Origin: Candidatus Bathyarchaeota archaeon
GTDB taxonomy: Archaea; Thermoproteota; Bathyarchaeia; 40CM-2-53-6
Assembly: GCA_963780265.1 (NCBI GenBank)
Contig: CAWABQ010000018.1
Span: forward strand, 2,558 to 66,557
Direction: 5' to 3'
DNA: 64,000 nt
Positions 1-64,000 of the stretch are shown one piece after another. How positions within the stretch are numbered: position 1 is the stretch's first letter; each line of letters starts with the position of its first letter. Position numbers and translations under genes: made by a program. Below the pieces are notes generated by a model that did no database searches, was not told the origin of the DNA, and was given only the letters and a program-made list of their open reading frames with translations.

Positions 1-47
1 GGAACAATCACCTACGACATTAACCCGACGCCGTCGAACAAACCATC

Positions 48-218
48 ATGAACGCCGTAGACACCCTCCGATCTACTTACGATATTCACAACTTGCGGAA
101 GATGCTTGATGTCGACGCATTGCCCCTCGGGGCTTCGCTTCGAATCCCTGTCCTTACTCGAGAGGCCAGGGTTATCATGGATTTCACTTTTTGGACCCAC
201 CGGGAGCTGGCAACGTAG
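48..218 (+). CDS. Small phage protein (56 aa), hypothetical
   Basis: ATG-initiated ORF (MNAVDTLRSTYDIHNL...) read manually. Its TAG stop abuts the ATG of the next gene. Below the ORF-track size cut-off. Confidence 0.4.
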   Translation: MNAVDTLRSTYDIHNLRKMLDVDALPLGASLRIPVLTREARVIMDFTFWTHRELAT

Positions 219-440
219 ATGCATGAACTTCCCAAGGCGTTGAACGCCGACTGGGCGCCGTTGACCTGGCATTTCTATCAGGCCCAGGACGGAAAGCCGA
301 CGGTGTACATCAACGACGGATTCGACTTGCTCTCCTTGGCCAGACATATGATTGAATTTGATGGGACCGTGCGGCCAAGCGTACTCTGCACAACATGCGG
401 CTTCCACGATGACGTCAAGCTTCTAGGATGGGTTCCATAG
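219..440 (+). CDS. Phage protein, hypothetical (head-tail joining region by position)
   Basis: 73-aa ORF, translationally coupled on both sides (tagATG). Confidence 0.45.
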   Translation: MHELPKALNADWAPLTWHFYQAQDGKPTVYINDGFDLLSLARHMIEFDGTVRPSVLCTTCGFHDDVKLLGWVP

Positions 441-797
441 ATGCCTGGTTTCAGTATTCAGATCATATCGGACACGGTGACGGCTAAACTCATTGCGGCC
501 GCGCAGCTGATGGCGCAGGGTATCCAGGACGGGTTGGAGGCAGCTGGCGCGGATATGGAAGCCACCGCCAAGCAGATAGTCCCGGTGAGAACCGGTTTCC
601 TGCGAAGCACCATCTACCATCAAGTTGACCCCGTGGCCCTCAGCCTAGAAGTCGGCGCCGACGCTGACTACGCGTTCTTCGTGGAGATGGGAACCAGGCG
701 GATGGCTGCGGAACCGTACATTCGGCCGGCCTTCGACGCCCACCAAGACCAACTCCTGCAAGCCTTGACCCTCGGCATCATGTCGGCCTTCCAGTAG
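441..797 (+). CDS. HK97 gp10-family tail completion / head-tail connector protein
   Basis: 118 aa. The ...AKQIVPVRTGFLRSTI...ADYAFFVEMGTRRMAAEPYIRPA pattern is typical of the HK97 gp10 family. Confidence 0.8.
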   Translation: MPGFSIQIISDTVTAKLIAAAQLMAQGIQDGLEAAGADMEATAKQIVPVRTGFLRSTIYHQVDPVALSLEVGADADYAFFVEMGTRRMAAEPYIRPAFDAHQDQLLQALTLGIMSAFQ

Positions 798-845
798 TTT
801 TCCTTGTCACAGTCTCATTGAGACCTGACGGAGCGTGAAAAATAT

Positions 846-1283
846 TTGCCAAAATACGATGGTGATGAGGTTGAAGTCCGCATAGGAATAAGCGCGGCCG
901 CCGCCACAGCCGCAACGCCCGTAACTAACCTGGAGAGCATCACATACAAAGCTGACCAAAGCGCCACAGAAGTGCCCGTAGGCATCGGCTCTCGAGCGAC
1001 AGAAGTCCATGAGAAACTCGTCAAGTACACCGGGGCAATTACCCGCTGGAACGATGAAGTCGCGACTGTATCTGGAGGCACGGGATCCCTAGCAACGGAC
1101 GTAGGCGCTTTCACAACAGCAGCGTTGACACCGCTCTACGTGGAAATCAAGAACAAGACGTCAGCTACGAAGATCCAGTTGGTCGGTTGCATAGGCCTCT
1201 ACTCAGAGGACCTCAAGAGCCCTGACGGGTTCCTGATGGAAACCTGGGACTTCAAGTTCTCCTCGATAACCAAGAGCCCATAG
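846..1283 (+). CDS. Putative major tail protein
   Basis: 145 aa with a TTG start. Sits between the gp10-like gene and the tail chaperone. Assigned by synteny only. Confidence 0.5.
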   Translation: MPKYDGDEVEVRIGISAAAATAATPVTNLESITYKADQSATEVPVGIGSRATEVHEKLVKYTGAITRWNDEVATVSGGTGSLATDVGAFTTAALTPLYVEIKNKTSATKIQLVGCIGLYSEDLKSPDGFLMETWDFKFSSITKSP

Positions 1284-1320
1284 GGCTTTTGTTAGCCCTT
1301 AAGATTGGAGAGATGGAGAT

Positions 1321-1635
1321 ATGGAGAAAAGTACCTTAGCGAAAGCAGACGCCAAGCCCCCCAACACTATTTCTTCCGGCGTAACTCAGCCTAGCGGTAG
1401 CGCCGACCTGAAATTCCTGGTCAGCTTCGGTGTTGTGATCAGCTGCCGGCTTGGCGACGTGGAACACATACGCAGCCTGATCCAGGGAGTGGGCGGTCGC
1501 ATCGTGTTCCAAACCGTGAGTAACGGTCCCCTCTTTCTGTTTCGTGCAGGTCAAGTGGAGAGGGCCCTGGCTGGTGATGTTTCCGCGCTTGCGGAAATTC
1601 ACAATAAGAAAACAAGAAGGAGTGAGAAGTTTTGA
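1321..1635 (+). CDS. Hypothetical phage protein
   Basis: 104-aa ORF co-oriented with the module. An antisense ORF of similar length exists, so coding is uncertain. Confidence 0.3.
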   Translation: MEKSTLAKADAKPPNTISSGVTQPSGSADLKFLVSFGVVISCRLGDVEHIRSLIQGVGGRIVFQTVSNGPLFLFRAGQVERALAGDVSALAEIHNKKTRRSEKF

Positions 1636-2003
1636 GTGAGAAAAGGCAAGCAATCCTGGAAGCTCGAGAACAGAACAGAGAACTAGCGAAACAAATCGAA
1701 CAGGGAACCAGCTACCATAAACCCGTCGAAATCAGAGGCAAAGACAACGAACTGCACACGTTCGAAGTCTTTCCTATGTCCGACGCAGACCTGGCAGAAC
1801 TCTTGGAGACTACGAACGTTGACCTGAAGGATATTGGCAACAGGGACAAGATGTTGACGAACGTAAAATTCCTTATGAAAGGTGCCGCCATCGTTACCGG
1901 CGTCCCCGACATCGCCAAGGCATTGATGCCCATGGAATCCCTGAAGTTGATTTCGAAAGGCTTCGAGCTCAGCGGCCTGACTGGGGGCCCAAAACCCGCC
2001 TAG
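1632..2003 (+). CDS. Tail assembly chaperone (lambda G-like)
   Basis: 123 aa and acidic, lying between the major tail and tape measure genes. A slippery heptamer sits 7 nt before its stop. Confidence 0.6.
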   Translation: MSEKRQAILEAREQNRELAKQIEQGTSYHKPVEIRGKDNELHTFEVFPMSDADLAELLETTNVDLKDIGNRDKMLTNVKFLMKGAAIVTGVPDIAKALMPMESLKLISKGFELSGLTGGPKPA

Positions 2004-2155
2004 GTGCATTCGCCCAGGGGTCCGTCTACTCGGCCCCCCTCGAAGTCCTGGTATCAGGGTTCGGTTATCGGCTAACGGACCGTATGGACGAGCTCACCCC
2101 ACTGCAGCGAAACTGGCTGCTACAAATTTTCAAGAAAGAACATTCGAGGAAGTGA
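1632..2155 (+). CDS. Predicted -1 frameshift fusion product (lambda GT-like)
   Basis: After the slip the reading is ...GGPK/TRLGAFAQGSVYSAPLEVLVSGFGYRLTDRMDELTPLQRNWLLQIFKKEHSRK, adding about 54 aa. Confidence 0.5.
1988..1994 (+). promoter_or_regulatory. Candidate -1 programmed ribosomal frameshift site C_CCA_AAA
   Basis: Matches X_XXY_YYZ in the zero frame of the chaperone gene. The -1 frame stays open from here to TGA at 2153-2155. Confidence 0.6.
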
Positions 2156-2183
2156 CCTGAATTGAGTACGAATAGAGATACTT

Positions 2184-2285
2184 GTGACCCAATTCGGCTA
2201 CAAACTCACCAATCGGGTAGAAGACCTCACTCCCTTGCTAAGGGCGTGGTTTCTGGAGATATTTGCCAAGCAACGCCGTAGTTAG
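2184..2285 (+). CDS. Small ORF paralogous to the frameshift extension
   Basis: GTG-initiated, 33 aa: VTQFGYKLTNRVEDLTPLLRAWFLEIFAKQRRS. About 16 of 30 residues match the extension peptide at 2060-2152. Confidence 0.35.
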   Translation: MTQFGYKLTNRVEDLTPLLRAWFLEIFAKQRRS

Positions 2286-2459
2286 TGCTTGCGAAGCAGA
2301 CGAGACTCGGACCGATAATCTCGCCTTATTCTGTAGAATTTCAATCGCTCGCTTCGCGTCGTTGTACTAATTCAAAGCTCTCTAGCTATCTCTGGGAACT
2401 CCTTCTGATGCTCATTTCACTTTTTGGGCACTGGAATCCTTGCGATTGTTGAATGCGCT

Positions 2460-3430
2460 CTAAAAATGCGTTTGGTCTTCGACTATCCAAGAATTCTGCC
2501 AGTTGATAGTATCACTTGCAGGAAGGGGAACCCAATTCGCGTGTAAACAATCAGTCGAGCCGCAATTAGCCGTCCAATAGCCGTAAGGAACTGTGTTAAA
2601 GGGATAAACCGGTTTGTACGGATCAAGGATTTCACCTGTCTTTCCACCCGCAGTACCTAGCTCTAAATGGACAACGATGCTTCTGGTATATCCTCTGTGT
2701 CCTGCTAATGCTACTGGTTGATATCTGGATACACTATCACCTATTCTCACAAGAACTTCTGAACTGTGAGCGAGGCCAATATCATATCCTAGAGTTGAAA
2801 TAATAACCCAGTTATCGGGTGTATCTGGGTAAGCTCTTGTTACAATTCCGGGCGCAAGGACGGAATAATATCACCTTCTTCCGCCAGAAAGTGGGTGCCG
2901 GAATCATTATCAACACTCTCGTCAGTGGCCCCGTTCCAGGCCAAAGTGGAGCCTTTACGAGGATCCCTGTCATAATAACCACCATGGTCAAGATCAATTC
3001 CTTTCTTCGGATAACTTAGAAATCCTTGCAGCAATCCAATGCTCATCTTAGGATTGTTTTCACCAACAGCAATATAGTAACCATGCATAATTCGTCTGAC
3101 TTCGTTAACGCTCTGGCACATGTAAGGGAATTCATCAGTAACTGGATACACAGAATAATTCCCTTTTGGAAGATCGACTTTGAAATCTCCAGACGAATCA
3201 GTAGTCGCTGTTGCAACAACCTTAGTTACGACAATAGCATCAGTAATTATGACCTGCGCGTTTTGAACTGGTGGCTCGCTGTCAGTATCATCCTGTATCC
3301 CGTTCCCTGCGGTTCCATACTGGCTAGTACCCCTGTCGAAAAAGAGCCTTCCTTCCTGCGTGTAAGTCTGCGGGGAAGTGGAGTAGGTTGCGTTTGAGGA
3401 CTCGGTAATCTCCTGGGTGAGGCTGGTCAT
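2460..3430 (-). pseudogene. Carboxypeptidase-regulatory-like plus M23 metallopeptidase, apparent frameshift near 2858-2864
   Basis: The upstream frame ends ...SGTHFLAEEGDIIPSLRPEL*. The next frame continues VLAPGIVTRAYPD...IGDSVSRYQPVALAGHRGYTRSIVVHLELG, an M23 HxH-type core. A 1-nt deletion would explain the break. Confidence 0.6.
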
Positions 3431-3705
3431 CTCCTGCCCCGGGTTGTATTCTGCGGATAAAGCGCATTCCTGATTGGCCCGCCATAAAGAAAATCAGCCA
3501 ATAACCCAGCAACTCCAACGGTTGCAATCAACCCCCCGATAACGAATTTTCTCCTTGTTGCTTGGAAATGAGTTAGCCCATTATTCTCTCCGCTGTAAAT
3601 CATTTCGACATTTTTCTTGATTGCGCTGTTCATTGAGTAAGGAGTGGTCAGCGGTTCGGATGCTTTTATTGCCAATCGGTTTATGAGCTCTCTTATGTCC
3701 TTCAT
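3427..3705 (-). CDS. Small membrane-anchored protein
   Basis: 92 aa with one TM segment (FVIGGLIATVGVAGLLADFL). ATGA overlap with the downstream peptidase ORF. Confidence 0.5.
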   Translation of the reverse strand: MKDIRELINRLAIKASEPLTTPYSMNSAIKKNVEMIYSGENNGLTHFQATRRKFVIGGLIATVGVAGLLADFLYGGPIRNALYPQNTTRGRR

Positions 3706-3947
3706 ACACTCACAGCTTGTTTTCAGCGTGATCTAGTCTGACCTGGGTCCCCACGCCAGAAGGAAACATCTCCAAGAAAGCAATAGTCCGAGTTGCATTT
3801 ACTCTTGTTGCTTTGCAAGAAGTTATGAAAACTGCGAAAGCCGTGAGAACTATCTTCTTCGTTTCTTATCCAAAGATTCTCACGGGTTCTGTACTCAACT
3901 CCTAATGGAATGACTGAGTTGAACTTCAAGTTTCTTGAAGTCCTGCT

Positions 3948-4822
3948 TCAATCACGGCTCTCTTCTCTTGTATAAGAATCCACGGGGCGATTTGATTGAG
4001 CGCCTCCACAACACGGTCCGCACAAAAGGCCGGATTTGTATTGATTCTCATGTTCCCACAGGCGAAGAATATGCCACTTGTTCGCCTTGAGGATCATGTC
4101 GTGTAGGACATCTCTAGAGCGCACATCTGGGCGATTATGCCAGTAGTCACCATCACAAAACACAGCCAGTTTCTTTTCAGGGAAGGCGATATCTGCCTGA
4201 CACCGATTCAGAACCGGATAATGCTTTGCAAAGACCAATCCCCGGTTTGTCAACTCAAACTGCATCGATCGCTCAATTCCCGTGTCCCTGGTCGGGAAGA
4301 TTTGACGCAGCCTCGCTTTCCGAATTTTCTCGCGTTTTCCTGCGAAACTTTGCGTCCCCGAAGTTTCTCGCGTGTTGACTGCGAAACATGACAGCCCCTC
4401 CTTGCTTCATGCAAAATATTCAGTCGCCGTTCGCGCTCTATCGGTGAGAGGCCCTTCCAGTATTCCTTGTGTTTCCGTGCAGCGTTCGCACGAATTGAAA
4501 GTAAGCGGCTGGTGTTCGCTACTCCAAGACAGTGTAGCGAACAATACTTCGGGCTTCGGGTTCCTGGGCGCCTTCGCCTGCTATCCGAAACGTGGAACGG
4601 TTTACCACATCGCATACATGCAAGAGTGACACCTGATTTGTTCCAAGGTATGCGCCCCCGTTTCTTCAAAGACGCAGAGGGGTATCTTTTCCCTGTATGA
4701 ATTGCAACCATATGTTGACGGTATTTAGAATCTCGCCAAACTTCTCTTTGTACTTCGGATCGCATGGCGCGGAAACTCTCGGGCATCTTCCGGTCTTTGT
4801 TCCATGGAACCTGATTGGACAT
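3948..4822 (-). pseudogene. Free-standing homing-endonuclease-like gene: NUMOD3-type repeats plus a Vsr/DUF559-like PD-(D/E)XK nuclease, split by a frameshift near 4310-4324
   Basis: The N-terminal ORF has VPWNKDRK, IPWNKSG and HVSQSTREKLRGRKVSQENARKFGK motifs. The C-terminal ORF has ADIAFPEKKLAVFCDGDYWH...WHILRLWEHE. The nuclease frame stays open upstream through the junction. Confidence 0.6.
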
Positions 4823-4965
4823 TGTTAGGGGAGTTACGATCGCTGGTTTACCTAAGAAAGCGATAGGTGGGTGAAAGTAACGGATTGTCTACGAATATCG
4901 GATCCATCGTATAGTAGCAGCAGCTACGCGAATTTGCGATCCAAGCTGTAGATGAAGCATCGGGT

Positions 4966-7222
4966 GTGATGGGGAAGATTTCTGCTGCCATGGGTTTAAT
5001 CGGTTCGGAGCTTGAGACACTCGGCCCAGGTTTCTCGCAACTTGGCCAGGTGATCCAGGGCTTTGCTGTCGGTGGCCCGGCCGGTGCGGCGATCGTAGGC
5101 CTCGGTGAAATCGCCAAAGGCATACAGGACAGTGTTGCAGCTGCGGCTGGCCTGCAGACAGTGTGGACTGACCTGCAGTCAACCATGCATTTGACCGGCG
5201 CCGCATGGGACGCGATGAAAACCCAGATTGACGCTGTCGTTGAATCCCTTCGAACAACCACAACATTCAGCGACACGCAACTGATTGGAGCCTTTCAGCG
5301 ATTATCAACTTATGGCATGACAGCCGCCCAGTCCATGGATGCGTTGAGGGCTGCAACTGAGCTGCGGCAGCGAAGCATATTGACCTTGAAACTGCAGCGA
5401 CCGCCCTCGGCAAAGCGTTTCAAGGAAATGATATGCTGCTTGTCAGGTACGGTGTTGACGTTGCTACCGTAGCCAAGCAAGTATCGTTGGGTACTGAAGC
5501 CATCAAAGAAATGGGCGTTAATCTTGAGAGCGCTGGGACAACGCAGCTTACAGCCTTCTCTGCTGCAGTGACAGCGGCAGGCTTGAGTCTTACAGATGCA
5601 AACGGGAAGTTGCTTACTCACGCAGCAGTTCTGAAAGAGATAACGGCCGCGTGGAAGGCTGGCTCTATTGACGCTGATCAACTGTCAACGATTGTAGGCG
5701 CCCTCGGCATCAACTTCCAAGGCAGCAAAGCCCTGGCTATGGATTACGCGGCTGTGCTTGGCCAGGTGAACACGCAATATGGAGGCGCCGCCCAAGCCCA
5801 GGCGACCACCTACGCCGGCCTCCAGGAGCGCCTAGCGAATGCGTTCCAGGTGGTGAGTGAGAAAATTGGCACCATGCTTCTCCCAGCCCTGACTTCTATC
5901 CTGGAAGCGCTCCTTCCAGTCATTGATGGTTTCAGCAGGGGCGTCGACGCGATACAATCATGGGTTGCAGCTGTAGGGAAAATCCCTGCTGTGCAAGGCG
6001 CGGTTAGTGCCTTCCAGGGCGTTTGGGACGGCCTCACAAAATCCTTCGACAATGCCTGGAACTCGGTGAAAGGAGACTTCATGCCGGCACTGCAGGACCT
6101 GCAGAACGCTTTCAACGAACTCGCTACCGCCCTGCAGCCCGTATGGGATGCTCTCAACGAACTATGGCATGCGGTCACTGGCAGCACTGGCGACTTCAAC
6201 ATATTCCAAGCGCTTCTCGAAGGCGTCGTGTTCGTAATCAAAGCCCTCGCAGAAGGCATCCGCCTAGTCATCCCCATTGTCAGTTTGTTCGCGCAAGGTT
6301 TCAAACTCCTCGCCGACATTATTGGGCCACCCATCACGTGGATCATGAACACGCTAGGCGCGTCTTCAAATGGTTGACCGATGGATTCCAGGCGTTCTAC
6401 GATTGGCTTGTCGGCCACTCCCTCTGGCAAGACCTGTGGGCTAAGGTTTGGGATGTGGTAGACAGCGCTATCATCGGCCTGGTCAGCAGACTTACAGGCG
6501 GACTGTTCGATTGGTTGAAAAGCAGTTTCACCGACACCGTTAGCGCCATTCAAGGCAGTTGGAACAGCATCGTTAGCGCCGTTACGAACTCACTCGATAC
6601 AATTTCCACCAAGATTCGAGGACAGTTCCCTGAGCTGTCCAAAATCATCACCGGCGGAACAGAGATACTGAAAGGCAACTGGATGCAGGGAATAAGTGAC
6701 ATTGCAGCCGCGCTTCCAGGAGCCTGGGCGGAAATCACTTCAGCAATCTCGAAAGCCCTAAGCGACCTAAACACGGTGCTTGCAAATGCGTGGACTCAGA
6801 TGCAAAGCGCCGCTCAGTCAGCTTTCAATGAGCTGCAAGGCATCGTGAACAACGCTCTCTCAGGTATAGCTGCAGCCGCAAACGCTCTCTGGAACAGTTT
6901 AACGCATCACTCCATTTGGCCGGACATGATGGCTGAACTTGTAGCTCAAACAAAGGCCGGCTTGGACGCAGTTCAAGGTGAATTTCAGGATGCCTTCGCA
7001 TCTCCTACCGGGATTATTCAGACCGTGCAGGCAGGCGGTCAAGCAACAGCTGCCGCGAGTAGCCCAGCCGCAGCGTCTGCAACCCCTGGAAGCCTGGATA
7101 CAAGCCAGGCGATCACCTTACCCATCAACGTGTACCTGGACGGCCAGCAGATCCAAGCCTTCCTCGAGAAGCGCATCGTGGCAACCATGGTGAGAGATGC
7201 GAGTAGGAGTAAGCGAGCATAG
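4966..7222 (+). pseudogene. Tail tape measure protein, read in three frames (shifts near 5362 and 6360)
   Basis: ORFs 4966-5472, 5361-6377 and about 6360-7222 join into a continuous helical Ala/Gly-rich protein (...ALRAATEL/AAAAKHIDLETAATALGKAFQGN... and ...PPITWIMNTLGA/FKWLTDGFQAFYDWL...). Confidence 0.75.
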
Positions 7223-9934
7223 ATGCCGGGCAACCTAGCCAAAACATTATCCGGCCTGATCGTCGCGGAGACCTTCGAATCATACCCGAACGGCTGGACC
7301 TTCAGCCAATCCGGCCAAGTCTCAGGGCATGGCTGCTTGGCGACTGCCGGCGTCGGCTCACCAAGAACCGGCCATGCCGGCAACAACATGTGGCTTGAAA
7401 TCCTTGGCGCCATCGGCGACACTCCCGATGAAGGTTGGGTGAAAGACCAATGGGCACAACTCGTCAAGACCCTAAACCTCGGTTCAGGCGCAGGACGAGT
7501 TGCCAAGGTCTTTCGCGGCTGCGGTTTCAGTGAACCCGTCTACGACGACTTCCTAGGCTCAGCGTACAACGGAGGCTTATGGACGCTTGACAATGGCAGT
7601 GCACCAACAGTCGCAAGCAGCATCGCGACCTTCGCTGTTGGCAGCACCGCACATACCAGGCTGGTGTCAACGACTAGCTACACGAGAGCCTCCAGCAACA
7701 ACCAAGGCTCTATGACGTGGGCTTTCCGAATCCGCAACACCGGAGGCGCTACGGCTAGGCTTTTCGCCGTTTGGAAAGGAAACGACAGCGACGGAATATT
7801 TCTACAGTTCACGTCCATGGCAGTTCAGCTATGCACGAAAAGTGGAGGAAGTCTAGTCCTTGGCGCCGGCATCGCCGTGGATTTAACAGTATTCCACACA
7901 ATCACAGTCACGTGGACCGCGGTCCCTGGTGGTGGCTTCAATGTTGAGATGTTTATCGACGGCGCATCGGCCGACATACATGCAACGGACATTGGCACCG
8001 GTTCAGACCCCATGGCGCTTGGCGCGCATTACAGCAGCACCGACTATGCTGGTTACGATGTGGACTGGTTGGGTGAAAGCGTCCAACCAGGTTGCGCAAA
8101 GGTGTCCTTCATCGTTGGCACGATGACATGGTTCAATGAGAACGCGGGACTTGACGGCCGCGACCCCCACAGCCTCAAAGATAACTCGTACTACCCCATC
8201 CCCGTCGCTTCGATGGCAACGTGGCAAGCGATCACGGACACTGGGAATCAGACCGCCACGTTCAAAGTTCTAAATGCAAACGTCAGGGGTGTTGGGTGGC
8301 CGTATGATGCGTTTCGTAGAAACATGTACTTCGACATTGACGATTTCCTGGTGATGGCAGGCCTCCTTCTCACGGTCAACGCGCTGTCGGGTGGCCAGAA
8401 GGTTGAACTGTACGATAGCGGTGGATCCCTGCGTCAAACTGCCACATGTCCCGTAACGAACACTCCGATTACTTTTGATTTGAGCGGCCTGATACCTTCA
8501 GCGTTCGGCTTCTATGGTTACATGAAAGTGTACGACACAGATGGCATCACCCTTCTCTACACGACACCGACCATGTACAGCTTCGGTGGTGATGGATGGA
8601 CATGGGTTGGTGCAGCGTCGCAAATAGTTCTCGCCGCGGATAATCCGAAAATCTATCGCACCGGCGCCGGCTTGAGCCCTGGGACCGCTACGGTCACCGC
8701 TACGATGACGAATGTGGCGACAGGCCTCCCCGTTTCCGGCGAGACTTTGGCATGGTCATGCTTCCTTGGTTCAGTGAGTCCCGCATCGAGCGTCACGGAT
8801 GCAAACGGCCATGCGTCGACCGTCTTCACTCCCTCGGCAGCTGCTGGCCTGGGAGGTGTTCGATGCGACTTTGCCGGCGACAGTAATTATTCCCCAGGCT
8901 TCGGGATCCAACTCATTGACGTCTACTACGCCCTGCCAGCAGGGGATGCAACGAAGGACTTTCAAGTCTTCGTGCAGGGACAGGAAATGCCGTACAACAG
9001 CGGCAACTACAAGCTTTCTTCAGACTTCAAACCTCAAACCTTCACCGTGACCGGGCCCCTCGGCCCATTGACGGGATTCTGGTGGGCTGTTGAAATCTAC
9101 CGGCTAGGCGTGAAGGAGTTCCAGGGTCGAATCCTGACCCGGAGGCGAGTAAGCGGTGCCAGCGCCCAACTCACCATCACCGGCGTCGACGAAACTATCA
9201 TGCTGCAGAGGCGTGTGGCTAACCGGAATTACCTGGACGACCCGAAATACATCATCCAGGACCTTCTCACGCGCTACCCGACCGGAATTGTGGCCGGCAC
9301 GATTTCATTATTCGCTAATACGATCAGCCTCCCCATAACCTACGACAACGTGTACGATGCGCTGGTTCAAATCGCTAATGCGACCGGTTGGATCATCCGA
9401 CGGAACATAACGAACACTCTTGATTTCGCCCCGTCCTTTGGGTCCCTGAAGAGTATCAGCATCACCGTGGGCGGCAGCAGCGGTGTCACCGCGGACCATA
9501 CTGAAGACGCGACGCAACTAGATACGAAGGTTGTTGTAATAGGCAACCCCTCAACCCTGGTCTCCATCTTCGAGGACACGGCCAGCGAGTTGATCTACGG
9601 CTACATTGAGGAGGTCTTCATCGTGAAGACCATCACCGCCCAGGGCACCCTGGACCTGAACGCCCAAACCACCCTAGCCAACCGAAAAGTACCCAGGGAC
9701 ACAATCATCCTGGACTGGATAGACAGCCTGGCCACAGGATCCTACGCGCCTGGGGATTCTCTCACCGTCACCGACGCTGACGCCGGTCTCTCAGGAACCT
9801 ACACGGTCTATGGCATCACACGGGACCTCGCGGACGCATACCTCGCAAAACTCGAGCTCACCACCCGCCTGGTAACAATCGCGGATGCCCTGCAGAGCAT
9901 TCGGTCCGTCGTGAAAGACCTGGGGGTCCTCTAA
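7223..9934 (+). CDS. Large tail tip / baseplate (anti-receptor-like) protein with LamG-like and Ig-like (Big_1-type) domains
   Basis: 903-aa intact ORF starting directly after the tape measure stop (tagATG). An Ig-like segment reads ATVTATMTNVATGLPVSGETLAWS...TDANGHASTVFTP. The C-terminal part resembles siphovirus minor structural/tail proteins. Confidence 0.65.
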   Translation: MPGNLAKTLSGLIVAETFESYPNGWTFSQSGQVSGHGCLATAGVGSPRTGHAGNNMWLEILGAIGDTPDEGWVKDQWAQLVKTLNLGSGAGRVAKVFRGCGFSEPVYDDFLGSAYNGGLWTLDNGSAPTVASSIATFAVGSTAHTRLVSTTSYTRASSNNQGSMTWAFRIRNTGGATARLFAVWKGNDSDGIFLQFTSMAVQLCTKSGGSLVLGAGIAVDLTVFHTITVTWTAVPGGGFNVEMFIDGASADIHATDIGTGSDPMALGAHYSSTDYAGYDVDWLGESVQPGCAKVSFIVGTMTWFNENAGLDGRDPHSLKDNSYYPIPVASMATWQAITDTGNQTATFKVLNANVRGVGWPYDAFRRNMYFDIDDFLVMAGLLLTVNALSGGQKVELYDSGGSLRQTATCPVTNTPITFDLSGLIPSAFGFYGYMKVYDTDGITLLYTTPTMYSFGGDGWTWVGAASQIVLAADNPKIYRTGAGLSPGTATVTATMTNVATGLPVSGETLAWSCFLGSVSPASSVTDANGHASTVFTPSAAAGLGGVRCDFAGDSNYSPGFGIQLIDVYYALPAGDATKDFQVFVQGQEMPYNSGNYKLSSDFKPQTFTVTGPLGPLTGFWWAVEIYRLGVKEFQGRILTRRRVSGASAQLTITGVDETIMLQRRVANRNYLDDPKYIIQDLLTRYPTGIVAGTISLFANTISLPITYDNVYDALVQIANATGWIIRRNITNTLDFAPSFGSLKSISITVGGSSGVTADHTEDATQLDTKVVVIGNPSTLVSIFEDTASELIYGYIEEVFIVKTITAQGTLDLNAQTTLANRKVPRDTIILDWIDSLATGSYAPGDSLTVTDADAGLSGTYTVYGITRDLADAYLAKLELTTRLVTIADALQSIRSVVKDLGVL

Positions 9935-10010
9935 TGCAAATCCAAGGCATCACGCTTCCACAAGTACAGTTCATTCGCTGAGTTTTCTTTCCAACTTAGC
10001 ACCTTCACGA

Positions 10011-10628
10011 TTGCAAAGGGTGGTGAATGAAAAATTGGTAACAATACTAGGTGCAGGTACGGTAGTTGGTCAACGTGCCCGTTGGGATGGCACAAGTTGG
10101 GTTCCAGTCACACAAGGTCTAGACCTAATCGCAGAATCCGTTGACCCAACCGCTGCAACAAGCCTCACACTTTCAGGGCTGAACGGTGATGCAGACATAC
10201 TCTACGAAGTGATGGGGCGAATCCTAAAGGATGCTTCGACCGGCCATGTTACTTTCCAACTTAACGCAGATGCGACAGCGGGCAATCACGCTTGGGCAAA
10301 CGTCATCAATTACTCAGGGACAATTACAGGCGGAGCCTCGGTGTCAGATACACAAATTTACTATGAGGACGGTACAAGCAACCAGCGACTAGTGGCTAGC
10401 GACCATTTAGATTTCTTTTTCCGATTGTTCGCAAAATCGGGCGTACAAAGACGACTTCTCGGTAGAGCAACTGCTAGAATCTCTAACGGCAGCCTACTTC
10501 TCGGATATGACTTCATAGGAGAATGGAAAAATACAAGCACCAATTTGACTTCAATCAAAATCATATCCGGCGCAGGCAACATCGGCGGCTTAGGCAGCTT
10601 CATTCGAGCCTACAGAATCCTCGACTGA
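10011..10628 (+). CDS. Hypothetical virion (fibre-like) protein
   Basis: 205-aa ORF co-oriented with the tail module. Confidence 0.45.
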   Translation: MQRVVNEKLVTILGAGTVVGQRARWDGTSWVPVTQGLDLIAESVDPTAATSLTLSGLNGDADILYEVMGRILKDASTGHVTFQLNADATAGNHAWANVINYSGTITGGASVSDTQIYYEDGTSNQRLVASDHLDFFFRLFAKSGVQRRLLGRATARISNGSLLLGYDFIGEWKNTSTNLTSIKIISGAGNIGGLGSFIRAYRILD

Positions 10629-10637
10629 TGATTCAGA

Positions 10638-11230
10638 ATGACGACCTACTTCGACAATGCATACTTTGACCCTGCTTACTTCACATCAACCGTCGGCATC
10701 TCCGTTCAAGGTATACCACTTCCACCGTGGAACTCATCCGTCGCATAGCCAGCCTCCTACTTGGCTTGCAACCCATACCAAGCCCAAGCGCCCAGTCCGT
10801 AACCTACTTCGGCAATATGTATTTTGACCCTGCCTACTTCGCAGCAGTCGCAGCCGTTCCTCATTCCATATCTCGGTACACCCGGCAGTTGGCCACGAAT
10901 GGTGATGCCTGGGAAATTGGAGGTCTCACCGACCACGTAACCCTGGAGAAGCTCTTCGCGCTCCCAGACAACGGTACCGTCTGGGTTACGGATTCTGACC
11001 GCGGCTGCTTCCATGCCATCCTCGAAGTTGAAGCAGCCTGGACCACGGAGGATGTCGTGGAGGTCGCGGCATTTGTTCCTTACTTCGGCAATGTGTATTT
11101 TGCCGCTACCTACTTCGCAACTGTCGGTATCGCTGCAAGTGATTCTGGGAGGAGACAGTACATGGTTCGGTTGAGTGTGACTGAGAATGTGTTTGACCCT
11201 TCAGTGTTCGACCCGTACGCTTACGAATAG
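10638..11230 (+). CDS. YF-repeat protein: ORFs 10638-10748 and 10727-11230, possibly one gene
   Basis: Three copies of the motif YF-x-N-x-YF-x-x-x-YF (TYFDNAYFDPAYF, TYFGNMYFDPAYF, PYFGNVYFAATYF). The first copy lies in a 36-aa ORF overlapping the second ORF by 22 nt in another frame. Confidence 0.45.
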
Positions 11231-11989
11231 GTGAAAGCTATGGTTCTCTTTGGTTCCACAACTCTACCGCACGTTCTGTCGATGCAGCGGCAGCAGCCGC
11301 GCATCAAGCAGGAAGTCCCGTTACCAGGTAGAAGTTTCGCTTACCGGAAAGACCGCGGCGGCATCGGCGCACAGTTCGTTCTCAAAGGCGCCATTCGTCC
11401 CAGCAGCCAGGCAACCAGGGACCTGATCGCAGGCCTGGCCGACGGGGCCGCTAGGATTCTGGACCTGCAGGAGGCCACGTTGACGCTCCTGGAGAGCTGC
11501 TTACGATATCAAACCGGGCCCACGTGGACAGATTACACGGCAGAATCCCAAAGCACCATCGGAACACCTTTCACTCTCCTGGGTGCCACGACGGACTACG
11601 GGTACTTTGGCCACCGGGAGAAATGCAATAACCTCATCTTCGCGTTCGCAGCGGTAGGTACCTATGTGATCCTCCTTTGGGAGTACAGCAAGGGATCCGG
11701 CGCTTGGGGGACTCTCACAGTGACGGATGGGACCAGTGGTCTGCACCAGAACGGTGCCGTCACCTTCGCCCCACCCAGCGACTGGAAGCAGGACACGGTC
11801 AACGGTATTGCGAACAAGTTTTGGATTCGAGTCTCGGCGGCCAGCGTTACAACGGCGGCAACCATCTACAACATTCAACTGAACAACGTCTTCCTCTGCA
11901 TCATGCTGAACCCTAGCTTCGACGAAACCGCTGACGACTACAACGAAATCCCTTATACACTCACACTGCTCCAACAGGAGAATCCGTGA
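11231..11989 (+). CDS. Hypothetical virion protein
   Basis: 252-aa ORF with a GTG start abutting the upstream stop. Confidence 0.5.
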   Translation: MKAMVLFGSTTLPHVLSMQRQQPRIKQEVPLPGRSFAYRKDRGGIGAQFVLKGAIRPSSQATRDLIAGLADGAARILDLQEATLTLLESCLRYQTGPTWTDYTAESQSTIGTPFTLLGATTDYGYFGHREKCNNLIFAFAAVGTYVILLWEYSKGSGAWGTLTVTDGTSGLHQNGAVTFAPPSDWKQDTVNGIANKFWIRVSAASVTTAATIYNIQLNNVFLCIMLNPSFDETADDYNEIPYTLTLLQQENP

Positions 11990-12291
11990 GTCGAATGCCT
12001 AAGATGGTGTGGGGACAAAGCCTCGAAGACGGTATTGTTCCTATCGAACTTGCAGATGACGACAAGGTTGCGGAGTGCGATTGTGTTGTCAGCAAAACCA
12101 AGAAGGGCTTGAGGATAACCAAACTCTGCGTCAATGCCACGCTTGCCTATTACACAACTCTTGCCATGTCTCTGAGTAAGAAATCGACGTCCGACTTCAC
12201 TGAGAAAGAAACAAAGGAATACCGAGAACAGTGGGACTGGATCAACGAGCGTGGGCGGCAAGTTATAGTTGGGTATTGTGAAGAAGCCTAG
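11986..12291 (+). CDS. Hypothetical phage protein
   Basis: 101 aa with a 4-nt overlap on the upstream gene. Confidence 0.45.
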   Translation: MSRMPKMVWGQSLEDGIVPIELADDDKVAECDCVVSKTKKGLRITKLCVNATLAYYTTLAMSLSKKSTSDFTEKETKEYREQWDWINERGRQVIVGYCEEA

Positions 12292-12487
12292 CGGGACGAT
12301 CACCCGGGACGACTACAACAACATGGTCGACTTCCTAGGCGGTCCCTCAGGCCTTACAACCCTGTTCGATGATGACCTTCACATGACTGTCGCCAGCAAG
12401 GGCCTAATCGTCATGACGCCGGACGGTACTAAGCGGTACCGCATCAGGGTCGACAATTCCGGCAACCTAGTAACTGAATTGGCCTAG
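12269..12487 (+). CDS. Hypothetical phage protein
   Basis: 72 aa. Last co-oriented ORF of the block. Confidence 0.4.
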   Translation: MGIVKKPSGTITRDDYNNMVDFLGGPSGLTTLFDDDLHMTVASKGLIVMTPDGTKRYRIRVDNSGNLVTELA

Positions 12488-12707
12488 GTTCTCTCTTTCG
12501 GCAGCTTTCTCAGCCTAGCGGTAGCCCTAGGTTTCCTTTTTGGCCGATCTAAGCTCTAATACGCGGTCGTGGAGCATTGCTGCTTTGCTGTATGTTGGGA
12601 GAAGGGTGCGCTCCTAGGCTGGATGTCTTCGTACGGGGAACTCGGAAAATGACTAAATTCAAGGACGCATACAAGCACCCATTTACGCTAGTTCAGGCTG
12701 AGTAACC

Positions 12708-13310
12708 GTGCCGGAGAACAGTGTCGAAGCTCGAGAAAGCCTTCCTGCTGGGGGTAATGCTGTACGGTACGTCGCGTACGCAGTTTTGGCGGTAGCGGTC
12801 ATGGCATTCGTTATCGTTTTTCTTGCCACGCCAGGCTTCTCACAAGCGTTAGGGATTAATGATGTTACAACGACCGTGACGCAAACAACCACGGTAGTAA
12901 CGACTATGTCTGTGGAGGCTACTCCGTCGGCTACAGTGTCCATAGAAACAACGCCCGCAACGACGCTTACCATATCGGTAACCCTTACGGATTCCACGGG
13001 AGAAATGGTAGATACGACGGTAACCACTGTAGCAGCTTTGCCTGTCACTGTCGAGACCACCGAGATAACGATAACTCCAGATACTACTACGACTGTGACT
13101 CCGACCGAGACTTCCACTACGACTGTGACTCCAACTACGAGTGCTACTACGACTGTGACTCCGACTGAGACTGCTTCTACTACTACTTTGACTTCAACCG
13201 AGACCTCGACTACGACTGTGACTCCAACTACGACTGCTTCTACTACGACTGCGACGGCGAGCGTGACCTTCGGCTCGTCACCGCAGAACGTACTGTTCAC
13301 AGTCTACTGA
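12708..13310 (+). CDS. Thr-rich membrane-anchored repeat protein
   Basis: 200 aa with an N-terminal TM segment (YVAYAVLAVAVMAFVIVFLATPGF), then TTTVTPTETS-type repeats. The mirror Val-rich antisense ORF is judged an artefact. Confidence 0.5.
   Translation: MPENSVEARESLPAGGNAVRYVAYAVLAVAVMAFVIVFLATPGFSQALGINDVTTTVTQTTTVVTTMSVEATPSATVSIETTPATTLTISVTLTDSTGEMVDTTVTTVAALPVTVETTEITITPDTTTTVTPTETSTTTVTPTTSATTTVTPTETASTTTLTSTETSTTTVTPTTTASTTTATASVTFGSSPQNVLFTVY
13086..13225 (+). repeat. Coding tandem repeat, 30-nt period
   Basis: The exact 17-mer ACTACGACTGTGACTCC occurs at 13086, 13116, 13146 and 13209. Confidence 0.85.
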
Positions 13311-13565
13311 TACTCTGGCAGTCAACGGCGCCAATTCACGGGTCAACTAAGGGATGCGGCGCGCCGTTAACATTTCTGGGGTCTGCTCCGAGCACGATGA
13401 CAACCCAGCGTAAGTTTCTCTACTCCCACTCTGTAGCTGCTTAGAGGCGAGCTAGGCAGTAGGCTGTTAACCCGTTGTGCGGGTGTCGTTTGAAAATGAC
13501 ATAGGTTTGAGGGTTTTTGCGGGTAGGTTTATCTTCCGTGTTTCCAGCACGTCTACTGATTTCGG

Positions 13566-14114
13566 TTGAGACTTCGTTCCCTAATTACAGTATGCATCTT
13601 CTTGGCGGCGTTGGCAGGTACCTTAAGTTCAAGTCCCCCCGCCTCAGCTAACAGCCTCCAGGGAACAACGAGCATCAGCTTCACCATTACAACCACAACG
13701 AATTATCCAGTCCAGACGGGTGGGGTGTTGCAGGTGAATTTCAACTCGGTTCAGGTTGACACTGTTCCGCCCCAAGCTTACTCGTTCGGGGTTCAAGCCA
13801 AAACCTTTCCAGGGCTTTGGATAACGAGGCTGCACTGGGAGTTCGGCGACGGGGCCTTCTTGGATGTTCCTTACTGCTGCCAAAGCACAGTCAGCGAGGT
13901 ACAAGACCACGCCTACTCTCAACCCGGCTCATACACAGTGGTCGTCGTAGCATACGACAATGCTGGCAACTTCGGCGACGTTTTCGTCACCGTGAATTGG
14001 GTAACTCCCATCCCAGAATACCCGAACTACGGCACGCCACTCTTCATCGCCCTTTTCACAGTCCTAACCGCGGCCGCCTTCGCCAAGCGCCGAGTAACGT
14101 CCCGCTCTCGTTAA
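13566..14114 (+). CDS. Secreted PKD-domain protein with a PEF-CTERM-like C-terminal anchor
   Basis: Signal peptide present. PKD-like WEFGDGAFLD...HAYSQPGSYTVVVVAYDNAGN. The C-terminus reads IPEYPNYGTPLFIALFTVLTAAAFAKRR. Confidence 0.7.
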   Translation: MRLRSLITVCIFLAALAGTLSSSPPASANSLQGTTSISFTITTTTNYPVQTGGVLQVNFNSVQVDTVPPQAYSFGVQAKTFPGLWITRLHWEFGDGAFLDVPYCCQSTVSEVQDHAYSQPGSYTVVVVAYDNAGNFGDVFVTVNWVTPIPEYPNYGTPLFIALFTVLTAAAFAKRRVTSRSR

Positions 14115-14245
14115 TCCACAAGAATCCTCGAACGCCACCAAATGTTGGCGTGCGATGGCACTGTTTGGCACCACCCCATGATGGGTGGACCACCCTAGTC
14201 TATGCCACTAGAACACAACAGAATCCCTTGTTCGGTTTAAAAAGG

Positions 14246-14257
14246 GCTTATATATTG
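14246..14257 (+). promoter_or_regulatory. Candidate TATA box for tbp
   Basis: The AT-rich gcttatatattg lies about 40-50 nt upstream of the GTG start. Position-based only. Confidence 0.3.
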
Positions 14258-14295
14258 AGGGGAGTTACGAGTGCCCAATTCCCCCCGTATATAAG

Positions 14296-14898
14296 GTGGC
14301 TAATCTGCCGGTAAAGAAGGCTTTCATCAACATCGAAAACGTCGTTGCCTCAGCGACCCTTCACCAGAATATCGACCTAAATTCAATCGTTCGCGTTTTC
14401 CCCGGCGTCGAATACCGCCCCGAACAATTCCCAGGCCTCGTGTACCGCCTTAAGAAACCGAAAACGGCGACACTAATCTTCAGTTCAGGGAAGATGGTTT
14501 GCACGGGTGCGAAGTCTGAGCGGCAAGCTCGGAAGGCTGTCATGAAAGTTGTTGATGAACTGAAGAGGAATGGCATCGTCATACTCGGTAAACCGGAAAT
14601 TCAAATCCAAAACATTGTTGCGTCAGCCGGCCTCGGCGGAGCCATCGACCTAGAAAAGTCCACGTATTCGCTTAAACGGACAATGTATGAGCCCGAGCAG
14701 TTTCCTGGCCTAATCTACAGGATGGACGATCCGAAAGTTGTCATACTCCTATTCGCCAGCGGAAAACTTGTCTGCACTGGAGCGAAGAAAGAGACTGAAG
14801 TTCACAGAGCCGTTGCGAAACTTCAAGGAACCCTTGAGGAAAAAGTTCTCATAGCATACGAAGCAGCCCCGGCCCCGGCTGCGACGCCAAGCCCGTAG
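14296..14898 (+). CDS. tbp: TATA-box binding protein
   Basis: Two TBP repeats (NIVASATL...EQFPGLVYRL...SGKMVCTGAKS and NIVASAGL...EQFPGLIYRM...SGKLVCTGAKK). Confidence 0.95.
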   Translation: MANLPVKKAFINIENVVASATLHQNIDLNSIVRVFPGVEYRPEQFPGLVYRLKKPKTATLIFSSGKMVCTGAKSERQARKAVMKVVDELKRNGIVILGKPEIQIQNIVASAGLGGAIDLEKSTYSLKRTMYEPEQFPGLIYRMDDPKVVILLFASGKLVCTGAKKETEVHRAVAKLQGTLEEKVLIAYEAAPAPAATPSP

Positions 14899-14947
14899 GC
14901 GAAAGCGAAAAATAAGCAAGGTCCGCCCTAGCTTCTCCTGGTTAGCA

Positions 14948-15211
14948 ATGGTCGAGAAGCGAAAGATCGGGGCTTACGTTCTGATTAAGATCGCCCCAGG
15001 CAAGTCTAGAATCATCACCGAGCAGATATCCAAGATTGAGGGCGTTAAGACGGCGCACCCTGTTACCGGGATGTTCGATATCATCGCGTACATTGAAGCT
15101 GTTGACATTAACAACCTCACTGGAACCGTGAGGGCAAGAATACAGACATTAGAAGGCGTGCTGCGAACTCACACTGCGATAGTAGGCGAACTCGTCACTA
15201 CAGGTGACTGA
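14948..15211 (+). CDS. Stand-alone Lrp/AsnC-type ligand-binding (RAM) domain protein
   Basis: 87 aa. The pattern AYVLIKIAPGK...IEGVKTAHPVTGMFDIIAYIEA fits. Confidence 0.7.
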   Translation: MVEKRKIGAYVLIKIAPGKSRIITEQISKIEGVKTAHPVTGMFDIIAYIEAVDINNLTGTVRARIQTLEGVLRTHTAIVGELVTTGD

Positions 15212-15261
15212 GGGCCGAAACACGCTTAGATGTTCGAAGAAGGTATCCGCGAGGATATGCT

Positions 15262-15807
15262 CTACCTGCGTTTCCCGGTAGCAGATTTCGATTCGTTGTA
15301 TTCAACAGCAATGATTAACACAACCAGCAGAATTATGAGAGTAACACCTAGGGGCCCGCGTAGTTCTAGGCTTATCAGCCCAACGTAAGGGATCTTCACA
15401 ACGTATACTCCGATGAGATTCTCAGCGGGTACCTTCCAGCCATCCTGAATCTCATTATGGTCGCCCTTCGTCTGAAAGAAAAGCGAGCCTCCATCGTTGA
15501 CCACGGCAACAACACGATGCACTATCGGCATATCATATTCGTACGGGCTGTGGAAGATGATTATCGTCCCCACGCTGATGGCCTGTGGGTCTACGCCACG
15601 AACAATAATGATATCTCCAACGTTTAGGACGGGCACCATGCTTCCCGACGAGACAACCATCAACGGGGAATCTGTATGAAGCGCCAAACGCATAACCTCA
15701 ACCCCACCATACGTTGCCGCGAACAGTATGATAATGAGTATCAGGACGCGCACCATAGGATTCTTGAAAGCCCGGACGGCCTTCGAGACAGAGCTGTTCT
15801 TAGACAA
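15262..15807 (-). CDS. Signal peptidase I (archaeal S26B/Sec11-type)
   Basis: SGSMVPVLNVGDIIIVRG, PIVHRVV and TKGDHN motifs with TM segments at both ends. Confidence 0.85.
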   Translation of the reverse strand: MSKNSSVSKAVRAFKNPMVRVLILIIILFAATYGGVEVMRLALHTDSPLMVVSSGSMVPVLNVGDIIIVRGVDPQAISVGTIIIFHSPYEYDMPIVHRVVAVVNDGGSLFFQTKGDHNEIQDGWKVPAENLIGVYVVKIPYVGLISLELRGPLGVTLIILLVVLIIAVEYNESKSATGKRR

Positions 15808-15872
15808 GTTTAGGTCGGAGCCTCGAAATCACTCATCATTGATATTGCTTTCGAATTCGCCACGAGACCGAT

Positions 15873-16217
15873 TCAGGGTTTTGATGGCAACGGCTGCCCT
15901 TGCATGAGTCGAGCAAGTTCGAGCGTGGCACGTTCCCCTGCTTCCAAAAAGGTGATTCCGCCTTCAGTGATTTTGTAGATTCTGCGGCCGCGGCCCTTCT
16001 CAGATTCCCATTCCCCTTGAATGTAACCATCCTCTTCAAGTGAATGCAGCAACGGATACAATGTTCCGGCGCTCAAGTACACCCGATACTTGTCCCGGAT
16101 TGCAATGTTCACTTCGTAACCCCATTGAGGCTTCGCGCGGAGGAGCCTAAGGATTATTAAGTCAAGGTTGTTTTTCACAACCCGCTCACGCCAATCCTTC
16201 TCCATGTTCCTTATCAA
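15873..16217 (-). CDS. PadR-family transcriptional regulator
   Basis: WGYEVNIAIRD...SAGTLYPLLHSLEEDGYIQGEWE...RRIYKITEGG. Confidence 0.85.
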   Translation of the reverse strand: MIRNMEKDWRERVVKNNLDLIILRLLRAKPQWGYEVNIAIRDKYRVYLSAGTLYPLLHSLEEDGYIQGEWESEKGRGRRIYKITEGGITFLEAGERATLELARLMQGQPLPSKP

Positions 16218-16346
16218 ACGCTAAGCCTCAATGACTCACACGCATGCAGGCGCTTATGGGATGCACCTACTGCGTTCATGCCCCGAATTATAAGTTCCCC
16301 TCGGTATTTGGCCGTAGACCAAATGGTCAACAGAGGATACTCGAAA

Positions 16347-16574
16347 TTATTCGATTATTGTGACTTGGCTTCCTTGGCCGAGGCCAAGTGGTTGCTCTTC
16401 GAATTTAACCACGAGAAAATCAGTCTCGACCCCAATGACTTTTCCCTTGAAATCCTTGGCCTTCGAGAATTGGAAACTTGCATCATGGCCGACGAAACGG
16501 TCCAAGTCGGTTTCGGAAACTGTTATCCATGCCTTGTTCTCTGCGTCGTCGAATGTGATAACCACGCCTATCAA
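16347..16574 (-). CDS. Hypothetical small protein
   Basis: 75 aa with balanced composition. A competing plus-strand ORF (16278-16589) looks less protein-like. Confidence 0.35.
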   Translation of the reverse strand: MIGVVITFDDAENKAWITVSETDLDRFVGHDASFQFSKAKDFKGKVIGVETDFLVVKFEEQPLGLGQGSQVTIIE

Positions 16575-16791
16575 TCTAGCCGACCCTAGTACGTTACGTA
16601 ACTGCGCTAAGTCTTGAAGTTTTCCAACTGCTTCCAGGAGCGACGATGGTGTGGGAAAAAAAGATGCCTAGCATATGTTATACACACCTAGCGGGTGAGA
16701 ATAGTGCGGTCGCACCTACAACGGCTTACTTCATGCCTTGTCTAGGCGGTTCCCTAAGAAAGTGTGGAAAGAACGATGATAAGCCTACTCG

Positions 16792-17235
16792 TCACCTTTG
16801 CTGATTTCTTCGAGTCTGGCGTTTCTCGTCTTCGGTTTCGGGTTTCAGCGGAGGCACAGGGATGGGTCTGTGTTGCCTGTCGAGGGCAACATACGTAAGG
16901 AAGCACGTGCCCGTGTGCCGAACTTCCCCGGTCAGAGGATTCTCAGCTTCGACGCGGACGCCAATTTCCATTGAAGTCCTATGAACGTAATTGATCGAAG
17001 CGATTAGTCGAAGCATGTCGCCGATATAGACCGGGGAATAGAAGTCCATGCGGTCTATTGATGCGGTCACCACGTTGCTGCGCGCATGCTTGAAGGCTAC
17101 AATTGAGGCAGCTTCATCTATCATTCTGAGTATGCTGCCCCCGAACACGTTCCCTGCCACGTTCGCATCCATGGGCATCATGATTCTGACCATGGTGGTC
17201 GACGATACACTGGGTGTCTTAGCAAGCTGAGCCAT
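16792..17235 (-). CDS. Acyl-CoA thioesterase (hotdog fold)
   Basis: MPMDANVAGNVFGGSILRMIDEAASIVAFKHA...VVTASIDRMDF pattern. Confidence 0.85.
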   Translation of the reverse strand: MAQLAKTPSVSSTTMVRIMMPMDANVAGNVFGGSILRMIDEAASIVAFKHARSNVVTASIDRMDFYSPVYIGDMLRLIASINYVHRTSMEIGVRVEAENPLTGEVRHTGTCFLTYVALDRQHRPIPVPPLKPETEDEKRQTRRNQQR

Positions 17236-17478
17236 AATTACTTACCAACCGGTGAGGGTTGCCCTCTACTGGAATAACGATTTCTCCCAGAAACCTTCAC
17301 GGTCGCTACATGCGTCGGGCCTAATCGTTGACATGTTCACCTAGTGTAGATCAGTGCGCTTTGCACAGGGATTAACCCAAGAATTGGTCGCTTGGTACCC
17401 ACACCTTTCACCTTCGTTTTGGTTTGGAAAGCATTAATATAGATAAGCGCGAAGGCCCGCGATAGTTCACCTAGTACG

Positions 17479-19155
17479 GTGGTTAATATGGAAACTATTC
17501 AGGTAGAAAGGGCTGAGACTAAGCTAATCAGGGAAACCAGAAGCATCTGCCCTGATTGCAATAGGATTCTTGCCGCAAACGTCTTCGAACGTGAAGGCAA
17601 AATTTGGTTAGGCAAAACTTGCCCAGAACATGGGGAAATTGAGGAACTCTACTTCGGTTCCGCCGACATGTACTACAAGTTCGCCAAGTACTCCCACAAC
17701 GGGAAGGGTATCGAGAACCCGAACGTTCCTCTAGAGAAGTGTGCTTGCCCAACCAACTGTGGCCTTTGTACAAGTCACCTTAGCCACTCAGGACTAACTA
17801 ACTTGGTCGTCACGAACCGCTGTGACCTAACCTGTTGGTATTGTTTCTTCTACGCTAAGAAAGGGGTTGAGGGCGCCTACGTGTACGAACCCACACAAGA
17901 GAAGATTCGCGAGATGGTTCAACTCCTTCGCGCTGAAAGGCCTGTACCAGGCAATGCTATCCAGATCACAGGCGGAGAACCCACCCTACGAGAAGATCTA
18001 CCCGAGATTGTTCGAATATGCAGGGAGGAAGGCGTTGAACACATCCAGCTGAACAGCAACGCAATCAATATGGCACTAGATCAGGATTGCGCAAGGCGGG
18101 TCAGACAAGCAGGTGTTAACACAGTTTACATGAGCTTCGACGGTGTTACGCCGAGAACGAACCCGAAGAACCATTGGGAAGCACCAATTGCAATTGAAAA
18201 TTGCAGAAAAGCAGGACTCGGAGTCGTCCTCGTGCCAACGGTCATCAAGAGCATCAATGACCACGAATTAGGCGGGCTCATCAGATTTGGCCAAAGGAAC
18301 ATGGACGTAATTCACGCCGTTAACTTCCAACCAGTCTCGCTGACCGGGCGATTATCAAAGTCCGAGCGGGAAAAGTACCGAATAACAATCCCCGACTGCA
18401 TCCAACGCATCGAAGAGCAGACGAACGGAGAAGTAAGGAGTGAAGACTGGTTCCCAGTCCCAAGCTGCGTTCCAATAACACACTTCGTGGAAGCCCTAAC
18501 GAAACGCCCACGATACGAGCTTTCAATCCACTTCGCATGTGGAGCCGGCACATACGTCTTCAAGGACGGCGACAAACTTGTGCCACTCGCTACCTTCGTT
18601 GACCTCGAAGGTCTCCTCGAATACTTGGAGGAAAAGGCTGATGAGCTAAGGGCCGGGCAGAACAAGTACCTGGTCGTAGCGAAAGTTCTTGCCAAGATGG
18701 GGACCTTTATCGACAGAAGCAAACAGCCAAAAGGCCTAGCACTCAGCAAACTCCTGTTCAACGCACTCGTAAAGAACGACTACAGCTCACTCGGAGCGTT
18801 CCATCACAAGTCGATGTTCTTGGGCATGATGCACTTCATGGACAAGTACAACCATGACGAAGAACGCCTACGAAGGTGCGACATCCACTACCTAAGCCCA
18901 GACATGAGAATCATCCCATTCTGCGCATTCAATGTGATTCCAGAATGGTACAGGGACGCAATCCAACCCAAGTACGGAATCCCCATCGAACAATGGGAGA
19001 AAGAGCACAAAACAACCCTTGAGCAAGGATTGTACAAGGGTACACTCAGAAAAGGTAAAGGACACTCTGCTGGGTGCGGATGCCCACTAGGCGCTCTTAA
19101 CACACCAAGTTCAGAACTACTCTCAATCGAGAACGGCATGATCCAAGGCAAGTAG
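17479..19155 (+). CDS. Radical SAM enzyme with an N-terminal Cys-rich metal site. Tentatively tetraether lipid synthase (Tes / GDGT-MAS) family.
   Basis: CPDC...CPEH, CPTNCGLC and the radical SAM CDLTCWYC motif. 558 aa. Adjacent to a geranylgeranyl reductase. The family assignment is from memory, not searched. Confidence 0.6.
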   Translation: MVNMETIQVERAETKLIRETRSICPDCNRILAANVFEREGKIWLGKTCPEHGEIEELYFGSADMYYKFAKYSHNGKGIENPNVPLEKCACPTNCGLCTSHLSHSGLTNLVVTNRCDLTCWYCFFYAKKGVEGAYVYEPTQEKIREMVQLLRAERPVPGNAIQITGGEPTLREDLPEIVRICREEGVEHIQLNSNAINMALDQDCARRVRQAGVNTVYMSFDGVTPRTNPKNHWEAPIAIENCRKAGLGVVLVPTVIKSINDHELGGLIRFGQRNMDVIHAVNFQPVSLTGRLSKSEREKYRITIPDCIQRIEEQTNGEVRSEDWFPVPSCVPITHFVEALTKRPRYELSIHFACGAGTYVFKDGDKLVPLATFVDLEGLLEYLEEKADELRAGQNKYLVVAKVLAKMGTFIDRSKQPKGLALSKLLFNALVKNDYSSLGAFHHKSMFLGMMHFMDKYNHDEERLRRCDIHYLSPDMRIIPFCAFNVIPEWYRDAIQPKYGIPIEQWEKEHKTTLEQGLYKGTLRKGKGHSAGCGCPLGALNTPSSELLSIENGMIQGK

Positions 19156-19326
19156 GCAAGCCGTAACGGCTTCACCCCTACGCCTCCTTTTCCTTTCTTT
19201 CGAACCCAATTCCCGTCTACTGCACTCTCTCTTCCGGATTTGCTTGAAGAAAATCGGATCAACCGCGAACCTGAACGTTTTTGTGCTGAACCAGTTGTTA
19301 GTGCGTATCGATGAGGCGGGCCTAGC

Positions 19327-20784
19327 ATGGAAACCGATTATGATGTAATAATTGCTGGGGCCGGAATTGCTGGAATGATTACTGCAGCATCTGCTGCAAA
19401 GCATTCTAATCAGAATCTTAAGATCCTCGTCGTGGACCGAAACCCCAGGTCTGAAGCGGGCATGAAAACCTCGACTGGTTGGGTTTGTGGAGACGCCGTT
19501 AGCAAAGCCAGCCTAGATTACCTAGCCTCCGAGGTCGGGTTACACTACGGGGAACCCGAACTTGAGCGGCCCGTTCATGGAGTAGTCGCCTACTCGCCAG
19601 ACCATGAGTCAAAAGCTAAGTTCGAGGGGCCGGGATTCGTGTTAAACCGCAAGCTTCTCCCCCAGAGGCAGTTGAAGGATGCGGAGAAACTTGGGGTAGA
19701 GTTCCTCTTCGAAGCCTATGCTGATGCGCTTGTGGAAGAGGACGGTTTCATCACGGGCATACATTGCAGATCCTCAAAGGACAACTCGACGTTCAAGAAA
19801 ACTGCGAAACTGGTCGTAGACGCTACGGGATCAGCTTCACGGCTTCGAACAAGCCTTCCGATAAAGAGCTACATTGAGAAGGAAATCGACAAGGAAAATG
19901 ACCTGGAATCAACGGGACGATATATTCTCAGATTTGAAGTCGGCAAGAAAGACGGAACTTTCTTCGACCCCGATTGCTGCATTATTCATCTGGATCAAGA
20001 GATAGCGCCAGGAGGGTACGCTTGGGTATTTCCCAAAGGCGAGGACAAGGTCAACATAGGCCTCGGTATTCAGAAGCGCCTTCTTGAGCGGCGAAACAAG
20101 GATTTGGGGCGAAACGATACCCTGCAATCGCTAATCGATGAGTATGTGCGCAAGAATCCTGTCATCAAGAACTGGAAACTGGCTGAAGGCTCGGAGGATA
20201 AAGGAAATGAGAAGGGGAGCTGGCAGGTGCCGGTTCGAAGGCAGAACGATTGCTTGGTAGCAAACGGGTACATGATTGTTGGCGATGCCGCTTGGATGCC
20301 ACGGCCAATCGACGCTGGAGGGATTGGGCCCGCAATCTACGCTAGCACCATGGCGGGTAAAGTGGTTGCTGAAGCTTTGCAGGCGAATGACACTTCTGAG
20401 CGGAGACTTTGGAAGTTCAACATTGAGTATGTAAGGGCGTACGGTTACAAGATGGCCAGCTTCGAGATTCTCAGGCGTTTCCTTCAGATACTGAGCAACG
20501 CCGACCTGAACTATGGGATGAAACATTTTCTCAGCGAAGATGATGTAGATAGCATCATTCGGAGGGAGCATCCAGAATTCAAACGCGTCGACTTTGTAAG
20601 CCCTTCAAGGATTCTCTGGGCTCTACCACGCCTGGCTTTGGCGAGGGGATTGCGATACACGGTAGAAAAGAGTATGACGCTAATTCAACATTACATGAAC
20701 TACCCATCCTCGCCGGATAGCTTTCCTGAATGGCATAGCAAGTTAATGGCGGAAATGCACGAGGCTTACGCACGATTCTCCTAG
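19327..20784 (+). CDS. FAD-dependent geranylgeranyl reductase family protein
   Basis: DYDVIIAGAGIAGMITA dinucleotide-binding motif and a GDAAW motif. 485 aa. Confidence 0.8.
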   Translation: METDYDVIIAGAGIAGMITAASAAKHSNQNLKILVVDRNPRSEAGMKTSTGWVCGDAVSKASLDYLASEVGLHYGEPELERPVHGVVAYSPDHESKAKFEGPGFVLNRKLLPQRQLKDAEKLGVEFLFEAYADALVEEDGFITGIHCRSSKDNSTFKKTAKLVVDATGSASRLRTSLPIKSYIEKEIDKENDLESTGRYILRFEVGKKDGTFFDPDCCIIHLDQEIAPGGYAWVFPKGEDKVNIGLGIQKRLLERRNKDLGRNDTLQSLIDEYVRKNPVIKNWKLAEGSEDKGNEKGSWQVPVRRQNDCLVANGYMIVGDAAWMPRPIDAGGIGPAIYASTMAGKVVAEALQANDTSERRLWKFNIEYVRAYGYKMASFEILRRFLQILSNADLNYGMKHFLSEDDVDSIIRREHPEFKRVDFVSPSRILWALPRLALARGLRYTVEKSMTLIQHYMNYPSSPDSFPEWHSKLMAEMHEAYARFS

Positions 20785-20838
20785 ACTCGACTGCTATCGA
20801 GAAGCCTGCTCGCCGGCGAGTCCTACCCCTCCGGAAGA

Positions 20839-21294
20839 ATGGACGCATCAAATTCAAATAGGGCCAAGAGTGGACCAGAAATAGGCATTGGAGTGCTCTG
20901 GACAAGAATGCAGGAATTTCTGGCGAAGGTCAACCCGAAGCAGAAGAAGTATTTCACTCAACTACGAACAGCGCTCCGCGAGCTTCCTGAGACTGAAGAG
21001 TCTATTGAAATCGACGACGTTTCGGGGGAATGGTGTCCAGCCTACCGCGTCAAGGGCTCAGACCTAGTTTGGGTTCACTTCGACGAACACTTATGGATCA
21101 ACTTCCCGGTCGAACCGAACTTCGAGAAGAAGGTCCTTCAAGACGAGAACCTCGACACTGAGGTCGTTGATTTCGTGAAAGAAGCTGAGGAGACCGGTGG
21201 CGTCAAATGGGCGACGGTGGAAATAAAGTCCGGCGAACGCGTAGACCAGGTCATACCGCTACTGAAGCTTAGGCACTCCATCCTAGCATCCTAG
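20839..21294 (+). CDS. Hypothetical protein
   Basis: 151-aa ORF with no recognised motif. Confidence 0.5.
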   Translation: MDASNSNRAKSGPEIGIGVLWTRMQEFLAKVNPKQKKYFTQLRTALRELPETEESIEIDDVSGEWCPAYRVKGSDLVWVHFDEHLWINFPVEPNFEKKVLQDENLDTEVVDFVKEAEETGGVKWATVEIKSGERVDQVIPLLKLRHSILAS

Positions 21295-21382
21295 AAGCCC
21301 CATCTGACTCGAGTTGCTTCCTCGGCGGGAAATACGCTGGTTAATACGAACTGTCATATACGCAGAGGTCTGATGATGAGAT

Positions 21383-21802
21383 ATGTCGAACCTTAGTTAC
21401 CAGGGTATTGGGCCGAGGCTCATCGCGCAGGTCATCGATACGGTAGTACTCATTGTGTTATTCTTGTTGGTGGGCTTTGCGCTTTCCGGCTCATTCACTT
21501 TCGAATACCAAGGTGAAGCTGCCTACCCCTTCCTCTCTGCCTACGGCTTAATCGTCCTACTGTACTTCGCAATTCTCGAGGGCACTATGGGCGCAACTCT
21601 TGGCAAGAAACTCGTCAAGATTAAGGTCGTCAGGGAAGATGGGTCCGCGTGTGGGATTGGACCAGCGTTCGTCCGCACCTTACTTCGTATAATTGATGGA
21701 TTGCCATTCCTCTACATCATTGGCATGGTCCTTATTGCGCGATCAGACAAGAAGCAGCGGCTGGGCGACCGCCTAGCTAAGACGGTCGTTGTCAAGGCAT
21801 AA
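21383..21802 (+). CDS. RDD-family membrane protein
   Basis: RLIAQVIDTVVL..., TM segments, and a ...RLGDRLAKTVVV tail. Confidence 0.75.
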   Translation: MSNLSYQGIGPRLIAQVIDTVVLIVLFLLVGFALSGSFTFEYQGEAAYPFLSAYGLIVLLYFAILEGTMGATLGKKLVKIKVVREDGSACGIGPAFVRTLLRIIDGLPFLYIIGMVLIARSDKKQRLGDRLAKTVVVKA

Positions 21803-22018
21803 CGATAACGCGGCTAATCTCAGGGCTCCGCGCCGAAGTCCTGAATCAAGTTAACCTCTATGGTTTGCCTTTGGCCGGTTTCTGATGTGCGTCCACTTGG
21901 CGTCGGGTATTTTTCGAGGTCGGGTTCGGGGACGCTGGCTTCTAGCTGCCAACGAAAAGACTGAATCTTCGAACGGAAAGTCTTTTGAATAATTCGAAAT
22001 CCTAGTCAGCTGACTTTA

Positions 22019-23874
22019 ATGAATCGGTTGATGGCGTTAGTGTTCCTCCTGTTCTTTGCGATATCGCCAGCTCCTTCTGTGAGAGCGACAGATGTACATG
22101 GTGCTAATCTGATCATCAATAGAGTGTTCGGCGGCGCAGGGACCGGGCGGTCCGGTGCTCCCTGGAATTAATGAAACCTTCTATGTGCATGCATGGATCG
22201 CAAATACGGGAGACCAAGATGCCAAAAACTTTACCGCGGTTCTCGACGCAACATGGCAAGGCGTTGCGGGTTCGAGTCCACAGGACATGACGATTCACTA
22301 CGATAGCTTAAGCGCAGGACAGATCAACGACTCGGATCGCTGGGGACCTTTTCGCTCTCCTCAGCCTGCAAATCTTACTCTGACAGCCCAACTTAACCCT
22401 GACCACGCAGTGAGCGAAACGAGTTACTCTGACAATGTTCTCACAGTCAGGATTCCGATTGGAGACCTATTCAATGTGGGTAACGCTCTAACTCTTCAAC
22501 CTCTCTGGTCGGTAAGCGAGAGTCAAAACTTCACACCCGCAGGTACTTCAATCCCGAATTTTGTCTACGGGGCAGTTTCAGGCGACGGCAAAATCGCGCT
22601 AGTTCGTACTGATTCAGGGCACCTTAGAGTTCTCAACAACGGTAAGGTCGTCTCTGACCTGCAGATCGGCTTGGATAACGGCTTCTTCCCATCACTCTCA
22701 CCTTCCGGGAGGTACGTTGCATTAGGTTTCTACTACAAAGTGCAGGTATACGACCTGAACAAAAGCGCGAGTAGTCCCGTGTTTTCAAGGACAGTTAGTC
22801 AGCTGAACATGAGCTTGGCCATTTTGACCGCGATCTCCGATAGAGGCGTGTTAGCTCTGGCTGGTAGTGGTAAATCGACCGGGGGAAACGATTTGGTATC
22901 TTTCGGTTCTCTCACTGAAGTGGATACGGCGACGGGGAAGGTGCTCTGGTCGGAGAACTTTGACAAGGACTTGTTGAACCTGGGGCAAGGACAATATTAC
23001 ACGAACTGGATATCCTCGCTCGCATTTGATGACGCTGGCGACCTCGTCGTCGGTGTACGGGACGCTTTCTCTAGCCCTGATCACTTTTCTCTAGCAATCT
23101 TGCACGAACCTCATCCATGGCTGTATTTGTTTCATCCTGACGGATCGGTCGCTTGGAAAAGTGACCTACCCTCCTCTGTGGTGAGTGGCATGTCTGCAGT
23201 CTCAACGAATGGCAACTCAATAATGGTAGGCACATACTCGGGTTTGTTTTACTTCTTCGATATCCATCAAAATCTGAACCTCGCGTTCTACCACGGCTTA
23301 GGTGTCGAAAGTGGACAAAAGTATTGGAATTATCCAGTGCAATTTACTCTATCGCCTGAGGGGGACTGTGTCGTCATCTCTGATTCGCGGAACATCTATG
23401 TTCTAAACGCTTCTGGCACTCCACTCATCAAGTTCCCGGTGGCAAATGTCACTGGCCTTTCAATGGGAAGCGGTTACCTTCTAGTTGGAAGGGTAGGCGG
23501 CGCAATGATGGCAAGCTTGTGGGGACCAGTAAATGACACCATAAGTGAGGCTAGCGCGGGTATAGATTCGGCGAAAAGTAAAGGTGCTGATGTCGCTCGA
23601 GCTGAAGGCTTACTTACTTACCCAGGCTCAATCGGCCCAGTTGGAAGGAGATTGGTTCCAAGCCTATAATGCGGCAACGCAAGCGATCACAGCTGCTGAA
23701 GAGGCTACAGCCTCTGTTACTCAAACTACATCTACGAGCCTCTCAACGTCTTCTTCGAGTGTCGGCATTTCGCAACAGCCTATTCCCTCAGGATTGGTGG
23801 CAGCTATCGCTCTAGTTGTCGTTTTGGGTGCTGTTGTTGCCTTCGTATTTCTCAGACGTAGAAGAAACGCATGA
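22019..23874 (+). pseudogene. Surface protein (signal peptide, CARDB-like domain, beta-propeller-like repeats, helical stalk, C-terminal TM) with two frameshifts
   Basis: The signal-peptide ORF (22019-22171) and the main ORF join if one G is removed from GGG at 22139-22141. The stalk/TM ORF (23584-23874) joins if one CTTA is removed from (CTTA)3 at 23609-23620. Confidence 0.7.
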
Positions 23875-24029
23875 CTCACCGGAAACCGAGGTAGACCTGA
23901 CGTTAACTTTTGAGCATTTTACGTAGCCCCCGAGCCATTTAGCAGATTTTCGGCGAATCCGGACAAGATCAACAAGAACACGGGACTGTGAGACGATCTC
24001 CAAGTCCCTGATTATGGGACAGTGAGAAA

Positions 24030-24258
24030 ATGTGCCCCAGCTGCCACGCTAAAATGAGGTTCCTGAGGAGAAAAAAGAACATACTCCTACGATGAAGAAC
24101 GGGTGTTTGAATACTACAAATGCGAAAACTGCGGAAGCACCTGGACGCATGACCCCCCCAAGACAGGGACCCGCATCGCCTGGACATGCCAAGCATGCAA
24201 GGCCCGCGGCTACTTCTTGGGACCACGGAACGAGAAAGCAATCCTACTCGAGGCGTAG
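24030..24258 (+). pseudogene. Small zinc-ribbon protein with a frameshift in an A6 run (24071-24076)
   Basis: MCPSCHAKMRFLRRK.. then ..RTYSYDEERVFEYYKCENCGSTW...WTCQACKARG in the +1 frame. An A5 run would restore a single ORF. Confidence 0.55.
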
Positions 24259-24311
24259 TTCGCGAGCTCCGGGTGTACCCCCCCTATAGGGAGGGTACCC
24301 CAGCTAATGCG

Positions 24312-24335
24312 AATGTAGTACTAGGGTACTACATT
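24312..24335. terminator. Perfect 10-bp inverted repeat between convergent genes
   Basis: AATGTAGTAC-tagg-GTACTACATT. A role as terminator is inferred from position only. Confidence 0.3.
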
Positions 24336-24449
24336 GGAGTTTGTGGTGCTACCGGGCAAATGTAATGCACCCTACTCAGGGACATTCTTCACACCGTCAT
24401 AGTACCCGACGCATTCTCACTCCTAGGTTAGAGAACTGGAGAATTACAT

Positions 24450-27400
24450 TTAGGCGGCTGTCCTGTTCTTCATTACGGGCGTTATTTTTCGCAGGATGAG
24501 AGCTGGGGTCAGAAGCAGGGTTTCAACGACTGCCAGCGCGGTTAAGTTCGCTGCCGCGTTGAAGGTTCCTGTGGTTAGTGTGGCTAGGAAGGTTAGGGCG
24601 GCCGCTACTACGACCAGATTGCAGATGGTTCGCTTGGTCATTCTTCGTTTGGATAGCTTCCAAACTAATCCGTAGACTGGGCCGAGATAAATGAGACCTA
24701 GAATGGCGCTTGCGAGTAAGCCAGCTAAGAGAACGGCCAGCTCAGGGCTTGCCGGAGCGAGAGCGGCGAACACCATGTGGCTTACGTATAGGCTTCCTAT
24801 CAGCGGACTGATGAGCATTCGGGTGGCTGCTTTGTAGTTCTCGTTGGGCGCTATCTGTTGAGCTATCGTTGGCGCCCATGAGTAGTACCAGCGGTTGAAC
24901 GCGACCATGAAGTTTGCGCCGAGTGCGGTCTTCTGCACCTCGTTGTCCCTGAAGTTGCGCAGGAACTGAACTGGAGCGGCCAGTTCGCTTCCGTAGGCTG
25001 CTGTTGCAATCACGCACTTAGGCGTCGTGCTGCTTGCTGACGAAGTACTACTGCTACTACTAATGTTCCATATTACGCTAGGATCGCTTAACGCCACCAT
25101 CAACTGAAGCATTTCGAGGTTTGTCTCGACATTCGAATCTAACGGATTGATAGAATGTCCGGTAGCGATCTCCACGTCGAAACCTACGTTCGTGTGGACA
25201 GGTCCATTCCACACGTTCTGAAGATCTGTTTGCTGCTCGTTGTTTCCAGTGGCCCAGAGGTAGAAACTGTTCGCCATTGTCTTATACTTCTCGTCGTTAA
25301 AGAAGTTCCACCCGCTCGCCGTCGTTGTTCCAAGAGCGGCGGCTGCGAAAGTAGACTTTGGATACGGAGATACATTGGGGGCGGCTGATACTGTGTAAAG
25401 AGGGCCCCAATATTGATCATGTGTTCTGTTAACCCAATCGTCCAGCCAAACTTCTATAGCATTTCTAATTTGAGCTTGATTTGGTTGGAATATCGCAGCG
25501 TTATTGAAACCATACAGAGCAAGGCCAAACACAGCCCTACCGTTTGATGAGGAAGACTGATCTACCAACTCAGGGTTATCGTAGAATCCTCCATATCCAC
25601 CCCCACCGGTCCATGTTCTATCCGTGTGGTTCTCTTGGAGTCCAAGCAGCCAGTTGGCAAGCGACTGGGCCCAACCTGCATACATCTGCACATTACGATA
25701 CGCAATTCCACTAGACAAATTCAGCTCATATGTGCTGACAGCAACTAGCGCCGCAAGTAGCTCTCCGTTCTCCGCCAATTGAGTGTCCTGCGTTTCTACA
25801 CCTTGATTTATGTATACGAAATTCCATGACCCGTCACGGTTTTGGCTGCCTTGGTACGAGTTCAACGTTTTTTCTACAACTTTGATGATATTGTCGTAGA
25901 AGGTGTTGTCTGCCGGATCACCGAACCCGTTCCAACGCATCTTCGTAGCCACAATGGCTAATCCCTCAAGCACAGCTGCGTTCCAATAGTACAACTTTCC
26001 AGACCGATCCCCCCACCCATGGTTGCTCAAATCCCAATAGTGGTAGAAGTCGTTGGTTTCGTTCGATTGACTCTTCAGAACGAACTGAAGGGCCACTTTG
26101 ATTTTACCATAAAGATTCGGACAATTTTGACTTCCACACCACGTTGACTCTGTAGAATTCTTGTGAAGCAGTTCCAACTCAAGAGTCAGCGCAAGCGCCA
26201 ATCTGGCGTTACTATCAGTGTATGCGCGAGTTTGATCGCTACTTGTTAGTGCCTCTGCGAAGGTCGTTTGTCCCTGTGTGTAGGTTTGTTCTTGCCCGAG
26301 CAGCCAATAAATCACGTTTATGGTTCTGTCACTCACCGTGGGCATGTTAAAGTTTGCTGACACAGTAACGTCACCATTCATGACAACGCTACAAGGATTC
26401 ACCGACGCACCAGCAGAACAGTATCCCCCATTCCAACTTGAAAATGCCCAACCATTACCAGGCATTGAACTGATTGGGACGCTCTGTCCGGCTTGATATC
26501 GACATCCACTCGGACAGTATGGGTTAACCGATCCACTGCCAGTCGCTACACTAGTTTCCAACGATGGTTCTATGATTGTCAGGCTAAAACTGGTCGCGCG
26601 AGTGGTCGCACCCGCCACTCCGATGACGGTCACTTGATATGTTCCAGGAGCTGTTGAGGTTGATGTACTGACCGTTAGTGCACTTGAAAACGTTGGGCTT
26701 CCTGATGAAGGTTTGAAACTACAAGAAGCGCCGGAAGGAAGACCGCTCGAACAACTCAGACTGACGTACTGAGGAGAACCACTAGTCAAGGTCACAGCTA
26801 TCGAAACTCCAGACCCGACGCCTCCCTGTATGACCGATATGTCACCATTCGCTGTCAAAGTAAAGTCAAACTCAGGAGAGATGGTGACCTCCACTCTATT
26901 CGAGTCAAGACCCGAAACAACATCTTTCACATAGAATGCCTGTTGACCGATAGGAATCTTCGGGCCCACTAACATTGTTCCCGAAGCATATCCGTTGACG
27001 TCGGCGTTGGGTTCCGCTAGGCAAACAGAAGCATCGATATTATCCGTCGTCAAACAAGCGGAGATGGGGCCGTTAGGTGTGAAGCCTTGACCAGTAAAAT
27101 TGATCGACTCTCCTTGCGTATATGTTGTCTTGTCTGTTGAAACAAAAGGTTGGGTTGAAGATGTTCTGGGTGTTGCAATTGTGTTCTGAGCCACGTCGAA
27201 ATACGCAATGGCGCTACTGAAACCGGAACAGAAGTCATCCGCCTGCAAGTTCACCGTCCATCTTCCAACTTTGTCAGCGGTCAGAGAGAACACGTACGAG
27301 GAACTGTATGCGACAAAAGGGATTACGGAAGGCGTACCGGATGGTGGGGAGATCGTCAACATCCCCTCAGCAGGTCTGTTCGCAGTCATCTGAATGGTCA

Positions 27401-27609
27401 CCGTGTCTTCGATTCGATAGGTCGGCTTGTCTGTTGTCACGGCAACCCGCGAGCGGCGGTCCCGTATTGCAGGCGAAAGTACTGGAAGTTACCTGTTGGG
27501 CGGTCTTCCCTAGGATAGGCGTGATAATCAAAGCAACGGAGGGCAAGCTTACGATGAGAATCATAAAAGCAAGCGAACTGGTTCGAGCTTTTGCCTGGCG
27601 GAAGTTCAT
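24450..27609 (-). pseudogene. Large surface protein (Ig-like domains, prenyltransferase/terpene-cyclase-like alpha/alpha toroid, multi-TM anchor). The signal peptide is separated by a 1-nt frameshift.
   Basis: 996-aa ORF plus an upstream ORF (27367-27609) encoding a signal peptide. The two join as ..TGPPLAVAVTTDKPTYRIEDTV if one C of CCC at 27446-27448 is removed. QW-like SQNRDGSW motif. The anchor starts CVIATAAYGSELAAPVQFLRNFRDN. Confidence 0.7.
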
Positions 27610-28553
27610 GGGAACCCCATACGACAGCTGGCTTTCGTTAACTAATTATTCTATGCTTTCGGCCTAGAGAGATTAACTAATTGAGCGGTCAAGCCAAGTC
27701 ATCGTGGGCATTACAGGAAAGCCATCCCATTCGAGGAGTAGTGTCGTTGCGCCGGCATGATCAATGGGCCTTGTTGGTTGCTAGCCTTAACTGCTATTCA
27801 ACGCGTTGAACATGATCGGCGAGGGTCCCGAGGTGTACGTGCCAGCGGGTACCTGTGCACAATTCGGATTTTTGCCACCCCCCATGGGTAGGGGGGGGTC
27901 CCCCCTGTACGGTGTCCTTCTCGCCATGTCGCTTTCTCCGCTGCCGTTGCCTCGCAGTTCTCCTTCTCCCGTTCATGCTTATGTTGCGGATACCAGTGCG
28001 ATCGGAGCATCGGCGGGACCTGGCATCCCGGCCAAGCACACTTCACATCCCGAATCTTGGAACCGACTGCGTCCAGGCTGCGAATCCCGGCCCTTCTCCA
28101 ACATCTCCTTTACAAGCTGCCCTGTTCTAGGAATTGAATCAGAAGGTCACTTCTGCTCCGCCCCGTCAACCTGGCGTAGAGGCTGGCCGTCTTGAGGAAA
28201 CGGGTTGGAAACCGCAGAGACACGGGTTCGCCCAGGGCTGGTACAATTCGAGGCTCATGGCCGCCTGAGCCTTCAGGCCTCCGCTCAACCTAACATCACT
28301 CAGGAAGGCGTCGACTCCTTCCTGCTTCTCAAGGCGCAGGAAATACAACATGGAAGCGAACTGCATCAACATCTAGCAGAGCTCTGTGACTGGGATATCC
28401 AGTTCAGATCGCGAATCTTCGAACGCTCCCCGTCACCCCGCGAGGCACGCGAAGCGACACTACGCTTCGCCTTCCGGGGGACTGCGCAGTAGCGATCCCT
28501 TAACGCCGGCTGCCTTTCCTATTTGAAAAGTGTATGTCATTTGACATGCGGTT

Positions 28554-29351
28554 TCAGTTTTTCCGGGTTGCGTTATCTTTGGTCAAGTATGAATCTGCCC
28601 ACAAATATTCGAAATAGTTTTTCGCGAATTTTGCGAGGCCCATGTGGTCGGACCATATAGCTAGGCTGATCGCCTCATCCCCTTCTTGTCCCAAAAGCAA
28701 GATGACTTCGCGGCCATCGGCGATTATTCCGCCGCCGAACATTTGCTCGCGGACGCGCATCTCACAAAACTTTTCCAGCTTGGCCATAGTTTCACTCATT
28801 GGGCTCTTCATAGTCATTATTTGCACTTTGACGCCCCTTTCCACAATCGTTTTCACTAGTGGAATAAGCATCTCAGCGGTTTCGTCCGGTATTCCGGGAA
28901 CTGCAACTAGGATTTCTTTCTGAACGTGTTCAACGGTCTCCCTGATCTTGGCGAGAACGTTGAAGTCTCCGCGCACAATCCAAATGTCTGGGCGTTCTCT
29001 CACGCCTTTCTTCTCGTATATTGGTTGGAGTTCGTCTAGGACTAATCCCTCGTTCGTCTTGAGCGAGTTCTCAAGTTGGGATTTCGTAATCTCGAGAGCT
29101 ACTGAGGGCGGTTTCGGATAGTACTTGCTTGGCCGCCCATGTTCCATTTCAATCCAACCTTTCTTTTCGAGCGACCCTAGGACTTCGTAGATTTTCGAAT
29201 AGGGCACACCGGAGGCTTCGCTCAACTCGTTTGCAGTTGCGGGGCCAATTTCAAGCAGTGAGGTGTATGAGCGGATCTCGTAGTCAGTTAGTCCGAATTC
29301 TTGGAGCGAACGCCTTACCCTATCGCTTATCGTCAATGTTGGCCGGTCCAC
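28554..29351 (-). CDS. TrmB-family transcriptional regulator
   Basis: N-terminal wHTH LQEFGLTDYEIRSYTSLLEIGPATANELSEASGVPYSKIYEVLGSLEKKGWIE. Confidence 0.85.
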   Translation of the reverse strand: MDRPTLTISDRVRRSLQEFGLTDYEIRSYTSLLEIGPATANELSEASGVPYSKIYEVLGSLEKKGWIEMEHGRPSKYYPKPPSVALEITKSQLENSLKTNEGLVLDELQPIYEKKGVRERPDIWIVRGDFNVLAKIRETVEHVQKEILVAVPGIPDETAEMLIPLVKTIVERGVKVQIMTMKSPMSETMAKLEKFCEMRVREQMFGGGIIADGREVILLLGQEGDEAISLAIWSDHMGLAKFAKNYFEYLWADSYLTKDNATRKN

Positions 29352-29412
29352 GAGTTGTATTGTTGGAGCTTTCTAGCCAGGATTGAATATAAGATTTCAC
29401 TACTGAAAGTGG

Positions 29413-29871
29413 TTAACGATTAGTGTTCTTGTCGTGTTCGTTTGAGAGCCAGTACGATTCCTTCGTTGTGAATTCCTTCTTCCAAATTGGGACTTCCTTC
29501 TTCACTCTCTCAACCGTCTCAGAAAGTGCTGGAAAAACATCCTGGCGATGTTTTCCAAGCACAGCGACGAAGAGGCTTGGTTCACCAACCTCCAAAATGT
29601 CAATGATATGGTGAATCGAGACCTCGAGAACCCCTGGGCGTCTCTTGATCGCGTCTCTAATCTCCTGCATGCGTTTGAGGGCAACCTCGATGTAGGCTTC
29701 GTATTCAAGGCGGACCACCTTCGCCTCAGACGCTCGCACAGGATCTTCGCGGACGACACCGACGAAGCACGCTACTGCCCCGGCCTCATGATAATCAGGA
29801 AGATGAGAAAGGTCGCTCATTATTTGGTTCAGGTTAACCTCCCCTTTCTTGTGAAGTCCGATAACTTCCAT
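29413..29871 (-). CDS. moaE: Molybdopterin synthase catalytic subunit
   Basis: GAVACFVGVVRE...LEYEAY...VSIHHIIDILEVGEPSLFVAV...PIWKKE. Confidence 0.85.
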   Translation of the reverse strand: MEVIGLHKKGEVNLNQIMSDLSHLPDYHEAGAVACFVGVVREDPVRASEAKVVRLEYEAYIEVALKRMQEIRDAIKRRPGVLEVSIHHIIDILEVGEPSLFVAVLGKHRQDVFPALSETVERVKKEVPIWKKEFTTKESYWLSNEHDKNTNR

Positions 29872-29954
29872 CAGAGTGACGCCCGGGAATTAGGTAGTCA
29901 CGCTCAATATGAGAACTGCTCTTTGAAACTGGCGAGCAAAGCCGATTGTCTGAC

Positions 29955-30200
29955 CTACGTTTTCTGCTGTAACTCGTTTTTCATTTTCTCGACGTGCTGG
30001 TTTTCAGTGTCGAACTTTGTTCCGACAATCTGCACTTGGTAGATGCATTTGGATGCGTTACAGAAGTCGCACGGTGGCCCAAACCCTTCGGGGCTTGGTG
30101 ATACCCTAAGCCAGAGCTGGTTAATTCCAGCATACGTAAGGTCAAGTTTGATCTTATCCCGAGCACAGTTTTCGCAAAGATAGAAAGGCATCGCATCCAC
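29955..30200 (-). CDS. Small Cys-rich hypothetical protein
   Basis: 81 aa with CENC ... CDFC pairs. Confidence 0.45.
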   Translation of the reverse strand: MDAMPFYLCENCARDKIKLDLTYAGINQLWLRVSPSPEGFGPPCDFCNASKCIYQVQIVGTKFDTENQHVEKMKNELQQKT

Positions 30201-30294
30201 TGGGGGACGCGATAGGTATCAACCCGTTATTAATACTTCGAATCCGCGAGCCTGTTGACTAAGAGAAAACGCCTTATCAAAACCAACAATCAAA

Positions 30295-31098
30295 TTGGAC
30301 TCAGCTAATGTGAAGGTGCGTCAAACGGAGAACGTCGATCAATTCTACTTTCTTCAACCAACCATTACGATTCTGTTCAGCGTAGCCCTCGTTGTCTATT
30401 GGCGCTACCGGAGAGATTTCACAAGCGCTGTTCTGCTCTATTCTTTGCTAGCATACGCTGGTGCGATAGCAATTAAAGCGGTTTTGCAAGCCGCGACGTT
30501 CAACGGGTTCGAAGCGCGCTACGGAGGCAATGCCGTCGCGCTTGGGCTTTACCTCGGGGTTCAAACGATGGTTCTCGAAATCGGTGGAGCATTCCTAGTC
30601 GCCGCATGGGCAGTTTCACGCCGTAAACTTCAGGCCAAGGACGCTGAAGGATACGGGCTCGGTCTAGCACTATGGGAGAACGCAGGACTCTTGGGAGTTC
30701 TAGGTCTAGTCTCTTTGGTAACCATTAGCTTAACGTTGTCTTCCGGTAGCCCAGCCGCACAAGAATCTTATTCTAACCTGATTCGAAGTCGTCCGGATCT
30801 CTTCTACCCGCCATCCCAAGCTTTACCTTTGATCGCTTGGGGTGTTCTTGAAAGAGTGACCTCCCTGCTTTTCCATTTCTCGTGGGGATACCTGTGCCTT
30901 CTTGCGGCATGCTTTCACAGGAGGAATTATGTTCTGCTGGCTTTGCCGATGGGCTTGGTCGATTTCTTTGTGCCATTTTACCAAAGCCTCCCTCTTCCCG
31001 TGTTCGAGTCATCCCTATTTGTACTGGGGCTAGTATGTCTTGGTTTGACTTTGATAGTTGGAAGAGGCTTGCGTTCGCCTAGCCGGCGACGACGTTAG
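30295..31098 (+). CDS. Polytopic membrane protein, possibly a YhfC/CPBP-like intramembrane protease
   Basis: 267 aa with about 7 TM segments and conserved-looking E and H residues (LWENAG, LERVTSLLFHFSWG). The function is tentative. Confidence 0.5.
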   Translation: MDSANVKVRQTENVDQFYFLQPTITILFSVALVVYWRYRRDFTSAVLLYSLLAYAGAIAIKAVLQAATFNGFEARYGGNAVALGLYLGVQTMVLEIGGAFLVAAWAVSRRKLQAKDAEGYGLGLALWENAGLLGVLGLVSLVTISLTLSSGSPAAQESYSNLIRSRPDLFYPPSQALPLIAWGVLERVTSLLFHFSWGYLCLLAACFHRRNYVLLALPMGLVDFFVPFYQSLPLPVFESSLFVLGLVCLGLTLIVGRGLRSPSRRRR

Positions 31099-31326
31099 GA
31101 AGTCCCACGTCCTATCGGCATGATGCGACTCAGGGTAAATGCCTTATCAACACAAAATGTTCAGATTAACTCTGATTCCCTCATCGTCGCAATCGAATTA
31201 TGGATTTGGAATCAGTTTAACTTTCTGGGAGAATCGTTCTTTGTTGGGCTAAGATGTCTTGGGGGCGGCGTTACGACTTGTTTTAAATAGACACGTTCAG
31301 CATAACCTACTCCGAGGCCCCCGAAT

Positions 31327-32862
31327 GTGCTGAGATATTCCAAGGTAATCTTGTTTGTCGCTATAATGGTAGTTGCGTCTTTTCTGCCTTCAAATGTTGC
31401 AGCAGCGGGAATCACGATTTCAGCGCCTCAAATCATTGCACAAGGTAGTCAAGCGTCATATACTGTAACAGTGCTGCCAGCTGGTCCTGCCGGTCAGAAT
31501 TACCAACTGGGGGCATCAGGGGTAGCCGGGTACTTTACAACCAACCCCGTCGGCCCGTGCGGCCTGGCTACTTGCCCTGACACCACTTTCGTCGTAGATG
31601 CGAGTACGCTTCCAACCTACTGCCCAGGAACTTACTCCTTTACTGTGACCGCGCAAAGTACGAGCACTGCAGATTCAGGAAGCAATACAGGTTCGGTGAC
31701 GGTTGCGCAAGTCGGCGCCCCTCTTCAAGTGGCAGTTTCCACAAACAGTCCGTCCTACCACAATGGCGACAAGATAACAATATCTGTGTCGGCCAGCCGC
31801 ACCGCGGAGGGAGTACTTCAAGTCACTCCGCCCTCTGGTGCCCCTATGACATATCAATTTGCCTTCACTGGCGCCACCTACGGGGTAACGAAGACATTGA
31901 CTGCTTCACAACCCTACGGAACATATGATGTGAGTGTTCAAGCAGACGACTATTGCAGCGGTGGAAGCATAGCCTCAACTACCTATACCGTCGGGCCTGA
32001 CACATACGACATATCCTTATCGATGTCAGGCATTCCTTCGCAAGTTTCTGCGGGTTTGATGGTTGACGGCCAACACGGAGGCACTGTTGGGGGCTCAGAA
32101 AACAAGAAACTGAGTTTTACGATTGGAAGCTCGCATTCAATTCAAGTTGACCAATATGTTTCAGGTGATACTGGGGTCCGATACTACTGTGCAGACAACA
32201 CGTGGAGCGTCAGTGATCAGGGCGCGCACACCTTCAATTATCAAACTCAATACCAGTTCAACGTGCTTACCGATCCGAGCGGCGTTACCCCTACGACAGG
32301 GGGAGGATGGTACAATGACGGCCAATCGGTGCAGACGAACCAGGCTCTTCCGACCGTGGCAGGCCCAAGCGGCTCTCAATACGCTTTCAAAAACTGGGAA
32401 TTGGATGGAGCACCCCAGAGTGGTAACCAACTTACTGTCACAATGGATAAACCCCACACCGCCGTAGCCAAGTTTTCAATTCAGTACCAGCTTGTGATCG
32501 ATTCACCCGGCGGACTTGGTAATCCGCAAGGAGCAGGTTACTATGACGCTGGCTCGACCGCAACGTTCTCCGTAACCTCGCCCGTAGGCTTGCTAGTGCA
32601 ACAAGTCCTCGTCCAATGGCAAGGCGACTACACTGGGACGAACCCGCAAGGCACAGTCACTATGGATAAGCAAAAGACCGTGCACGCAGTTTGGACAACG
32701 AGCTACACACAAGCTTACATCGTCGGAGGCATTCTAGCAGTTGTTATAATTGCTGTTGCAATCTTGATGATGCGGCGAGGGAAGGGCGGCACGAAGCCTG
32801 ATAAGCCGGCTAAGAAGAAAGGAGTCGGTTTGCGTTTAGGTAAACCGAAAACCGAGAGTTAG
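31327..32862 (+). CDS. Surface protein paralog A (Ig-like domains, repeat beta domains, C-terminal TM)
   Basis: 511 aa. Shares the ...VAVSTN..Y..GD.ITI...A.R.AEG...PSG.P...QADD(F/Y)CSG domain with 33294-34910 and 24450-27609. Confidence 0.7.
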   Translation: MLRYSKVILFVAIMVVASFLPSNVAAAGITISAPQIIAQGSQASYTVTVLPAGPAGQNYQLGASGVAGYFTTNPVGPCGLATCPDTTFVVDASTLPTYCPGTYSFTVTAQSTSTADSGSNTGSVTVAQVGAPLQVAVSTNSPSYHNGDKITISVSASRTAEGVLQVTPPSGAPMTYQFAFTGATYGVTKTLTASQPYGTYDVSVQADDYCSGGSIASTTYTVGPDTYDISLSMSGIPSQVSAGLMVDGQHGGTVGGSENKKLSFTIGSSHSIQVDQYVSGDTGVRYYCADNTWSVSDQGAHTFNYQTQYQFNVLTDPSGVTPTTGGGWYNDGQSVQTNQALPTVAGPSGSQYAFKNWELDGAPQSGNQLTVTMDKPHTAVAKFSIQYQLVIDSPGGLGNPQGAGYYDAGSTATFSVTSPVGLLVQQVLVQWQGDYTGTNPQGTVTMDKQKTVHAVWTTSYTQAYIVGGILAVVIIAVAILMMRRGKGGTKPDKPAKKKGVGLRLGKPKTES

Positions 32863-32873
32863 GGGCAATAGTC

Positions 32874-33116
32874 TTGTCAACCGAAAAGGACGCGCAGAAA
32901 GACCTGCTGAAACTCTACGCTTACGGCACCCTAGCAAACTTCTGGGTAACCGTCGGTGGAAAGGACGCAGTAGACGAGGACGAGGCTCAAGCATTTCTTC
33001 AGCTTCAACAGTCCCTAATCAAACAGCTCGACCAAACCCTGGAGGCACATTTGGACGAAGACTCAATGGAGTCCTTCAGAAAATTCGTCAGTCGCTATAG
33101 AATTCGCACAGAATAG
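32874..33116 (+). CDS. Hypothetical protein
   Basis: 80-aa acidic ORF with a TTG start. Confidence 0.4.
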   Translation: MSTEKDAQKDLLKLYAYGTLANFWVTVGGKDAVDEDEAQAFLQLQQSLIKQLDQTLEAHLDEDSMESFRKFVSRYRIRTE

Positions 33117-33293
33117 GTATTATTCGTTCCGACCATCGCAACGTGCAGAAACGGGTGCATTGATCGGTCCTCAACTTGAGGAAAGCACAGTCAGCCTAAC
33201 CTGTGAACTACGCGTAGGCAACTAGCTCCGCTCGCACACCTATCTTAAATATTATCTCCCATCGCATACGAAGTCAATCAGGATGGGTTCAGC

Positions 33294-34910
33294 GTGAGCT
33301 ATTCCAAGCCGCTATTCTTACTCGGCGTCATGATCATTGCTTTCGTGCTTCTACCGCGCGCCTACGCATCACCTGTTACCGTAAACATAACACCCACAAC
33401 GCAAGCTGTACCTCAGACTTCCACAGCATCCTACTCGATCGGCTTGTCAAGTGCAGCGACGACAGCCTACAAGCTCAGCCTTTCGGGCTTGGTGTCCGGA
33501 TCGTCGTACACCTTCTCACCCAATCCAGTTTCCACGCCTGCAGGTTCAGGGAGCAGCAGCCTCACCATCGATACGAGTATCCCCCCGCTCTATTGCCCTG
33601 GAACCTATTCGTTCACAGTCTCCGCAAGCAACTCAACTTCAGCTCCGCCGGCCGGTGATTCAGGCAGCGTAAGTGCTAGTCTTACGGTGATTCCAGTAGG
33701 CCCTCCATTAGTCATTGCCGTCTCGACGGACAAGTCGGCGTATAGAATCGGTGACACAGTGACGATTGCGCTCACTGCAAATCGGCCTGCGGAAGGTCAA
33801 CTGATCATTTCATCCCCGTCCGGAACTCCCGCGACGTTTTTCTACAGTTTCCTAGCTCCAACTTACTCGTTAACGAAAACTCTCACTGCAAACTCAATTG
33901 GGCAGTGGACCGTGGCCTTTCAGGCAGACGATTTCTGTTCCGGGTTCAATAGTGCGTCAGCTGCCTTTGACGTGGCGCCAGATACGTACGACATCTCCAT
34001 ATCTTTGGATGCGGTGCCAGCACAATACTCGTCGCAGGTGAAGGTTGATAGTCAGCCGCAAGGAACGATTGGGGGCGCTGAAATCAAGAAACTTACATTC
34101 AAAGTCGACACGACCCACACCGTCGCCGTGGATCAGTATGTTCAGGGCGACGCGGGTGTTCGTTACTTTGCGTCTCAGAATAGTTGGACAGTTAGCTCAG
34201 CTGGCAGTCATACCTTCGCATACGAAACCCAATACTTGTTTACCGTCGTAACGGACCCAGACGGAATCACTGATGTGACTGGTGGGGGTTGGTACAAGGC
34301 CGGGACGAGTGTGCAGACGAACCAAGTTCCTACCACGGTCCCTGGATCAGCCGGGACGCAATATGCCTTCAAGGGCTGGGAAGTAGACGGCGCTGCTCAA
34401 TCGGGCAACGGAATCTCATTAACTATGGACAAACCCCACACAGCCATTGCGAAGTATGAGACCCAGTACCAGTTGCTAATCGACTCGCCGTACGGCAATC
34501 CGAAGGGCCAAGGTTACTACGCGGCCGGTTCCACGGCGGCCTTTTCAGTAACCACCCCTTGGGGCTTCCCGATGCAACAAATCTTCGTCGATTGGCAGGG
34601 CGACTACACAGGCACCTCGCCGCAAGGTTCAACCACAATGGATAAGCCGAAGGTGATACACGCAGTCTGGTCAACCAGTTACGTTCCACTCATAGCCGTA
34701 GTGATAGTCGGCCTTGCAGTCGTCGCTGGTTTCTTGTTCTGGAGGAAACGAAAGGGACCAGCCCCAGAGAAGAAACCTACTCCAAGCGCCGGCGGCGCGG
34801 AGGCTGAAGGCGTGAAATGCGCCTCATGCGGAACCGAGAACCTTGCCGACCAGAAATTCTGCACGAACTGCGGAGAAAAGCTACCTAAACCCGGAAAGCA
34901 CCACACTTAA
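33294..34910 (+). CDS. Surface protein paralog B with a cytoplasmic zinc-ribbon tail
   Basis: 538 aa, collinear with paralog A. After the TM segment the tail reads ...KCASCGTENLADQKFCTNCGEKL. Confidence 0.7.
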   Translation: MSYSKPLFLLGVMIIAFVLLPRAYASPVTVNITPTTQAVPQTSTASYSIGLSSAATTAYKLSLSGLVSGSSYTFSPNPVSTPAGSGSSSLTIDTSIPPLYCPGTYSFTVSASNSTSAPPAGDSGSVSASLTVIPVGPPLVIAVSTDKSAYRIGDTVTIALTANRPAEGQLIISSPSGTPATFFYSFLAPTYSLTKTLTANSIGQWTVAFQADDFCSGFNSASAAFDVAPDTYDISISLDAVPAQYSSQVKVDSQPQGTIGGAEIKKLTFKVDTTHTVAVDQYVQGDAGVRYFASQNSWTVSSAGSHTFAYETQYLFTVVTDPDGITDVTGGGWYKAGTSVQTNQVPTTVPGSAGTQYAFKGWEVDGAAQSGNGISLTMDKPHTAIAKYETQYQLLIDSPYGNPKGQGYYAAGSTAAFSVTTPWGFPMQQIFVDWQGDYTGTSPQGSTTMDKPKVIHAVWSTSYVPLIAVVIVGLAVVAGFLFWRKRKGPAPEKKPTPSAGGAEAEGVKCASCGTENLADQKFCTNCGEKLPKPGKHHT

Positions 34911-34942
34911 CCAAGACCCACGCCCCTTAAACTCGTTCGGCG

Positions 34943-36019
34943 ATGACTTCACTAACGGCGCCGCTGCAAGAATCAACACGAGCCAGCAGATTATTTTTCG
35001 TGCTTTCAGGCGAGCACGCATCGCTGCCCGCAGCAGAAGTAGGAGCGATTCTGGAATCGAGTGGCGTAGAATTTCGCGCCCTCGCTCAGAGTTACAGGTT
35101 GCTAACACTAGATGCTCCTTTCGCTGCTTTGAAGTCTGTTTCAGAAAGAAGCCTGATGTACGATTGGTGCGGTCTCAGCCTAGGTGAATGCGATGCCGCC
35201 GAGCAGCAAATTGAGTTTTTCGTGAGGAATCAACCGATTGAACAGTTAATGAGTGGTGCTGAAAGCTTCGCCGTCCGGTCGGTGCGGTTGGGTGGTGCAA
35301 ACAAGTCGATTCGGCGCGTCGACTTGGAAAGTAAGATCGGTTCTGTGGTGAAAGCTATGGTTCCAAGGATGCACGTGCGCCTTCAGAACCCTGACCTGAT
35401 CCTTGCCTGCGTACTTTACGAGAACAGGTTCCTGCTCGGGGTGTCAGGTTACTCGAAGCCGTCCGGCCTGATCGCGCCTAGGCGACCTCGCAAGCGTCCC
35501 GTATTTCACCCTTCCACAATGCCGCCGAAGATAGCGAGGTGCATGGTCAACTTGGCGCGAGCGGTTCCGGGGGCGACATTTGCAGACCCATTCTCAGGGG
35601 TGGGCGGTATAGTGATTGAGGCAGCAGTAATCGGCTGCAGGGTTCTGGGGCTGGATGCGAATTTACGGATGGTTAGGGGCGCTCGCAGAAACATGAAGTA
35701 CTTTGGACTTGCGGCGGAAGGTTTTCTCAATGCAGACGCACGATTCCTCCCTGGGCAAGGCCTAGAGGCCATAGCAACCGATCCCCCGTATGGGCGGGGC
35801 TCATCCACCATGGGATCGAAGGTAACCGCTTTGGTGAAAGAATTCCTCGAAGGGGCGAAGAGCTCACTGAAGAAAGATGCCCACCTATGCATATCAGCCC
35901 CAATGGAGGTTGATGTTGAAGGATACGCGCATCAAGCTGGCTTCGCGCTGAGAGAAAAACACCTTGCAAAGGTCCACCGCAGCTTAACAAGACAGTTCGT
36001 CGTCTTACAAAACTCGTAG
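34943..36019 (+). CDS. THUMP-domain tRNA (guanine-N2)-methyltransferase (Trm-G10/Trm11-like)
   Basis: 358 aa with an N-terminal THUMP-like region. SAM-binding DPFSGVGGIVIEA and a catalytic DPPYG motif. Confidence 0.75.
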   Translation: MTSLTAPLQESTRASRLFFVLSGEHASLPAAEVGAILESSGVEFRALAQSYRLLTLDAPFAALKSVSERSLMYDWCGLSLGECDAAEQQIEFFVRNQPIEQLMSGAESFAVRSVRLGGANKSIRRVDLESKIGSVVKAMVPRMHVRLQNPDLILACVLYENRFLLGVSGYSKPSGLIAPRRPRKRPVFHPSTMPPKIARCMVNLARAVPGATFADPFSGVGGIVIEAAVIGCRVLGLDANLRMVRGARRNMKYFGLAAEGFLNADARFLPGQGLEAIATDPPYGRGSSTMGSKVTALVKEFLEGAKSSLKKDAHLCISAPMEVDVEGYAHQAGFALREKHLAKVHRSLTRQFVVLQNS

Positions 36020-36033
36020 AATGGCTTCGAAAG

Positions 36034-36954
36034 ATGTCTGTGTCAGTAACCTTTCTAGGGACGGGAGGAAGCGTCCCAAGCAAGTTTCGGAACCTCCCAA
36101 GCGTCTTGGTACGTAGGGGCCCAGAGGTGATGCTCTTCGATTGTGGGGAGGGTACGCAACGGCAATTTCTCCAAGCCAGGGCAGGAACAAACCGGAAGAT
36201 GCGCATCTTCATCAGCCACATGCACGGCGACCACGTGTTCGGCTTACCGGGATTACTGCACTCCCTATCGTTCATGGGTAGAACAAACGAGCTGGAGATA
36301 ATCGGTCCGAAAGGCATCGCAGATTTTGTGACTTCCGTTAACCGGGTCGTGAAATTATATTCACGATTTCCGATGCGAATTAAGGAGGTGCGTTATGGCC
36401 GTGTTGTCGACGACGAGGAATACGAGGTACACGCCGCTCCGGCAGAACATGGCATGCCTTGTCTATCTTATGCGTTCGTGGAAAAACCGTGACCGGGAAA
36501 GTTCTATCCTTCCAAAGCCCAGAAGTTGGGTATCCCAGAGGGCCCGCTATGGAAGAAACTACAGACTTCTAGGTCTGTGACGGTCGAAAGAAGAGTGGTC
36601 CCAGCTAGGCTCGTTGTTGGTCCCCCAAGGTGCGGCGTGAAAATCACTTACGCAGTTGACACGCGGCCGTGCGAGGCGGTCGTCAAATTGGCGGGTGAGT
36701 CGGACCTTTTGATTCATGACAGTTGTTTTGCGGAAGCTGCATCCACAAAAGCGAAGGAGTATGGCCACTCCACCGCGAGCGAGGCCGCCCGGGTTGCGAA
36801 GAAAAGTAAGTCCCGAAAATTGGCGCTCTTCCACATCAGCGCTATGTACGAGGACCCCGCGCCACTCTTAGCCCAGGCCAAGAGAATATTTCGTGACACC
36901 ATTCTCCCTAGAGACATGGTTACCGTCTACGTCGCCCCATCTGTTTGCGGCTGA
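36034..36954 (+). pseudogene. rnz: Ribonuclease Z interrupted by an in-frame TGA at 36490-36492
   Basis: HMHGDHVFG metallo-beta-lactamase motif. Both halves are in the same frame: ..YAFVEKP*PGKFYPSKAQKLGIPEGPLWKKLQ.. The stop sits where homologs as I recall them carry Arg (CGA to TGA). The RNase Z identity is high confidence. The pseudogene status is uncertain. Confidence 0.6.
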
Positions 36955-37363
36955 AGCCCTCCCCGGGGCTCGCCGCAAGGAAATCTATTACCGATTCCGG
37001 GACGGGTGACTCTATCTCAATTGAGACTGGTCCATGGGCAGACTCGCCTTCAGGCTCACAGAATGAAACTCGCCCAGCGAAAGCAGCTTGCTTGTTGAGG
37101 TAGATTCGAATCCGTTGACCGCGGGTTCTACTGAAAAGAATCGACCTAGCGGCGCTGCGAATCCTTTCCTGTTTTATCATGATGCGCAGATTCGACAGGA
37201 AGTCAATATCATCGCCATGAATTCCAAGAACGATATCATCCCCACGCGTTCCCAGTTTCTGTATCGGGGCCGAGGGGAAGATGTTATGGAGGGCGCGTTC
37301 CACTTTCGCTTCATCCTCAGTTGGATGAACCACCGTTTCAACGGTGACCTTCAGATCCATCAC
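36920..37363 (-). CDS. UPF0201-type RNA-binding protein (DUF54-like)
   Basis: 147 aa, paired and overlapping with the upstream UPF0200-like kinase gene as in many archaea. Confidence 0.6.
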   Translation of the reverse strand: MMDLKVTVETVVHPTEDEAKVERALHNIFPSAPIQKLGTRGDDIVLGIHGDDIDFLSNLRIMIKQERIRSAARSILFSRTRGQRIRIYLNKQAAFAGRVSFCEPEGESAHGPVSIEIESPVPESVIDFLAASPGEGFSRKQMGRRRR

Positions 37364-37911
37364 GCCTTCATCTTAGCGAGGATGGCTTTGAGGGACGACT
37401 GCAGTTCTGCAATCGTGCCTTCATTTACTACCACAGTATCGGCTAACGCGATGACATGGCCTAACCCGACTTTTAGTTCTCGATTATCGTGCTCGTAGAA
37501 TGTTTCCCACGTCTTTGGGTCGTCGCTTCTGCCTCGAGATAGGAGTCGCTGAAACCGGGTCTTTGGTGAAGCGTGAATGGCCACGGTGACAACCTCGAAT
37601 TTTGATTTGAGCTCAGCGAGTTCCTCGGGCCCTCTGACTCCCTCAACAATAACCACATCGGACCGGCGTTCTTCAATCCTGGAAAGTAGTCTATTCGCAA
37701 CGGCGGCAGGTCCCTCTTCCTCCCTAACCTGCAACATAACCGTGCCCATGTTCTGAGGTGTTGGGTCCAAGCCCCTTCGCTGAGTCTCCTCCCTAATCAC
37801 ATCACCGAGAACGAGCACTTCTATGCCGAGCTGTTTCGCCGCCTCGGCCGCAACCCCTTTCCCAGCGCCGGGCATGCCTGAGATAGCGATAACTTTCTTT
37901 CTTGACCGCAT
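37360..37911 (-). CDS. P-loop nucleotide kinase (UPF0200 / dephospho-CoA-kinase-like)
   Basis: Walker A ISGMPGAGKG. 183 aa. Confidence 0.7.
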   Translation of the reverse strand: MRSRKKVIAISGMPGAGKGVAAEAAKQLGIEVLVLGDVIREETQRRGLDPTPQNMGTVMLQVREEEGPAAVANRLLSRIEERRSDVVIVEGVRGPEELAELKSKFEVVTVAIHASPKTRFQRLLSRGRSDDPKTWETFYEHDNRELKVGLGHVIALADTVVVNEGTIAELQSSLKAILAKMKA

Positions 37912-38002
37912 TTCCTGGTAAACGTCTCCGAGGTCTTCCGCTCATCGCCCGTGAACCGTTAAATTAGGTCATTCAATATTAGCCTTCGCTGGTGGAAATC
38001 AG

Positions 38003-38575
38003 TTGTCGCAAGAACGCATAAGGAGCTTCATTGCAGTGGACTTAGATGAGCCCTCTATACGCGAACGAATAATCGCGGCTCAGAAGGGGTTGGAACAGAC
38101 ACGCGCGCAACTGAAAATCGTAGAACCACAGATAATGCATCTGACCCTCCGCTTTCTCGGAGAAGTCCCACTGGCAACAGTAGAAAGAGTCAAAGAAGCA
38201 ATGGATTCCGTACACTTTCCGCCCTTCGAAGCAGAGTTCACTGGCCTCGGCGTATTCCCAAACCCGAGGCGAATCAACGTGGTCTGGGTAGGGATCAAAC
38301 AAGGGCAAGAACAACTAAATCACATTTTCCAACAACTAGAGCCAAAGCTTAGGCAGATCGGGTTGCCACCAGACGACAAGGGTTTCAGCCCCCACATGAC
38401 CATCGCCCGAGTCCGATCCGCCATAAACAGAGATTCTCTGGTGGCATACGTTGAAAGTATGCGGAGTGAAGAGTTCGGGAAGATGGCCGTAGGGGCTGTG
38501 CGATTGAAAAAGAGCACGCTGACCCCAAGGGGGCCAATATACACGACAATCCATGAGGTAGTCGCTTCGTCCTGA
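38003..38575 (+). CDS. thpR: RNA 2-prime,3-prime-cyclic phosphodiesterase / 2-5 RNA ligase family
   Basis: Two HxT motifs (HLTLRFLG, HMTIARV). Confidence 0.85.
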   Translation: MSQERIRSFIAVDLDEPSIRERIIAAQKGLEQTRAQLKIVEPQIMHLTLRFLGEVPLATVERVKEAMDSVHFPPFEAEFTGLGVFPNPRRINVVWVGIKQGQEQLNHIFQQLEPKLRQIGLPPDDKGFSPHMTIARVRSAINRDSLVAYVESMRSEEFGKMAVGAVRLKKSTLTPRGPIYTTIHEVVASS

Positions 38576-38593
38576 CGGATCAAGTGCACGTTC

Positions 38594-40023
38594 TTGGACA
38601 AATTCGCAGAAGTTTGTGACGCTGTTAAGAAGAAGATTGTGCCCCCGCCAAAATTGAAAAGCGCCGTCGAGTTGCGGGCCGAGCAGATCAGGAGCGATGT
38701 GGAGCGAGAGTGCATTAAGGCGAATCTCGAAGCGGAGGTCCGCTTGGACGGTTCCGTAGCGAAGGACACGTGGATACGGGATTATGCTGACGTCGACATA
38801 TTCATGAGAGTCTCTCCGCAGCTTAGCAAAGCGCAGCTCCGAGATGTATGCTTGCCAGTCGCCCGCGAAGCACTCCGCCCTCACAAAATCGTCGAGAGAT
38901 ACGCGGAGCACCCGTACATTGAATCAACAGTCGATCTGGGAAGAAGCAGTGTGCTTCGGGTCAACGTTGTCCCATGCTACAAGGTCGAGAAGGGTAACTG
39001 GTTAAGCGCCACAGACAGGAGCCCCTACCACACCGAGTACATTCGGCAACACCTCACTGAAGCGCGGCGCAACGAAGTTCGCCTGCTAAAGGCCTTCATG
39101 AAGGGCATAGGGAGCTACGGAGCGGACATCAAAACTGGTGGCTTCAGCGGAATGTTATGCGAAACGCTCATTGTTTCGCAGGAGAATTCCAACAAGTTGT
39201 CAGCGATTTCACACAATGGCAAGAGAACGAATTCGTAGATGTCGAAAACTACTACAAAGGAAGACGTGAGGAAGCGCATCGCATCTTTAGGGAACCGTTG
39301 ATCGTCATCGATCCCGTGGACAAAGGCCGTAACTTAGCCGCCGCAGTCCGACAACACCAGCTTTGGAATTTTGTCGCTGCATGCAGGCAGTTTAACTCGA
39401 GACCATCAGCCGCTCTCTTCGATGAACCAAAGGTGAGAAGGCTGACGCCGACTGACTACCAGAAACTCGTTCGAACTCGTGAGTCGACAATTCTCTGCCT
39501 AGTCGTTGGGGAGATAGATGCAGTTGTCGATATTCTCTGGAGCCAACTCTACCGGACGCGGAGAGCGCTCCTAAGCCTTCTCGAAAATACTGACTTTAAA
39601 GTACTGCAATCATGGGCTTGGACCGATGAAAAGTCACTGACTATCATTTTGTTCGAATTGGAGCAAGGACAGCTACCCAGAACTAGGCACCACGCTGGCC
39701 CCCCAGTTTCCAAGCTTGAGGAAAGTGCTTCCTTTCTATCAAAACATGCGAAGAACGCGAGTACAGTCTCCGGTCCCTGGATTGAACATACCCGGTGGGT
39801 AGTTCAAAAGAGGAGAACGGTTGTTTCCGCAAAGGCCTTGCTCGCCTCAGCCCTCCGTTCGGGGGGAGAAGATGTCGGCGTTGCTGCTTTGCTAGCCAAG
39901 TCCTTCCGGAAGAAGACACGAATTCTTGAAAATGAGAAGATTGGAATGCTGATTGCCTCAAATACGGACTTTGCTAAGGCCATGAGAACCTACCTCTCAG
40001 GAAGGCCAGCATGGTTTGAATGA
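38594..40023 (+). pseudogene. cca: Archaeal class I CCA-adding tRNA nucleotidyltransferase with a frameshift near 39172-39178
   Basis: The N-terminal ORF ...RLDGSVAKDTWIRDYADVDIF...GGFSGMLCETLIV continues in the -1 frame as ..FAGEFQQVVSDFTQW... A 1-nt deletion would explain it. Confidence 0.7.
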
Positions 40024-40774
40024 AAACGAAATTCCACTCCGTAGGCTTCTGGAACCCCATTACTCACGCATACTAACCTATCCAGATACGGATACCAAAG
40101 AAGCAAAGGCAAGGATAAGGGAGCTATCCGAGATCGGGATCTCGGCTTTTCGTTTCGAGGGAGTTACACAGATTGGCGGTATCCCGGTTCTTGGGAAGGG
40201 CTGCGTCGGCGTCGTGACGAAGGCGCGGCTTGAAGGGGAACTGGTAGCCTTGAAGATCCGGCGCTTAGACGCCGACCGGCCATCGATGAACGACGAGGCT
40301 AGGCTGTTGCGGTTCGCGAATAGCGTCGACGCTGGGCCGCGTTTGATTTCTGCAACGAAGAACTTTCTTGCAATGGAACTTTTCCGTGGCATTCCGCTAT
40401 TCCGATGGGCCGAGGGCTCAGGCGCAAGCGGTAGGGTGGTGGGGAAGCTCGTCTCACGCCTCCTGAGCTGTTGCTTCATGCTCGACTCGATTGGGCTTGA
40501 TCATGGGGAGTTAAGCCATGCTCCCAAGAATGTTCTTGTCGCCAAGTCTGGCCATCCCTGCATTGTTGATTTCGAGAGTGCGAGCACGGCAAGGCGCGTC
40601 GCAAACGTCACATCCCTGCTACAATACTTCCTGTTCGGAAGAGTGTCGAGAACGCTTCACGCGTCACGAGTCTTCCCAGACAAAAGGAACATCGTTAAGG
40701 CTCTAGGAGTATACAAGCGGGAAGGCTCGGTCGAGAATTTCCAATGCGTCTTGGATGCGCTTGGCTTGCTGTGA
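40016..40774 (+). CDS. Atypical (RIO/Bud32-like) protein kinase
   Basis: 252 aa. GVVTKARLEGELVALKIRR (VAxK-type), HGELSHAPKNVLV (catalytic-loop-like) and IVDFESA (DFG-like). Confidence 0.6.
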   Translation: MNENEIPLRRLLEPHYSRILTYPDTDTKEAKARIRELSEIGISAFRFEGVTQIGGIPVLGKGCVGVVTKARLEGELVALKIRRLDADRPSMNDEARLLRFANSVDAGPRLISATKNFLAMELFRGIPLFRWAEGSGASGRVVGKLVSRLLSCCFMLDSIGLDHGELSHAPKNVLVAKSGHPCIVDFESASTARRVANVTSLLQYFLFGRVSRTLHASRVFPDKRNIVKALGVYKREGSVENFQCVLDALGLL

Positions 40775-40813
40775 AAAGTTCTTATGAGCGCTCAATTTCT
40801 CTCTGCGATGAAC

Positions 40814-40994
40814 GGGGCCGTCGTCTAGAAGAGATTGCGAGCGCAACTCTCTGGACAGCTTGGTCTGGGAACACGATTCCGCCAACAGGATACCAGAGCG
40901 CAACTGCGCGCGGTGAACCTGGGGCGCTGGCGTCCCCAAGAAACAAGGGTCTTGGGGCCAGAGGTCGTGGGTTCAAATCCCACCGGCCCCACCA
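40814..40994 (+). tRNA. Intron-containing tRNA gene with genomically encoded CCA. The anticodon is unresolved (CCC/Gly in my manual fold, while the acceptor stem looks Pro-like).
   Basis: Acceptor GGGGCCG/CGGCCCC, T arm GTGGG-TTCAAAT-CCCAC, discriminator A, then CCA. The 178-nt span needs about 100 nt removed. Proposed introns are 40829-40858, about 40870-40923 and about 40937-40955. Confidence 0.7.
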
Positions 40995-41008
40995 CTTCGT
41001 GGGTTCAG
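40967..41008 (+). repeat. attL-like direct repeat (tRNA T arm through CCA plus 14 nt)
   Basis: GTGGGTTCAAATCCCACCGGCCCCACCACTTCGTGGGTTCAG. Confidence 0.75.
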
Positions 41009-41056
41009 AACATTCTTTAACCTGCTTCCGCGCTCTAGTTTAGCGCAGGTTTCCAG

Positions 41057-42493
41057 TTGCCGTACAAGGGTCTGGATAAGCTCAAGGAGAAAATTACCGA
41101 GCCGTGTGTTAAGGAGTGGGCGGACACCCTGAAGGAGGGCGATAAGACCACTCTGTATGGCGTTCTGAAGTATCTGGACTGGGTTAGGGAAAACGAGTAT
41201 TTTCAATCAGCGCAGGAGATGCTGGACGACCAGAAGCTCTGCATGCAATCGACAGACGAGGATGTGAAGTACAAGCACCTAGAAATCGTGAAGAAGTACG
41301 TGGGAGGCAAGCGATACCTTACCGGGTCGCATAATGGGGAGCTGGTCGGTGTCCGTGACCGTAGGGCAACTTTTGATTCAATAAAAAGATTCTACGAACA
41401 TTACCGTCGGAAGCTTCCCGACCTGACGAGGAGTGAAGCCAAGGAGCTGTTCGTAGCAACTGAGCTTGACAGGCGTAGGGCTAGACAGATGAAAAAACCG
41501 CTTACAGCCGAGGAAGTCCAAAGGCTGGTAATGGCTATGCCCCAGCCGTACAGGGCGATAATCCTCGTGCTCTTTCAGGGCGCTTTGGGTTTGGCGGAGT
41601 GGGATCAGTTCAACCGTGAACTTTGGCATAACATTGTGCCCGATCTCGACAAGCCAGGCCCGATTAAGATCGATGGATTGATCCGGGTGAAAACGGAGGC
41701 ACAGAAGACCGCAATGAGTGGTGAGGTGCCCCTATACTATACCTACCTTGGTCACGATGCAAAAACGATGCTGAAGGAATGGCTGAACATTAGGCAGCGC
41801 ATGAAGACCGACCTGCCCCATCTTTTTGTCGTAAGAAGCAAGGGGCCGAGAAGCAAGGGTACCTTTGTTCCTGTTACTGGTTGGCTTGTGGAGAAGAATG
41901 TGACGGATCATTCGAAGAGAATTGGATTGATTCCGTACAAGAGCGATGTCAATCGATACCGGGTTCATCCGCACAGGCTTCGAAAGCTGTTCAAGAGCCT
42001 CTGCTCAACGCACGGAGTAGACGAAGTTGTGTCAGAATGGTGTATGGGTCATAACATAGACCGGCTCGGCTACGACGAAAGCCCCGACCTAGATGAGAAA
42101 TTCTTCCGTGACGAGTACAAGAAGGTTGAACCTTCCCTGAACATAATATCGAATCCAGCGGGTGGTTCAGTGGCGGAAGAGGCGAGACGTGAGGCAAGAG
42201 CCGAATTGAATCGCCAACGTCTTCTCGTTGCCCACTACTCGGAGAAACAGATCGAGCAGATGGGTGACCTTTCACGATTCACTACAGACGAGGTTCGAGA
42301 AATGGTCAGGAAGAAACGGCAGCTTGCCAAACAGAAATCCACGGCGCTTAACGGTGGTCAACCCGACGGCAAGGCTGGTAGGCATAAGGTTGTTCCTGTT
42401 GACGAAGTTGCTAAGTGGCTTGATGACGGGTGGGTTTTCGTTCACCGGCTCTCGGATAATCAGGTGGTTATCCGGTTTCCGCCAACCGCTTAG
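41057..42493 (+). CDS. Tyrosine recombinase / integrase
   Basis: 478 aa. HPHRLRKLF (HxxR), CMGH and LGYDE (Tyr) motifs. I could not identify the box I Arg by eye. Confidence 0.8.
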   Translation: MPYKGLDKLKEKITEPCVKEWADTLKEGDKTTLYGVLKYLDWVRENEYFQSAQEMLDDQKLCMQSTDEDVKYKHLEIVKKYVGGKRYLTGSHNGELVGVRDRRATFDSIKRFYEHYRRKLPDLTRSEAKELFVATELDRRRARQMKKPLTAEEVQRLVMAMPQPYRAIILVLFQGALGLAEWDQFNRELWHNIVPDLDKPGPIKIDGLIRVKTEAQKTAMSGEVPLYYTYLGHDAKTMLKEWLNIRQRMKTDLPHLFVVRSKGPRSKGTFVPVTGWLVEKNVTDHSKRIGLIPYKSDVNRYRVHPHRLRKLFKSLCSTHGVDEVVSEWCMGHNIDRLGYDESPDLDEKFFRDEYKKVEPSLNIISNPAGGSVAEEARREARAELNRQRLLVAHYSEKQIEQMGDLSRFTTDEVREMVRKKRQLAKQKSTALNGGQPDGKAGRHKVVPVDEVAKWLDDGWVFVHRLSDNQVVIRFPPTA

Positions 42494-42662
42494 CTTTGGC
42501 GTCAAGCATTTTGCTGTAAGCGTCCATCTTTATGTCCGCCTCTATCTCGGGAAGAGTGTCCGGTTCAGCGAGAATAGCGTCACGAAGCTCGTTGTCGGCT
42601 AGGTATTTGTCCGTTCTCGCCCACGCCTTAACGCCTTCGAAGCTCACCATGTCCTCAGTCAA
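42468..42662 (-). CDS. Hypothetical small protein
   Basis: 64-aa acidic ORF, convergent with the integrase. Confidence 0.4.
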   Translation of the reverse strand: MTEDMVSFEGVKAWARTDKYLADNELRDAILAEPDTLPEIEADIKMDAYSKMLDAKAKRLAETG

Positions 42663-42726
42663 CCACGAGCGCCCAGAAAGAGAGTTATACTGTCACTTTG
42701 ATAAGGTATGCCAATGTGTTTCCAGT

Positions 42727-42966
42727 ATGTCAGAAGAGAAGCTGAGCGGTGCCGAAAAGGCAAAGGAGCTTCTGCGATCAGGTCGGCATGTCTTCCTGCA
42801 AACGGTGGGATATTCTGAGCATGAAATCCTTGGATTCGGAGATCTTGGCGAGCTATCTTCTGATAAAGTAAGCGAACTGCTTCACAGGAAAGCCTTGGAA
42901 GCGTTCGCTAGGTATTTTGACAAGGAAAATGTTCGGGTCAAGCGGCTCAATGAAGCAAATGAGTGA
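42727..42966 (+). CDS. Hypothetical small protein
   Basis: MSEEKLSGAEKAKELLRSG... The internal Met of ORF 42532-42966 was chosen to avoid overlap with the minus-strand ORF. Confidence 0.4.
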   Translation: MSEEKLSGAEKAKELLRSGRHVFLQTVGYSEHEILGFGDLGELSSDKVSELLHRKALEAFARYFDKENVRVKRLNEANE

Positions 42967-42996
42967 AACTGGTTTGCCGTCCGGTCTTCCGAGCGT

Positions 42997-43485
42997 ATGC
43001 GGCTGAAGTTAATGAAACTATTTGATCTGTTTCGCAGAGCAAAGGCTGAACGGCCCGAAAACATGGGTGCGGACATTCTAAGAATCGAAAATAGAACTCA
43101 AATGTTCTGCTACTACAATACATTGGCATTGGAAATCTTAGCAGCTACCCTTGCCAGCGTTATCGCTTTAGAAACTCTCCCATTCGTTGTCAACAATGAA
43201 CTCCGCAACAAAATGTTCCTTCCAATCAACGCTGGATGCACTCTGATACTCGTAGGCGGAGCATATCTCTTTTACCATCTGCGAAGTCTTGCGGCCAGGT
43301 GGATAAGTTTCCCTTGGGAAGATGATCGCACGAGTCCTAAAGCGTGGATAGACTATGTGGAGATAGGCGACTGGAAGACACGTCGCTCGCCCAGGGAGAT
43401 TATAACCGATACTGGCTTGATTGCCTTCATCGTTGCAGCAGCAATCATTGGCGTTTCGGCGTGGTTCTGGTTCGGATTGAAATGA
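42997..43485 (+). CDS. Membrane protein, hypothetical
   Basis: 162 aa with 3-4 TM segments. Confidence 0.5.
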   Translation: MRLKLMKLFDLFRRAKAERPENMGADILRIENRTQMFCYYNTLALEILAATLASVIALETLPFVVNNELRNKMFLPINAGCTLILVGGAYLFYHLRSLAARWISFPWEDDRTSPKAWIDYVEIGDWKTRRSPREIITDTGLIAFIVAAAIIGVSAWFWFGLK

Positions 43486-43617
43486 TCGTGTTGAGATGAA
43501 TCAGTGCGCCGCTGAATCGCTGTGGTTCTTGCATAAGTTGCCACAAGAATTTTGTTTGAGTTGTCACGAAGAATCGGACGAGTTGCCTGCTAACCAGCGT
43601 AAGGAACCTTGGAAAGT

Positions 43618-43980
43618 GGAGACAACAGCTATTCGTTTTTCTTGGTCAAACCCTTTCGGTCTGTTGTCTCTTATGACAGAGTTTTCACCACCCCCGCGGA
43701 CGCTCGCCACCCGCCGAAATCCTGACCATTATTCCGTTGTCTCCGGTTTTCGATGGAATTTGCGTGGAAATTCGCCACGAATTCCACCCTTGCTTATATC
43801 CTCGCTCGGCCAGAGCTAGTTCACGATGCGAGTGAGCCTTTCAAAGGACATCATTCGATCGTTACCGTGACAACGTGCGACGACGTGCCCGGGCGGGCTG
43901 ATTTCGACTTACTCGTTATTGTATTCGTTGACTAACGCTTTCGAGGATACACAGGACGGAGACAACGGGTGGGAGACAGC
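43618..43980. repeat. Iteron-like GGAGACAAC repeats in a mostly non-coding stretch
   Basis: GGAGACAACAG at 43618-43628 with its inverted partner at 43661-43670. CGTTGTCTCC at 43735-43744. GGAGACAACG at 43958-43967. GGAGACAGC at 43972-43980. Confidence 0.6.
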
Positions 43981-44055
43981 AATTTCGATTCGAAGAAGAA
44001 CAATCTCGTGCGGAGAGCATCTAATTCGATGAGAAATGCGGCTATTTGAAAACGC

Positions 44056-44523
44056 TTACCGACAAGTAGATTCCATGAGCATTGCGCTCATTCCGCTTCT
44101 CAGGACGTGCGTGCGCATCACGCTGGCGGATTTGGCATGTAAAGTCACTTCGAGGAACGTGCGCCTAGCCTTCATCAATTCTCGACACGCACGCTGAGTC
44201 TCAACGCTAAACATCATAGTAGATTTGTTTTGACTCAAAGTTGCAAAGTGAATCCAGGAGCAAGTCCAGATGCAGGCGCAGGCGCCGACACACGCTTCGC
44301 TTTTTGAGGTTTTGTTTTTCTTGTCCATCACGGTAGAGGTTGCTACATTTTCCTCTTTCCTACTTGATTTCCAATTACCTTTTCTGCTCTTTCTTTGCTT
44401 CGGCCTCTTTCCGCATCTGGCGCTTTTCAGAGCTGCTGGTCTCTTCCTGTCACTTCTGCTTTGGTTGTGGTCGCTTTTCTTCCCTTTTGTCTTCGCTTTT
44501 CGGCTCGCTTTGTTCGCTTTCAC
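44056..44523 (-). CDS. Highly basic Lys/Arg/Ser-rich hypothetical protein
   Basis: 155-aa ORF lying in a tract that is pyrimidine-rich on the plus strand. Coding status is doubtful. Confidence 0.3.
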   Translation of the reverse strand: MKANKASRKAKTKGKKSDHNQSRSDRKRPAALKSARCGKRPKQRKSRKGNWKSSRKEENVATSTVMDKKNKTSKSEACVGACACIWTCSWIHFATLSQNKSTMMFSVETQRACRELMKARRTFLEVTLHAKSASVMRTHVLRSGMSAMLMESTCR

Positions 44524-44615
44524 TCTTTTCTGAAGCCCGCCCTTTCTTGGCGGCGGCGGTCTAAATGTCGATTAACGATATTGAAGCGAATTGAGAGAAG
44601 AAAGAGGAGGCGAGG

Positions 44616-44831
44616 TTATTCTCGGCGTTTCGCTGGGCGAGGCCCCGTAGGGCGTTTTTCTGATCGGTACTTTTCGATTGCTCTGTCGAGAAGTTGCATA
44701 TCGTGTTGAATGGATGAGCGGTATCTCTCTATCCTCCAGAAGAGTTGGTGTATGCTTCTCATCCTGGCACCTGTACGGAGGAATACGTCCAATTTCTTCC
44801 GTTCGTTCTCGCTGAAGATTGAGCTGTTCAT
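44616..44831 (-). CDS. Small putative DNA-binding regulator
   Basis: 71 aa, divergent from the NYN gene across an operator-like repeat array. Confidence 0.45.
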   Translation of the reverse strand: MNSSIFSENERKKLDVFLRTGARMRSIHQLFWRIERYRSSIQHDMQLLDRAIEKYRSEKRPTGPRPAKRRE

Positions 44832-44861
44832 GGAGATACTTCCTTGAAGATATTCCCTGTA

Positions 44862-44914
44862 ACGGAATATTTATATCTTTATTCCGTGTATAGGAATATT
44901 CCGTGTGACGGAAT
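44862..44914. promoter_or_regulatory. Array of ACGGAAT / ATTCCGT half-sites in a divergent promoter
   Basis: ACGGAATA (44862-44869) pairs with TATTCCGT (44880-44887) around tttatat. GGAATATTCC palindrome at 44893-44902. ATTCCGT-gtg-ACGGAAT at 44898-44914. Confidence 0.6.
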
Positions 44915-45514
44915 ATGGCTCAACAATCCGTGAACGCCGAGAGTGACGAAGTAGGTAGGGGTGTCCAGCTGCTTATCGACGGAGAAAACCTCTACATGAG
45001 GACGGTTGAATACTTGAAAGCACGGAACATGCCTTCAGACACGGCAGCTGCAACCGAATTTATCCTTGCAAAAATCGGCGAACTTGTTGATTCGATTGAA
45101 GACAGATAGGTCTCCGGATCGATGTAGGATACTATTACTTGACCAGCGTCGGCGTGGACGCATTACGAAGCAGAAGAATGCTTGGTGGGATTCAAAGAAC
45201 AGTTAAGGCAGTTGGGAATCGAGATACGGTGTAATAGACAAGCGGAATGACAAGGCAGGAAACGTTGACCCTCGCTTAATCTCGGAGGCATACCGGCTCC
45301 TGCTTATTGAGAAGAAGGCGCCTTCTAACCTGGTTCTTGTGAGCGGCGACAAAGACTACGAACCCATGCTCGCAGACTACGAGAAGCAAAGCCGACAAGT
45401 AGCCATATGCTTCTATCTGCCTGGAGGCGGAGGAGCATCCATAGACCTACTGAGCATAAGAGGAACAGAATTCATCAACTTTGACAATCCGCAACAATCG
45501 TGGATAATTGCGTA
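44915..45514 (+). pseudogene. NYN (LabA-like) domain nuclease gene, heavily degraded
   Basis: N-terminal VQLLIDGENLY and C-terminal LVLVSGDKDYEPML are in the same frame. They are separated by TAG (45107) and TAA (45203), and the middle segment reads in other frames. Confidence 0.65.
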
Positions 45515-45633
45515 GCGACCTGCAGGATCTTACTGAACTTCGCCTCTTACTATCTTGGGGAGATTCATAGCAGCCTGTTGGTAGGCTTCCATCATCCGTT
45601 GAACAATAGTTACTTTCGGGGAAGAAAGTGGGC

Positions 45634-46332
45634 TCAAAAAGCCAACTTAACTACGGCTTGATCCAATTTCAGTATTTCACCGGCGCCAAGAGCAATGAGT
45701 TGGCTTTTTTTCTTCGGTTTATGAAAGTTGTTGTCCTCTGTTAGGAAGATGCCACCACCGTATCGAATGTGGCTCCACATTGCGAGTACATCACATTTTG
45801 GGTTACGCCAGTGTCGGTCTATTTCCCCACTTTTCGGGTCAAGATCCTTTTTCTTACAGAACTCTTCGTAGGAAAATTGGATCTCTGGAAAGAGTATTTC
45901 ATGTATCTTTTGCTCAAGTTCCAGCATGGGAACACTGGCAGTTACGCACCAATCAATGTAGGTAATGTCCAAGTAACATAGTGGCTTTAGAATCTCTACC
46001 TTTCCAAGCCCCACGGCAGTAATCCTGTTCCTAAACTCAGAGAAATTCGAAGCATATGTTCGATCAGGTTTTTTTTCAGAAGCGCTGATTGCGACTACTC
46101 TCAGGTTGATCCTGTGGTCGTCATGCATCTTGGCGAGTGTCCTTAGTCTACTCGCTCTGCCTTGTACCGCTTGACTCGCTATGCCTACTGCCTTTTCAAG
46201 ATCGATGATGTAATTGGTATCAAGCGTCACATTGACATTCTGAAACGGCGCATCACCCAAGCTCTTCCTAGGTGCAACTGACAGTAATTTCAGTGTTGCC
46301 TCAACCGAGTATGCGTCAGCGGTGTGACACAA
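45634..46332 (-). CDS. PIN-domain-like nuclease
   Basis: VTLDTNYIIDLEK near the N-terminus and GIFLTEDNNF near the C-terminus fit PIN acidic motifs. 232 aa. Confidence 0.5.
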   Translation of the reverse strand: MCHTADAYSVEATLKLLSVAPRKSLGDAPFQNVNVTLDTNYIIDLEKAVGIASQAVQGRASRLRTLAKMHDDHRINLRVVAISASEKKPDRTYASNFSEFRNRITAVGLGKVEILKPLCYLDITYIDWCVTASVPMLELEQKIHEILFPEIQFSYEEFCKKKDLDPKSGEIDRHWRNPKCDVLAMWSHIRYGGGIFLTEDNNFHKPKKKSQLIALGAGEILKLDQAVVKLAF

Positions 46333-46346
46333 CAGTTAACAGAGGA

Positions 46347-47348
46347 ATGAGGGAACCTATACTCTTGTGGTGGAGCTTGCCATATTGTTCAAGATGCGGA
46401 ACGGAGCTAACCGCAGGCATTAAGTTCTGCACAAATTGTGGAGCATCAACCTCAGCTCCACTTCCAACCGTGCCCCCCGTGCAGACTAAGCCTTCGCACA
46501 CGAAAAGGAATCTTGCCATCATCGTAATCTTTGTGATTCTGGTTGGAGTTGTCGCAGCCGCCTCTTCCAGGGGCCCCTCTCAGAGTGGCACCACGCAGAC
46601 CACGATTGGTGAATTACCGACAGGGAGTACAGTCACCATCGGAGAGCCGTTCATTGTGAAAGGCACGGACGATGTGCCTGTGCAGCTAAACTTCACATCA
46701 GCTTGGTTCGCAATGCGGTACGACGACACTGGAGCCGTCTCACCCAACAAGTATTTCGTGCTCGAATTCCAGATGAAGAATGTTGGAATTAGATCGACCA
46801 GTGTGTTTTCTCTTGCGTTCCTGAAGTGGGATGCGCTCGTAGATAAGGGGTACATTTACGAGTCCGACAATTACGCTGACTGGAATTTCAGCTCAGGTGT
46901 GGGGCCTGCAGAAGTTGCCACTAATAATGTGGTCTTCAATATTCTGGCGGCAACGACTCCGCTCGAAGTCAGGTACTACGATACGTGCGCAGGGAGCACT
47001 GCGGATTGTTCTCCCACTTTCACGGTGAACTTGCGTGGAATCACCATCCCTGCCAAAGAAGAGTTGACTGTTGAGTCTTCCTCCTCCTTCTGCGCCTTCC
47101 AAAATGGAACGGTAAACATGCTCAATGTCACCAACTCAGGGCTCGCTGCTGTAACCATAGCAGAGGTCTACTACGCTGACCAAATTGTCAATGCGAACCC
47201 CACACAGATCCGGCCCGGAGAAACAGTCGGCATACCCATCACCATCCCAAGCAACATTCAGGCAGGCTTCGCTCAACAGTACGAAATCAAAGTCGTCACC
47301 ACTCAAGGTAACACGTTCACAGAAAACTGCTACTACGAGGGGTCGTGA
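46347..47348 (+). CDS. Zinc-ribbon / single-TM / extracellular beta-domain protein
   Basis: YCSRCGTELTAGIKFCTNCGAS, then the TM segment LAIIVIFVILVGVVAAA, then a DUF4352-like segment. The start was moved to an internal Met. Confidence 0.6.
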   Translation: MREPILLWWSLPYCSRCGTELTAGIKFCTNCGASTSAPLPTVPPVQTKPSHTKRNLAIIVIFVILVGVVAAASSRGPSQSGTTQTTIGELPTGSTVTIGEPFIVKGTDDVPVQLNFTSAWFAMRYDDTGAVSPNKYFVLEFQMKNVGIRSTSVFSLAFLKWDALVDKGYIYESDNYADWNFSSGVGPAEVATNNVVFNILAATTPLEVRYYDTCAGSTADCSPTFTVNLRGITIPAKEELTVESSSSFCAFQNGTVNMLNVTNSGLAAVTIAEVYYADQIVNANPTQIRPGETVGIPITIPSNIQAGFAQQYEIKVVTTQGNTFTENCYYEGS

Positions 47349-47810
47349 ATGGCTGAAAGAACGCCCGAGTTCGTTCTCGGACTCGCCGGCGGGATACTGG
47401 GATTGGTGGCGGCTCCGATCATGTTTCTTGCCGGAGGAATACTCGCCGCCTTTGGTCTAAGCTCTGGCGTAACCCTAGTTGGAGTCTCGGTTGTAGGTGG
47501 GATTCTATCGATAGTTGGATTGATTGGGGCGGCGTTCGTCAAAAGTCATCCAAAAGCGTCGGGTGTCATGATGCTTCTGAGCGGTCTGCTCGGCCTGTTT
47601 GTTGTCCTAGGCTTCTGGCTTGGCGCTCTATTGCTGCTGGTGGCAGGTGTTGTAGCGCTTCTAAGGAAAGAGAAGTCTACCAAGCCTCCACCGCCGCCAC
47701 CATCGACCCAAACGAAGGTCTTCTGTACGAACTGCGGCAAACCCTTGACCTATGTTCAACAGTACCAGAAATGGTATTGTGAAAACTGCAAACAGTACGC
47801 CCCCTCCTAA
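47349..47810 (+). CDS. Multi-TM protein with a C-terminal zinc ribbon
   Basis: Gly-rich TM segments, a PPPPPP linker, then FCTNCGKPL...YCENCKQ. Confidence 0.6.
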   Translation: MAERTPEFVLGLAGGILGLVAAPIMFLAGGILAAFGLSSGVTLVGVSVVGGILSIVGLIGAAFVKSHPKASGVMMLLSGLLGLFVVLGFWLGALLLLVAGVVALLRKEKSTKPPPPPPSTQTKVFCTNCGKPLTYVQQYQKWYCENCKQYAPS

Positions 47811-47976
47811 CGAGTTTCTTTGTTCGCCGAAAAATACGTGAATCGTCTCCGAAAAACGCCTTATTTGTCTGCTCTGCGTTAACGCCTCTGATGGACAAGG
47901 AAAATAGTCCGATGCGAAGACATAAGTCAATCTTTACTCCTTATGCTGTCAGATTCTCTCTCATCTGTGAGCGTGT

Positions 47977-48861
47977 ATGAAAATTAGCAGTGCGTCGATG
48001 TTACTCGTTCTCGCTCTGGTGGCAACGCCAAGTCAAGTATTTGCTAGCATGACCTTTCCTCAAAACGGATCAAGTTTGACCTATGCGAGCTTTGTCACTT
48101 CCAAAACGTCGCAAGGAAACATTACTGCAGCTTCAACCGATTCATACAGCTTTCAACAGACAGGGAGCCAATGGAATGTGACAGAAAGGATTACAGGGAA
48201 AATCACTTGCTCTCCTCAGGCAGCGCAATTGAGTGTCAGGTTTCGTACAACGTCGGATATCATGGGAGCAAACTCAATCGTCTCAAATGACCCGAACATA
48301 GACATCAAAGTAAGTTACGTGGTACAAGACAGAGTCGTTGAATCGACTCCAATTGGGTCAAACGTACCAGCGGGATATTCCGCAGAGTGTACTGTTGGAG
48401 GAATTGACGTAGCGGCTGTTTCTCAAGCGACACCTGCATTGTACGTGTCTGGCTTTCGCTACTACGTCTTGCTCTATATTCAAACCGCCGGAGTCGCTGT
48501 GGGAAGTTCAGTGCCGGTTGCAATTATGACTTCTACAATATCAGGAATTCAGAATGTGATAGTACTGAATACTTCGCGGCCAGCGTTTGTGGGAACCATT
48601 ACAGGTATCACAAGTGGAAGCTTGTACTGGGACAGGGACAGCGGTATCCTGCTCTCGGAAGAATCGACCAGCAGTACACAATCAGAGAGAATGTTGCTAA
48701 CTTACAGCACTGTACCTATTCCAGAATTTGAGTTGTCACAAATCATCGCAATCGTAACCACAACCATTACATTGTTTGCGCTCGCAGTAAACCGAAAACG
48801 ACCTCATTCAAGCTCACGTCGATTATCCGTACCCATAATTTCCTATTTGTCTTCGCCTTAG
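47977..48861 (+). CDS. Secreted protein with a PEF-CTERM-type sorting signal
   Basis: Signal peptide present. The C-terminus reads VPIPEFELSQIIAIVTTTITLFALAVNRKR. Confidence 0.65.
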   Translation: MKISSASMLLVLALVATPSQVFASMTFPQNGSSLTYASFVTSKTSQGNITAASTDSYSFQQTGSQWNVTERITGKITCSPQAAQLSVRFRTTSDIMGANSIVSNDPNIDIKVSYVVQDRVVESTPIGSNVPAGYSAECTVGGIDVAAVSQATPALYVSGFRYYVLLYIQTAGVAVGSSVPVAIMTSTISGIQNVIVLNTSRPAFVGTITGITSGSLYWDRDSGILLSEESTSSTQSERMLLTYSTVPIPEFELSQIIAIVTTTITLFALAVNRKRPHSSSRRLSVPIISYLSSP

Positions 48862-48930
48862 GTTATGTGACTAAGAGGGGATACGTGCGAATCCTTCCTG
48901 TGGTAGGAATATTACTGAACCCACGACCTA

Positions 48931-48972
48931 GTGGGTTCGTATCCCACCGGCCCCACCACTTTCGTGGGGACG
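48931..48972 (+). repeat. attR-like tRNA 3-prime fragment (DR2)
   Basis: GTGGGTTCGTATCCCACCGGCCCCACCACTTTCGTGGGGACG. It is preceded by the inverted copy GAACCCAC (48917-48924), forming an 8-bp hairpin. Confidence 0.75.
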
Positions 48973-49150
48973 ATCAGCAACCGTCGTCCATATCGTAATT
49001 TCGTGTGTCTGGGTCTAATGGTGCGCACACACAAATCACATGTGCTCGCTTCGCTCGCAGTAATCCTTTATGATCTAAACTGATGAGCGCTTCAGCGTCG
49101 CAGAAGCTATTACGTGTAAGTATTTCTAGGGCTTTCCTTGGTGGAATTGT

Positions 49151-49999
49151 GTGACGGACCGTCATCCGAGCAACACCGCGATCGGTGCTGCAACAATGCG
49201 TGCTGTCCACCAGCTCATCGATGAAGAACCAAAGATTCTCAATGACCCTATTGTGCTTCGACTTCTCGACGCATCCACCCTTGACCAGATTCACTTGAAC
49301 CCAAACAAGTTCCGGACACCGAGGATGAAAGCGATGCGCTCACATATCGTGTTACGCAGCCGGTACACGGAGGATCGGTTGGCCGAGGCGGTCGACAATG
49401 GCGTTCAGCAGTATCTGATGTTGGGCGCTGGCCTCGATACCTTCCCTTATCGACAACCTCATTGGGCGAGAGTACTGCGGATTTTCGAAGTAGATCACTC
49501 AGCAAGTCAGCATTCGAAGCGCGAACGGCTGGCCTTGGCTGGGATTGAAGCTCCGGCGAACGTCGAGCTAATCGCTCTTGATTTTGAGACCACCTCTCTC
49601 CGTGATTGTTTGCGCAAAAGCAGTTTCGATTTTGGGAAACCTGCATTTCTTTCGTGGCTCGGTGTTACGATGTATCTGAGCACAGACGCGATCGATGCAG
49701 TATTCAGGTTTGCAAATTCGTTGCCAAGATCGAGCGAGATAGTTTTCACGTTTGCATCTCCTGCTTCCACAGTGAAGGAAAATTACCGTGAACGCTTGAT
49801 TGCTGTTTTTGCGGCGGGGCACGGGGAGCCATGGCTTACGCGTTTCGAGCCAAATGGCTTGGCCCACAAGTTGCATGGGTTGGGTTTTTCGACAGTATCG
49901 TTTCTTTCGGCTTCAGAGGCGGATACACAATATTTCCGAGGTCGTCACGATGGTCTTAGTGCACCGCGAAAGGTTGGGATTGTGGCCGCTACCGTCTAA
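49151..49999 (+). CDS. Class I SAM-dependent methyltransferase (leucine carboxyl methyltransferase-like family)
   Basis: NTAIGAATMRAVH...LNDPIV...RSRYTEDRL...QQYLMLGAGLDTFPYR...EVDH. Confidence 0.75.
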   Translation: MTDRHPSNTAIGAATMRAVHQLIDEEPKILNDPIVLRLLDASTLDQIHLNPNKFRTPRMKAMRSHIVLRSRYTEDRLAEAVDNGVQQYLMLGAGLDTFPYRQPHWARVLRIFEVDHSASQHSKRERLALAGIEAPANVELIALDFETTSLRDCLRKSSFDFGKPAFLSWLGVTMYLSTDAIDAVFRFANSLPRSSEIVFTFASPASTVKENYRERLIAVFAAGHGEPWLTRFEPNGLAHKLHGLGFSTVSFLSASEADTQYFRGRHDGLSAPRKVGIVAATV

Positions 50000-50154
50000 G
50001 CCGATTCGCTTGCAGTCTTTAACTAAGTACTCTACAGTTCCTTGGGCACAAGTCCGGTAGTGTACTAATAGGCTTGTAACTTGAACCATCAATTTGTGTG
50101 TGCCCTACACCAACACACCCACACAAAAATGGAAGGATTGTACCCACAAAATTG

Positions 50155-50182
50155 GTGGGTACATATCCCATCGACCCCACGA
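50155..50182 (+). repeat. Degenerate tRNA 3-prime-end copy (DR3a)
   Basis: GTGGGTACATATCCCATCGACCCCACGA, about 21/28 identical to the tRNA end. Preceded by the inverted copy GTACCCAC at 50140-50147. Confidence 0.55.
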
Positions 50183-50184
50183 CA

Positions 50185-50300
50185 GATTGCATTCCATCTT
50201 TAGTACCGGAAGCAGAAACGACTCGAAATGGGGCGTTTCAGAGATAGCCCACCGAGAATTCCAAATAAGTCCCACCGGCCCCACCATATCATGGGTTCAA
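50185..50300 (+). repeat. Repeat R-A, ending in tRNA-end copy DR3b (TCCCACCGGCCCCACCA at 50270-50286)
   Basis: About 100 nt, homologous to 60591-60689. The 17-mer is identical to the tRNA 3-prime end and is followed by tatcATGGGTTCAA. Confidence 0.7.
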
Positions 50301-50659
50301 TAGCCCGATTTTGACATGGCTTGTTTCGTAAGGCGTCAATTGTTTTCTAACCATAATCTTATTAATGACGTAAGACTTAAATATGGTTTGCTGGCCGTGC
50401 GCAAACATGGTCGGCCCTGAAAGACGGGCAGAACTAGGTTGTTGCACTCGGGAGTGCCTTGAGAAAAGAGTGCATTCGCGTCCGGCCAACATTATATTGT
50501 TTTCATACATCCCACCATAATTCTTGCGTTCGCGCGTGTATTGCGGCAAACATCTACTCGTTGACAGGGGCAACCAGTCTGGTCCCGCAACCAAAAGTGG
50601 ATTCGATTTGGAGCGAGCGTTTTCATATCGCGATGAGCTCTCTTTCCTTTGTGTGAATC

Positions 50660-50941
50660 ATGCGTGAGAGAGATAGTTTTCGAAAGAGGACTCTGCTGAC
50701 GAAAATTGAAGATCTAATCGCCGAGAGGGAGGCGGAAAAAGATAAGCTGCCATACGAGGAATACAAATCGGACGCGCAATACATACAAGGTTACGTTGCG
50801 GGCTTGGAGGAAGCGCGACGGATAATCAAAGGTCTTCCATCGGGCGGATGGCGTCCATCGGCGGTTCACCAACGGCTTGTCGAGAGAAGGAAGAAGGAGA
50901 GAATCCGGACAGCAGGGGAAGAATCTCGGACTACTTCCTAA
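50660..50941 (+). CDS. Hypothetical protein
   Basis: 93-aa charged ORF. Confidence 0.4.
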   Translation: MRERDSFRKRTLLTKIEDLIAEREAEKDKLPYEEYKSDAQYIQGYVAGLEEARRIIKGLPSGGWRPSAVHQRLVERRKKERIRTAGEESRTTS

Positions 50942-51434
50942 GCGCCATCGCGTTCAATGATGATTCCTAACAAGAGAAGAACATTGCCTGTGTCCTTTTC
51001 GGACGTGTCACTTGATGTGACACTTGTGAAGGGCGTTCTGCTATCTGTCTGATGGCGCACTGGATATGTGTGCGCGGTTCTTTTTGCGCTTGCTCCTAAC
51101 TGGAGTTAGACCAATTCCCCCGCGTCTCGCTTTGCCTTCAAGCAAGGTGAGGTCAAACTCAATCTTCTTCCTCCTCTTGCGGCCAACTTTACTTTCCTTC
51201 CACGCCAAGATGGTTCAACGACCAGAACGCAACAAGACTAGATTTAGATTCCGGCAGCCCACAGACACACATAAGTTGGGCTGTGTGTGAACTACTAAGA
51301 ACTCAGCGGAGCTCTGGTAATCCGCGTTTCAGATTGGGGCGGTTACCTCATGCCTAGCGGTCAAAAGACCCAAGAAGCCATTAATGATGGAGCAAACGTG
51401 AATAAGATAGAAGCATGCGGCGGAGGCGATAGTA

Positions 51435-51653
51435 TTGAGTGAAGAGTCCGACGAGGAAGAGGAAAAGCAGCGTGAAGAATCGCAGGAAGACGATCAGCGA
51501 GAGATGGAAGATAAAGAAGAGCTGGACCGGGAAGGCGCTGATGAGAGTGCCGAAGAGGAAAAGGACGAGGATAGACTGGAGCAGGATGAGGAAGAGCGTG
51601 AACGTGAAGGGACACAGCTGAAGGTCAAGAAACCCAAGAAAAAGTCTCCATGA
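51435..51653 (+). CDS. Extremely acidic low-complexity protein
   Basis: 72 aa, Glu/Asp-rich, with a TTG start. An antisense ORF also exists, so confidence is low. Confidence 0.3.
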   Translation: MSEESDEEEEKQREESQEDDQREMEDKEELDREGADESAEEEKDEDRLEQDEEEREREGTQLKVKKPKKKSP

Positions 51654-51716
51654 AAGCAGAATGATTCAGCAGCAGGTTGGGCAGATGGTTGCGCGCGCTA
51701 CCACCTAAGCCATGAT

Positions 51717-52136
51717 TTACTTCGCGATGAGGCGCCCAATTATCGTAAGCATGATGCCCAGCACGTACCCCCATGTCGATGAGACATATCCTTCGAACAA
51801 TTCGTTGATTGGTATTCCTTGGTGCCAAGCGAGGCTCATGGGGATCATGAAACCTACCAGACCTAATCCGGCACCGAGCATTACCAAGAGCTTTCCTATC
51901 CTTGGTACGTGGAAGATCAAGAGGCCACCTATTATGACAGAGATTCCACCAAGGGCGGCTATGAATATCAGCACCCTCGTGGCGAGGATTGGGGACGCGT
52001 TAACTGCTGGTTGAATGTAGTTCAGGATTTCCTCCAGCAAGGGCTTCATGCCGGTGGTTCCTGCGACCACAAGAAGAGCACCGCCGACAATGCACAGGAT
52101 ACCGGCAGTTTTGTTCCTTGGAGTCACAACCTCCAC
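51717..52136 (-). CDS. Membrane protein, hypothetical
   Basis: 139 aa with 4 TM segments. Confidence 0.5.
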   Translation of the reverse strand: MEVVTPRNKTAGILCIVGGALLVVAGTTGMKPLLEEILNYIQPAVNASPILATRVLIFIAALGGISVIIGGLLIFHVPRIGKLLVMLGAGLGLVGFMIPMSLAWHQGIPINELFEGYVSSTWGYVLGIMLTIIGRLIAK

Positions 52137-52275
52137 TTCCCCATAGCCTGTTTGGTCCGTATCGTTTTGATGCGATACCCATGATCTTATGGCTTCAACG
52201 TTTTCAATTTAATAAGAGAAAAGAGGACGAGCACAGTCAGTGCTCGGTCTAGTCGGTTTAGTTTCGATGCTCTGA

Positions 52276-52562
52276 TCACCAATAGTACGGATATCCGTAC
52301 GAACCGTAGCTGTACCAAGGGGAGTAATAGTTCCATCCATAGTAAGGATAACTATACGAACCGTAGCTGTAACCGTACGACGGATAGCCATACGATGGGT
52401 AACCGTACGATCCGTAACCGTTCGATGGGTAACCGTACGATGGATAACCGTACGATTGGTAACCGTTCGATGATAACCGTACGACGGATAACCATACGAC
52501 GGAGCGAACATGTAGTCCGGTCTGCGACCGTAATAATTGTTCCCAATACATGCACATGACAT
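52276..52562 (-). pseudogene. Tyr/Gly/Ser/Pro-rich low-complexity protein with a 1-nt frameshift near 52471
   Basis: MSCACIGNNYYGRRPDYMFAPSYGYPSYGY, then in the other frame (P)SNGYQSYGYPSYGYPSNGYGSYGYPSYGYPSYGYSYGSYSYPYYGWNYYSPWYSYGSYGYPYYW. A GGAGGTGA ribosome-binding site lies upstream. Confidence 0.6.
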
Positions 52563-52583
52563 TTCTTTTCTTCACCTCCCTTC

Positions 52584-52766
52584 TTACGTCCGACGATCTC
52601 CAGGCTTCGACCAGTCCTTACCTAGCCAGTCACTGACAGCTTCCTCTATCGCGACACTGAGGTCTCCTTTCTTCCCTCCGAGCCTCTTCACGATTGTCAA
52701 TCGCAGTCGGCGCTCAATGTCATCCGAGAGTACTACGTAGATTTTCCCAAAGGATATCTGGCTGAA
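52584..52766 (-). pseudogene. Ribbon-helix-helix (CopG-like) paralog lacking a canonical start codon
   Basis: FGKIYVVLSDDIERRLRLTIVKRLGGKKGDLSVAIEEAVSDWL compares with MGKMYIVLSDETERRLRLAVVTILGGKKGDLSSAIEVAIKEWL at 53151-53369. The Met position is TTT here. Confidence 0.5.
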
Positions 52767-53150
52767 CTATATAGTGCGCAAAGCACGATATAAGCTTATA
52801 TATTTAACGATTTATACTGTATAACTGCGGGCCGAATTCCAGTGAGGAAGGAGACTTATTCGTGTACACATCGGTCTTCTTGGGAATCATGCTCATTGAT
52901 TCTCGTTCTTTGGTTGATTCTTCGTTAGAACTGAAGCTTTTTCGCGCTTAGAGGCGATTCCCGTAATACTCATGTAGAGATACTACGGTTCCAGAAATGC
53001 GTGAAGAAGAGGGATTTGCGCCTACAAGTAATTAGAATGACTTAGGGTATGCCAGAATTATGAGGGGAGCGATGAGTTCTAACAACAGGAAACCTTGAAG
53101 CCAGTCACTGGATTCGAGGTTCAATATTGGTCGGACATGATCCACAAAGA

Positions 53151-53369
53151 TCATTTCGAAGCACGGGGTCTCCCTGGACCTCTTTCATGCAGCTGGCCGC
53201 GCACCCATTTGGTAATGTTGGCTTCTGTGGCATGTTTGTCCAGCCATTCTTTGATAGCCACCTCGATGGCACTGCTTAGATCGCCTTTCTTTCCGCCGAG
53301 AATTGTGACAACGGCCAGTCGGAGTCTGCGTTCCGTCTCGTCAGAAAGAACTATGTACATCTTGCCCAA
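53151..53369 (-). CDS. Ribbon-helix-helix (CopG-like) DNA-binding protein
   Basis: 72 aa with an N-terminal beta-strand / helix pattern typical of RHH proteins. Confidence 0.65.
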   Translation of the reverse strand: MGKMYIVLSDETERRLRLAVVTILGGKKGDLSSAIEVAIKEWLDKHATEANITKWVRGQLHERGPGRPRASK

Positions 53370-53402
53370 GGTCTACATTCCCGGAGTACGCTACGTTCAG
53401 CA

Positions 53403-53418
53403 TTAACGATATAAATAT
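53403..53418. promoter_or_regulatory. Conserved 16-mer TTAACGATATAAATAT (copy 1), in the promoter/operator zone between the RHH gene and 53433
   Basis: An identical 16-mer is at 57983-57998. A related sequence TTAACGATTTATAC is at 52804-52817. Confidence 0.55.
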
Positions 53419-53432
53419 ATAACCTTATAAGC

Positions 53433-53729
53433 GTGATTCAACTACTGTTAGGTCCTGAGTTAATTGATATGAGCAAGATCTATTCTATGATAGCGCCTTT
53501 ACTTGGTGTAAGTCTGTTTCGGGTCCTTAACGAATTAGGTGTGAATCAGAGTGCAGGTTCCATGGTTAATTCAGCGTACCAGTGGCTGCTGACACTGAAC
53601 CCAATCGTTGTGATAATTCTAGGTGTGATCGTGTTCTTCGCGGGCAAGCTAGCGAAATGGGTCGGCGTCATAATGATTATCGTCGGCATCATCTTCCTCG
53701 CCCTGCCGTACCTATTGAAACTCATTTAG
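53433..53729 (+). CDS. Small membrane protein
   Basis: 98 aa with 2-3 TM segments. Confidence 0.45.
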   Translation: MIQLLLGPELIDMSKIYSMIAPLLGVSLFRVLNELGVNQSAGSMVNSAYQWLLTLNPIVVIILGVIVFFAGKLAKWVGVIMIIVGIIFLALPYLLKLI

Positions 53730-53752
53730 AATCTAAACGTGCGTGATTCTCG

Positions 53753-54070
53753 ATGGCTAAAGCTTCCTTAGGACGGCTTGCGTACATTCTCGCATTGATA
53801 GGCGGAGTAATCCTCGTAATCCAGGGTCTCCTGAGCTTCGTGGGAATGGCCTTCATGATGCTCATGCCATCGGTGCTTGGGTCCCTCGGTGGAGCCTTTT
53901 GGGGAATCATTGAAATCATCCTCGGCATTGTTGCCATCTATGGCGCCAAACGTGCTACCGACCTCACTTGGGATATTGTTCTCATAGTCGTAGGAGTGAT
54001 CGGAGGCGGCCTTGGCGGCGTACTCGTACTCATCGGCGGCATAGTCGGCTTAGCATCAAAGTACCTCTGA
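53753..54070 (+). CDS. Gly-rich 4-TM membrane protein
   Basis: 105 aa. Similar in style to the N-terminal part of 47349-47810. Confidence 0.5.
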   Translation: MAKASLGRLAYILALIGGVILVIQGLLSFVGMAFMMLMPSVLGSLGGAFWGIIEIILGIVAIYGAKRATDLTWDIVLIVVGVIGGGLGGVLVLIGGIVGLASKYL

Positions 54071-54135
54071 ATGAGCTCAGCATGAACGAGCGAAGGAAGA
54101 TGCGCATTGTCTTGTGTACCTCCCTCGACCGATAG

Positions 54136-56962
54136 GTGTGGAGCAACTTGAGTGAGAAAGGAAAGAGAGCTTTCCTTCAAACAGTAATAATTCTCCTTAC
54201 GTTATTTTCCTCTTCCGCCATGGCGGTAAATGCGCAACTGCTTCCTACATTCGCGCTGGCCACTTCACCTTCCAGTTTGAATTTGGTGGCAGGTTCGCAA
54301 GCGAGCGTAGTTGTAACCGTTACTTCGGTGAGCGGATTCAGTGATCCGGTGCAACTGTTTTTCTCAGTCCTTCCAGTTGGTGTGACGGTTAATCTCAGCT
54401 CAAATCCTGTTACGCCGCCTGCGGGAGGTACCGTGACCACAACCGCGTCGTTCACGGTGGATTCAAGTGTGTCCGGTAACACATACTATCTCACGCTTGT
54501 TGGATCGAGTGGTTCAATTATCCACACTTATACGTTTGGCCTGCAAGTAACACCCCGGACTATCCCGCAGGACTTCGGGATCTCTGTCTCCCCGCCAGTC
54601 CTCAACATAGCACCCGGCGGACACGGATCCTCGACCGTCACCGTCTTCTCCTTCAACGGTTTCTCTTCAGGCGTATCTTTGATACATAGCGGGGGACCTT
54701 CGGGTGTGTCTTTGAGTTTCTCGCAAAGCCACTTGTTTCCGCCCTCAGGCGTTTCGAGCCCTTATGGTACATCAGCTAGTTCAGTCCTTTCGATCTCCGT
54801 TCCGTCATGGGTTGCTGTTGGGCTTTACCCTATCGCCGTGACCGGTACAAGCGACCCGTTAGGTGTCTCTCAAAGCGTAATCGTTCATTCGACCCAGTTC
54901 ACTTTGCAGGTGGTTTCACCTAAGGATTTCACTATCGCAATTGCGCCTTCGAGCCTAAGCATGCAGCCTGGCACATCTACGACCGCCACTGTAACCGTGA
55001 GCTCTTTCGGCGGATTCTCTTCTGCCGTAGAACTAACAGCTAATGGTCCCTCCGGGGTGTCTTTGAATTTCTCACCAAATCCGATGACCGAATTGCCGGG
55101 AGGGGCAGCAACTGCAACCGCGGTCATATCAGTTAGTCCGTCGGCTAGTTCGGGAACTTACCCGATGCTGATTACTGGAATCGGCGGAGGGTTAACGCAT
55201 AGCACAACCATCACAATTATCGTATCGCAAGCTGCGAGCCCAGACTTTTCCATCACCTCTTCGTCTGCTCCGATCGGAATTAATCAAGGAGCGAGCTCGG
55301 GAGGAACCGTCTATGTGTCCTCAATTAACCACTTTACGTCGCCCATCACCCTGTCCGCATCCTGGTTTGGCATATCCCCTCAAGGCCTATCCTTCACTAT
55401 TCCTGGATCTGCCACCCCGCCGGACGATGGGTCGACTCCTGCTGCCGTAACATTTTCCGCCTCGACTACGGCTCAAGTGGGAACCTATACGCTCAACGTA
55501 GTAGGGACGAGTGGTTCACTTAGCCATGCGGTGAATATCTTGATCCAGGTCATAGTATCAGGAGGCGACTTCAGCGTCTCAATTTCACCGACAACGATTA
55601 ATGTGATTCAAGGCTCACAAACAACCTCAACGGTAACATTGCAAGCTTCCGGCACATTCTCCTCTCCTGTCACTCTCACAACAACCGCCGTGAACGGATT
55701 GAGCCTTAGCTTCAATGCGAGCCCTATACTTGTGCCGTTAGCGGGAACCGCAGCCGCCCAGCTTATCGTATCAGTCGCAGGATCAACACCAACGGGAACT
55801 TACACGATACCGATTATTGCAACAAGCGGATCCCTGTCGCATTCCACAAGCTTGACGGTAACCGTGATTCGGGCTGGCTTGCAAGACTTCGCAATTGGAG
55901 TTTCGTCAGCGACGATCATGATAAATCAGGGAAGTTCAAAGACGGCAACGATATCTGTCTATTCACAAAACGCATTCAGTTCCAGCGTCTCACTGTCAGC
56001 CTCCTGGAGTAGCATAGCTCCTGACGGAGTCACGATCAACCTCGATGGACCTGTAACCCCATTGTCAAACGCAGTCGCCTCCTCGACTCTAACCATAACT
56101 ACTTCCCTCACATCCACAACGGGAAGCTACCTGCTGCAGGTCACCGGGTTCAGTGGATTGCTTATACATACAGCGAATGTGACTATTCAGGTCACGTCCT
56201 CTTCAACTACGATTACATCCACGATTACATCCAGCAGCGCGTGCGTCCACCAGCAAAAACCGGATTGTGTCTCATCGCGACTGCAACGTATGGTTCGCAG
56301 GTGGCGCCTGAGGTTCAGTTGCTCCGCAACTTCCGTGACAATTCCCTCATGAAGACCAAATCTGGTTCCAGTTTCATGTTGGTCTTTCAACGCTTGGTAC
56401 TATTCGTTCAGCCCCAACGTTGCCGCGTACTTGAACACGCACTGGGTTGAACGAACAGTGATGAAGGGCGTGCTCTATCCGCTCGTAGGAATCCTATACC
56501 TAACATCAAACCTGTTCTCAGCAACCTCCGCCTACCCTGAGCTTGCTGTGCTAATATCCGGCCTACTAGCTAGTTCTCTAATCGGCGCTTTCTACTTGGG
56601 AGTACCCTTGGGTGTGCTGAGAGCTAGAGTTCAGGCGTCTCCGCAATTGGAAGGGTCAGGGGATGCTTGAGAGAGCGCTCGCTGCCATGCTGTTCGGCGG
56701 ATTAGGAACCCTCATGTTCGGAGAGCTGCTCTCATCACAACCAGCCCTCATAATATCCACAGCCACGATAGTGCTTGTCGACGCTCTTCATATCCTCAGC
56801 AATAGTATCCAAGAAAATCTGCAGCCGACTCTAGAAACCAAATCTCGACAGAAAACCACCACATGCCAATCGGTGAGTATTAAGTCTCAGTTATACGTCG
56901 AATTTCAGCAGTACCTACGTACCCAGCAAGGAGCCAATCAATCTAGATCCCGCGCACCATGA
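54136..56962 (+). pseudogene. Repeat-rich surface/adhesin protein (about seven Ig-like repeats of about 100 aa) whose C-terminal membrane anchor is broken by three frameshifts
   Basis: The 738-aa ORF is followed by ORFs at 56241, 56431 and 56663 in other frames. Joined, they read ..GLCLIATATYGSQVAPEVQLLRNFRDN..FMLVF/NAWYYSFSPNVAAYL..PELAVLISGLLASSLIGAFYLG.., collinear with the anchor of 24450-27609. Confidence 0.7.
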
Positions 56963-57042
56963 GACTCACCACCGAAGCTTACATTTGACGACGGTCTGAA
57001 CGAAGGATAGTGGCCCAAAAGGGTTAAACTTGTAGAGGCAAC

Positions 57043-57360
57043 ATGAATGTCTCTATGCCAAGAACGATCGATGAAGCTGAAGCAAAGAAAATCGCCCTGG
57101 AGTATGTCAAGAAAGAGGAATCAGGCGCACAAGCGGAAATCAAATCAGTAGAACGGCAAGACATATGGGTATTGGAAATTTCCTGGGCGATGCAGACGGA
57201 AAAAACAAAGGGCACCCAATACGCCAATGTAACCGTTTCCGGGACAGGGGAAGTTAGAGATTACAAGAAGACACGTTTTCAAAGCGGTTCTGTATCACAA
57301 AGAATCCTTTCAAAGGTACGGGACATATTTTCGCGCAGCAAGCCCGGAGAAAAAAGCTAG
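57043..57360 (+). CDS. Hypothetical protein (PepSY-like by eye)
   Basis: 105-aa ORF. Confidence 0.4.
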   Translation: MNVSMPRTIDEAEAKKIALEYVKKEESGAQAEIKSVERQDIWVLEISWAMQTEKTKGTQYANVTVSGTGEVRDYKKTRFQSGSVSQRILSKVRDIFSRSKPGEKS

Positions 57361-57494
57361 AACCTCGAATGATTGCGACAGGAGTTAACCGTGGGTGTCC
57401 ACCACCATCGCTTAGTCTACTGTGGCAGGTCTATGATGCAAAAGAAAAAACGTACGATTAAGCTATTCGCTTAATCGTCACTTAGAAATTCAAC

Positions 57495-57644
57495 TCAAAT
57501 CGATGCCTTAGCCTTTTGCCATTTTTCGCGAACCTTTCCTACCCGCTGTTCAGACTTGCCCTTAATCACCTGGCCCATATTCAATGTCAATTTGCCTTCT
57601 AGTTCACGAAGCTTACCCTTTATCTGCTGGTTTTTACCCCTCAT
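57495..57644 (-). CDS. CsbD-like small stress protein
   Basis: Manually read 49 aa: MRGKNQQIKGKLRELEGKLTLNMGQVIKGKSEQRVGKVREKWQKAKASI. AAGGTGA lies upstream. Below the ORF-track cut-off. Confidence 0.55.
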   Translation of the reverse strand: MRGKNQQIKGKLRELEGKLTLNMGQVIKGKSEQRVGKVREKWQKAKASI

Positions 57645-57982
57645 GATTTCTTTTCACCTTCCTTACCTGATATATAGATATCAGTACACATATGTAAGCA
57701 TTGTTCTGCATAACCGGGGGTATGAATGTTCCTATGTAATCCAGCTCTTGACGCAGTCAATTACTAGAGCGTAGATGTCTGACTCATCCATGTCGCCGTT
57801 TTATTCGCTTTGTCCTAGGTGCAGGTCAACGACGCGATTCGAATCGGAAGCTTGAGAATCCGTTAGGCGCTATAGGAGCTGGAAGGAGATAGAGGCATCC
57901 ACACGTGGCCACGCGATGGCCTACAGAATTGCGGGAGATTGCAGTGGCCTCATCGGGGCACTAGGTTTTTACGTCTCCCAGT

Positions 57983-57998
57983 TTAACGATATAAATAT
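57983..57998. promoter_or_regulatory. Conserved 16-mer TTAACGATATAAATAT (copy 2), about 50 nt upstream of 58051
   Basis: Exact repeat of 53403-53418. Confidence 0.55.
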
Positions 57999-58050
57999 GT
58001 GGCGCTTCTTAGCGCAATTCAACTATGTTACGTCGTGAGGCGAATCGTTG

Positions 58051-58203
58051 ATGGACCTATTGGTTGCTATAATCGTGGTCATCGTGATTCTCTGGCTACT
58101 GGGACTCGTTGCCGGTATCGCCGGAGGTCTAATCAATATATTGCTCGTCATCGCAGTCATAGTGATAATAGTTAGACTACTTCGAGGACGTCGGATATTG
58201 TAG
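58051..58203 (+). CDS. Small hydrophobic membrane protein (lmo0937-like family by eye)
   Basis: Manually read 50 aa: MDLLVAIIVVIVILWLLGLVAGIAGGLINILLVIAVIVIIVRLLRGRRIL. Confidence 0.5.
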   Translation: MDLLVAIIVVIVILWLLGLVAGIAGGLINILLVIAVIVIIVRLLRGRRIL

Positions 58204-58217
58204 TCGGAGGTCTTGCT

Positions 58218-58436
58218 ATGAGTTATTCTAGTAATTACTGCGATCAGTGCGGCGCCAACCTGAAGGTCCAGTTCGAGTTCCGTGAGGACCAGCCCATGCT
58301 GTTCTACTGTCTTCAGTGCAAAGCCCCTAGAACCGTCGTGGCCACAGAGCATAAGCACCGAACCGACTACGCACTGGCTGATTGCCCCACATGCGGCTCA
58401 AAAATGAGCACGTACGAAGCGAACCCTGCAGGATAG
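58218..58436 (+). CDS. Zinc-ribbon protein
   Basis: 72 aa with CDQC...CLQC...CPTC. Confidence 0.5.
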   Translation: MSYSSNYCDQCGANLKVQFEFREDQPMLFYCLQCKAPRTVVATEHKHRTDYALADCPTCGSKMSTYEANPAG

Positions 58437-58474
58437 ACCAGACCTGAAAAAGAAATTCAAGGGGTGATTTCAAA

Positions 58475-58594
58475 ATGGCGAAGAAGAGTAGAGGCGGCAG
58501 AATGACTGCGGCTAAGAGGCGTGCCGCTAAGTCAGCTGGTGGACGCGGTCCCGTGAAAAAACGTCGAGCGGGTCGAAACATCATGAGGACTTAA
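58475..58594 (+). CDS. Very basic 39-aa peptide
   Basis: MAKKSRGGRMTAAKRRAAKSAGGRGPVKKRRAGRNIMRT. GGGGTGAT lies upstream. Confidence 0.35.
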   Translation: MAKKSRGGRMTAAKRRAAKSAGGRGPVKKRRAGRNIMRT

Positions 58595-58979
58595 GAGTGA
58601 AGGAGCATAGGATTATTACAGCTCCTTCCCATGGCCGGCTTTCCACAGCCCGGTAGACCAAACGGGGACTTCACAAAACCAAAATTCAGCCAAGCAGGAC
58701 TGACTCGCGTACAGTTAATCGAGGCATTTCTCTTTCATTCTAGTTGTGTGTTCGCACCTTTAGGCCTGTGCAGGAGTATTATGGTGCGGGGAGTGGGATT
58801 CGCCTCCGCTATCGCAGATCGAGCGTTTCGCTTATCAGAAATCCCCGGCACAGTACCTTCTTAGTCCGCTTCGTGAGAATTATTCAGCTAGTGCCGAATC
58901 TTACCCTCCACTCCCTGACTACTTTGTAGTTAGCGTTTATCTAGCAACTTAGTTATGATGAGTATAGTGATGCCACAGA

Positions 58980-60512
58980 ATGATCGACCATGTTTTTGTC
59001 GTAATGTTAGAGAACAGAAGCTTTGACCATATGCTTGGGTTTTCGCAAATTCAAGGCACCGATCCATCCGGAAAACTTACGAAGATCGAAGGGCTCACCG
59101 GAAAAGAAAGCAACATTTCACTTAGTGGCGACCTCGTCAATGTCTCGTCGCCAGCAGATTTCGTACTGAACTACGGTCCAGGTCATGAATTTAATGACGT
59201 GAAAGAGCAACTCTGCGGAAAAGGCCACACGTATTCTTCGCCTGCTCCGTCGCCAGGCCAAATTGATCCTAACATAAACAATAGTGGTTATGTTTCTAAC
59301 TACAGCGTATACGATCGCAAGAATCCCGGAAATATTATGAAATGTTACCTGCCAGAACAGTTGCCAATCCTGACAACGTTAGCCAAGGAATTTGCAGTGT
59401 GCGACCGCTGGTTTTCATCAATGCCCGGACCTACGTGGCCTAATCGCTTCTTCATACACGCTGCCTCCTCTGGAGGTTTGGACGACAGCCCCTCCTTCTC
59501 CCGCGAGTTCAAGTCCATACTCTATGACGGCTTCAAGTTCGACAACGGCACAATCTATGACCGGCTAGACTCTGAGGACCATGATTGGATGATTTATTGC
59601 GATGATGAATTTCCTCAAGTGCTCTCAATCGCTGGGATGCGTTCCCATTTCACTAAACACTTTACACCATTCAATCTATTCAAACAGGACGTGAGTAATC
59701 CTCTTTTCTCAAAATCTTACGTATTCATAGAGCCGGATTATCATGCCTTCACGGGTAATTTCCGAGGTGGCAATTCTCAGCATCCAATGGACGACATAAC
59801 TCGGGGGGAGAAGATGCTTAAGGAAATTTACGAAACCATACGTCAGTCTCCCCACTGGGAAAGCAGTCTACTCATCATAACCTACGACGAGCACGGCGGA
59901 TTCTATGATCACGTTGTGCCACCCGCCACTGTACATCCAGGAGATTCTATCACCGACCCGAGTAACAATCATAACAACTTTGACTTTCAACAACTCGGTG
60001 TTAGGGTGCCGACAATAATTGTCTCACCGCTAATCCCTAAGGGCACGATTGATCACACCGTTTACGACCACACTTCTGTTCTCGCTACGGTTGAGAAACT
60101 GTTCAAGCTCAGCAGCCTAACTAAACGGGACGAGAAAGCAGAAACGCTGAACCATCTACTCACGCTTAGCGCTCCTCGAACCGATACACCTGCGGTATTG
60201 CCTAATCCGGCTGACTCAGGCTTTAGCTATAAGGACGAAGACGAGAAACCAAAGAACGCTATGGTGTCGTTTCTGAGCGGCATAATGTCCGGCCGCATTT
60301 CGCTCCTGCGCCGTGAACCGGTTGATCCATCATTGCGAGGCTTCCACCATGTCGCTCTCTTAAGAGATCTTGGAGATTCACCTTCAACTGGAAAGGAGCA
60401 ACACTTTGAAAGATTCTTGAGGCATAAGAAAGTTGATGCAGTAAGATACATGCAGCAGGTCAGACAGAAGGTGACTGCCAAAGGTCACGAAATATCAGCC
60501 AAGGAATCATAA
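58980..60512 (+). CDS. Phosphoesterase-family protein (non-haemolytic phospholipase C / acid phosphatase type)
   Basis: IDHVFVVMLENRSFDHMLG, PTWPNRFF, ITYDEHGGFYDHV and YDHTSVL motifs. Confidence 0.8.
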   Translation: MIDHVFVVMLENRSFDHMLGFSQIQGTDPSGKLTKIEGLTGKESNISLSGDLVNVSSPADFVLNYGPGHEFNDVKEQLCGKGHTYSSPAPSPGQIDPNINNSGYVSNYSVYDRKNPGNIMKCYLPEQLPILTTLAKEFAVCDRWFSSMPGPTWPNRFFIHAASSGGLDDSPSFSREFKSILYDGFKFDNGTIYDRLDSEDHDWMIYCDDEFPQVLSIAGMRSHFTKHFTPFNLFKQDVSNPLFSKSYVFIEPDYHAFTGNFRGGNSQHPMDDITRGEKMLKEIYETIRQSPHWESSLLIITYDEHGGFYDHVVPPATVHPGDSITDPSNNHNNFDFQQLGVRVPTIIVSPLIPKGTIDHTVYDHTSVLATVEKLFKLSSLTKRDEKAETLNHLLTLSAPRTDTPAVLPNPADSGFSYKDEDEKPKNAMVSFLSGIMSGRISLLRREPVDPSLRGFHHVALLRDLGDSPSTGKEQHFERFLRHKKVDAVRYMQQVRQKVTAKGHEISAKES

Positions 60513-60590
60513 GAGCCTGAAGTGCCGGATGCTGAATCTTTTAAGTTCAGAGCGATGTTGGTCTGTTGAAATCACATCAACCCTGCGAAT

Positions 60591-60689
60591 GATTGCGTGC
60601 TATCTTACTCGGGAAGCAGAAACGGCACAAAATGGGGCGCTTCATAAGTAGCCCCACCGTGAATTTCAATTGTCCCACCGGCTCCACGA
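60591..60689 (+). repeat. Repeat R-B, ending in a degenerate tRNA-end copy (TCCCACCGGCTCCACGA at 60673-60689)
   Basis: Roughly three-quarters identical by eye to R-A over about 100 nt (shared GGAAGCAGAAACG, AAATGGGGCG and TCCCACCGG blocks). Confidence 0.65.
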
Positions 60690-61033
60690 TTTGGCATGCT
60701 TTGCGCTTGCCACTAATTGGATAGATAGAGGACGTGACGTGAATGCATGATTCCGGCAACGTGTTATTGGCTCTCTCGAAAAACCTGCGGTCTTCGAAGT
60801 TCCATCTTTCTAAGAAAGACACTCAAGCTGAATGGGCTTAGAGGCCGAAGAGCTTTTCATGTGAATCGTCTCCTCCGCTTGGGCATAGCAAGTATTGGGT
60901 CACTTTTTATAGTGGTCTTGCCTGTTGCGAAGGTAGTATACTGGAGATCTTACCTGCGTGGATGATGGGAGGGCCTTAGGCCTGTGCCGATTGTCGCGGC
61001 GAGTATTATCTTTCGTATAACTATAGAACAGGG

Positions 61034-61201
61034 ATGGTGGAAAACGAAATGGGTTATGAGAATAGACGTTCTGGTGCCCCGAGGCAAATGACGAAAGTCA
61101 AATGCTCCGACTGCGGTGCAGACACGGAAGTACCGTTTGTGCCGACGACGGGCAGACCAGTCTACTGTAGAGACTGCTTCCAGAAGCACAGAAGGTATTA
61201 G
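61034..61201 (+). CDS. CxxC-x17-CxxC zinc-binding small protein
   Basis: Manually read 55 aa: ...KCSDCGADTEVPFVPTTGRPVYCRDCFQKHRRY. Confidence 0.55.
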   Translation: MVENEMGYENRRSGAPRQMTKVKCSDCGADTEVPFVPTTGRPVYCRDCFQKHRRY

Positions 61202-61516
61202 GCAAACAGCCTAGAACCGATACTGACCAGAATTTCTTCATTTTATTTTTCTTCAAATATACTTCCTGTAGGGTCCCATGTTATAGATGTGTCACGGTTA
61301 GGTTTACCAAGCATCTGTATCGGAAGCGGCCGATTCACATGTTGGATAGACGCGGGTTTCTCTCTAACTGAACTAATCCTTCTAGAGCATGGACACTGCA
61401 AACAAATCACCCTGACGAGAAAGGAATTAGCAACGAGCGCAGATACTTCATAGCAAGGGCATTCTCAAGATGTAGCCCCGTAGGCTCAATGGTGCTGCGC
61501 ACAAAAGCCAGATGCT

Positions 61517-62635
61517 TCAAACGGTCCCCCAAGTGTGCTCGCAGTTGCAATAACTTTTGCCAAAGTCATCTTTCCCTACCTTGCGAGTGCCGCTTTTGAA
61601 TTCGAAATTCGTGACCCTTGCAGGGTACTCGTTGTAGAATATTCCGTGCCAAATTGGTCCTATGAGGGGTTGCGATATGTCCCAGCAGCACCTTGCGTAG
61701 GTTGCCATCTCTATGTTGAGCTCGCATTCATCGGACCATGCGTTCACACTGAATATCGGTAGGTCATTCTCGTAACGTTTAGTTATTCTAACATCTTTCA
61801 TGGAATATTCCTTCCCCTCCGTAGGGTCGTAGAAGTTGAAAGTCTTTGACACCATCTTCTCCCCCCAGTCCATCAGGCTCTTGTGCGAAATCGAGCGTCT
61901 GAGCATTGGCATTCCGAGATGCGGCAGGAAGTACTGCAGGTAAGCGCCATTATCCCACTGTACTGTACCCCAGTACCAGCAAGGTGTTATCGAGGATATC
62001 CGAACTTTCTGGAAATAGGATCTGCCCTTTACGGGAGTCTCGGCATCGCCTACTCGGATCTTTCCCGAAGACGTGAGTGCCCTGTATTTCAGCATGGAAT
62101 ACCCCATGTTTCTGAAGAAATTCTTTCCTGTCGGTATCAGTTCTGCCATCGGATCTTTCCATCGCTGCATCGACAGTTCGATTCCGACCTCCTCGCTGTC
62201 TATATCCATCCAGAAATCCGCAGGGCTCCCACCAAAGGAATAGACACCGTCATCGCTTTCCATTCTCATTCGTGCAGAGTTTTCATCCCACCCAGTTTCC
62301 GTCTTGCCGTGGTCGAGGATGAAGGGGTCATGCATCTTGTTTCCGTCATAATACCAAGAGGCGACGATTGATTCGAAAGCGGCACGATTTTCCTAGATCT
62401 CGATTGGGATTTTTGGCTCCCAGTAAGAATCGTTCACGCGAACCTTTCTGCAGTTCCTGGTGCCCCAAAGAACCATGAGCTGCCTGGGGAATTCTGGGTT
62501 GTCTGGGTTTTCGAAAAAATGTATCCACCACCACCAGTGCCAAGTGCGGTTCTTGAGCATGTTTTCAGGGTAAATCTTCCATATATCGCTGAAGACTTTA
62601 TGCATCCGTCCTCGCAAATCAGATGACGATTGCAT
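61517..62635 (-). pseudogene. AttH/CrtC-like (lipocalin-fold hydratase family, tentative) gene with an in-frame TAG at 62393-62395
   Basis: ORFs 62393-62635 and 61517-62335 are in the same frame and read through as ..EPKIPIEI*ENRAAFESIVASWYYDGNKMHDPF.. A WHWWWWIHFF motif is present. Confidence 0.5.
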
Positions 62636-62687
62636 TAGGCATTTTCCTCTCGCACTTCCTCTTGCGCACTTTGTGAATGATATTTCA

Positions 62688-63050
62688 CTATTTTTCCAAT
62701 CTGTATAGCACGTAAGTAGCTGCAGTCATCCCTAAGAAAAAGTACAAAACTGCAATTTCTATTGGCAAGGTTCCACCTATCATATAAAACGGCGAACTAT
62801 AGTAACCCCACAATCGATTTCCAGTTCCATAAAGCTCCCACACCGTATCTGCGACAAAACCAATAGCACCAAGTTCTAAGATTACAGGATTTCTGAATTT
62901 AACAAGTCCAGCTATTCCGATAACACCAAACAAGACCATTAGAACGGTACTCGTCCAGACATTCTTGCCCAATTGACTTGCAAGAAAAGTAGAAGGTATG
63001 ATGACCAAGATTATGATCGAAACCATTGGAACGCTATTTTGGAGTTTCAT
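62688..63050 (-). CDS. Lycopene-cyclase-domain-like small membrane protein (tentative)
   Basis: The internal Met gives 120 aa with 3-4 TM segments. GNRLWGYYSSPFYMIGGTLPIEIAVLYFFLG resembles the W-x-Y...P-x-E-E...FF cyclase-domain motif. Confidence 0.4.
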   Translation of the reverse strand: MKLQNSVPMVSIIILVIIPSTFLASQLGKNVWTSTVLMVLFGVIGIAGLVKFRNPVILELGAIGFVADTVWELYGTGNRLWGYYSSPFYMIGGTLPIEIAVLYFFLGMTAATYVLYRLEK

Positions 63051-63191
63051 AATCTGCCCTGTAATGAGTCGCTGATTTAAGTTGCACCGGCTACTGTGCA
63101 CGAAAGTTGTTAGATCAATTTTCACGATAACGATTGGCAACGGGACATATGGTCCAGAGTGTCTGGTACCAATAGACCCAACACACGCCAA

Positions 63192-63210
63192 GAATTCATG
63201 GGTTCAAATC
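63192..63210 (+). repeat. Possible outermost tRNA-derived remnant
   Basis: GAATTCATGGGTTCAAATC equals the R-A flanks (GAATTC ... CATGGGTTCAA) with the internal 29 nt absent. It also matches the tRNA T arm TGGGTTCAAATC. Confidence 0.35.
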
Positions 63211-63474
63211 TTGACTCTGCTACTCGGAAGATAGGTCTCGCTCGCAACTTGCCCGCCGGCTTGATCGTATGAGACCTTCGAACCGATCAAGATCAGGCTG
63301 GCAATCGACGTCAACATGCCGTTCGTTAGATGTGCTTCTTTCAAAGGATTTCGCCAAGATAGGCGCATCCTAAACTAGATGAGTCCGAATATTAATATTC
63401 TCGGCTTCAACGCCTGGAAATTATTAAGTAAAACATAAATGTTAATAACTTGCTTTTTCACATACCATGGGCCA

Positions 63475-64000
63475 TGGAGAGTAAGAAAAATCGCGGACCA
63501 TGGGTGCTTGCAATCGCACTGTTTCTTGTTGGCCTTACTATCGGCGGTGCCTTGGTCGGCTCTAGCAGGGGAATGAATTCACCTACTAGCAGCACAGTCA
63601 CCACCACTGCCCCAATTAGTAATGGGCCTGTCCTGAAAGTCCTGGCGACGTTCTTTCCACTACAGAACTGGGCCGCAGCCGTAGGAGGAAACAAAGCGAA
63701 AGTATCACTCCTAGTGCCTGTGAGCATCGACGTACATGAATTCGAACCCAGTCCCGCTGCAATTCAAGCCATAGCGGAAGCCAACATTCTGGTTCTAAAC
63801 GGGGCGGGTCTCGAAACATGGGCCTCTGCAGCCATAGCCGCAGCTAACAATCCCCATCTCATCGTTGTCGACTGCAGCGTAGGCATCAGCCTGATCAAGC
63901 TTCCTCCACAGTTTCAGCTCGGTAATAGAACAATCGACCCGCACATATGGAACGACCCTGTTGACGCCATGGCCATGGTGAAGAACATCCTAGCGGGATT
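63475..64000 (+). CDS. Metal (Zn/Mn) ABC transporter substrate-binding protein, 5-prime partial
   Basis: Read manually; it runs off the window. Signal anchor present, then LKVLATFFPLQNWAAAVGG...VHEFEPSPAAIQAIAEANILVLNGAGLE...IDPHIW. Confidence 0.75.

Follow-up and report, generated by a model that had tools for sequence, protein, structure and literature searches.

What built the roughly 22 kb of DNA behind a tRNA gene along which pieces of the 3' end of that gene recur? The window, a 64,000-nt stretch of a contig from an uncultured soil archaeon (Bathyarchaeia), poses this question at a proline tRNA gene, where the site is a mobile-element pile-up. Genome islands in which integrative elements stand in tandem behind a tRNA gene are well known; specific here are the four introns that interrupt the target gene and an integrase family that has been little studied. 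The best explanation, and one that we hold very likely, is that the 3' exon of tRNA-Pro(GGG) is an attB hot spot at which repeated integration produced a tandem array in Bathyarchaeia. The array runs from the tRNA through element E1 (7,964 bp), segment 2 (1,328 bp) and segment 3 (10,403 bp) to a chromosomal flank from approximately 60.8 kb. We compared it with about ten related Bathyarchaeia contigs.

The tRNA target and the copies of its 3' end

Neither ARAGORN nor Rfam reported a tRNA in the unspliced window, because the tRNA-Pro gene consists of five exons separated by four introns (40829-40858, 40867-40886, 40897-40917 and 40933-40963; tRNA positions 15/16, 20b/21, 30/31 and 45/46). Once these introns, bounded by bulge-helix-bulge motifs, were removed, ARAGORN called a 79-nt tRNA-Pro(GGG). 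The gene starts with GGGGCCG, ends with CGGCCCCACCA and encodes its CCA end. Six orthologous loci gave the same outcome after splicing. Seven orthologues yield the same mature tRNA, and variation among them is confined to introns 1, 3 and 4 and variable-loop position 44. Multi-intron tRNA genes of Thermoproteales and Thaumarchaeota likewise carry bulge-helix-bulge non-canonical introns at several positions per gene, but with a stated maximum of three per gene (PMC4033280, PMC8450103), which the four-intron tRNA-Pro exceeds.

40814-40994, + strand: tRNA-Pro(GGG), the attB target (bulge-helix-bulge motif search, then ARAGORN on the spliced sequence)
40977-40994, + strand: att core copy 1 (attL), 18 nt ATCCCACCGGCCCCACCA in the 3' exon
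48941-48958, + strand: att core copy 2 (attR for E1, left junction for segment 2), from alignment
50269-50286, + strand: att core copy 3, at the end of a composite arm
60672-60689, + strand: att core copy 4, at the end of a second composite arm and the right end of the array

Copies of the last 18 nt of the tRNA thus lie at 48941, 50269 and 60672, all oriented as in the gene itself. The original prediction had listed five downstream repeats. The one at 48931 is confirmed, with 29 of 31 positions identical between 48931-48961 and 40967-40997, including an exact 21-mer ATCCCACCGGCCCCACCACTT that forms a direct repeat (48941-48961, the copy at the tRNA end reaching 40997). We also recovered the exact 17-mer at 50270-50286, the match of 15/17 at 60673-60689 and a T-arm fragment near 63.2 kb, where 63196-63206 carries TCATGGGTTCA. 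The degenerate copy at 50155-50182 is real (24/31 over 50155-50185) but forms the left portion of the 136-nt composite arm, and the five copies are therefore not independent.

The core copies lie at segment junctions, and comparison with the related contigs shows that they are recombination junctions. The window and contig L013 differ at attR to the left of the core and at attL to its right, which places the crossover inside the 18-nt core. We give almost no credence to the reading that the repeats arose by chance or are tRNA or pseudo-tRNA genes in their own right, within 22 kb of ordinary conserved synteny; its sole point is that tRNA finders report no tRNA in the window. Shuffle controls contradict chance: two matches to the 17-mer at ≤2 mismatches were observed, a number reached in 0/100 shuffles, and the 11-nt motif TCRTGGGTTCA occurs five times in the window against 0.09 expected, four of the five at att junctions. 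Each copy is a 3' end only, preceded by family-specific arms conserved across genomes, and the content between copies varies among relatives. The conserved arms and the relatives' breakpoints at the core refute this reading.

Element E1 and its integrase

40995-48958, + strand: E1, integrative element of 7,964 bp, flanked by the exact 21-bp direct repeat and absent in same-species strains
40997-41007, + strand: left-arm (P') motif TCGTGGGTTCA, a direct T-stem/loop copy, from sequence comparison
41057-42493, + strand: integrase, 478 aa, tyrosine-recombinase fold (PHROG, AlphaFold2, Foldseek)
48877-48940, + strand: E1 right arm (P arm, type 1b), similar to the L006/L007 and L027 elements

The integrase open reading frame is present at full length relative to its homologues and belongs to a divergent, Bathyarchaeia-centred family. 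A match to phrog_1 (7.6e-8) and an AlphaFold2 model (pLDDT 82.9) show a tyrosine-recombinase fold; Foldseek paired the model with IntI, XerA, Cre and lambda Int, each at probability 1.0, VchIntIA being the best match. Residues K212, H304/H306-x-x-R309, H332 and Y339 are conserved across the homologues, and the 478-aa protein is presumably the active enzyme. With its tRNA 3' integration, regenerated tRNA, terminal direct repeats and intact tyrosine-recombinase-fold integrase gene adjoining attL, E1 resembles the classical (non-suicidal, pNOB8/SNJ2/PYG1-type) archaeal elements (PMC8371274). Unlike the integrases of those elements, that of E1 is longer and has an extra C-terminal domain, falls under the Pfam PF00589 cut-off (E=0.0018), and, in a weak alignment to XerA that is the only one available, has a glycine opposite the canonical first catalytic arginine. 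The host also differs: the same work sorts archaeal integrases into 17 families and names Bathyarchaeia once, for topoisomerase IB-like proteins.

As far as they are described there, SSV-type ('suicidal') integrases underlie chromosomal 'gene capture' (She et al. 2001, as cited in PMC8371274), in which trapped elements decay behind tRNA genes and leave att repeats and captured genes, a likeness to the present array. E1 itself departs from the SSV type so described in that its att lies outside the integrase open reading frame and the gene is whole: stop codons stand in frame between the att core and the integrase start codon, and integration does not split the gene. The remaining E1 genes have no recognisable function, and their PHROG matches are to families of unknown function only.

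Both ends of E1 carry conserved arms. The left-arm motif is found immediately before the integrase gene in L006, L026, L010 and L028 as well. The right arm contains an inverted repeat, GAACCCAC-GACCTA-GTGGGTTC, together with a T-loop variant, TTCGTAT. Over 82 nt it matches the right end of the L006/L007 element at 95% identity; that of L027 is similar. Inverted T-stem copies had been proposed at two sites, and both exist (GAACCCAC at 48917-48924 facing GTGGGTTC at 48931-48938, and GTACCCAC at 50140-50147 facing GTGGGTAC at 50155-50162). Their suggested role as an attP-arm signature holds for E1, since a right arm with the inverted copy is common to three independent E1-type elements. The repeated GTGGGTTC motifs of both arms are predicted integrase binding sites.

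We propose that the E1-encoded integrase recombines the core ATCCCACCGGCCCCACCA of a circular element with the identical tRNA end. The incoming element would bring a replacement tRNA 3' end, so that the tRNA stays whole, and the displaced core copy would remain at the element's far end. Repeated events of this kind would build the array; within the species, segments 2 and 3 would have been passed on by descent and altered by deletions and rearrangements. Neither a circular nor an excised form was found, IMG/VR contained no relatives, and an IMG/VR scan for the predicted attP junction gave no match; one metagenome scan was aimed at integrase relatives.

Empty, alternative and occupied sites in relatives

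Synteny with four Bathyarchaeia genomes extends to the tRNA CCA end and ends there. In L002, flank DNA directly follows the tRNA, whereas in its 95%-identical sister L003 the flank begins only after 5.5 kb and two att copies, and identity to L002 resumes at 95% from the first base past the core. L002 is thus an empty site relative to the two-segment insertion of L003; for segments 2 and 3, same-species strains showed no empty state. Eight same-species contigs hold a different att-bounded segment of 5.0 kb (GAF/PAS kinase and response regulator) instead of E1. The same-species strains are 98.6% identical to the window upstream and collinear with it again from 48920, exactly at the att core. Such empty or alternative states, with breakpoints at the core, support the predicted layered array formed by repeated site-specific integration at one tRNA attB.

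E1-type elements have also spread horizontally. Their integrases, at 86%, 78%, 54% and 51% identity, each lie behind a copy of the att core. Those at 86%, 54% and 51% directly follow the tRNA (L006/L007, L010/L011 and L028), with different cargo each time; that at 78% (L026/L027) lies behind a downstream att copy, not directly after the tRNA. One 7.2-kb element, 99.95% identical in L026 and L027, stands behind two different upstream segments, and E1 is 80-95% identical to its sister element in L006/L007 against just 66% for the host backbone.

The array was originally attributed to several elements of one family, which is not supported: the arms fall into three or more unrelated families, and at this tRNA-Pro site relatives also have a second integrase family, of SSV type, with att inside the integrase gene in L001. 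Behind the tRNA or att copies of L001 and L006/L007 lie Int(C)-like remnants of a split integrase; none turned up in the window.

In bacteria, tandem arrays of genomic islands at tRNA and tmRNA genes were reportedly described by K.P. Williams in 2002-2003. They share with the present array the succession of integrations into one gene, the layering, the 3' fragments displaced downstream and the intact integrase nearest the gene, but this one is archaeal, involves other integrase families and has a four-intron target.

Segments 2 and 3 and the right flank

48959-50287, + strand: segment 2, 1,328 bp, also present in same-species strains (about 97% identity)
49151-49999: leucine carboxyl methyltransferase-family gene, 282 aa (Pfam LCM, 2.5e-46), the only gene of segment 2
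50152-50287, + strand: composite 'type-2' right arm, 136 nt, similar to 60558-60690 and L001
50288-60690, + strand: segment 3, 10,403 bp, an old mosaic (left arm shared with L013, L003 and L029; collinearity with L029)
50660-50941: conserved gene A
51078-51256: fragment B
54136-56352: surface-type protein, 738 aa, in the hypervariable middle of segment 3
58980-60512: phosphoesterase gene
60558-60690, + strand: second type-2 composite arm, closing the array (alignment; L029 synteny resumes at 60828)
60828-61549, no strand assigned: conserved flank right of the array, 87% identical to L029 15089-16131
60980-61198: treble-clef zinc-finger gene, 73 aa, in the flank (Pfam PF23477, 2.4e-19)
63171-63210, + strand: isolated right-arm-like fragment ACCCA...TCATGGGTTCAAATC, without att core, from alignment

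Only the first segment keeps an integrase, as predicted; fragments of one were sought in segments 2 and 3 and none was found. Both segments are common to same-species strains (segment 3 collinear at 89-99% identity) and are older than E1. In the order of integration events that we infer, E1, with its intact integrase, is the most recent insertion, and the integrase-less segments are probably decayed elements. Decay is seen directly in L029, where a neighbouring segment holds a truncated integrase remnant. Of the many pseudogenes once proposed, clear breakage is confined to an NYN-like gene in E1 and, in segment 3, a large gene for a surface protein; the genes for the methyltransferase and the phosphoesterase equal their sister-strain versions in length.

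The composite arm joins a degenerate tRNA-3'-like copy and inverted T-stem (50140-50182), a conserved spacer of ~85 nt and core copy 3. It is 76% identical to its paralogue at 60558-60690 and 78% to its homologue in L001 (15400-15540), and the type-2 copies have derived substitutions in common (CCCATCGACCCCACGA). This 136-nt arm is found after three unrelated genes, and in the window, L013 and L003 the left arm of segment 3 (~30 nt, tatcatgggttcaatagcccgattttgaca) precedes DNA that is unrelated, with similarity ending after about 30 nt. Arms of this sort would suit cassette-like modules (left arm, one to three genes, right arm with the core) moved in trans by E1-type integrases, rather than decayed elements, with the tRNA end comparable to an integron attachment site. 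Many segments in six genomes are indeed 1.3-5 kb long and integrase-less, with seemingly complete genes mostly on the tRNA strand (LCM methyltransferase, GAF/PAS kinase and response regulator, aromatic amino-acid lyase, CitMHS transporter), and same-species strains differ in the first slot. We nevertheless consider such modules unlikely: the truncated integrase of L029 and the Int(C)-like remnants are as predicted by decay and gene capture, gene orientation is mixed, and no cassette recurred at a different array position or in a second, unrelated genome.

Integrons combine an IntI integrase, an attI site and attC cassettes, and archaeal integrons have been reported. The array is like them in its short, mostly co-oriented, integrase-less modules that end in a recombination site beside a tyrosine recombinase, whose model has VchIntIA as its best fold match. 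It differs in that the attachment site is a tRNA end, structured attC-like sites and IntI-type integrase features are not demonstrated, and integrase remnants in relatives indicate whole-element decay.

A narrower account, which we rate as improbable, limits the insertions to E1 and perhaps segment 2 and takes segment 3 as chromosomal DNA whose composite arm was duplicated by local rearrangement, consistent with the paralogy of the two arms. Gene A has 49 homologues, 73-99% identical, which makes it highly conserved; it occurs in housekeeping contexts in L021 and L030, where it and fragment B lie away from any att copy. In L002/L003, gene A and fragment B directly adjoin the tRNA, and blocks A, B and C are rearranged relative to the window. 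Within the reading of repeated integration, too, part of segment 3 may thus be chromosomal DNA that was captured or rearranged. Against a chromosomal segment 3, the left arm, A and B in L029 open a segment that likewise ends in att copies, behind which lies the window's downstream flank, and the same left arm opens other att-bounded segments, in L013 and L003.

In the reading that we favour, repeated integration, the array ends at the second composite arm. A fifth segment of 2.5 kb (60.7-63.2 kb) had been suspected, but 60828-61549 is conserved flank, its L029 counterpart lying immediately right of the last att copy there. Synteny with L029 is lost again near 61.55 kb and L012 has only the ZnuA-like gene in common, and the right limit of the variable region is thus not fully fixed. 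Further right stands the isolated right-arm-like fragment at 63171-63210, with a motif for which 0.09 occurrences are expected in the window.

The target tRNA gene

Neither ARAGORN nor Rfam (gathering thresholds) detects a tRNA anywhere in the window. The stretch 40814-40994, which starts with GGGGCCG and ends with CGGCCCCACCA, is conserved over its whole length in four syntenic relatives, with similarity ending exactly past the CCA. The nearest public loci belong to Bathyarchaeia metagenome-assembled genomes (MAGs) from peat and soil, and the window genome is itself Bathyarchaeia-like. A custom bulge-helix-bulge motif search located four introns in this stretch.

Introns of the tRNA-Pro(GGG) gene (window coordinates, intron position, length)
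40829-58: intron 1, position 15/16, 30 nt
40867-86: intron 2, position 20b/21, 20 nt
40897-917: intron 3, position 30/31, 21 nt
40933-63: intron 4, position 45/46, 31 nt

All four motifs have 4-bp central helices, 3-nt bulges, and inner helices of 4-8 bp. Removal of the introns joins exons of 15, 8, 10, 15, and 31 nt into a 79-nt sequence that ARAGORN calls as tRNA-Pro(GGG). The same splicing of six orthologues yields an identical mature tRNA, called as tRNA-Pro(ggg) for all seven spliced sequences. The four introns are conserved in the seven genomes, with intron 2 invariant (7/7), and substitutions and length changes among the orthologues are confined to introns 1, 3, and 4 or to one variable-loop position. 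A three-intron model with one 54-nt intron was rejected, as it gives the anticodon CCC, G32, and a variable position 37 and thus a poorer anticodon loop; with its alternative splice points (k=4 and k=6), variable columns fall in the anticodon or at position 37. Each exon-intron boundary carries a motif and predicted splicing yields a canonical cloverleaf, the hallmarks of a multi-intron archaeal tRNA gene.

The stated maximum for an archaeal tRNA gene is three introns (PMC4033280, PMC8450103), which this gene exceeds. Judged by titles and abstracts, a full-text literature search returned no four-intron archaeal tRNA. Randau and Soll (2008, as cited in PMC4033280) proposed a contest between tRNA-gene disruption and integrating elements. 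Four introns may leave the 31-nt 3′ exon as the sole stretch long enough for an attachment (att) site, and if so, this contest would be seen here in progress.

Upstream of the tRNA, the gene for the CCA-adding enzyme is split by a single-base deletion at 39180 (ORFs 38594-39238 and 39157-40023); its counterpart in L013, a contig of the same species, encodes 476 aa. This gene is normally essential, and the split reflects a genuine frameshift or an error of assembly.

Tandem segments and their junctions

Downstream of the tRNA, the window holds the following segments and copies of the tRNA 3′ end.

Segments, arms, and repeat copies downstream of the tRNA gene
40995-48958: element E1, 7,964 bp
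41057-42493: integrase ORF of E1, 478 aa
48931-48961: repeat copy, 29/31 identical, with an exact 21-mer inside
48959-50287: segment 2, with one 282-aa LCM-family methyltransferase gene
50152-50287: composite arm of 136 nt, ending segment 2
50155-85: repeat copy, 24/31 identical
50270-86: repeat copy, exact 17-mer
50288-60690: segment 3, ending in a 510-aa phosphoesterase gene and a second composite arm
60673-89: repeat copy, 15/17 identical
63196-206: T-arm-like motif

Every recurrence listed in the original prediction is present. The copies are far above chance in shuffle controls, and they include a 21-bp exact direct repeat (40977-40997 and 48941-48961). The motif TCRTGGGTTCA occurs 5 times in the window against 0.09 expected, with 4 of the 5 at att junctions. 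As in a tandem array, the copies reproduce the tRNA 3′ end only, share one orientation, and each have element-specific DNA ahead of them.

Related Bathyarchaeia contigs, named here by L and a number, define these junctions; L002 is JBAVCK010000141.1, L003 is CAVSBL010000002.1, and L013 is JBEKQF010000001.1. Synteny with L001-L004 extends from upstream as far as the CCA, beyond which each of them has different DNA. The empty site that repeated integration predicts was found in L002, where the tRNA is joined directly to a flank; its sister L003 has the same flank 5.5 kb further on, 95% identical from its first base and lying behind a third att copy, with a second copy between. Relative to the two segments stacked in L003, L002 thus represents an empty site. 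Eight contigs of the window's own species (L013-L020) are 98.6% identical to it upstream, carry an att-bounded 5.0-kb segment where the window has E1, and are collinear with it again from 48920 to 60953. The products of their segment are a GAF/PAS sensor kinase of 1,220 aa, a response regulator, and small proteins.

Each border of the replaced stretch shows a switch at the 18-nt core ATCCCACCGGCCCCACCA, from shared sequence on one side to unrelated sequence on the other, which places the crossover inside the core. The T loop reads TTCGTAT in the right arm of E1 and TTCAAAT in the tRNA; it thus lies on the element side, consistent with crossover in the core. Alternative occupancy with breakpoints at the repeat is seen in three comparisons (L002 versus L003, the window versus L013-L020, and L026 versus L027), and the repeat copies are recombination junctions. 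No empty or alternative state of segments 2 and 3 was observed within the species.

The reading of the locus as layered integrations is largely right for 40995-60690 but fails in its single family, its five independent copies, and its fifth segment. The degenerate copy at 50155-82, previously counted as a separate integration, is part of the composite arm, since the same composite recurs at 60558-60690 and in L001 (15400-15540). This arm consists of a degenerate tRNA-3′-like copy with an inverted T-stem, a conserved spacer of ~85 nt (GGAAGCAGAAACGGC.CAAAATGGGGCG...), and the att core; the tRNA-3′ copy is fossil-like and lies 105 nt upstream of the real core. Derived substitutions are common to all copies of the composite, which follows three unrelated genes, the L001 copy standing behind a citrate-transporter gene. 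The methyltransferase gene of segment 2 has the same length in L013, as does the 510-aa phosphoesterase gene.

The left arm at the start of segment 3 (~30 nt, tatcatgggttcaatagcc...) is also found where att-bounded segments begin in L013, L003, and L029; in the window, it is followed by a conserved gene of 93 aa (gene A, 50660-50941) and then fragment B (51078-51256). Gene A and fragment B give conflicting signals about the status of segment 3: in L002/L003, they adjoin the tRNA or an att copy, but their order differs and a block C is inverted, and in L021 and L030, no att copy is near them. Much of this conflict is settled by L029. There, the same arm, gene A, and fragment B stand behind an att copy in a segment closed by two further att copies, and the DNA right of the last att is 87% identical to window 60828-61549. 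This arrangement argues that the window array most likely ends at 60690, with the flank starting near 60.8 kb, and it leaves the proposed fifth segment (60.7-63.2 kb) unsupported. An arm-like fragment without an att core is present at 63171-63210. L029 also holds a truncated remnant of the E1-type integrase family, so that element decay is seen directly.

Synteny of the ZnuA gene defined no right border, as L012 shares that gene only. A possible old-flank scar at 60700-60721 matches the start of block B at 19/22 positions, a match that does not extend in alignment and is possibly due to chance.

The middle of segment 3 is hypervariable between strains, with 89-91% identity and many frameshifting indels. 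A large surface-type protein gene at 54136-56962 (738 aa plus fragments in the window, 901 aa in L013) diverges more than any other part of the shared island, at ~90% identity versus 98.6% for the core, and frameshifting indels are numerous at 56.2-56.9 kb. A 15-nt tandem repeat array at 52276-52515 lies inside a minus-strand ORF (52209-52562) and differs from L013 by 46 nt. Gene A encodes a protein of unknown function that is very conserved, with 49 homologues at 73-99% identity, and the gene occurs in at least four different genomic contexts among Bathyarchaeia.

Element E1 and its integrase

The 478-aa protein of E1 scores 18.5 bits against Pfam Phage_integrase (PF00589; E=0.0018), below the gathering cut-off of 27.1; 12 of 19 family members match PF00589 at E<=0.1 (best, 7.5e-7), and the window protein matches the integrase family phrog_1 at 7.6e-8. 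An AlphaFold2 model (mean pLDDT, 82.9) searched with Foldseek against the PDB matched 2a3v (IntI), 4a8e/5hxy (XerA), Cre, lambda Int, and the SSV1 Int catalytic domain, with probabilities of 0.93-1.0 and target-normalised TM-scores of 0.37-0.69. The modelled protein thus has the predicted fold of the tyrosine recombinase/integrase superfamily, with a C-terminal catalytic domain like those of Cre, XerA, and lambda Int. K212, H304, H306, R309, H332, Y339, and Y354 are invariant in an alignment of the window protein with 18 homologues, over which it is full length. A sequence-profile search of the PDB returned only XerA (E=0.95), and in this weak HMMER alignment, the first catalytic arginine of XerA aligns to G178; the active site may be non-canonical. 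Residues 173-182 form the motif FQGALGLAEW, which in this weak alignment sets a glycine of the integrase family opposite that arginine. Five family members match the Ndc10 N-terminal domain model.

The family comprises 209 cluster representatives at E<=1e-30. Exact-protein look-ups with the window integrase, phosphoesterase, and methyltransferase found nothing on record. Distant members (~40% identity) lie directly after other tRNA genes in L023 (1-110) and L024 (1-235), one a tRNA-Lys(CUU)-like 3′ half and one a tRNA with an intron, behind which comes a TATCACATGGGTTCGATAGG arm. Targeting of tRNA 3′ ends appears to be common to the whole family.

As cargo, E1 encodes small proteins of no recognisable function, and PHROGs and NCBIfam identified no replication, capsid/virion, or conjugation genes in E1 or segment 3. 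Homologues of its integrase stand directly after the same tRNA with other cargo, at 86% (L006/L007), 54% (L028), and 51% (L010/L011) identity. The L006/L007 element, at 7,943 bp, is a clear sister element in a distant host: it has the left motif CTTYGTGGGTTCAGAA as in E1 and a right arm 95% identical over 82 nt, and a NYN-like gene that L007 keeps whole is split over three frames in E1. Integrase-region DNA is 82% identical between the two, compared with 66% for the flanking housekeeping genes, which indicates horizontal spread of E1-type elements. A 78%-identical element of 7.2 kb in L026 and L027 (99.95% identity between them) follows two different upstream segments and sits behind a downstream att copy, not the tRNA itself.

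The L010 element with the 51%-identical integrase encodes Mrr, CoiA nuclease, Metallophos, SMC/AAA, NurA-like, DUF87, methylase/methyltransferase, and BsaWI-like restriction enzyme domains; no right-hand att copy was found within 11.5 kb. Its gene set (L010 12302-21416, also in L011) looks like one for defence or DNA repair.

The reconstructed attP of E1 reads GAACCCAC-GACCTA-GTGGGTTC-GT-ATCCCACCGGCCCCACCA-CTTC-GTGGGTTCA, with a predicted junction ...GAACCCACGACCTAGTGGGTTCGTATCCCACCGGCCCCACCACTTCGTGGGTTCAGAAC...; excision of E1 is predicted to leave the tRNA-segment 2 junction ...TTCAAATCCCACCGGCCCCACCACTTTCGTGGGGACG.... The GTGGGTTC motif, repeated in both orientations, is a candidate integrase binding site; pairs of it at 17.9 kb fall in apparent coding sequence and were judged to be chance. 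IMG/VR held no match to the predicted attP junction and no integrase relatives, and a metagenome scan with a narrow integrase alignment found three short contigs with relatives.

Relation to known integrative systems

Archaea are known to harbour elements integrated at tRNA 3′ ends, with integrases either intact or split, and integration in tandem is likewise established (PMC8371274). E1 has the layout of a classical, non-suicidal archaeal element: it is inserted at the 3′ end of a tRNA gene that is restored (intact once spliced), direct repeats stand at both ends, and att lies outside the integrase ORF. Between the end of the att core (40994) and the start codon (41057) lie two in-frame stop codons, so that integration does not split the integrase gene. 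The window locus belongs with the known tRNA-end integrative elements, in a lineage for which descriptions of such elements are scarce.

Integrons offer another model. The 3′ exon of tRNA-Pro would then be a gene-exchange platform rather than a graveyard, with short integrase-less att-bounded modules of functional host-type genes swapped in trans like integron cassettes. The sensory and metabolic genes at this site do vary between strains of one species. The arms contain short inverted repeats (CCCAC-N6-GTGGG). Integrons are defined by an IntI-type integrase, attI, and folded attC cassettes, and the E1 integrase was compared with IntI by general recombinase fold only. We consider such a platform improbable, and it seems equally doubtful that the 478-aa integrases perform the swapping of the genes concerned (methyltransferase, sensor kinase and regulator, lyase, and transporter). 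Decayed tandem elements are the reading preferred here.

Few archaeal groups of soils and sediments are as abundant as Bathyarchaeia, and to our knowledge their mobile elements are little described. The locus provides a defined attB (18 nt of tRNA-Pro), reconstructed arms, and a predicted, apparently active 8-kb element, next to a conserved tRNA gene with four introns that neither ARAGORN nor Rfam detects. Because current Pfam thresholds mostly miss the integrase family, standard annotation will overlook such islands, and the tRNA too.

In SSV-type elements, attP lies inside the integrase gene, which integration splits into Int(N) and Int(C); E1 differs from this layout, whereas relatives have it. 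A tblastn search at E<=0.01 found no Int(C) or Int(N) remnants of the L001-type integrase in the window. In L001, a canonical (PF00589) 345-aa integrase gene (19555-20592) carries att inside its N-terminal coding region, where the tRNA end reads WVQIPPAPP in frame. Sequences resembling the downstream part of this gene lie behind the tRNA in L001 and behind both att copies in L006/L007.

Split-gene remnants of the L001-type integrase at att junctions
L001 10952-11113
L006/L007 17856-18140
L006/L007 19502-19627

As judged from gene layout, the pattern in L001 and L006/L007 is SSV-type "suicidal" split-gene integration in these Bathyarchaeia relatives.

Follow-up and report, generated by a model that had tools for sequence, protein, structure and literature searches.

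A tRNA-Pro(GGG) gene with four predicted introns in a Bathyarchaeia archaeon from soil or peat

The locus at positions 40814-40994 (+) of the window, by which we mean the whole 64,000-nucleotide stretch of DNA that was analysed, starts with GGGGCCG and ends with GTGGG-TTCAAAT-CCCAC-CGGCCCC-A-CCA, which corresponds to a T arm without mismatches, the strand complementary to the acceptor 5' half, A73 and a CCA present in the DNA. The precursor measures 181 nt from end to end, with about 103 nt of extra sequence between the two tRNA ends. Which tRNA, if any, is encoded here, and where would the intervening sequence have to be cut to obtain it? The first-pass annotation had noticed the acceptor halves GGGGCCG/CGGCCCC, the T arm and the genomic A73-CCA, all of which are present, and had proposed a tRNA gene that needs the removal of three introns, two of them in the D arm. 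Our analysis bears out the general idea that this is an archaeal tRNA gene with several introns and with its CCA in the genome. From the comparison of sequences, we conclude that the locus is very probably a functional tRNA-Pro(GGG) gene of a soil or peat Bathyarchaeia archaeon, interrupted by four introns.

ARAGORN, run with or without its intron mode, made no call of this gene and found no tRNA in the whole window, and a search of Rfam at gathering thresholds returned nothing; the Rfam tRNA model gave a partial, sub-threshold match of 19.4 bits. At relaxed thresholds, the Rfam tmRNA model (RF00023) reached 28.5 bits against a threshold of 47 and paired exactly the two tRNA-like ends. A tmRNA identity was rejected, since these ends alone align, the score is below the threshold and ARAGORN sees no tmRNA. 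The test for a split or permuted tRNA gene was also negative, the five exons being colinear within 181 nt.

In the proposed structure (Table 1), exons of 15, 8, 10, 15 and 31 nt are joined into a 79-nt sequence upon removal of introns of 30, 20, 21 and 31 nt. ARAGORN, which is silent on the unspliced window, recognizes the spliced 79-mer as tRNA-Pro(ggg), with a flawless cloverleaf and CUGGGGC as the anticodon loop. The predicted product reads GGGGCCG UC GUCU AGCUUGGUCUA GGAU A CCAGC CUGGGGC GCUGG CGGUC GUGGG UUCAAAU CCCAC CGGCCCC A CCA. All of its stems are perfect (the D stem with two G-U pairs), and U8, A14, G18G19, A21, U33 and G37 are present; the predicted product is a 76-nt class-I tRNA followed by a CCA that is already encoded. 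The GGG isoacceptor of archaeal tRNA-Pro is characterized by the anticodon GGG in a 7-nt loop, U33, G37, A73 and the pairs G1-C72, G2-C71 and G3-C70. The loop CUGGGGC, the acceptor GGGGCCG/CGGCCCC and A73 of the locus match these features of the archaeal tRNA-Pro GGG isoacceptor. The earlier reading had wavered between CCC (Gly) and proline; its remark that the acceptor points to proline stands, and the anticodon is unambiguous, GGG in a normal loop.

Table 1. Predicted features of the tRNA-Pro(GGG) gene and of the element downstream of it. Coordinates are those of the window; the arrow marks the predicted cut within a bulge; positions in the details column follow tRNA numbering.
Feature	Coordinates	Strand	Details
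Exon 1	40814-40828	+	GGGGCCGTCGTCTAG; positions 1-15: acceptor 5' strand, U8, C9, D-stem 5' strand GUCU, A14, G15
Intron 1 (30 nt)	40829-40858	+	15/16 (D loop); central helix GTCT/GGAC; bulges AG↓A and AG↓C; inner helix AGAGA/TCTCT, extended by TTGCG/CGCAA
Exon 2 (8-nt micro-exon)	40859-40866	+	CTTGGTCT; positions 16-20b, D loop with G18 G19
Intron 2 (20 nt)	40867-40886	+	20b/21; central helix TGGT/GCCA; bulges CT↓G and AC↓A; inner helix GGAA/TTCC
Exon 3	40887-40896	+	AGGATACCAG; positions 21-30: A21, D-stem 3' strand GGAU, A26, anticodon stem C27-G30
Intron 3 (21 nt)	40897-40917	+	30/31 (anticodon stem); central helix TACC/GGTG; bulges AG↓A and AA↓C; inner helix GCGC/GCGC
Exon 4	40918-40932	+	CCTGGGGCGCTGGCG; positions 31-45: C31, loop C32 U33 G34 G35 G36 G37 C38, stem 39-43 GCUGG, C44 G45
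Anticodon GGG	40921-40923	+	Within exon 4
Intron 4 (31 nt)	40933-40963	+	45/46 (variable loop); central helix CTGG/CCAG; bulges CG↓T and AG↓G; inner helix CCCCAAG(A)/(T)CTTGGGG
Exon 5	40964-40994	+	GTC, T arm GTGGG-TTCAAAT-CCCAC, CGGCCCC, A73 and encoded CCA (40992-40994)
attL-like repeat	40967-40994	+	Last 28 nt of the tRNA, then CTTCGTGGG; second copy at 48931-48958 with 2 mismatches
Integrase-like gene (478 aa)	41057-42493	+	Pfam Phage_integrase, weak match (E 0.0018, 18.5 bits), below cut-off
attR-like repeat	48931-48958	+	GTGGGTTCGTATCCCACCGGCCCCACCA, then CTTTCGTGGG; closes the ~7.9-kb element (40995-48930)

The splice junctions were assigned with the bulge-helix-bulge (BHB) register described for position 37/38 (PMC4090602). 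In this register, the central helix joins the exon, at i-5..i-2 ahead of the 5' cut, to the intron, at j-5..j-2, the inner helix runs from i+2/j-6, and each strand carries a 3-nt bulge that is cut after its second base. At all four junction pairs, the central helix is paired in 4 of 4 positions, both bulges are 3 nt long and the handedness is canonical. The inner helices of introns 1-4 comprise 5, 4, 4 and 8 bp and the outer helices 0, 2, 0 and 1 bp, so that the strict hBHBh' form is found at none of them. Since the outer helix is weak or absent (0-2 bp), the motifs would be of the relaxed HBh' type known from Crenarchaeota. The minimum-free-energy fold of the precursor, computed without any splice assumptions, consists of the acceptor stem, four hairpins and the T arm (z = -4.2).

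To score the alternatives, we enumerated the products of at most five deletions compatible with a relaxed BHB. Among the 281,640 distinct products scored, the best cloverleaf score, 32, was obtained for the four-intron product; it was shared only with a variant in which the last intron is moved by two bases, and the next sequence-distinct solution scored 27. An independent recursive solver returned the same four introns. None of these measures was used as the sole judge. The precursor contains 12 strict BHB candidates, compared with 5.2 ± 2.9 in shuffled sequences (p about 0.03), and a count that is so weakly above chance was rejected as the only criterion. ARAGORN passes 3,663 of the 281,640 artificial products, with many identities, and the cloverleaf features were therefore scored explicitly. 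The cloverleaf score was not decisive on its own either, because three or fewer deletions, placed without constraint, are enough for a score of 31 of 32, albeit in solutions that have G32, odd D loops and no BHB support. The decision thus rests on the BHB motifs together with the orthologues.

Two further sets of candidates were tried and dropped. If the BHB of intron 1 is given the mirror handedness, with GTCT/GGAC as outer helix, AGA as bulge and AGAG/CTCT as central helix, the D loop keeps TCTCTGGACAG and lacks G18G19; we therefore adopted the canonical handedness, with GTCT/GGAC as the central helix. Anticodon arms built on CTGGC/GCCAG, on TCTGG/CCAGA with a CTTGGGG loop (Pro-TGG) or on TTGGT/GCCAG gave no workable D arm or BHB junctions.

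The comparison with relatives settles the predicted exon-intron structure. The four-intron gene occurs in 18 species of the genus, this one included, with a length of 176-184 nt and 84-94% identity; within the genus, the exons are essentially invariant and the intron loops vary freely. A wider, order-wide set of 47 orthologues was collected by a search with exon 1 and by fetching loci, and was parsed by one exon-anchored pattern; it covers five genera in two families. All 47 splice by the same rule to a tRNA-Pro(GGG) with nearly invariant exons: exon 1 is identical in 47/47, and in exon 2 position 20b alone varies (T/C/A/G). One more orthologue, from a genome of a third family (G026, family f3), was read by eye and stands outside the 47 pattern-parsed genes. 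CCA is encoded in 47 of the 48 orthologues, the exception being a gene in which A73 is followed by CTA (L021, G024:C29).

The intron helices are conserved as pairs. Within the genus, the BHB pairs are preserved in 96.9% of cells, and double-sided changes at these pairs were observed in 13 cells versus 5.0 ± 2.2 in shuffles; in the inner helix of intron 4, three pairs are altered on both sides. Broken pairs were found for the first pair of the intron 3 central helix, in three species, and for the first pair of its inner helix, in one. Across genera, where pairs were counted by their distance from the splice sites and hence free of any alignment, the inner-helix pairs are represented by two to four Watson-Crick/GU types with pairing kept (e.g. 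17/17, 33/33 and 32/32). For instance, pair 3 of intron 2 is AT in 3, GC in 7 and CG in 7 genes, pair 2 of intron 3 is CG in 25 and TA in 8, and pair 3 of intron 3 is GC in 16, GU in 4 and CG in 13. The inner helix of intron 2 reads GGGG/CCCC, GACA/TGTC or GGAT/ATCT elsewhere, which represents compensatory changes between genera, and that of intron 3 reads GTCCA/TGGAC, GCCRC/GYGGC or ACGCC/GGCGT in other genera.

Some relatives provide the joints in uninterrupted form. In the sister genera g2, g3 and g15, which belong to the same family (f1), and in one genome of family f9 (G087), exons 1 and 2 run together as GTCTAG-CTTGGTC; the two exons are also contiguous in G026. The latter genome contains neither intron 1 nor intron 4 and reads GCTGG-CGGTC-GCGGG, which is the predicted joint of exons 4 and 5. 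The uninterrupted joints fix the boundaries of introns 1 and 4.

The 3' end of the tRNA is repeated downstream. The two 28-nt direct repeats listed in Table 1 are both followed by CTT(T)CGTGGG and enclose a mobile element of about 7.9 kb, integrated into the 3' end of the tRNA, with the integrase-like gene just inside. A degenerate third copy of the repeat, with 5 mismatches, was noticed at 50155-50182. Six more copies of the last 26-28 nt of the tRNA, without the 5' part, are present on contigs C13 (two), C24, C25, C28 and C41, and several of them are preceded by a common GAACCC(C)AC...ATATTGGTGGG motif; these copies look like att sites of related elements or relics. Upstream of the tRNA are genes for a THUMP-domain methyltransferase and a kinase-like protein, as well as one for a CCA-adding enzyme, whose reading frame is divided into two that overlap.

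Three other explanations of the locus were weighed against the four-intron gene. The first follows the first-pass annotation and removes three segments, 40829-40858, about 40870-40923 and about 40937-40955, which joins ...GGUCUGGG to GCGCUGGC... and yields a Gly(CCC) or ambiguous tRNA. Its first intron is right: the 30-nt insert, with the hairpin AGAGATTGCG/CGCAAcTCTCT, is correct to the base. The placement of two introns in the D loop is right, too. It can also point to an anticodon stem, CTGGC/GCCAG, that is a perfect 5-bp pairing in the DNA and on which unconstrained three-deletion solutions attain a cloverleaf score of up to 31. The CTGG/CCAG pairing is, however, explained as the central helix of intron 4 rather than as an anticodon stem, and the count of three fails at the second and third junctions. 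The ends of the 54-nt insert give 2 of 4 central pairs and no inner helix; the segment covers the greater part of intron 2 and all of exon 3 and intron 3, and extends 6 nt into exon 4 so that it includes the anticodon, and the false Gly(CCC) reading arose because these parts had been merged. The 18-nt insert is the middle of a 31-nt intron and gives 1 of 4 central pairs and no inner helix at the ends chosen for it; the CAAG..CTTG hairpin seen there is real and belongs to the 7-8 bp inner helix of the last intron. When the junctions are checked for BHB motifs, as had been recommended, these two pairs thus fail, whereas all four pairs of the corrected structure pass. The three-intron product would have a 6-nt anticodon loop, G32 and G21, and ARAGORN labels it 'tRNA-?(Gly|Gly)(cc)'. 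The model removes AGGATACCAG and the CCTGGG of exon 4, both of which are nearly invariant in the 47 orthologues, and it is contradicted by the orthologues, G026 having no such segment. We regard its probability as negligible.

In the second explanation, the same four introns are removed, with the last one cut at 43/44 (intron 40931-40961), which changes the variable loop from CGGUC to AGGUC. In the enumeration with relaxed BHBs, this variant shares the best cloverleaf score (32), and AGGUC is a common variable loop, but the strict BHB register (CTGG/CCAG 4/4, inner helix of 8 bp) places the cuts at 45/46, and the base before the 3' cut varies from G to A in two genomes (G015 and G022), as expected of a bulge base. 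The CGGTC at the empty site of G026 speaks directly for its exclusion, and we consider the 43/44 cut very unlikely. In the third, the locus makes no functional tRNA, being either a tRNA pseudogene in decay or an old att site left by mobile elements, with junk insertions throughout. The 3' end of the tRNA serves as an integration target, an element lies directly downstream and six copies of the 3' end are found on other contigs; moreover, the standard finders make no call and several genes in the assembly are frameshifted. Decay is nevertheless difficult to reconcile with exons that are nearly invariant in 47 genomes of two families and with intron helices kept by compensatory change. The relic copies have nothing upstream of the T arm, the other carriers of the acceptor in this 75%-complete genome are 3'-end fragments only, and a partial census of the genome yielded no second Pro(GGG), the Pro(TGG) gene being found elsewhere. 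A pseudogene or relic is, in our assessment, extremely unlikely, and the functional tRNA-Pro(GGG) gene with four introns is retained as the preferred interpretation.

The orthologues also trace the history of the individual introns. Introns 2 and 3 are present in 48/48 orthologues, and intron 4 is present in families f1 and f9 and absent in G026 (f3). Intron 1 has a patchy distribution. It was found in 18/18 genomes of the genus of the archaeon studied here (g1, family f1) and in 0/26 orthologue genes of the sister genera g2, g3 and g15; at the same site, a 41-nt intron occurs in two of the three genomes of genus g11 of family f9 (L107/G086 and L109/G089) and is absent from the third (L108/G087). 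The 41-nt intron of g11 and the 30-nt intron of g1 have nothing in common beyond the bases forced by the BHB. This pattern is explained either by intron gain on two separate occasions at a single bond or by several losses. Separate gains at the 15/16 bond of tRNA-Pro(GGG) are a tentative reading, to which we assign somewhat less than an even chance. If the gains were independent, insertion of tRNA introns would be site-directed, a possible route being the action of EndA and the ligase in reverse on the D-arm structure, followed by copying back to DNA, and a genus in which some genomes have the intron and others do not would offer a natural setting for observing an intron as it is gained. More generally, the occurrence of the same gene with 2, 3 or 4 introns in relatives provides exact empty-site controls and a dated series for gain and loss.

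A common origin of the introns within this gene, or their transposition, was considered and rejected. A 10-mer, GAGCGCAACT, had been put forward as a sign that two inserts share an origin. It does occur twice, in introns 1 and 3, but it is missing from each of the 18 further orthologues that were tested, in which no internal repeat exceeds 6-7 nt, and a repeat of at least 10 nt arises in 1.7% of shuffles. The repeat is thus a species-specific coincidence and not evidence for a common origin of introns, which remains unsupported. Searches of the genome with each intron (blastn-short) detected chance-level 10-15-mers and no paralogue of any of the four.

Based on the structure, the following course of processing can be proposed. 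The gene would be transcribed into a precursor of about 181 nt, which may fold with a hairpin of its own for each of the four introns, beside the acceptor stem and the T arm. In each hairpin, the four exon nucleotides upstream of the 5' site and intron nucleotides j-5..j-2 would form the 4-bp central helix, and an intron-internal helix of 4-8 bp would close the motif. The splicing endonuclease EndA would then cut at eight sites, and the RtcB ligase would join the five exons. We infer transcription, cleavages and ligation from the gene sequence and from the enzymes encoded in the genus. This genome has a gene for RtcB, which matches with 418.6 bits and lies in two frames (C13:14617-15928). The EndA match in this approximately 75%-complete assembly is weak and divided over two frames, with 21.6 and 21.3 bits, both under the cut-off (C42:30768-31006). 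In 20 of the 23 genomes of the genus, EndA is found above the Pfam cut-off, usually as two paralogues of about 190 aa. The presence of two paralogues suggests, by analogy, the broad-specificity two-subunit form of Crenarchaeota (PMC4090602). The CCA-adding enzyme (38594-40023), RtcB and EndA each lie in two adjacent frames in this assembly, which represents either assembly indel errors or really broken genes.

A heavy intron load is not confined to tRNA-Pro(GGG) in this genome. In a rough census, the 11 best-solved tRNA genes hold 21 introns, about 1.9 each, and one of the 11 is intron-free; the solver used is rough, in that many tRNA genes were poorly solved (scores <50) and the D-loop intron of Lys(TTT) was cut slightly wrong. 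The same rough census of this genome contains a three-intron tRNA-Asn(GTT) and several genes with two introns (C13:60778-60911 (-) and other contigs). A tRNA-Lys(UUU) of 189 nt (C42:43661-43849, +) appears to have four introns (D loop, 30/31, 37/38 and the 43-46 region); solved by hand, its D-loop intron has a clean BHB, with TCAG/CTGA and the inner helix GATCC/GGATC. In a related genome, a locus of about 200 nt (L028, G023:C13:141850-142200, +) carries the same GGGGCCG...CGGCCCCACCA acceptor and T arm around a different, heavily interrupted body, and is probably another proline isoacceptor with several introns. Because ARAGORN and the Rfam tRNA model miss the gene, genomes of this kind look as if they were without tRNA-Pro(GGG), which affects the tRNA counts used in genome-quality grading and inferences on codon reading. 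The locus should therefore be useful for annotation and for the study of intron gain.

Reviews and the tRNAscan-SE 2.0 paper state a maximum of three introns per archaeal tRNA gene (PMC4033280, PMC8450103), and our full-text literature searches found no four-intron archaeal tRNAs in main texts. Supplementary Data 4 of Valentin-Alvarado et al. (2024, Nat Commun, PMC11291895), however, has columns for a fourth intron. For Freyarchaeia, it lists Arg-TCT and Ile2-CAT with four introns predicted and four observed, and Leu-GAG with 3/4 (predicted/observed); Atabeyarchaeia Trp-CCA is likewise listed with 3/4 (PMC11291895). As this Asgard supplement already includes four-intron tRNAs, the four introns described here tie the record and do not set one. 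Common to both are four small introns in one gene, mostly at non-canonical positions, in soil archaea in which nearly all tRNA genes bear introns and tRNAscan-SE misses some of them (PMC11291895). The differences are that our gene belongs to another phylum (Thermoproteota/Bathyarchaeia) and that Pro-GGG, with four introns here, has 1 and 3 introns in those Asgard genomes (PMC11291895). The Asgard counts are given in the supplementary table only, and the accessible text of that article presents no motif-by-motif or comparative support for them (PMC11291895).

The Thermoproteales and our archaeon have in common that the motifs, BHB or relaxed HBh', lie at non-canonical positions, that EndA is likely to consist of two subunits and that introns accumulated progressively in one lineage. 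For example, tRNA-Pro(UGG) of Pyrobaculum islandicum is interrupted at 25/26, at 37/38 and at 56/57 (Sugahara et al. 2007/2008, cited in PMC4090602). The maximum stated for that order is three introns per gene (PMC4033280, PMC8450103) in contrast to four here; none of our four introns is at the canonical position 37/38, and the host belongs to a mesophilic soil lineage. Intron families of Thermoproteales suggested transposition (Fujishima et al. 2010, cited in PMC4090602), whereas no paralogous intron copies were found here. Nuclear tRNAs of Cyanidioschyzon merolae are similar in that they carry as many as three ectopic introns, often in the D loop, whose motifs are relaxed and BHB-like (PMC3728597), but this organism is a eukaryote (a red alga), some of its genes are also permuted and its splicing enzyme is a different one. 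With the predicted structure of tRNA-Pro(GGG), very heavy tRNA intron loads, seen before in Thermoproteales and recently in Asgard archaea, would extend to Bathyarchaeia.
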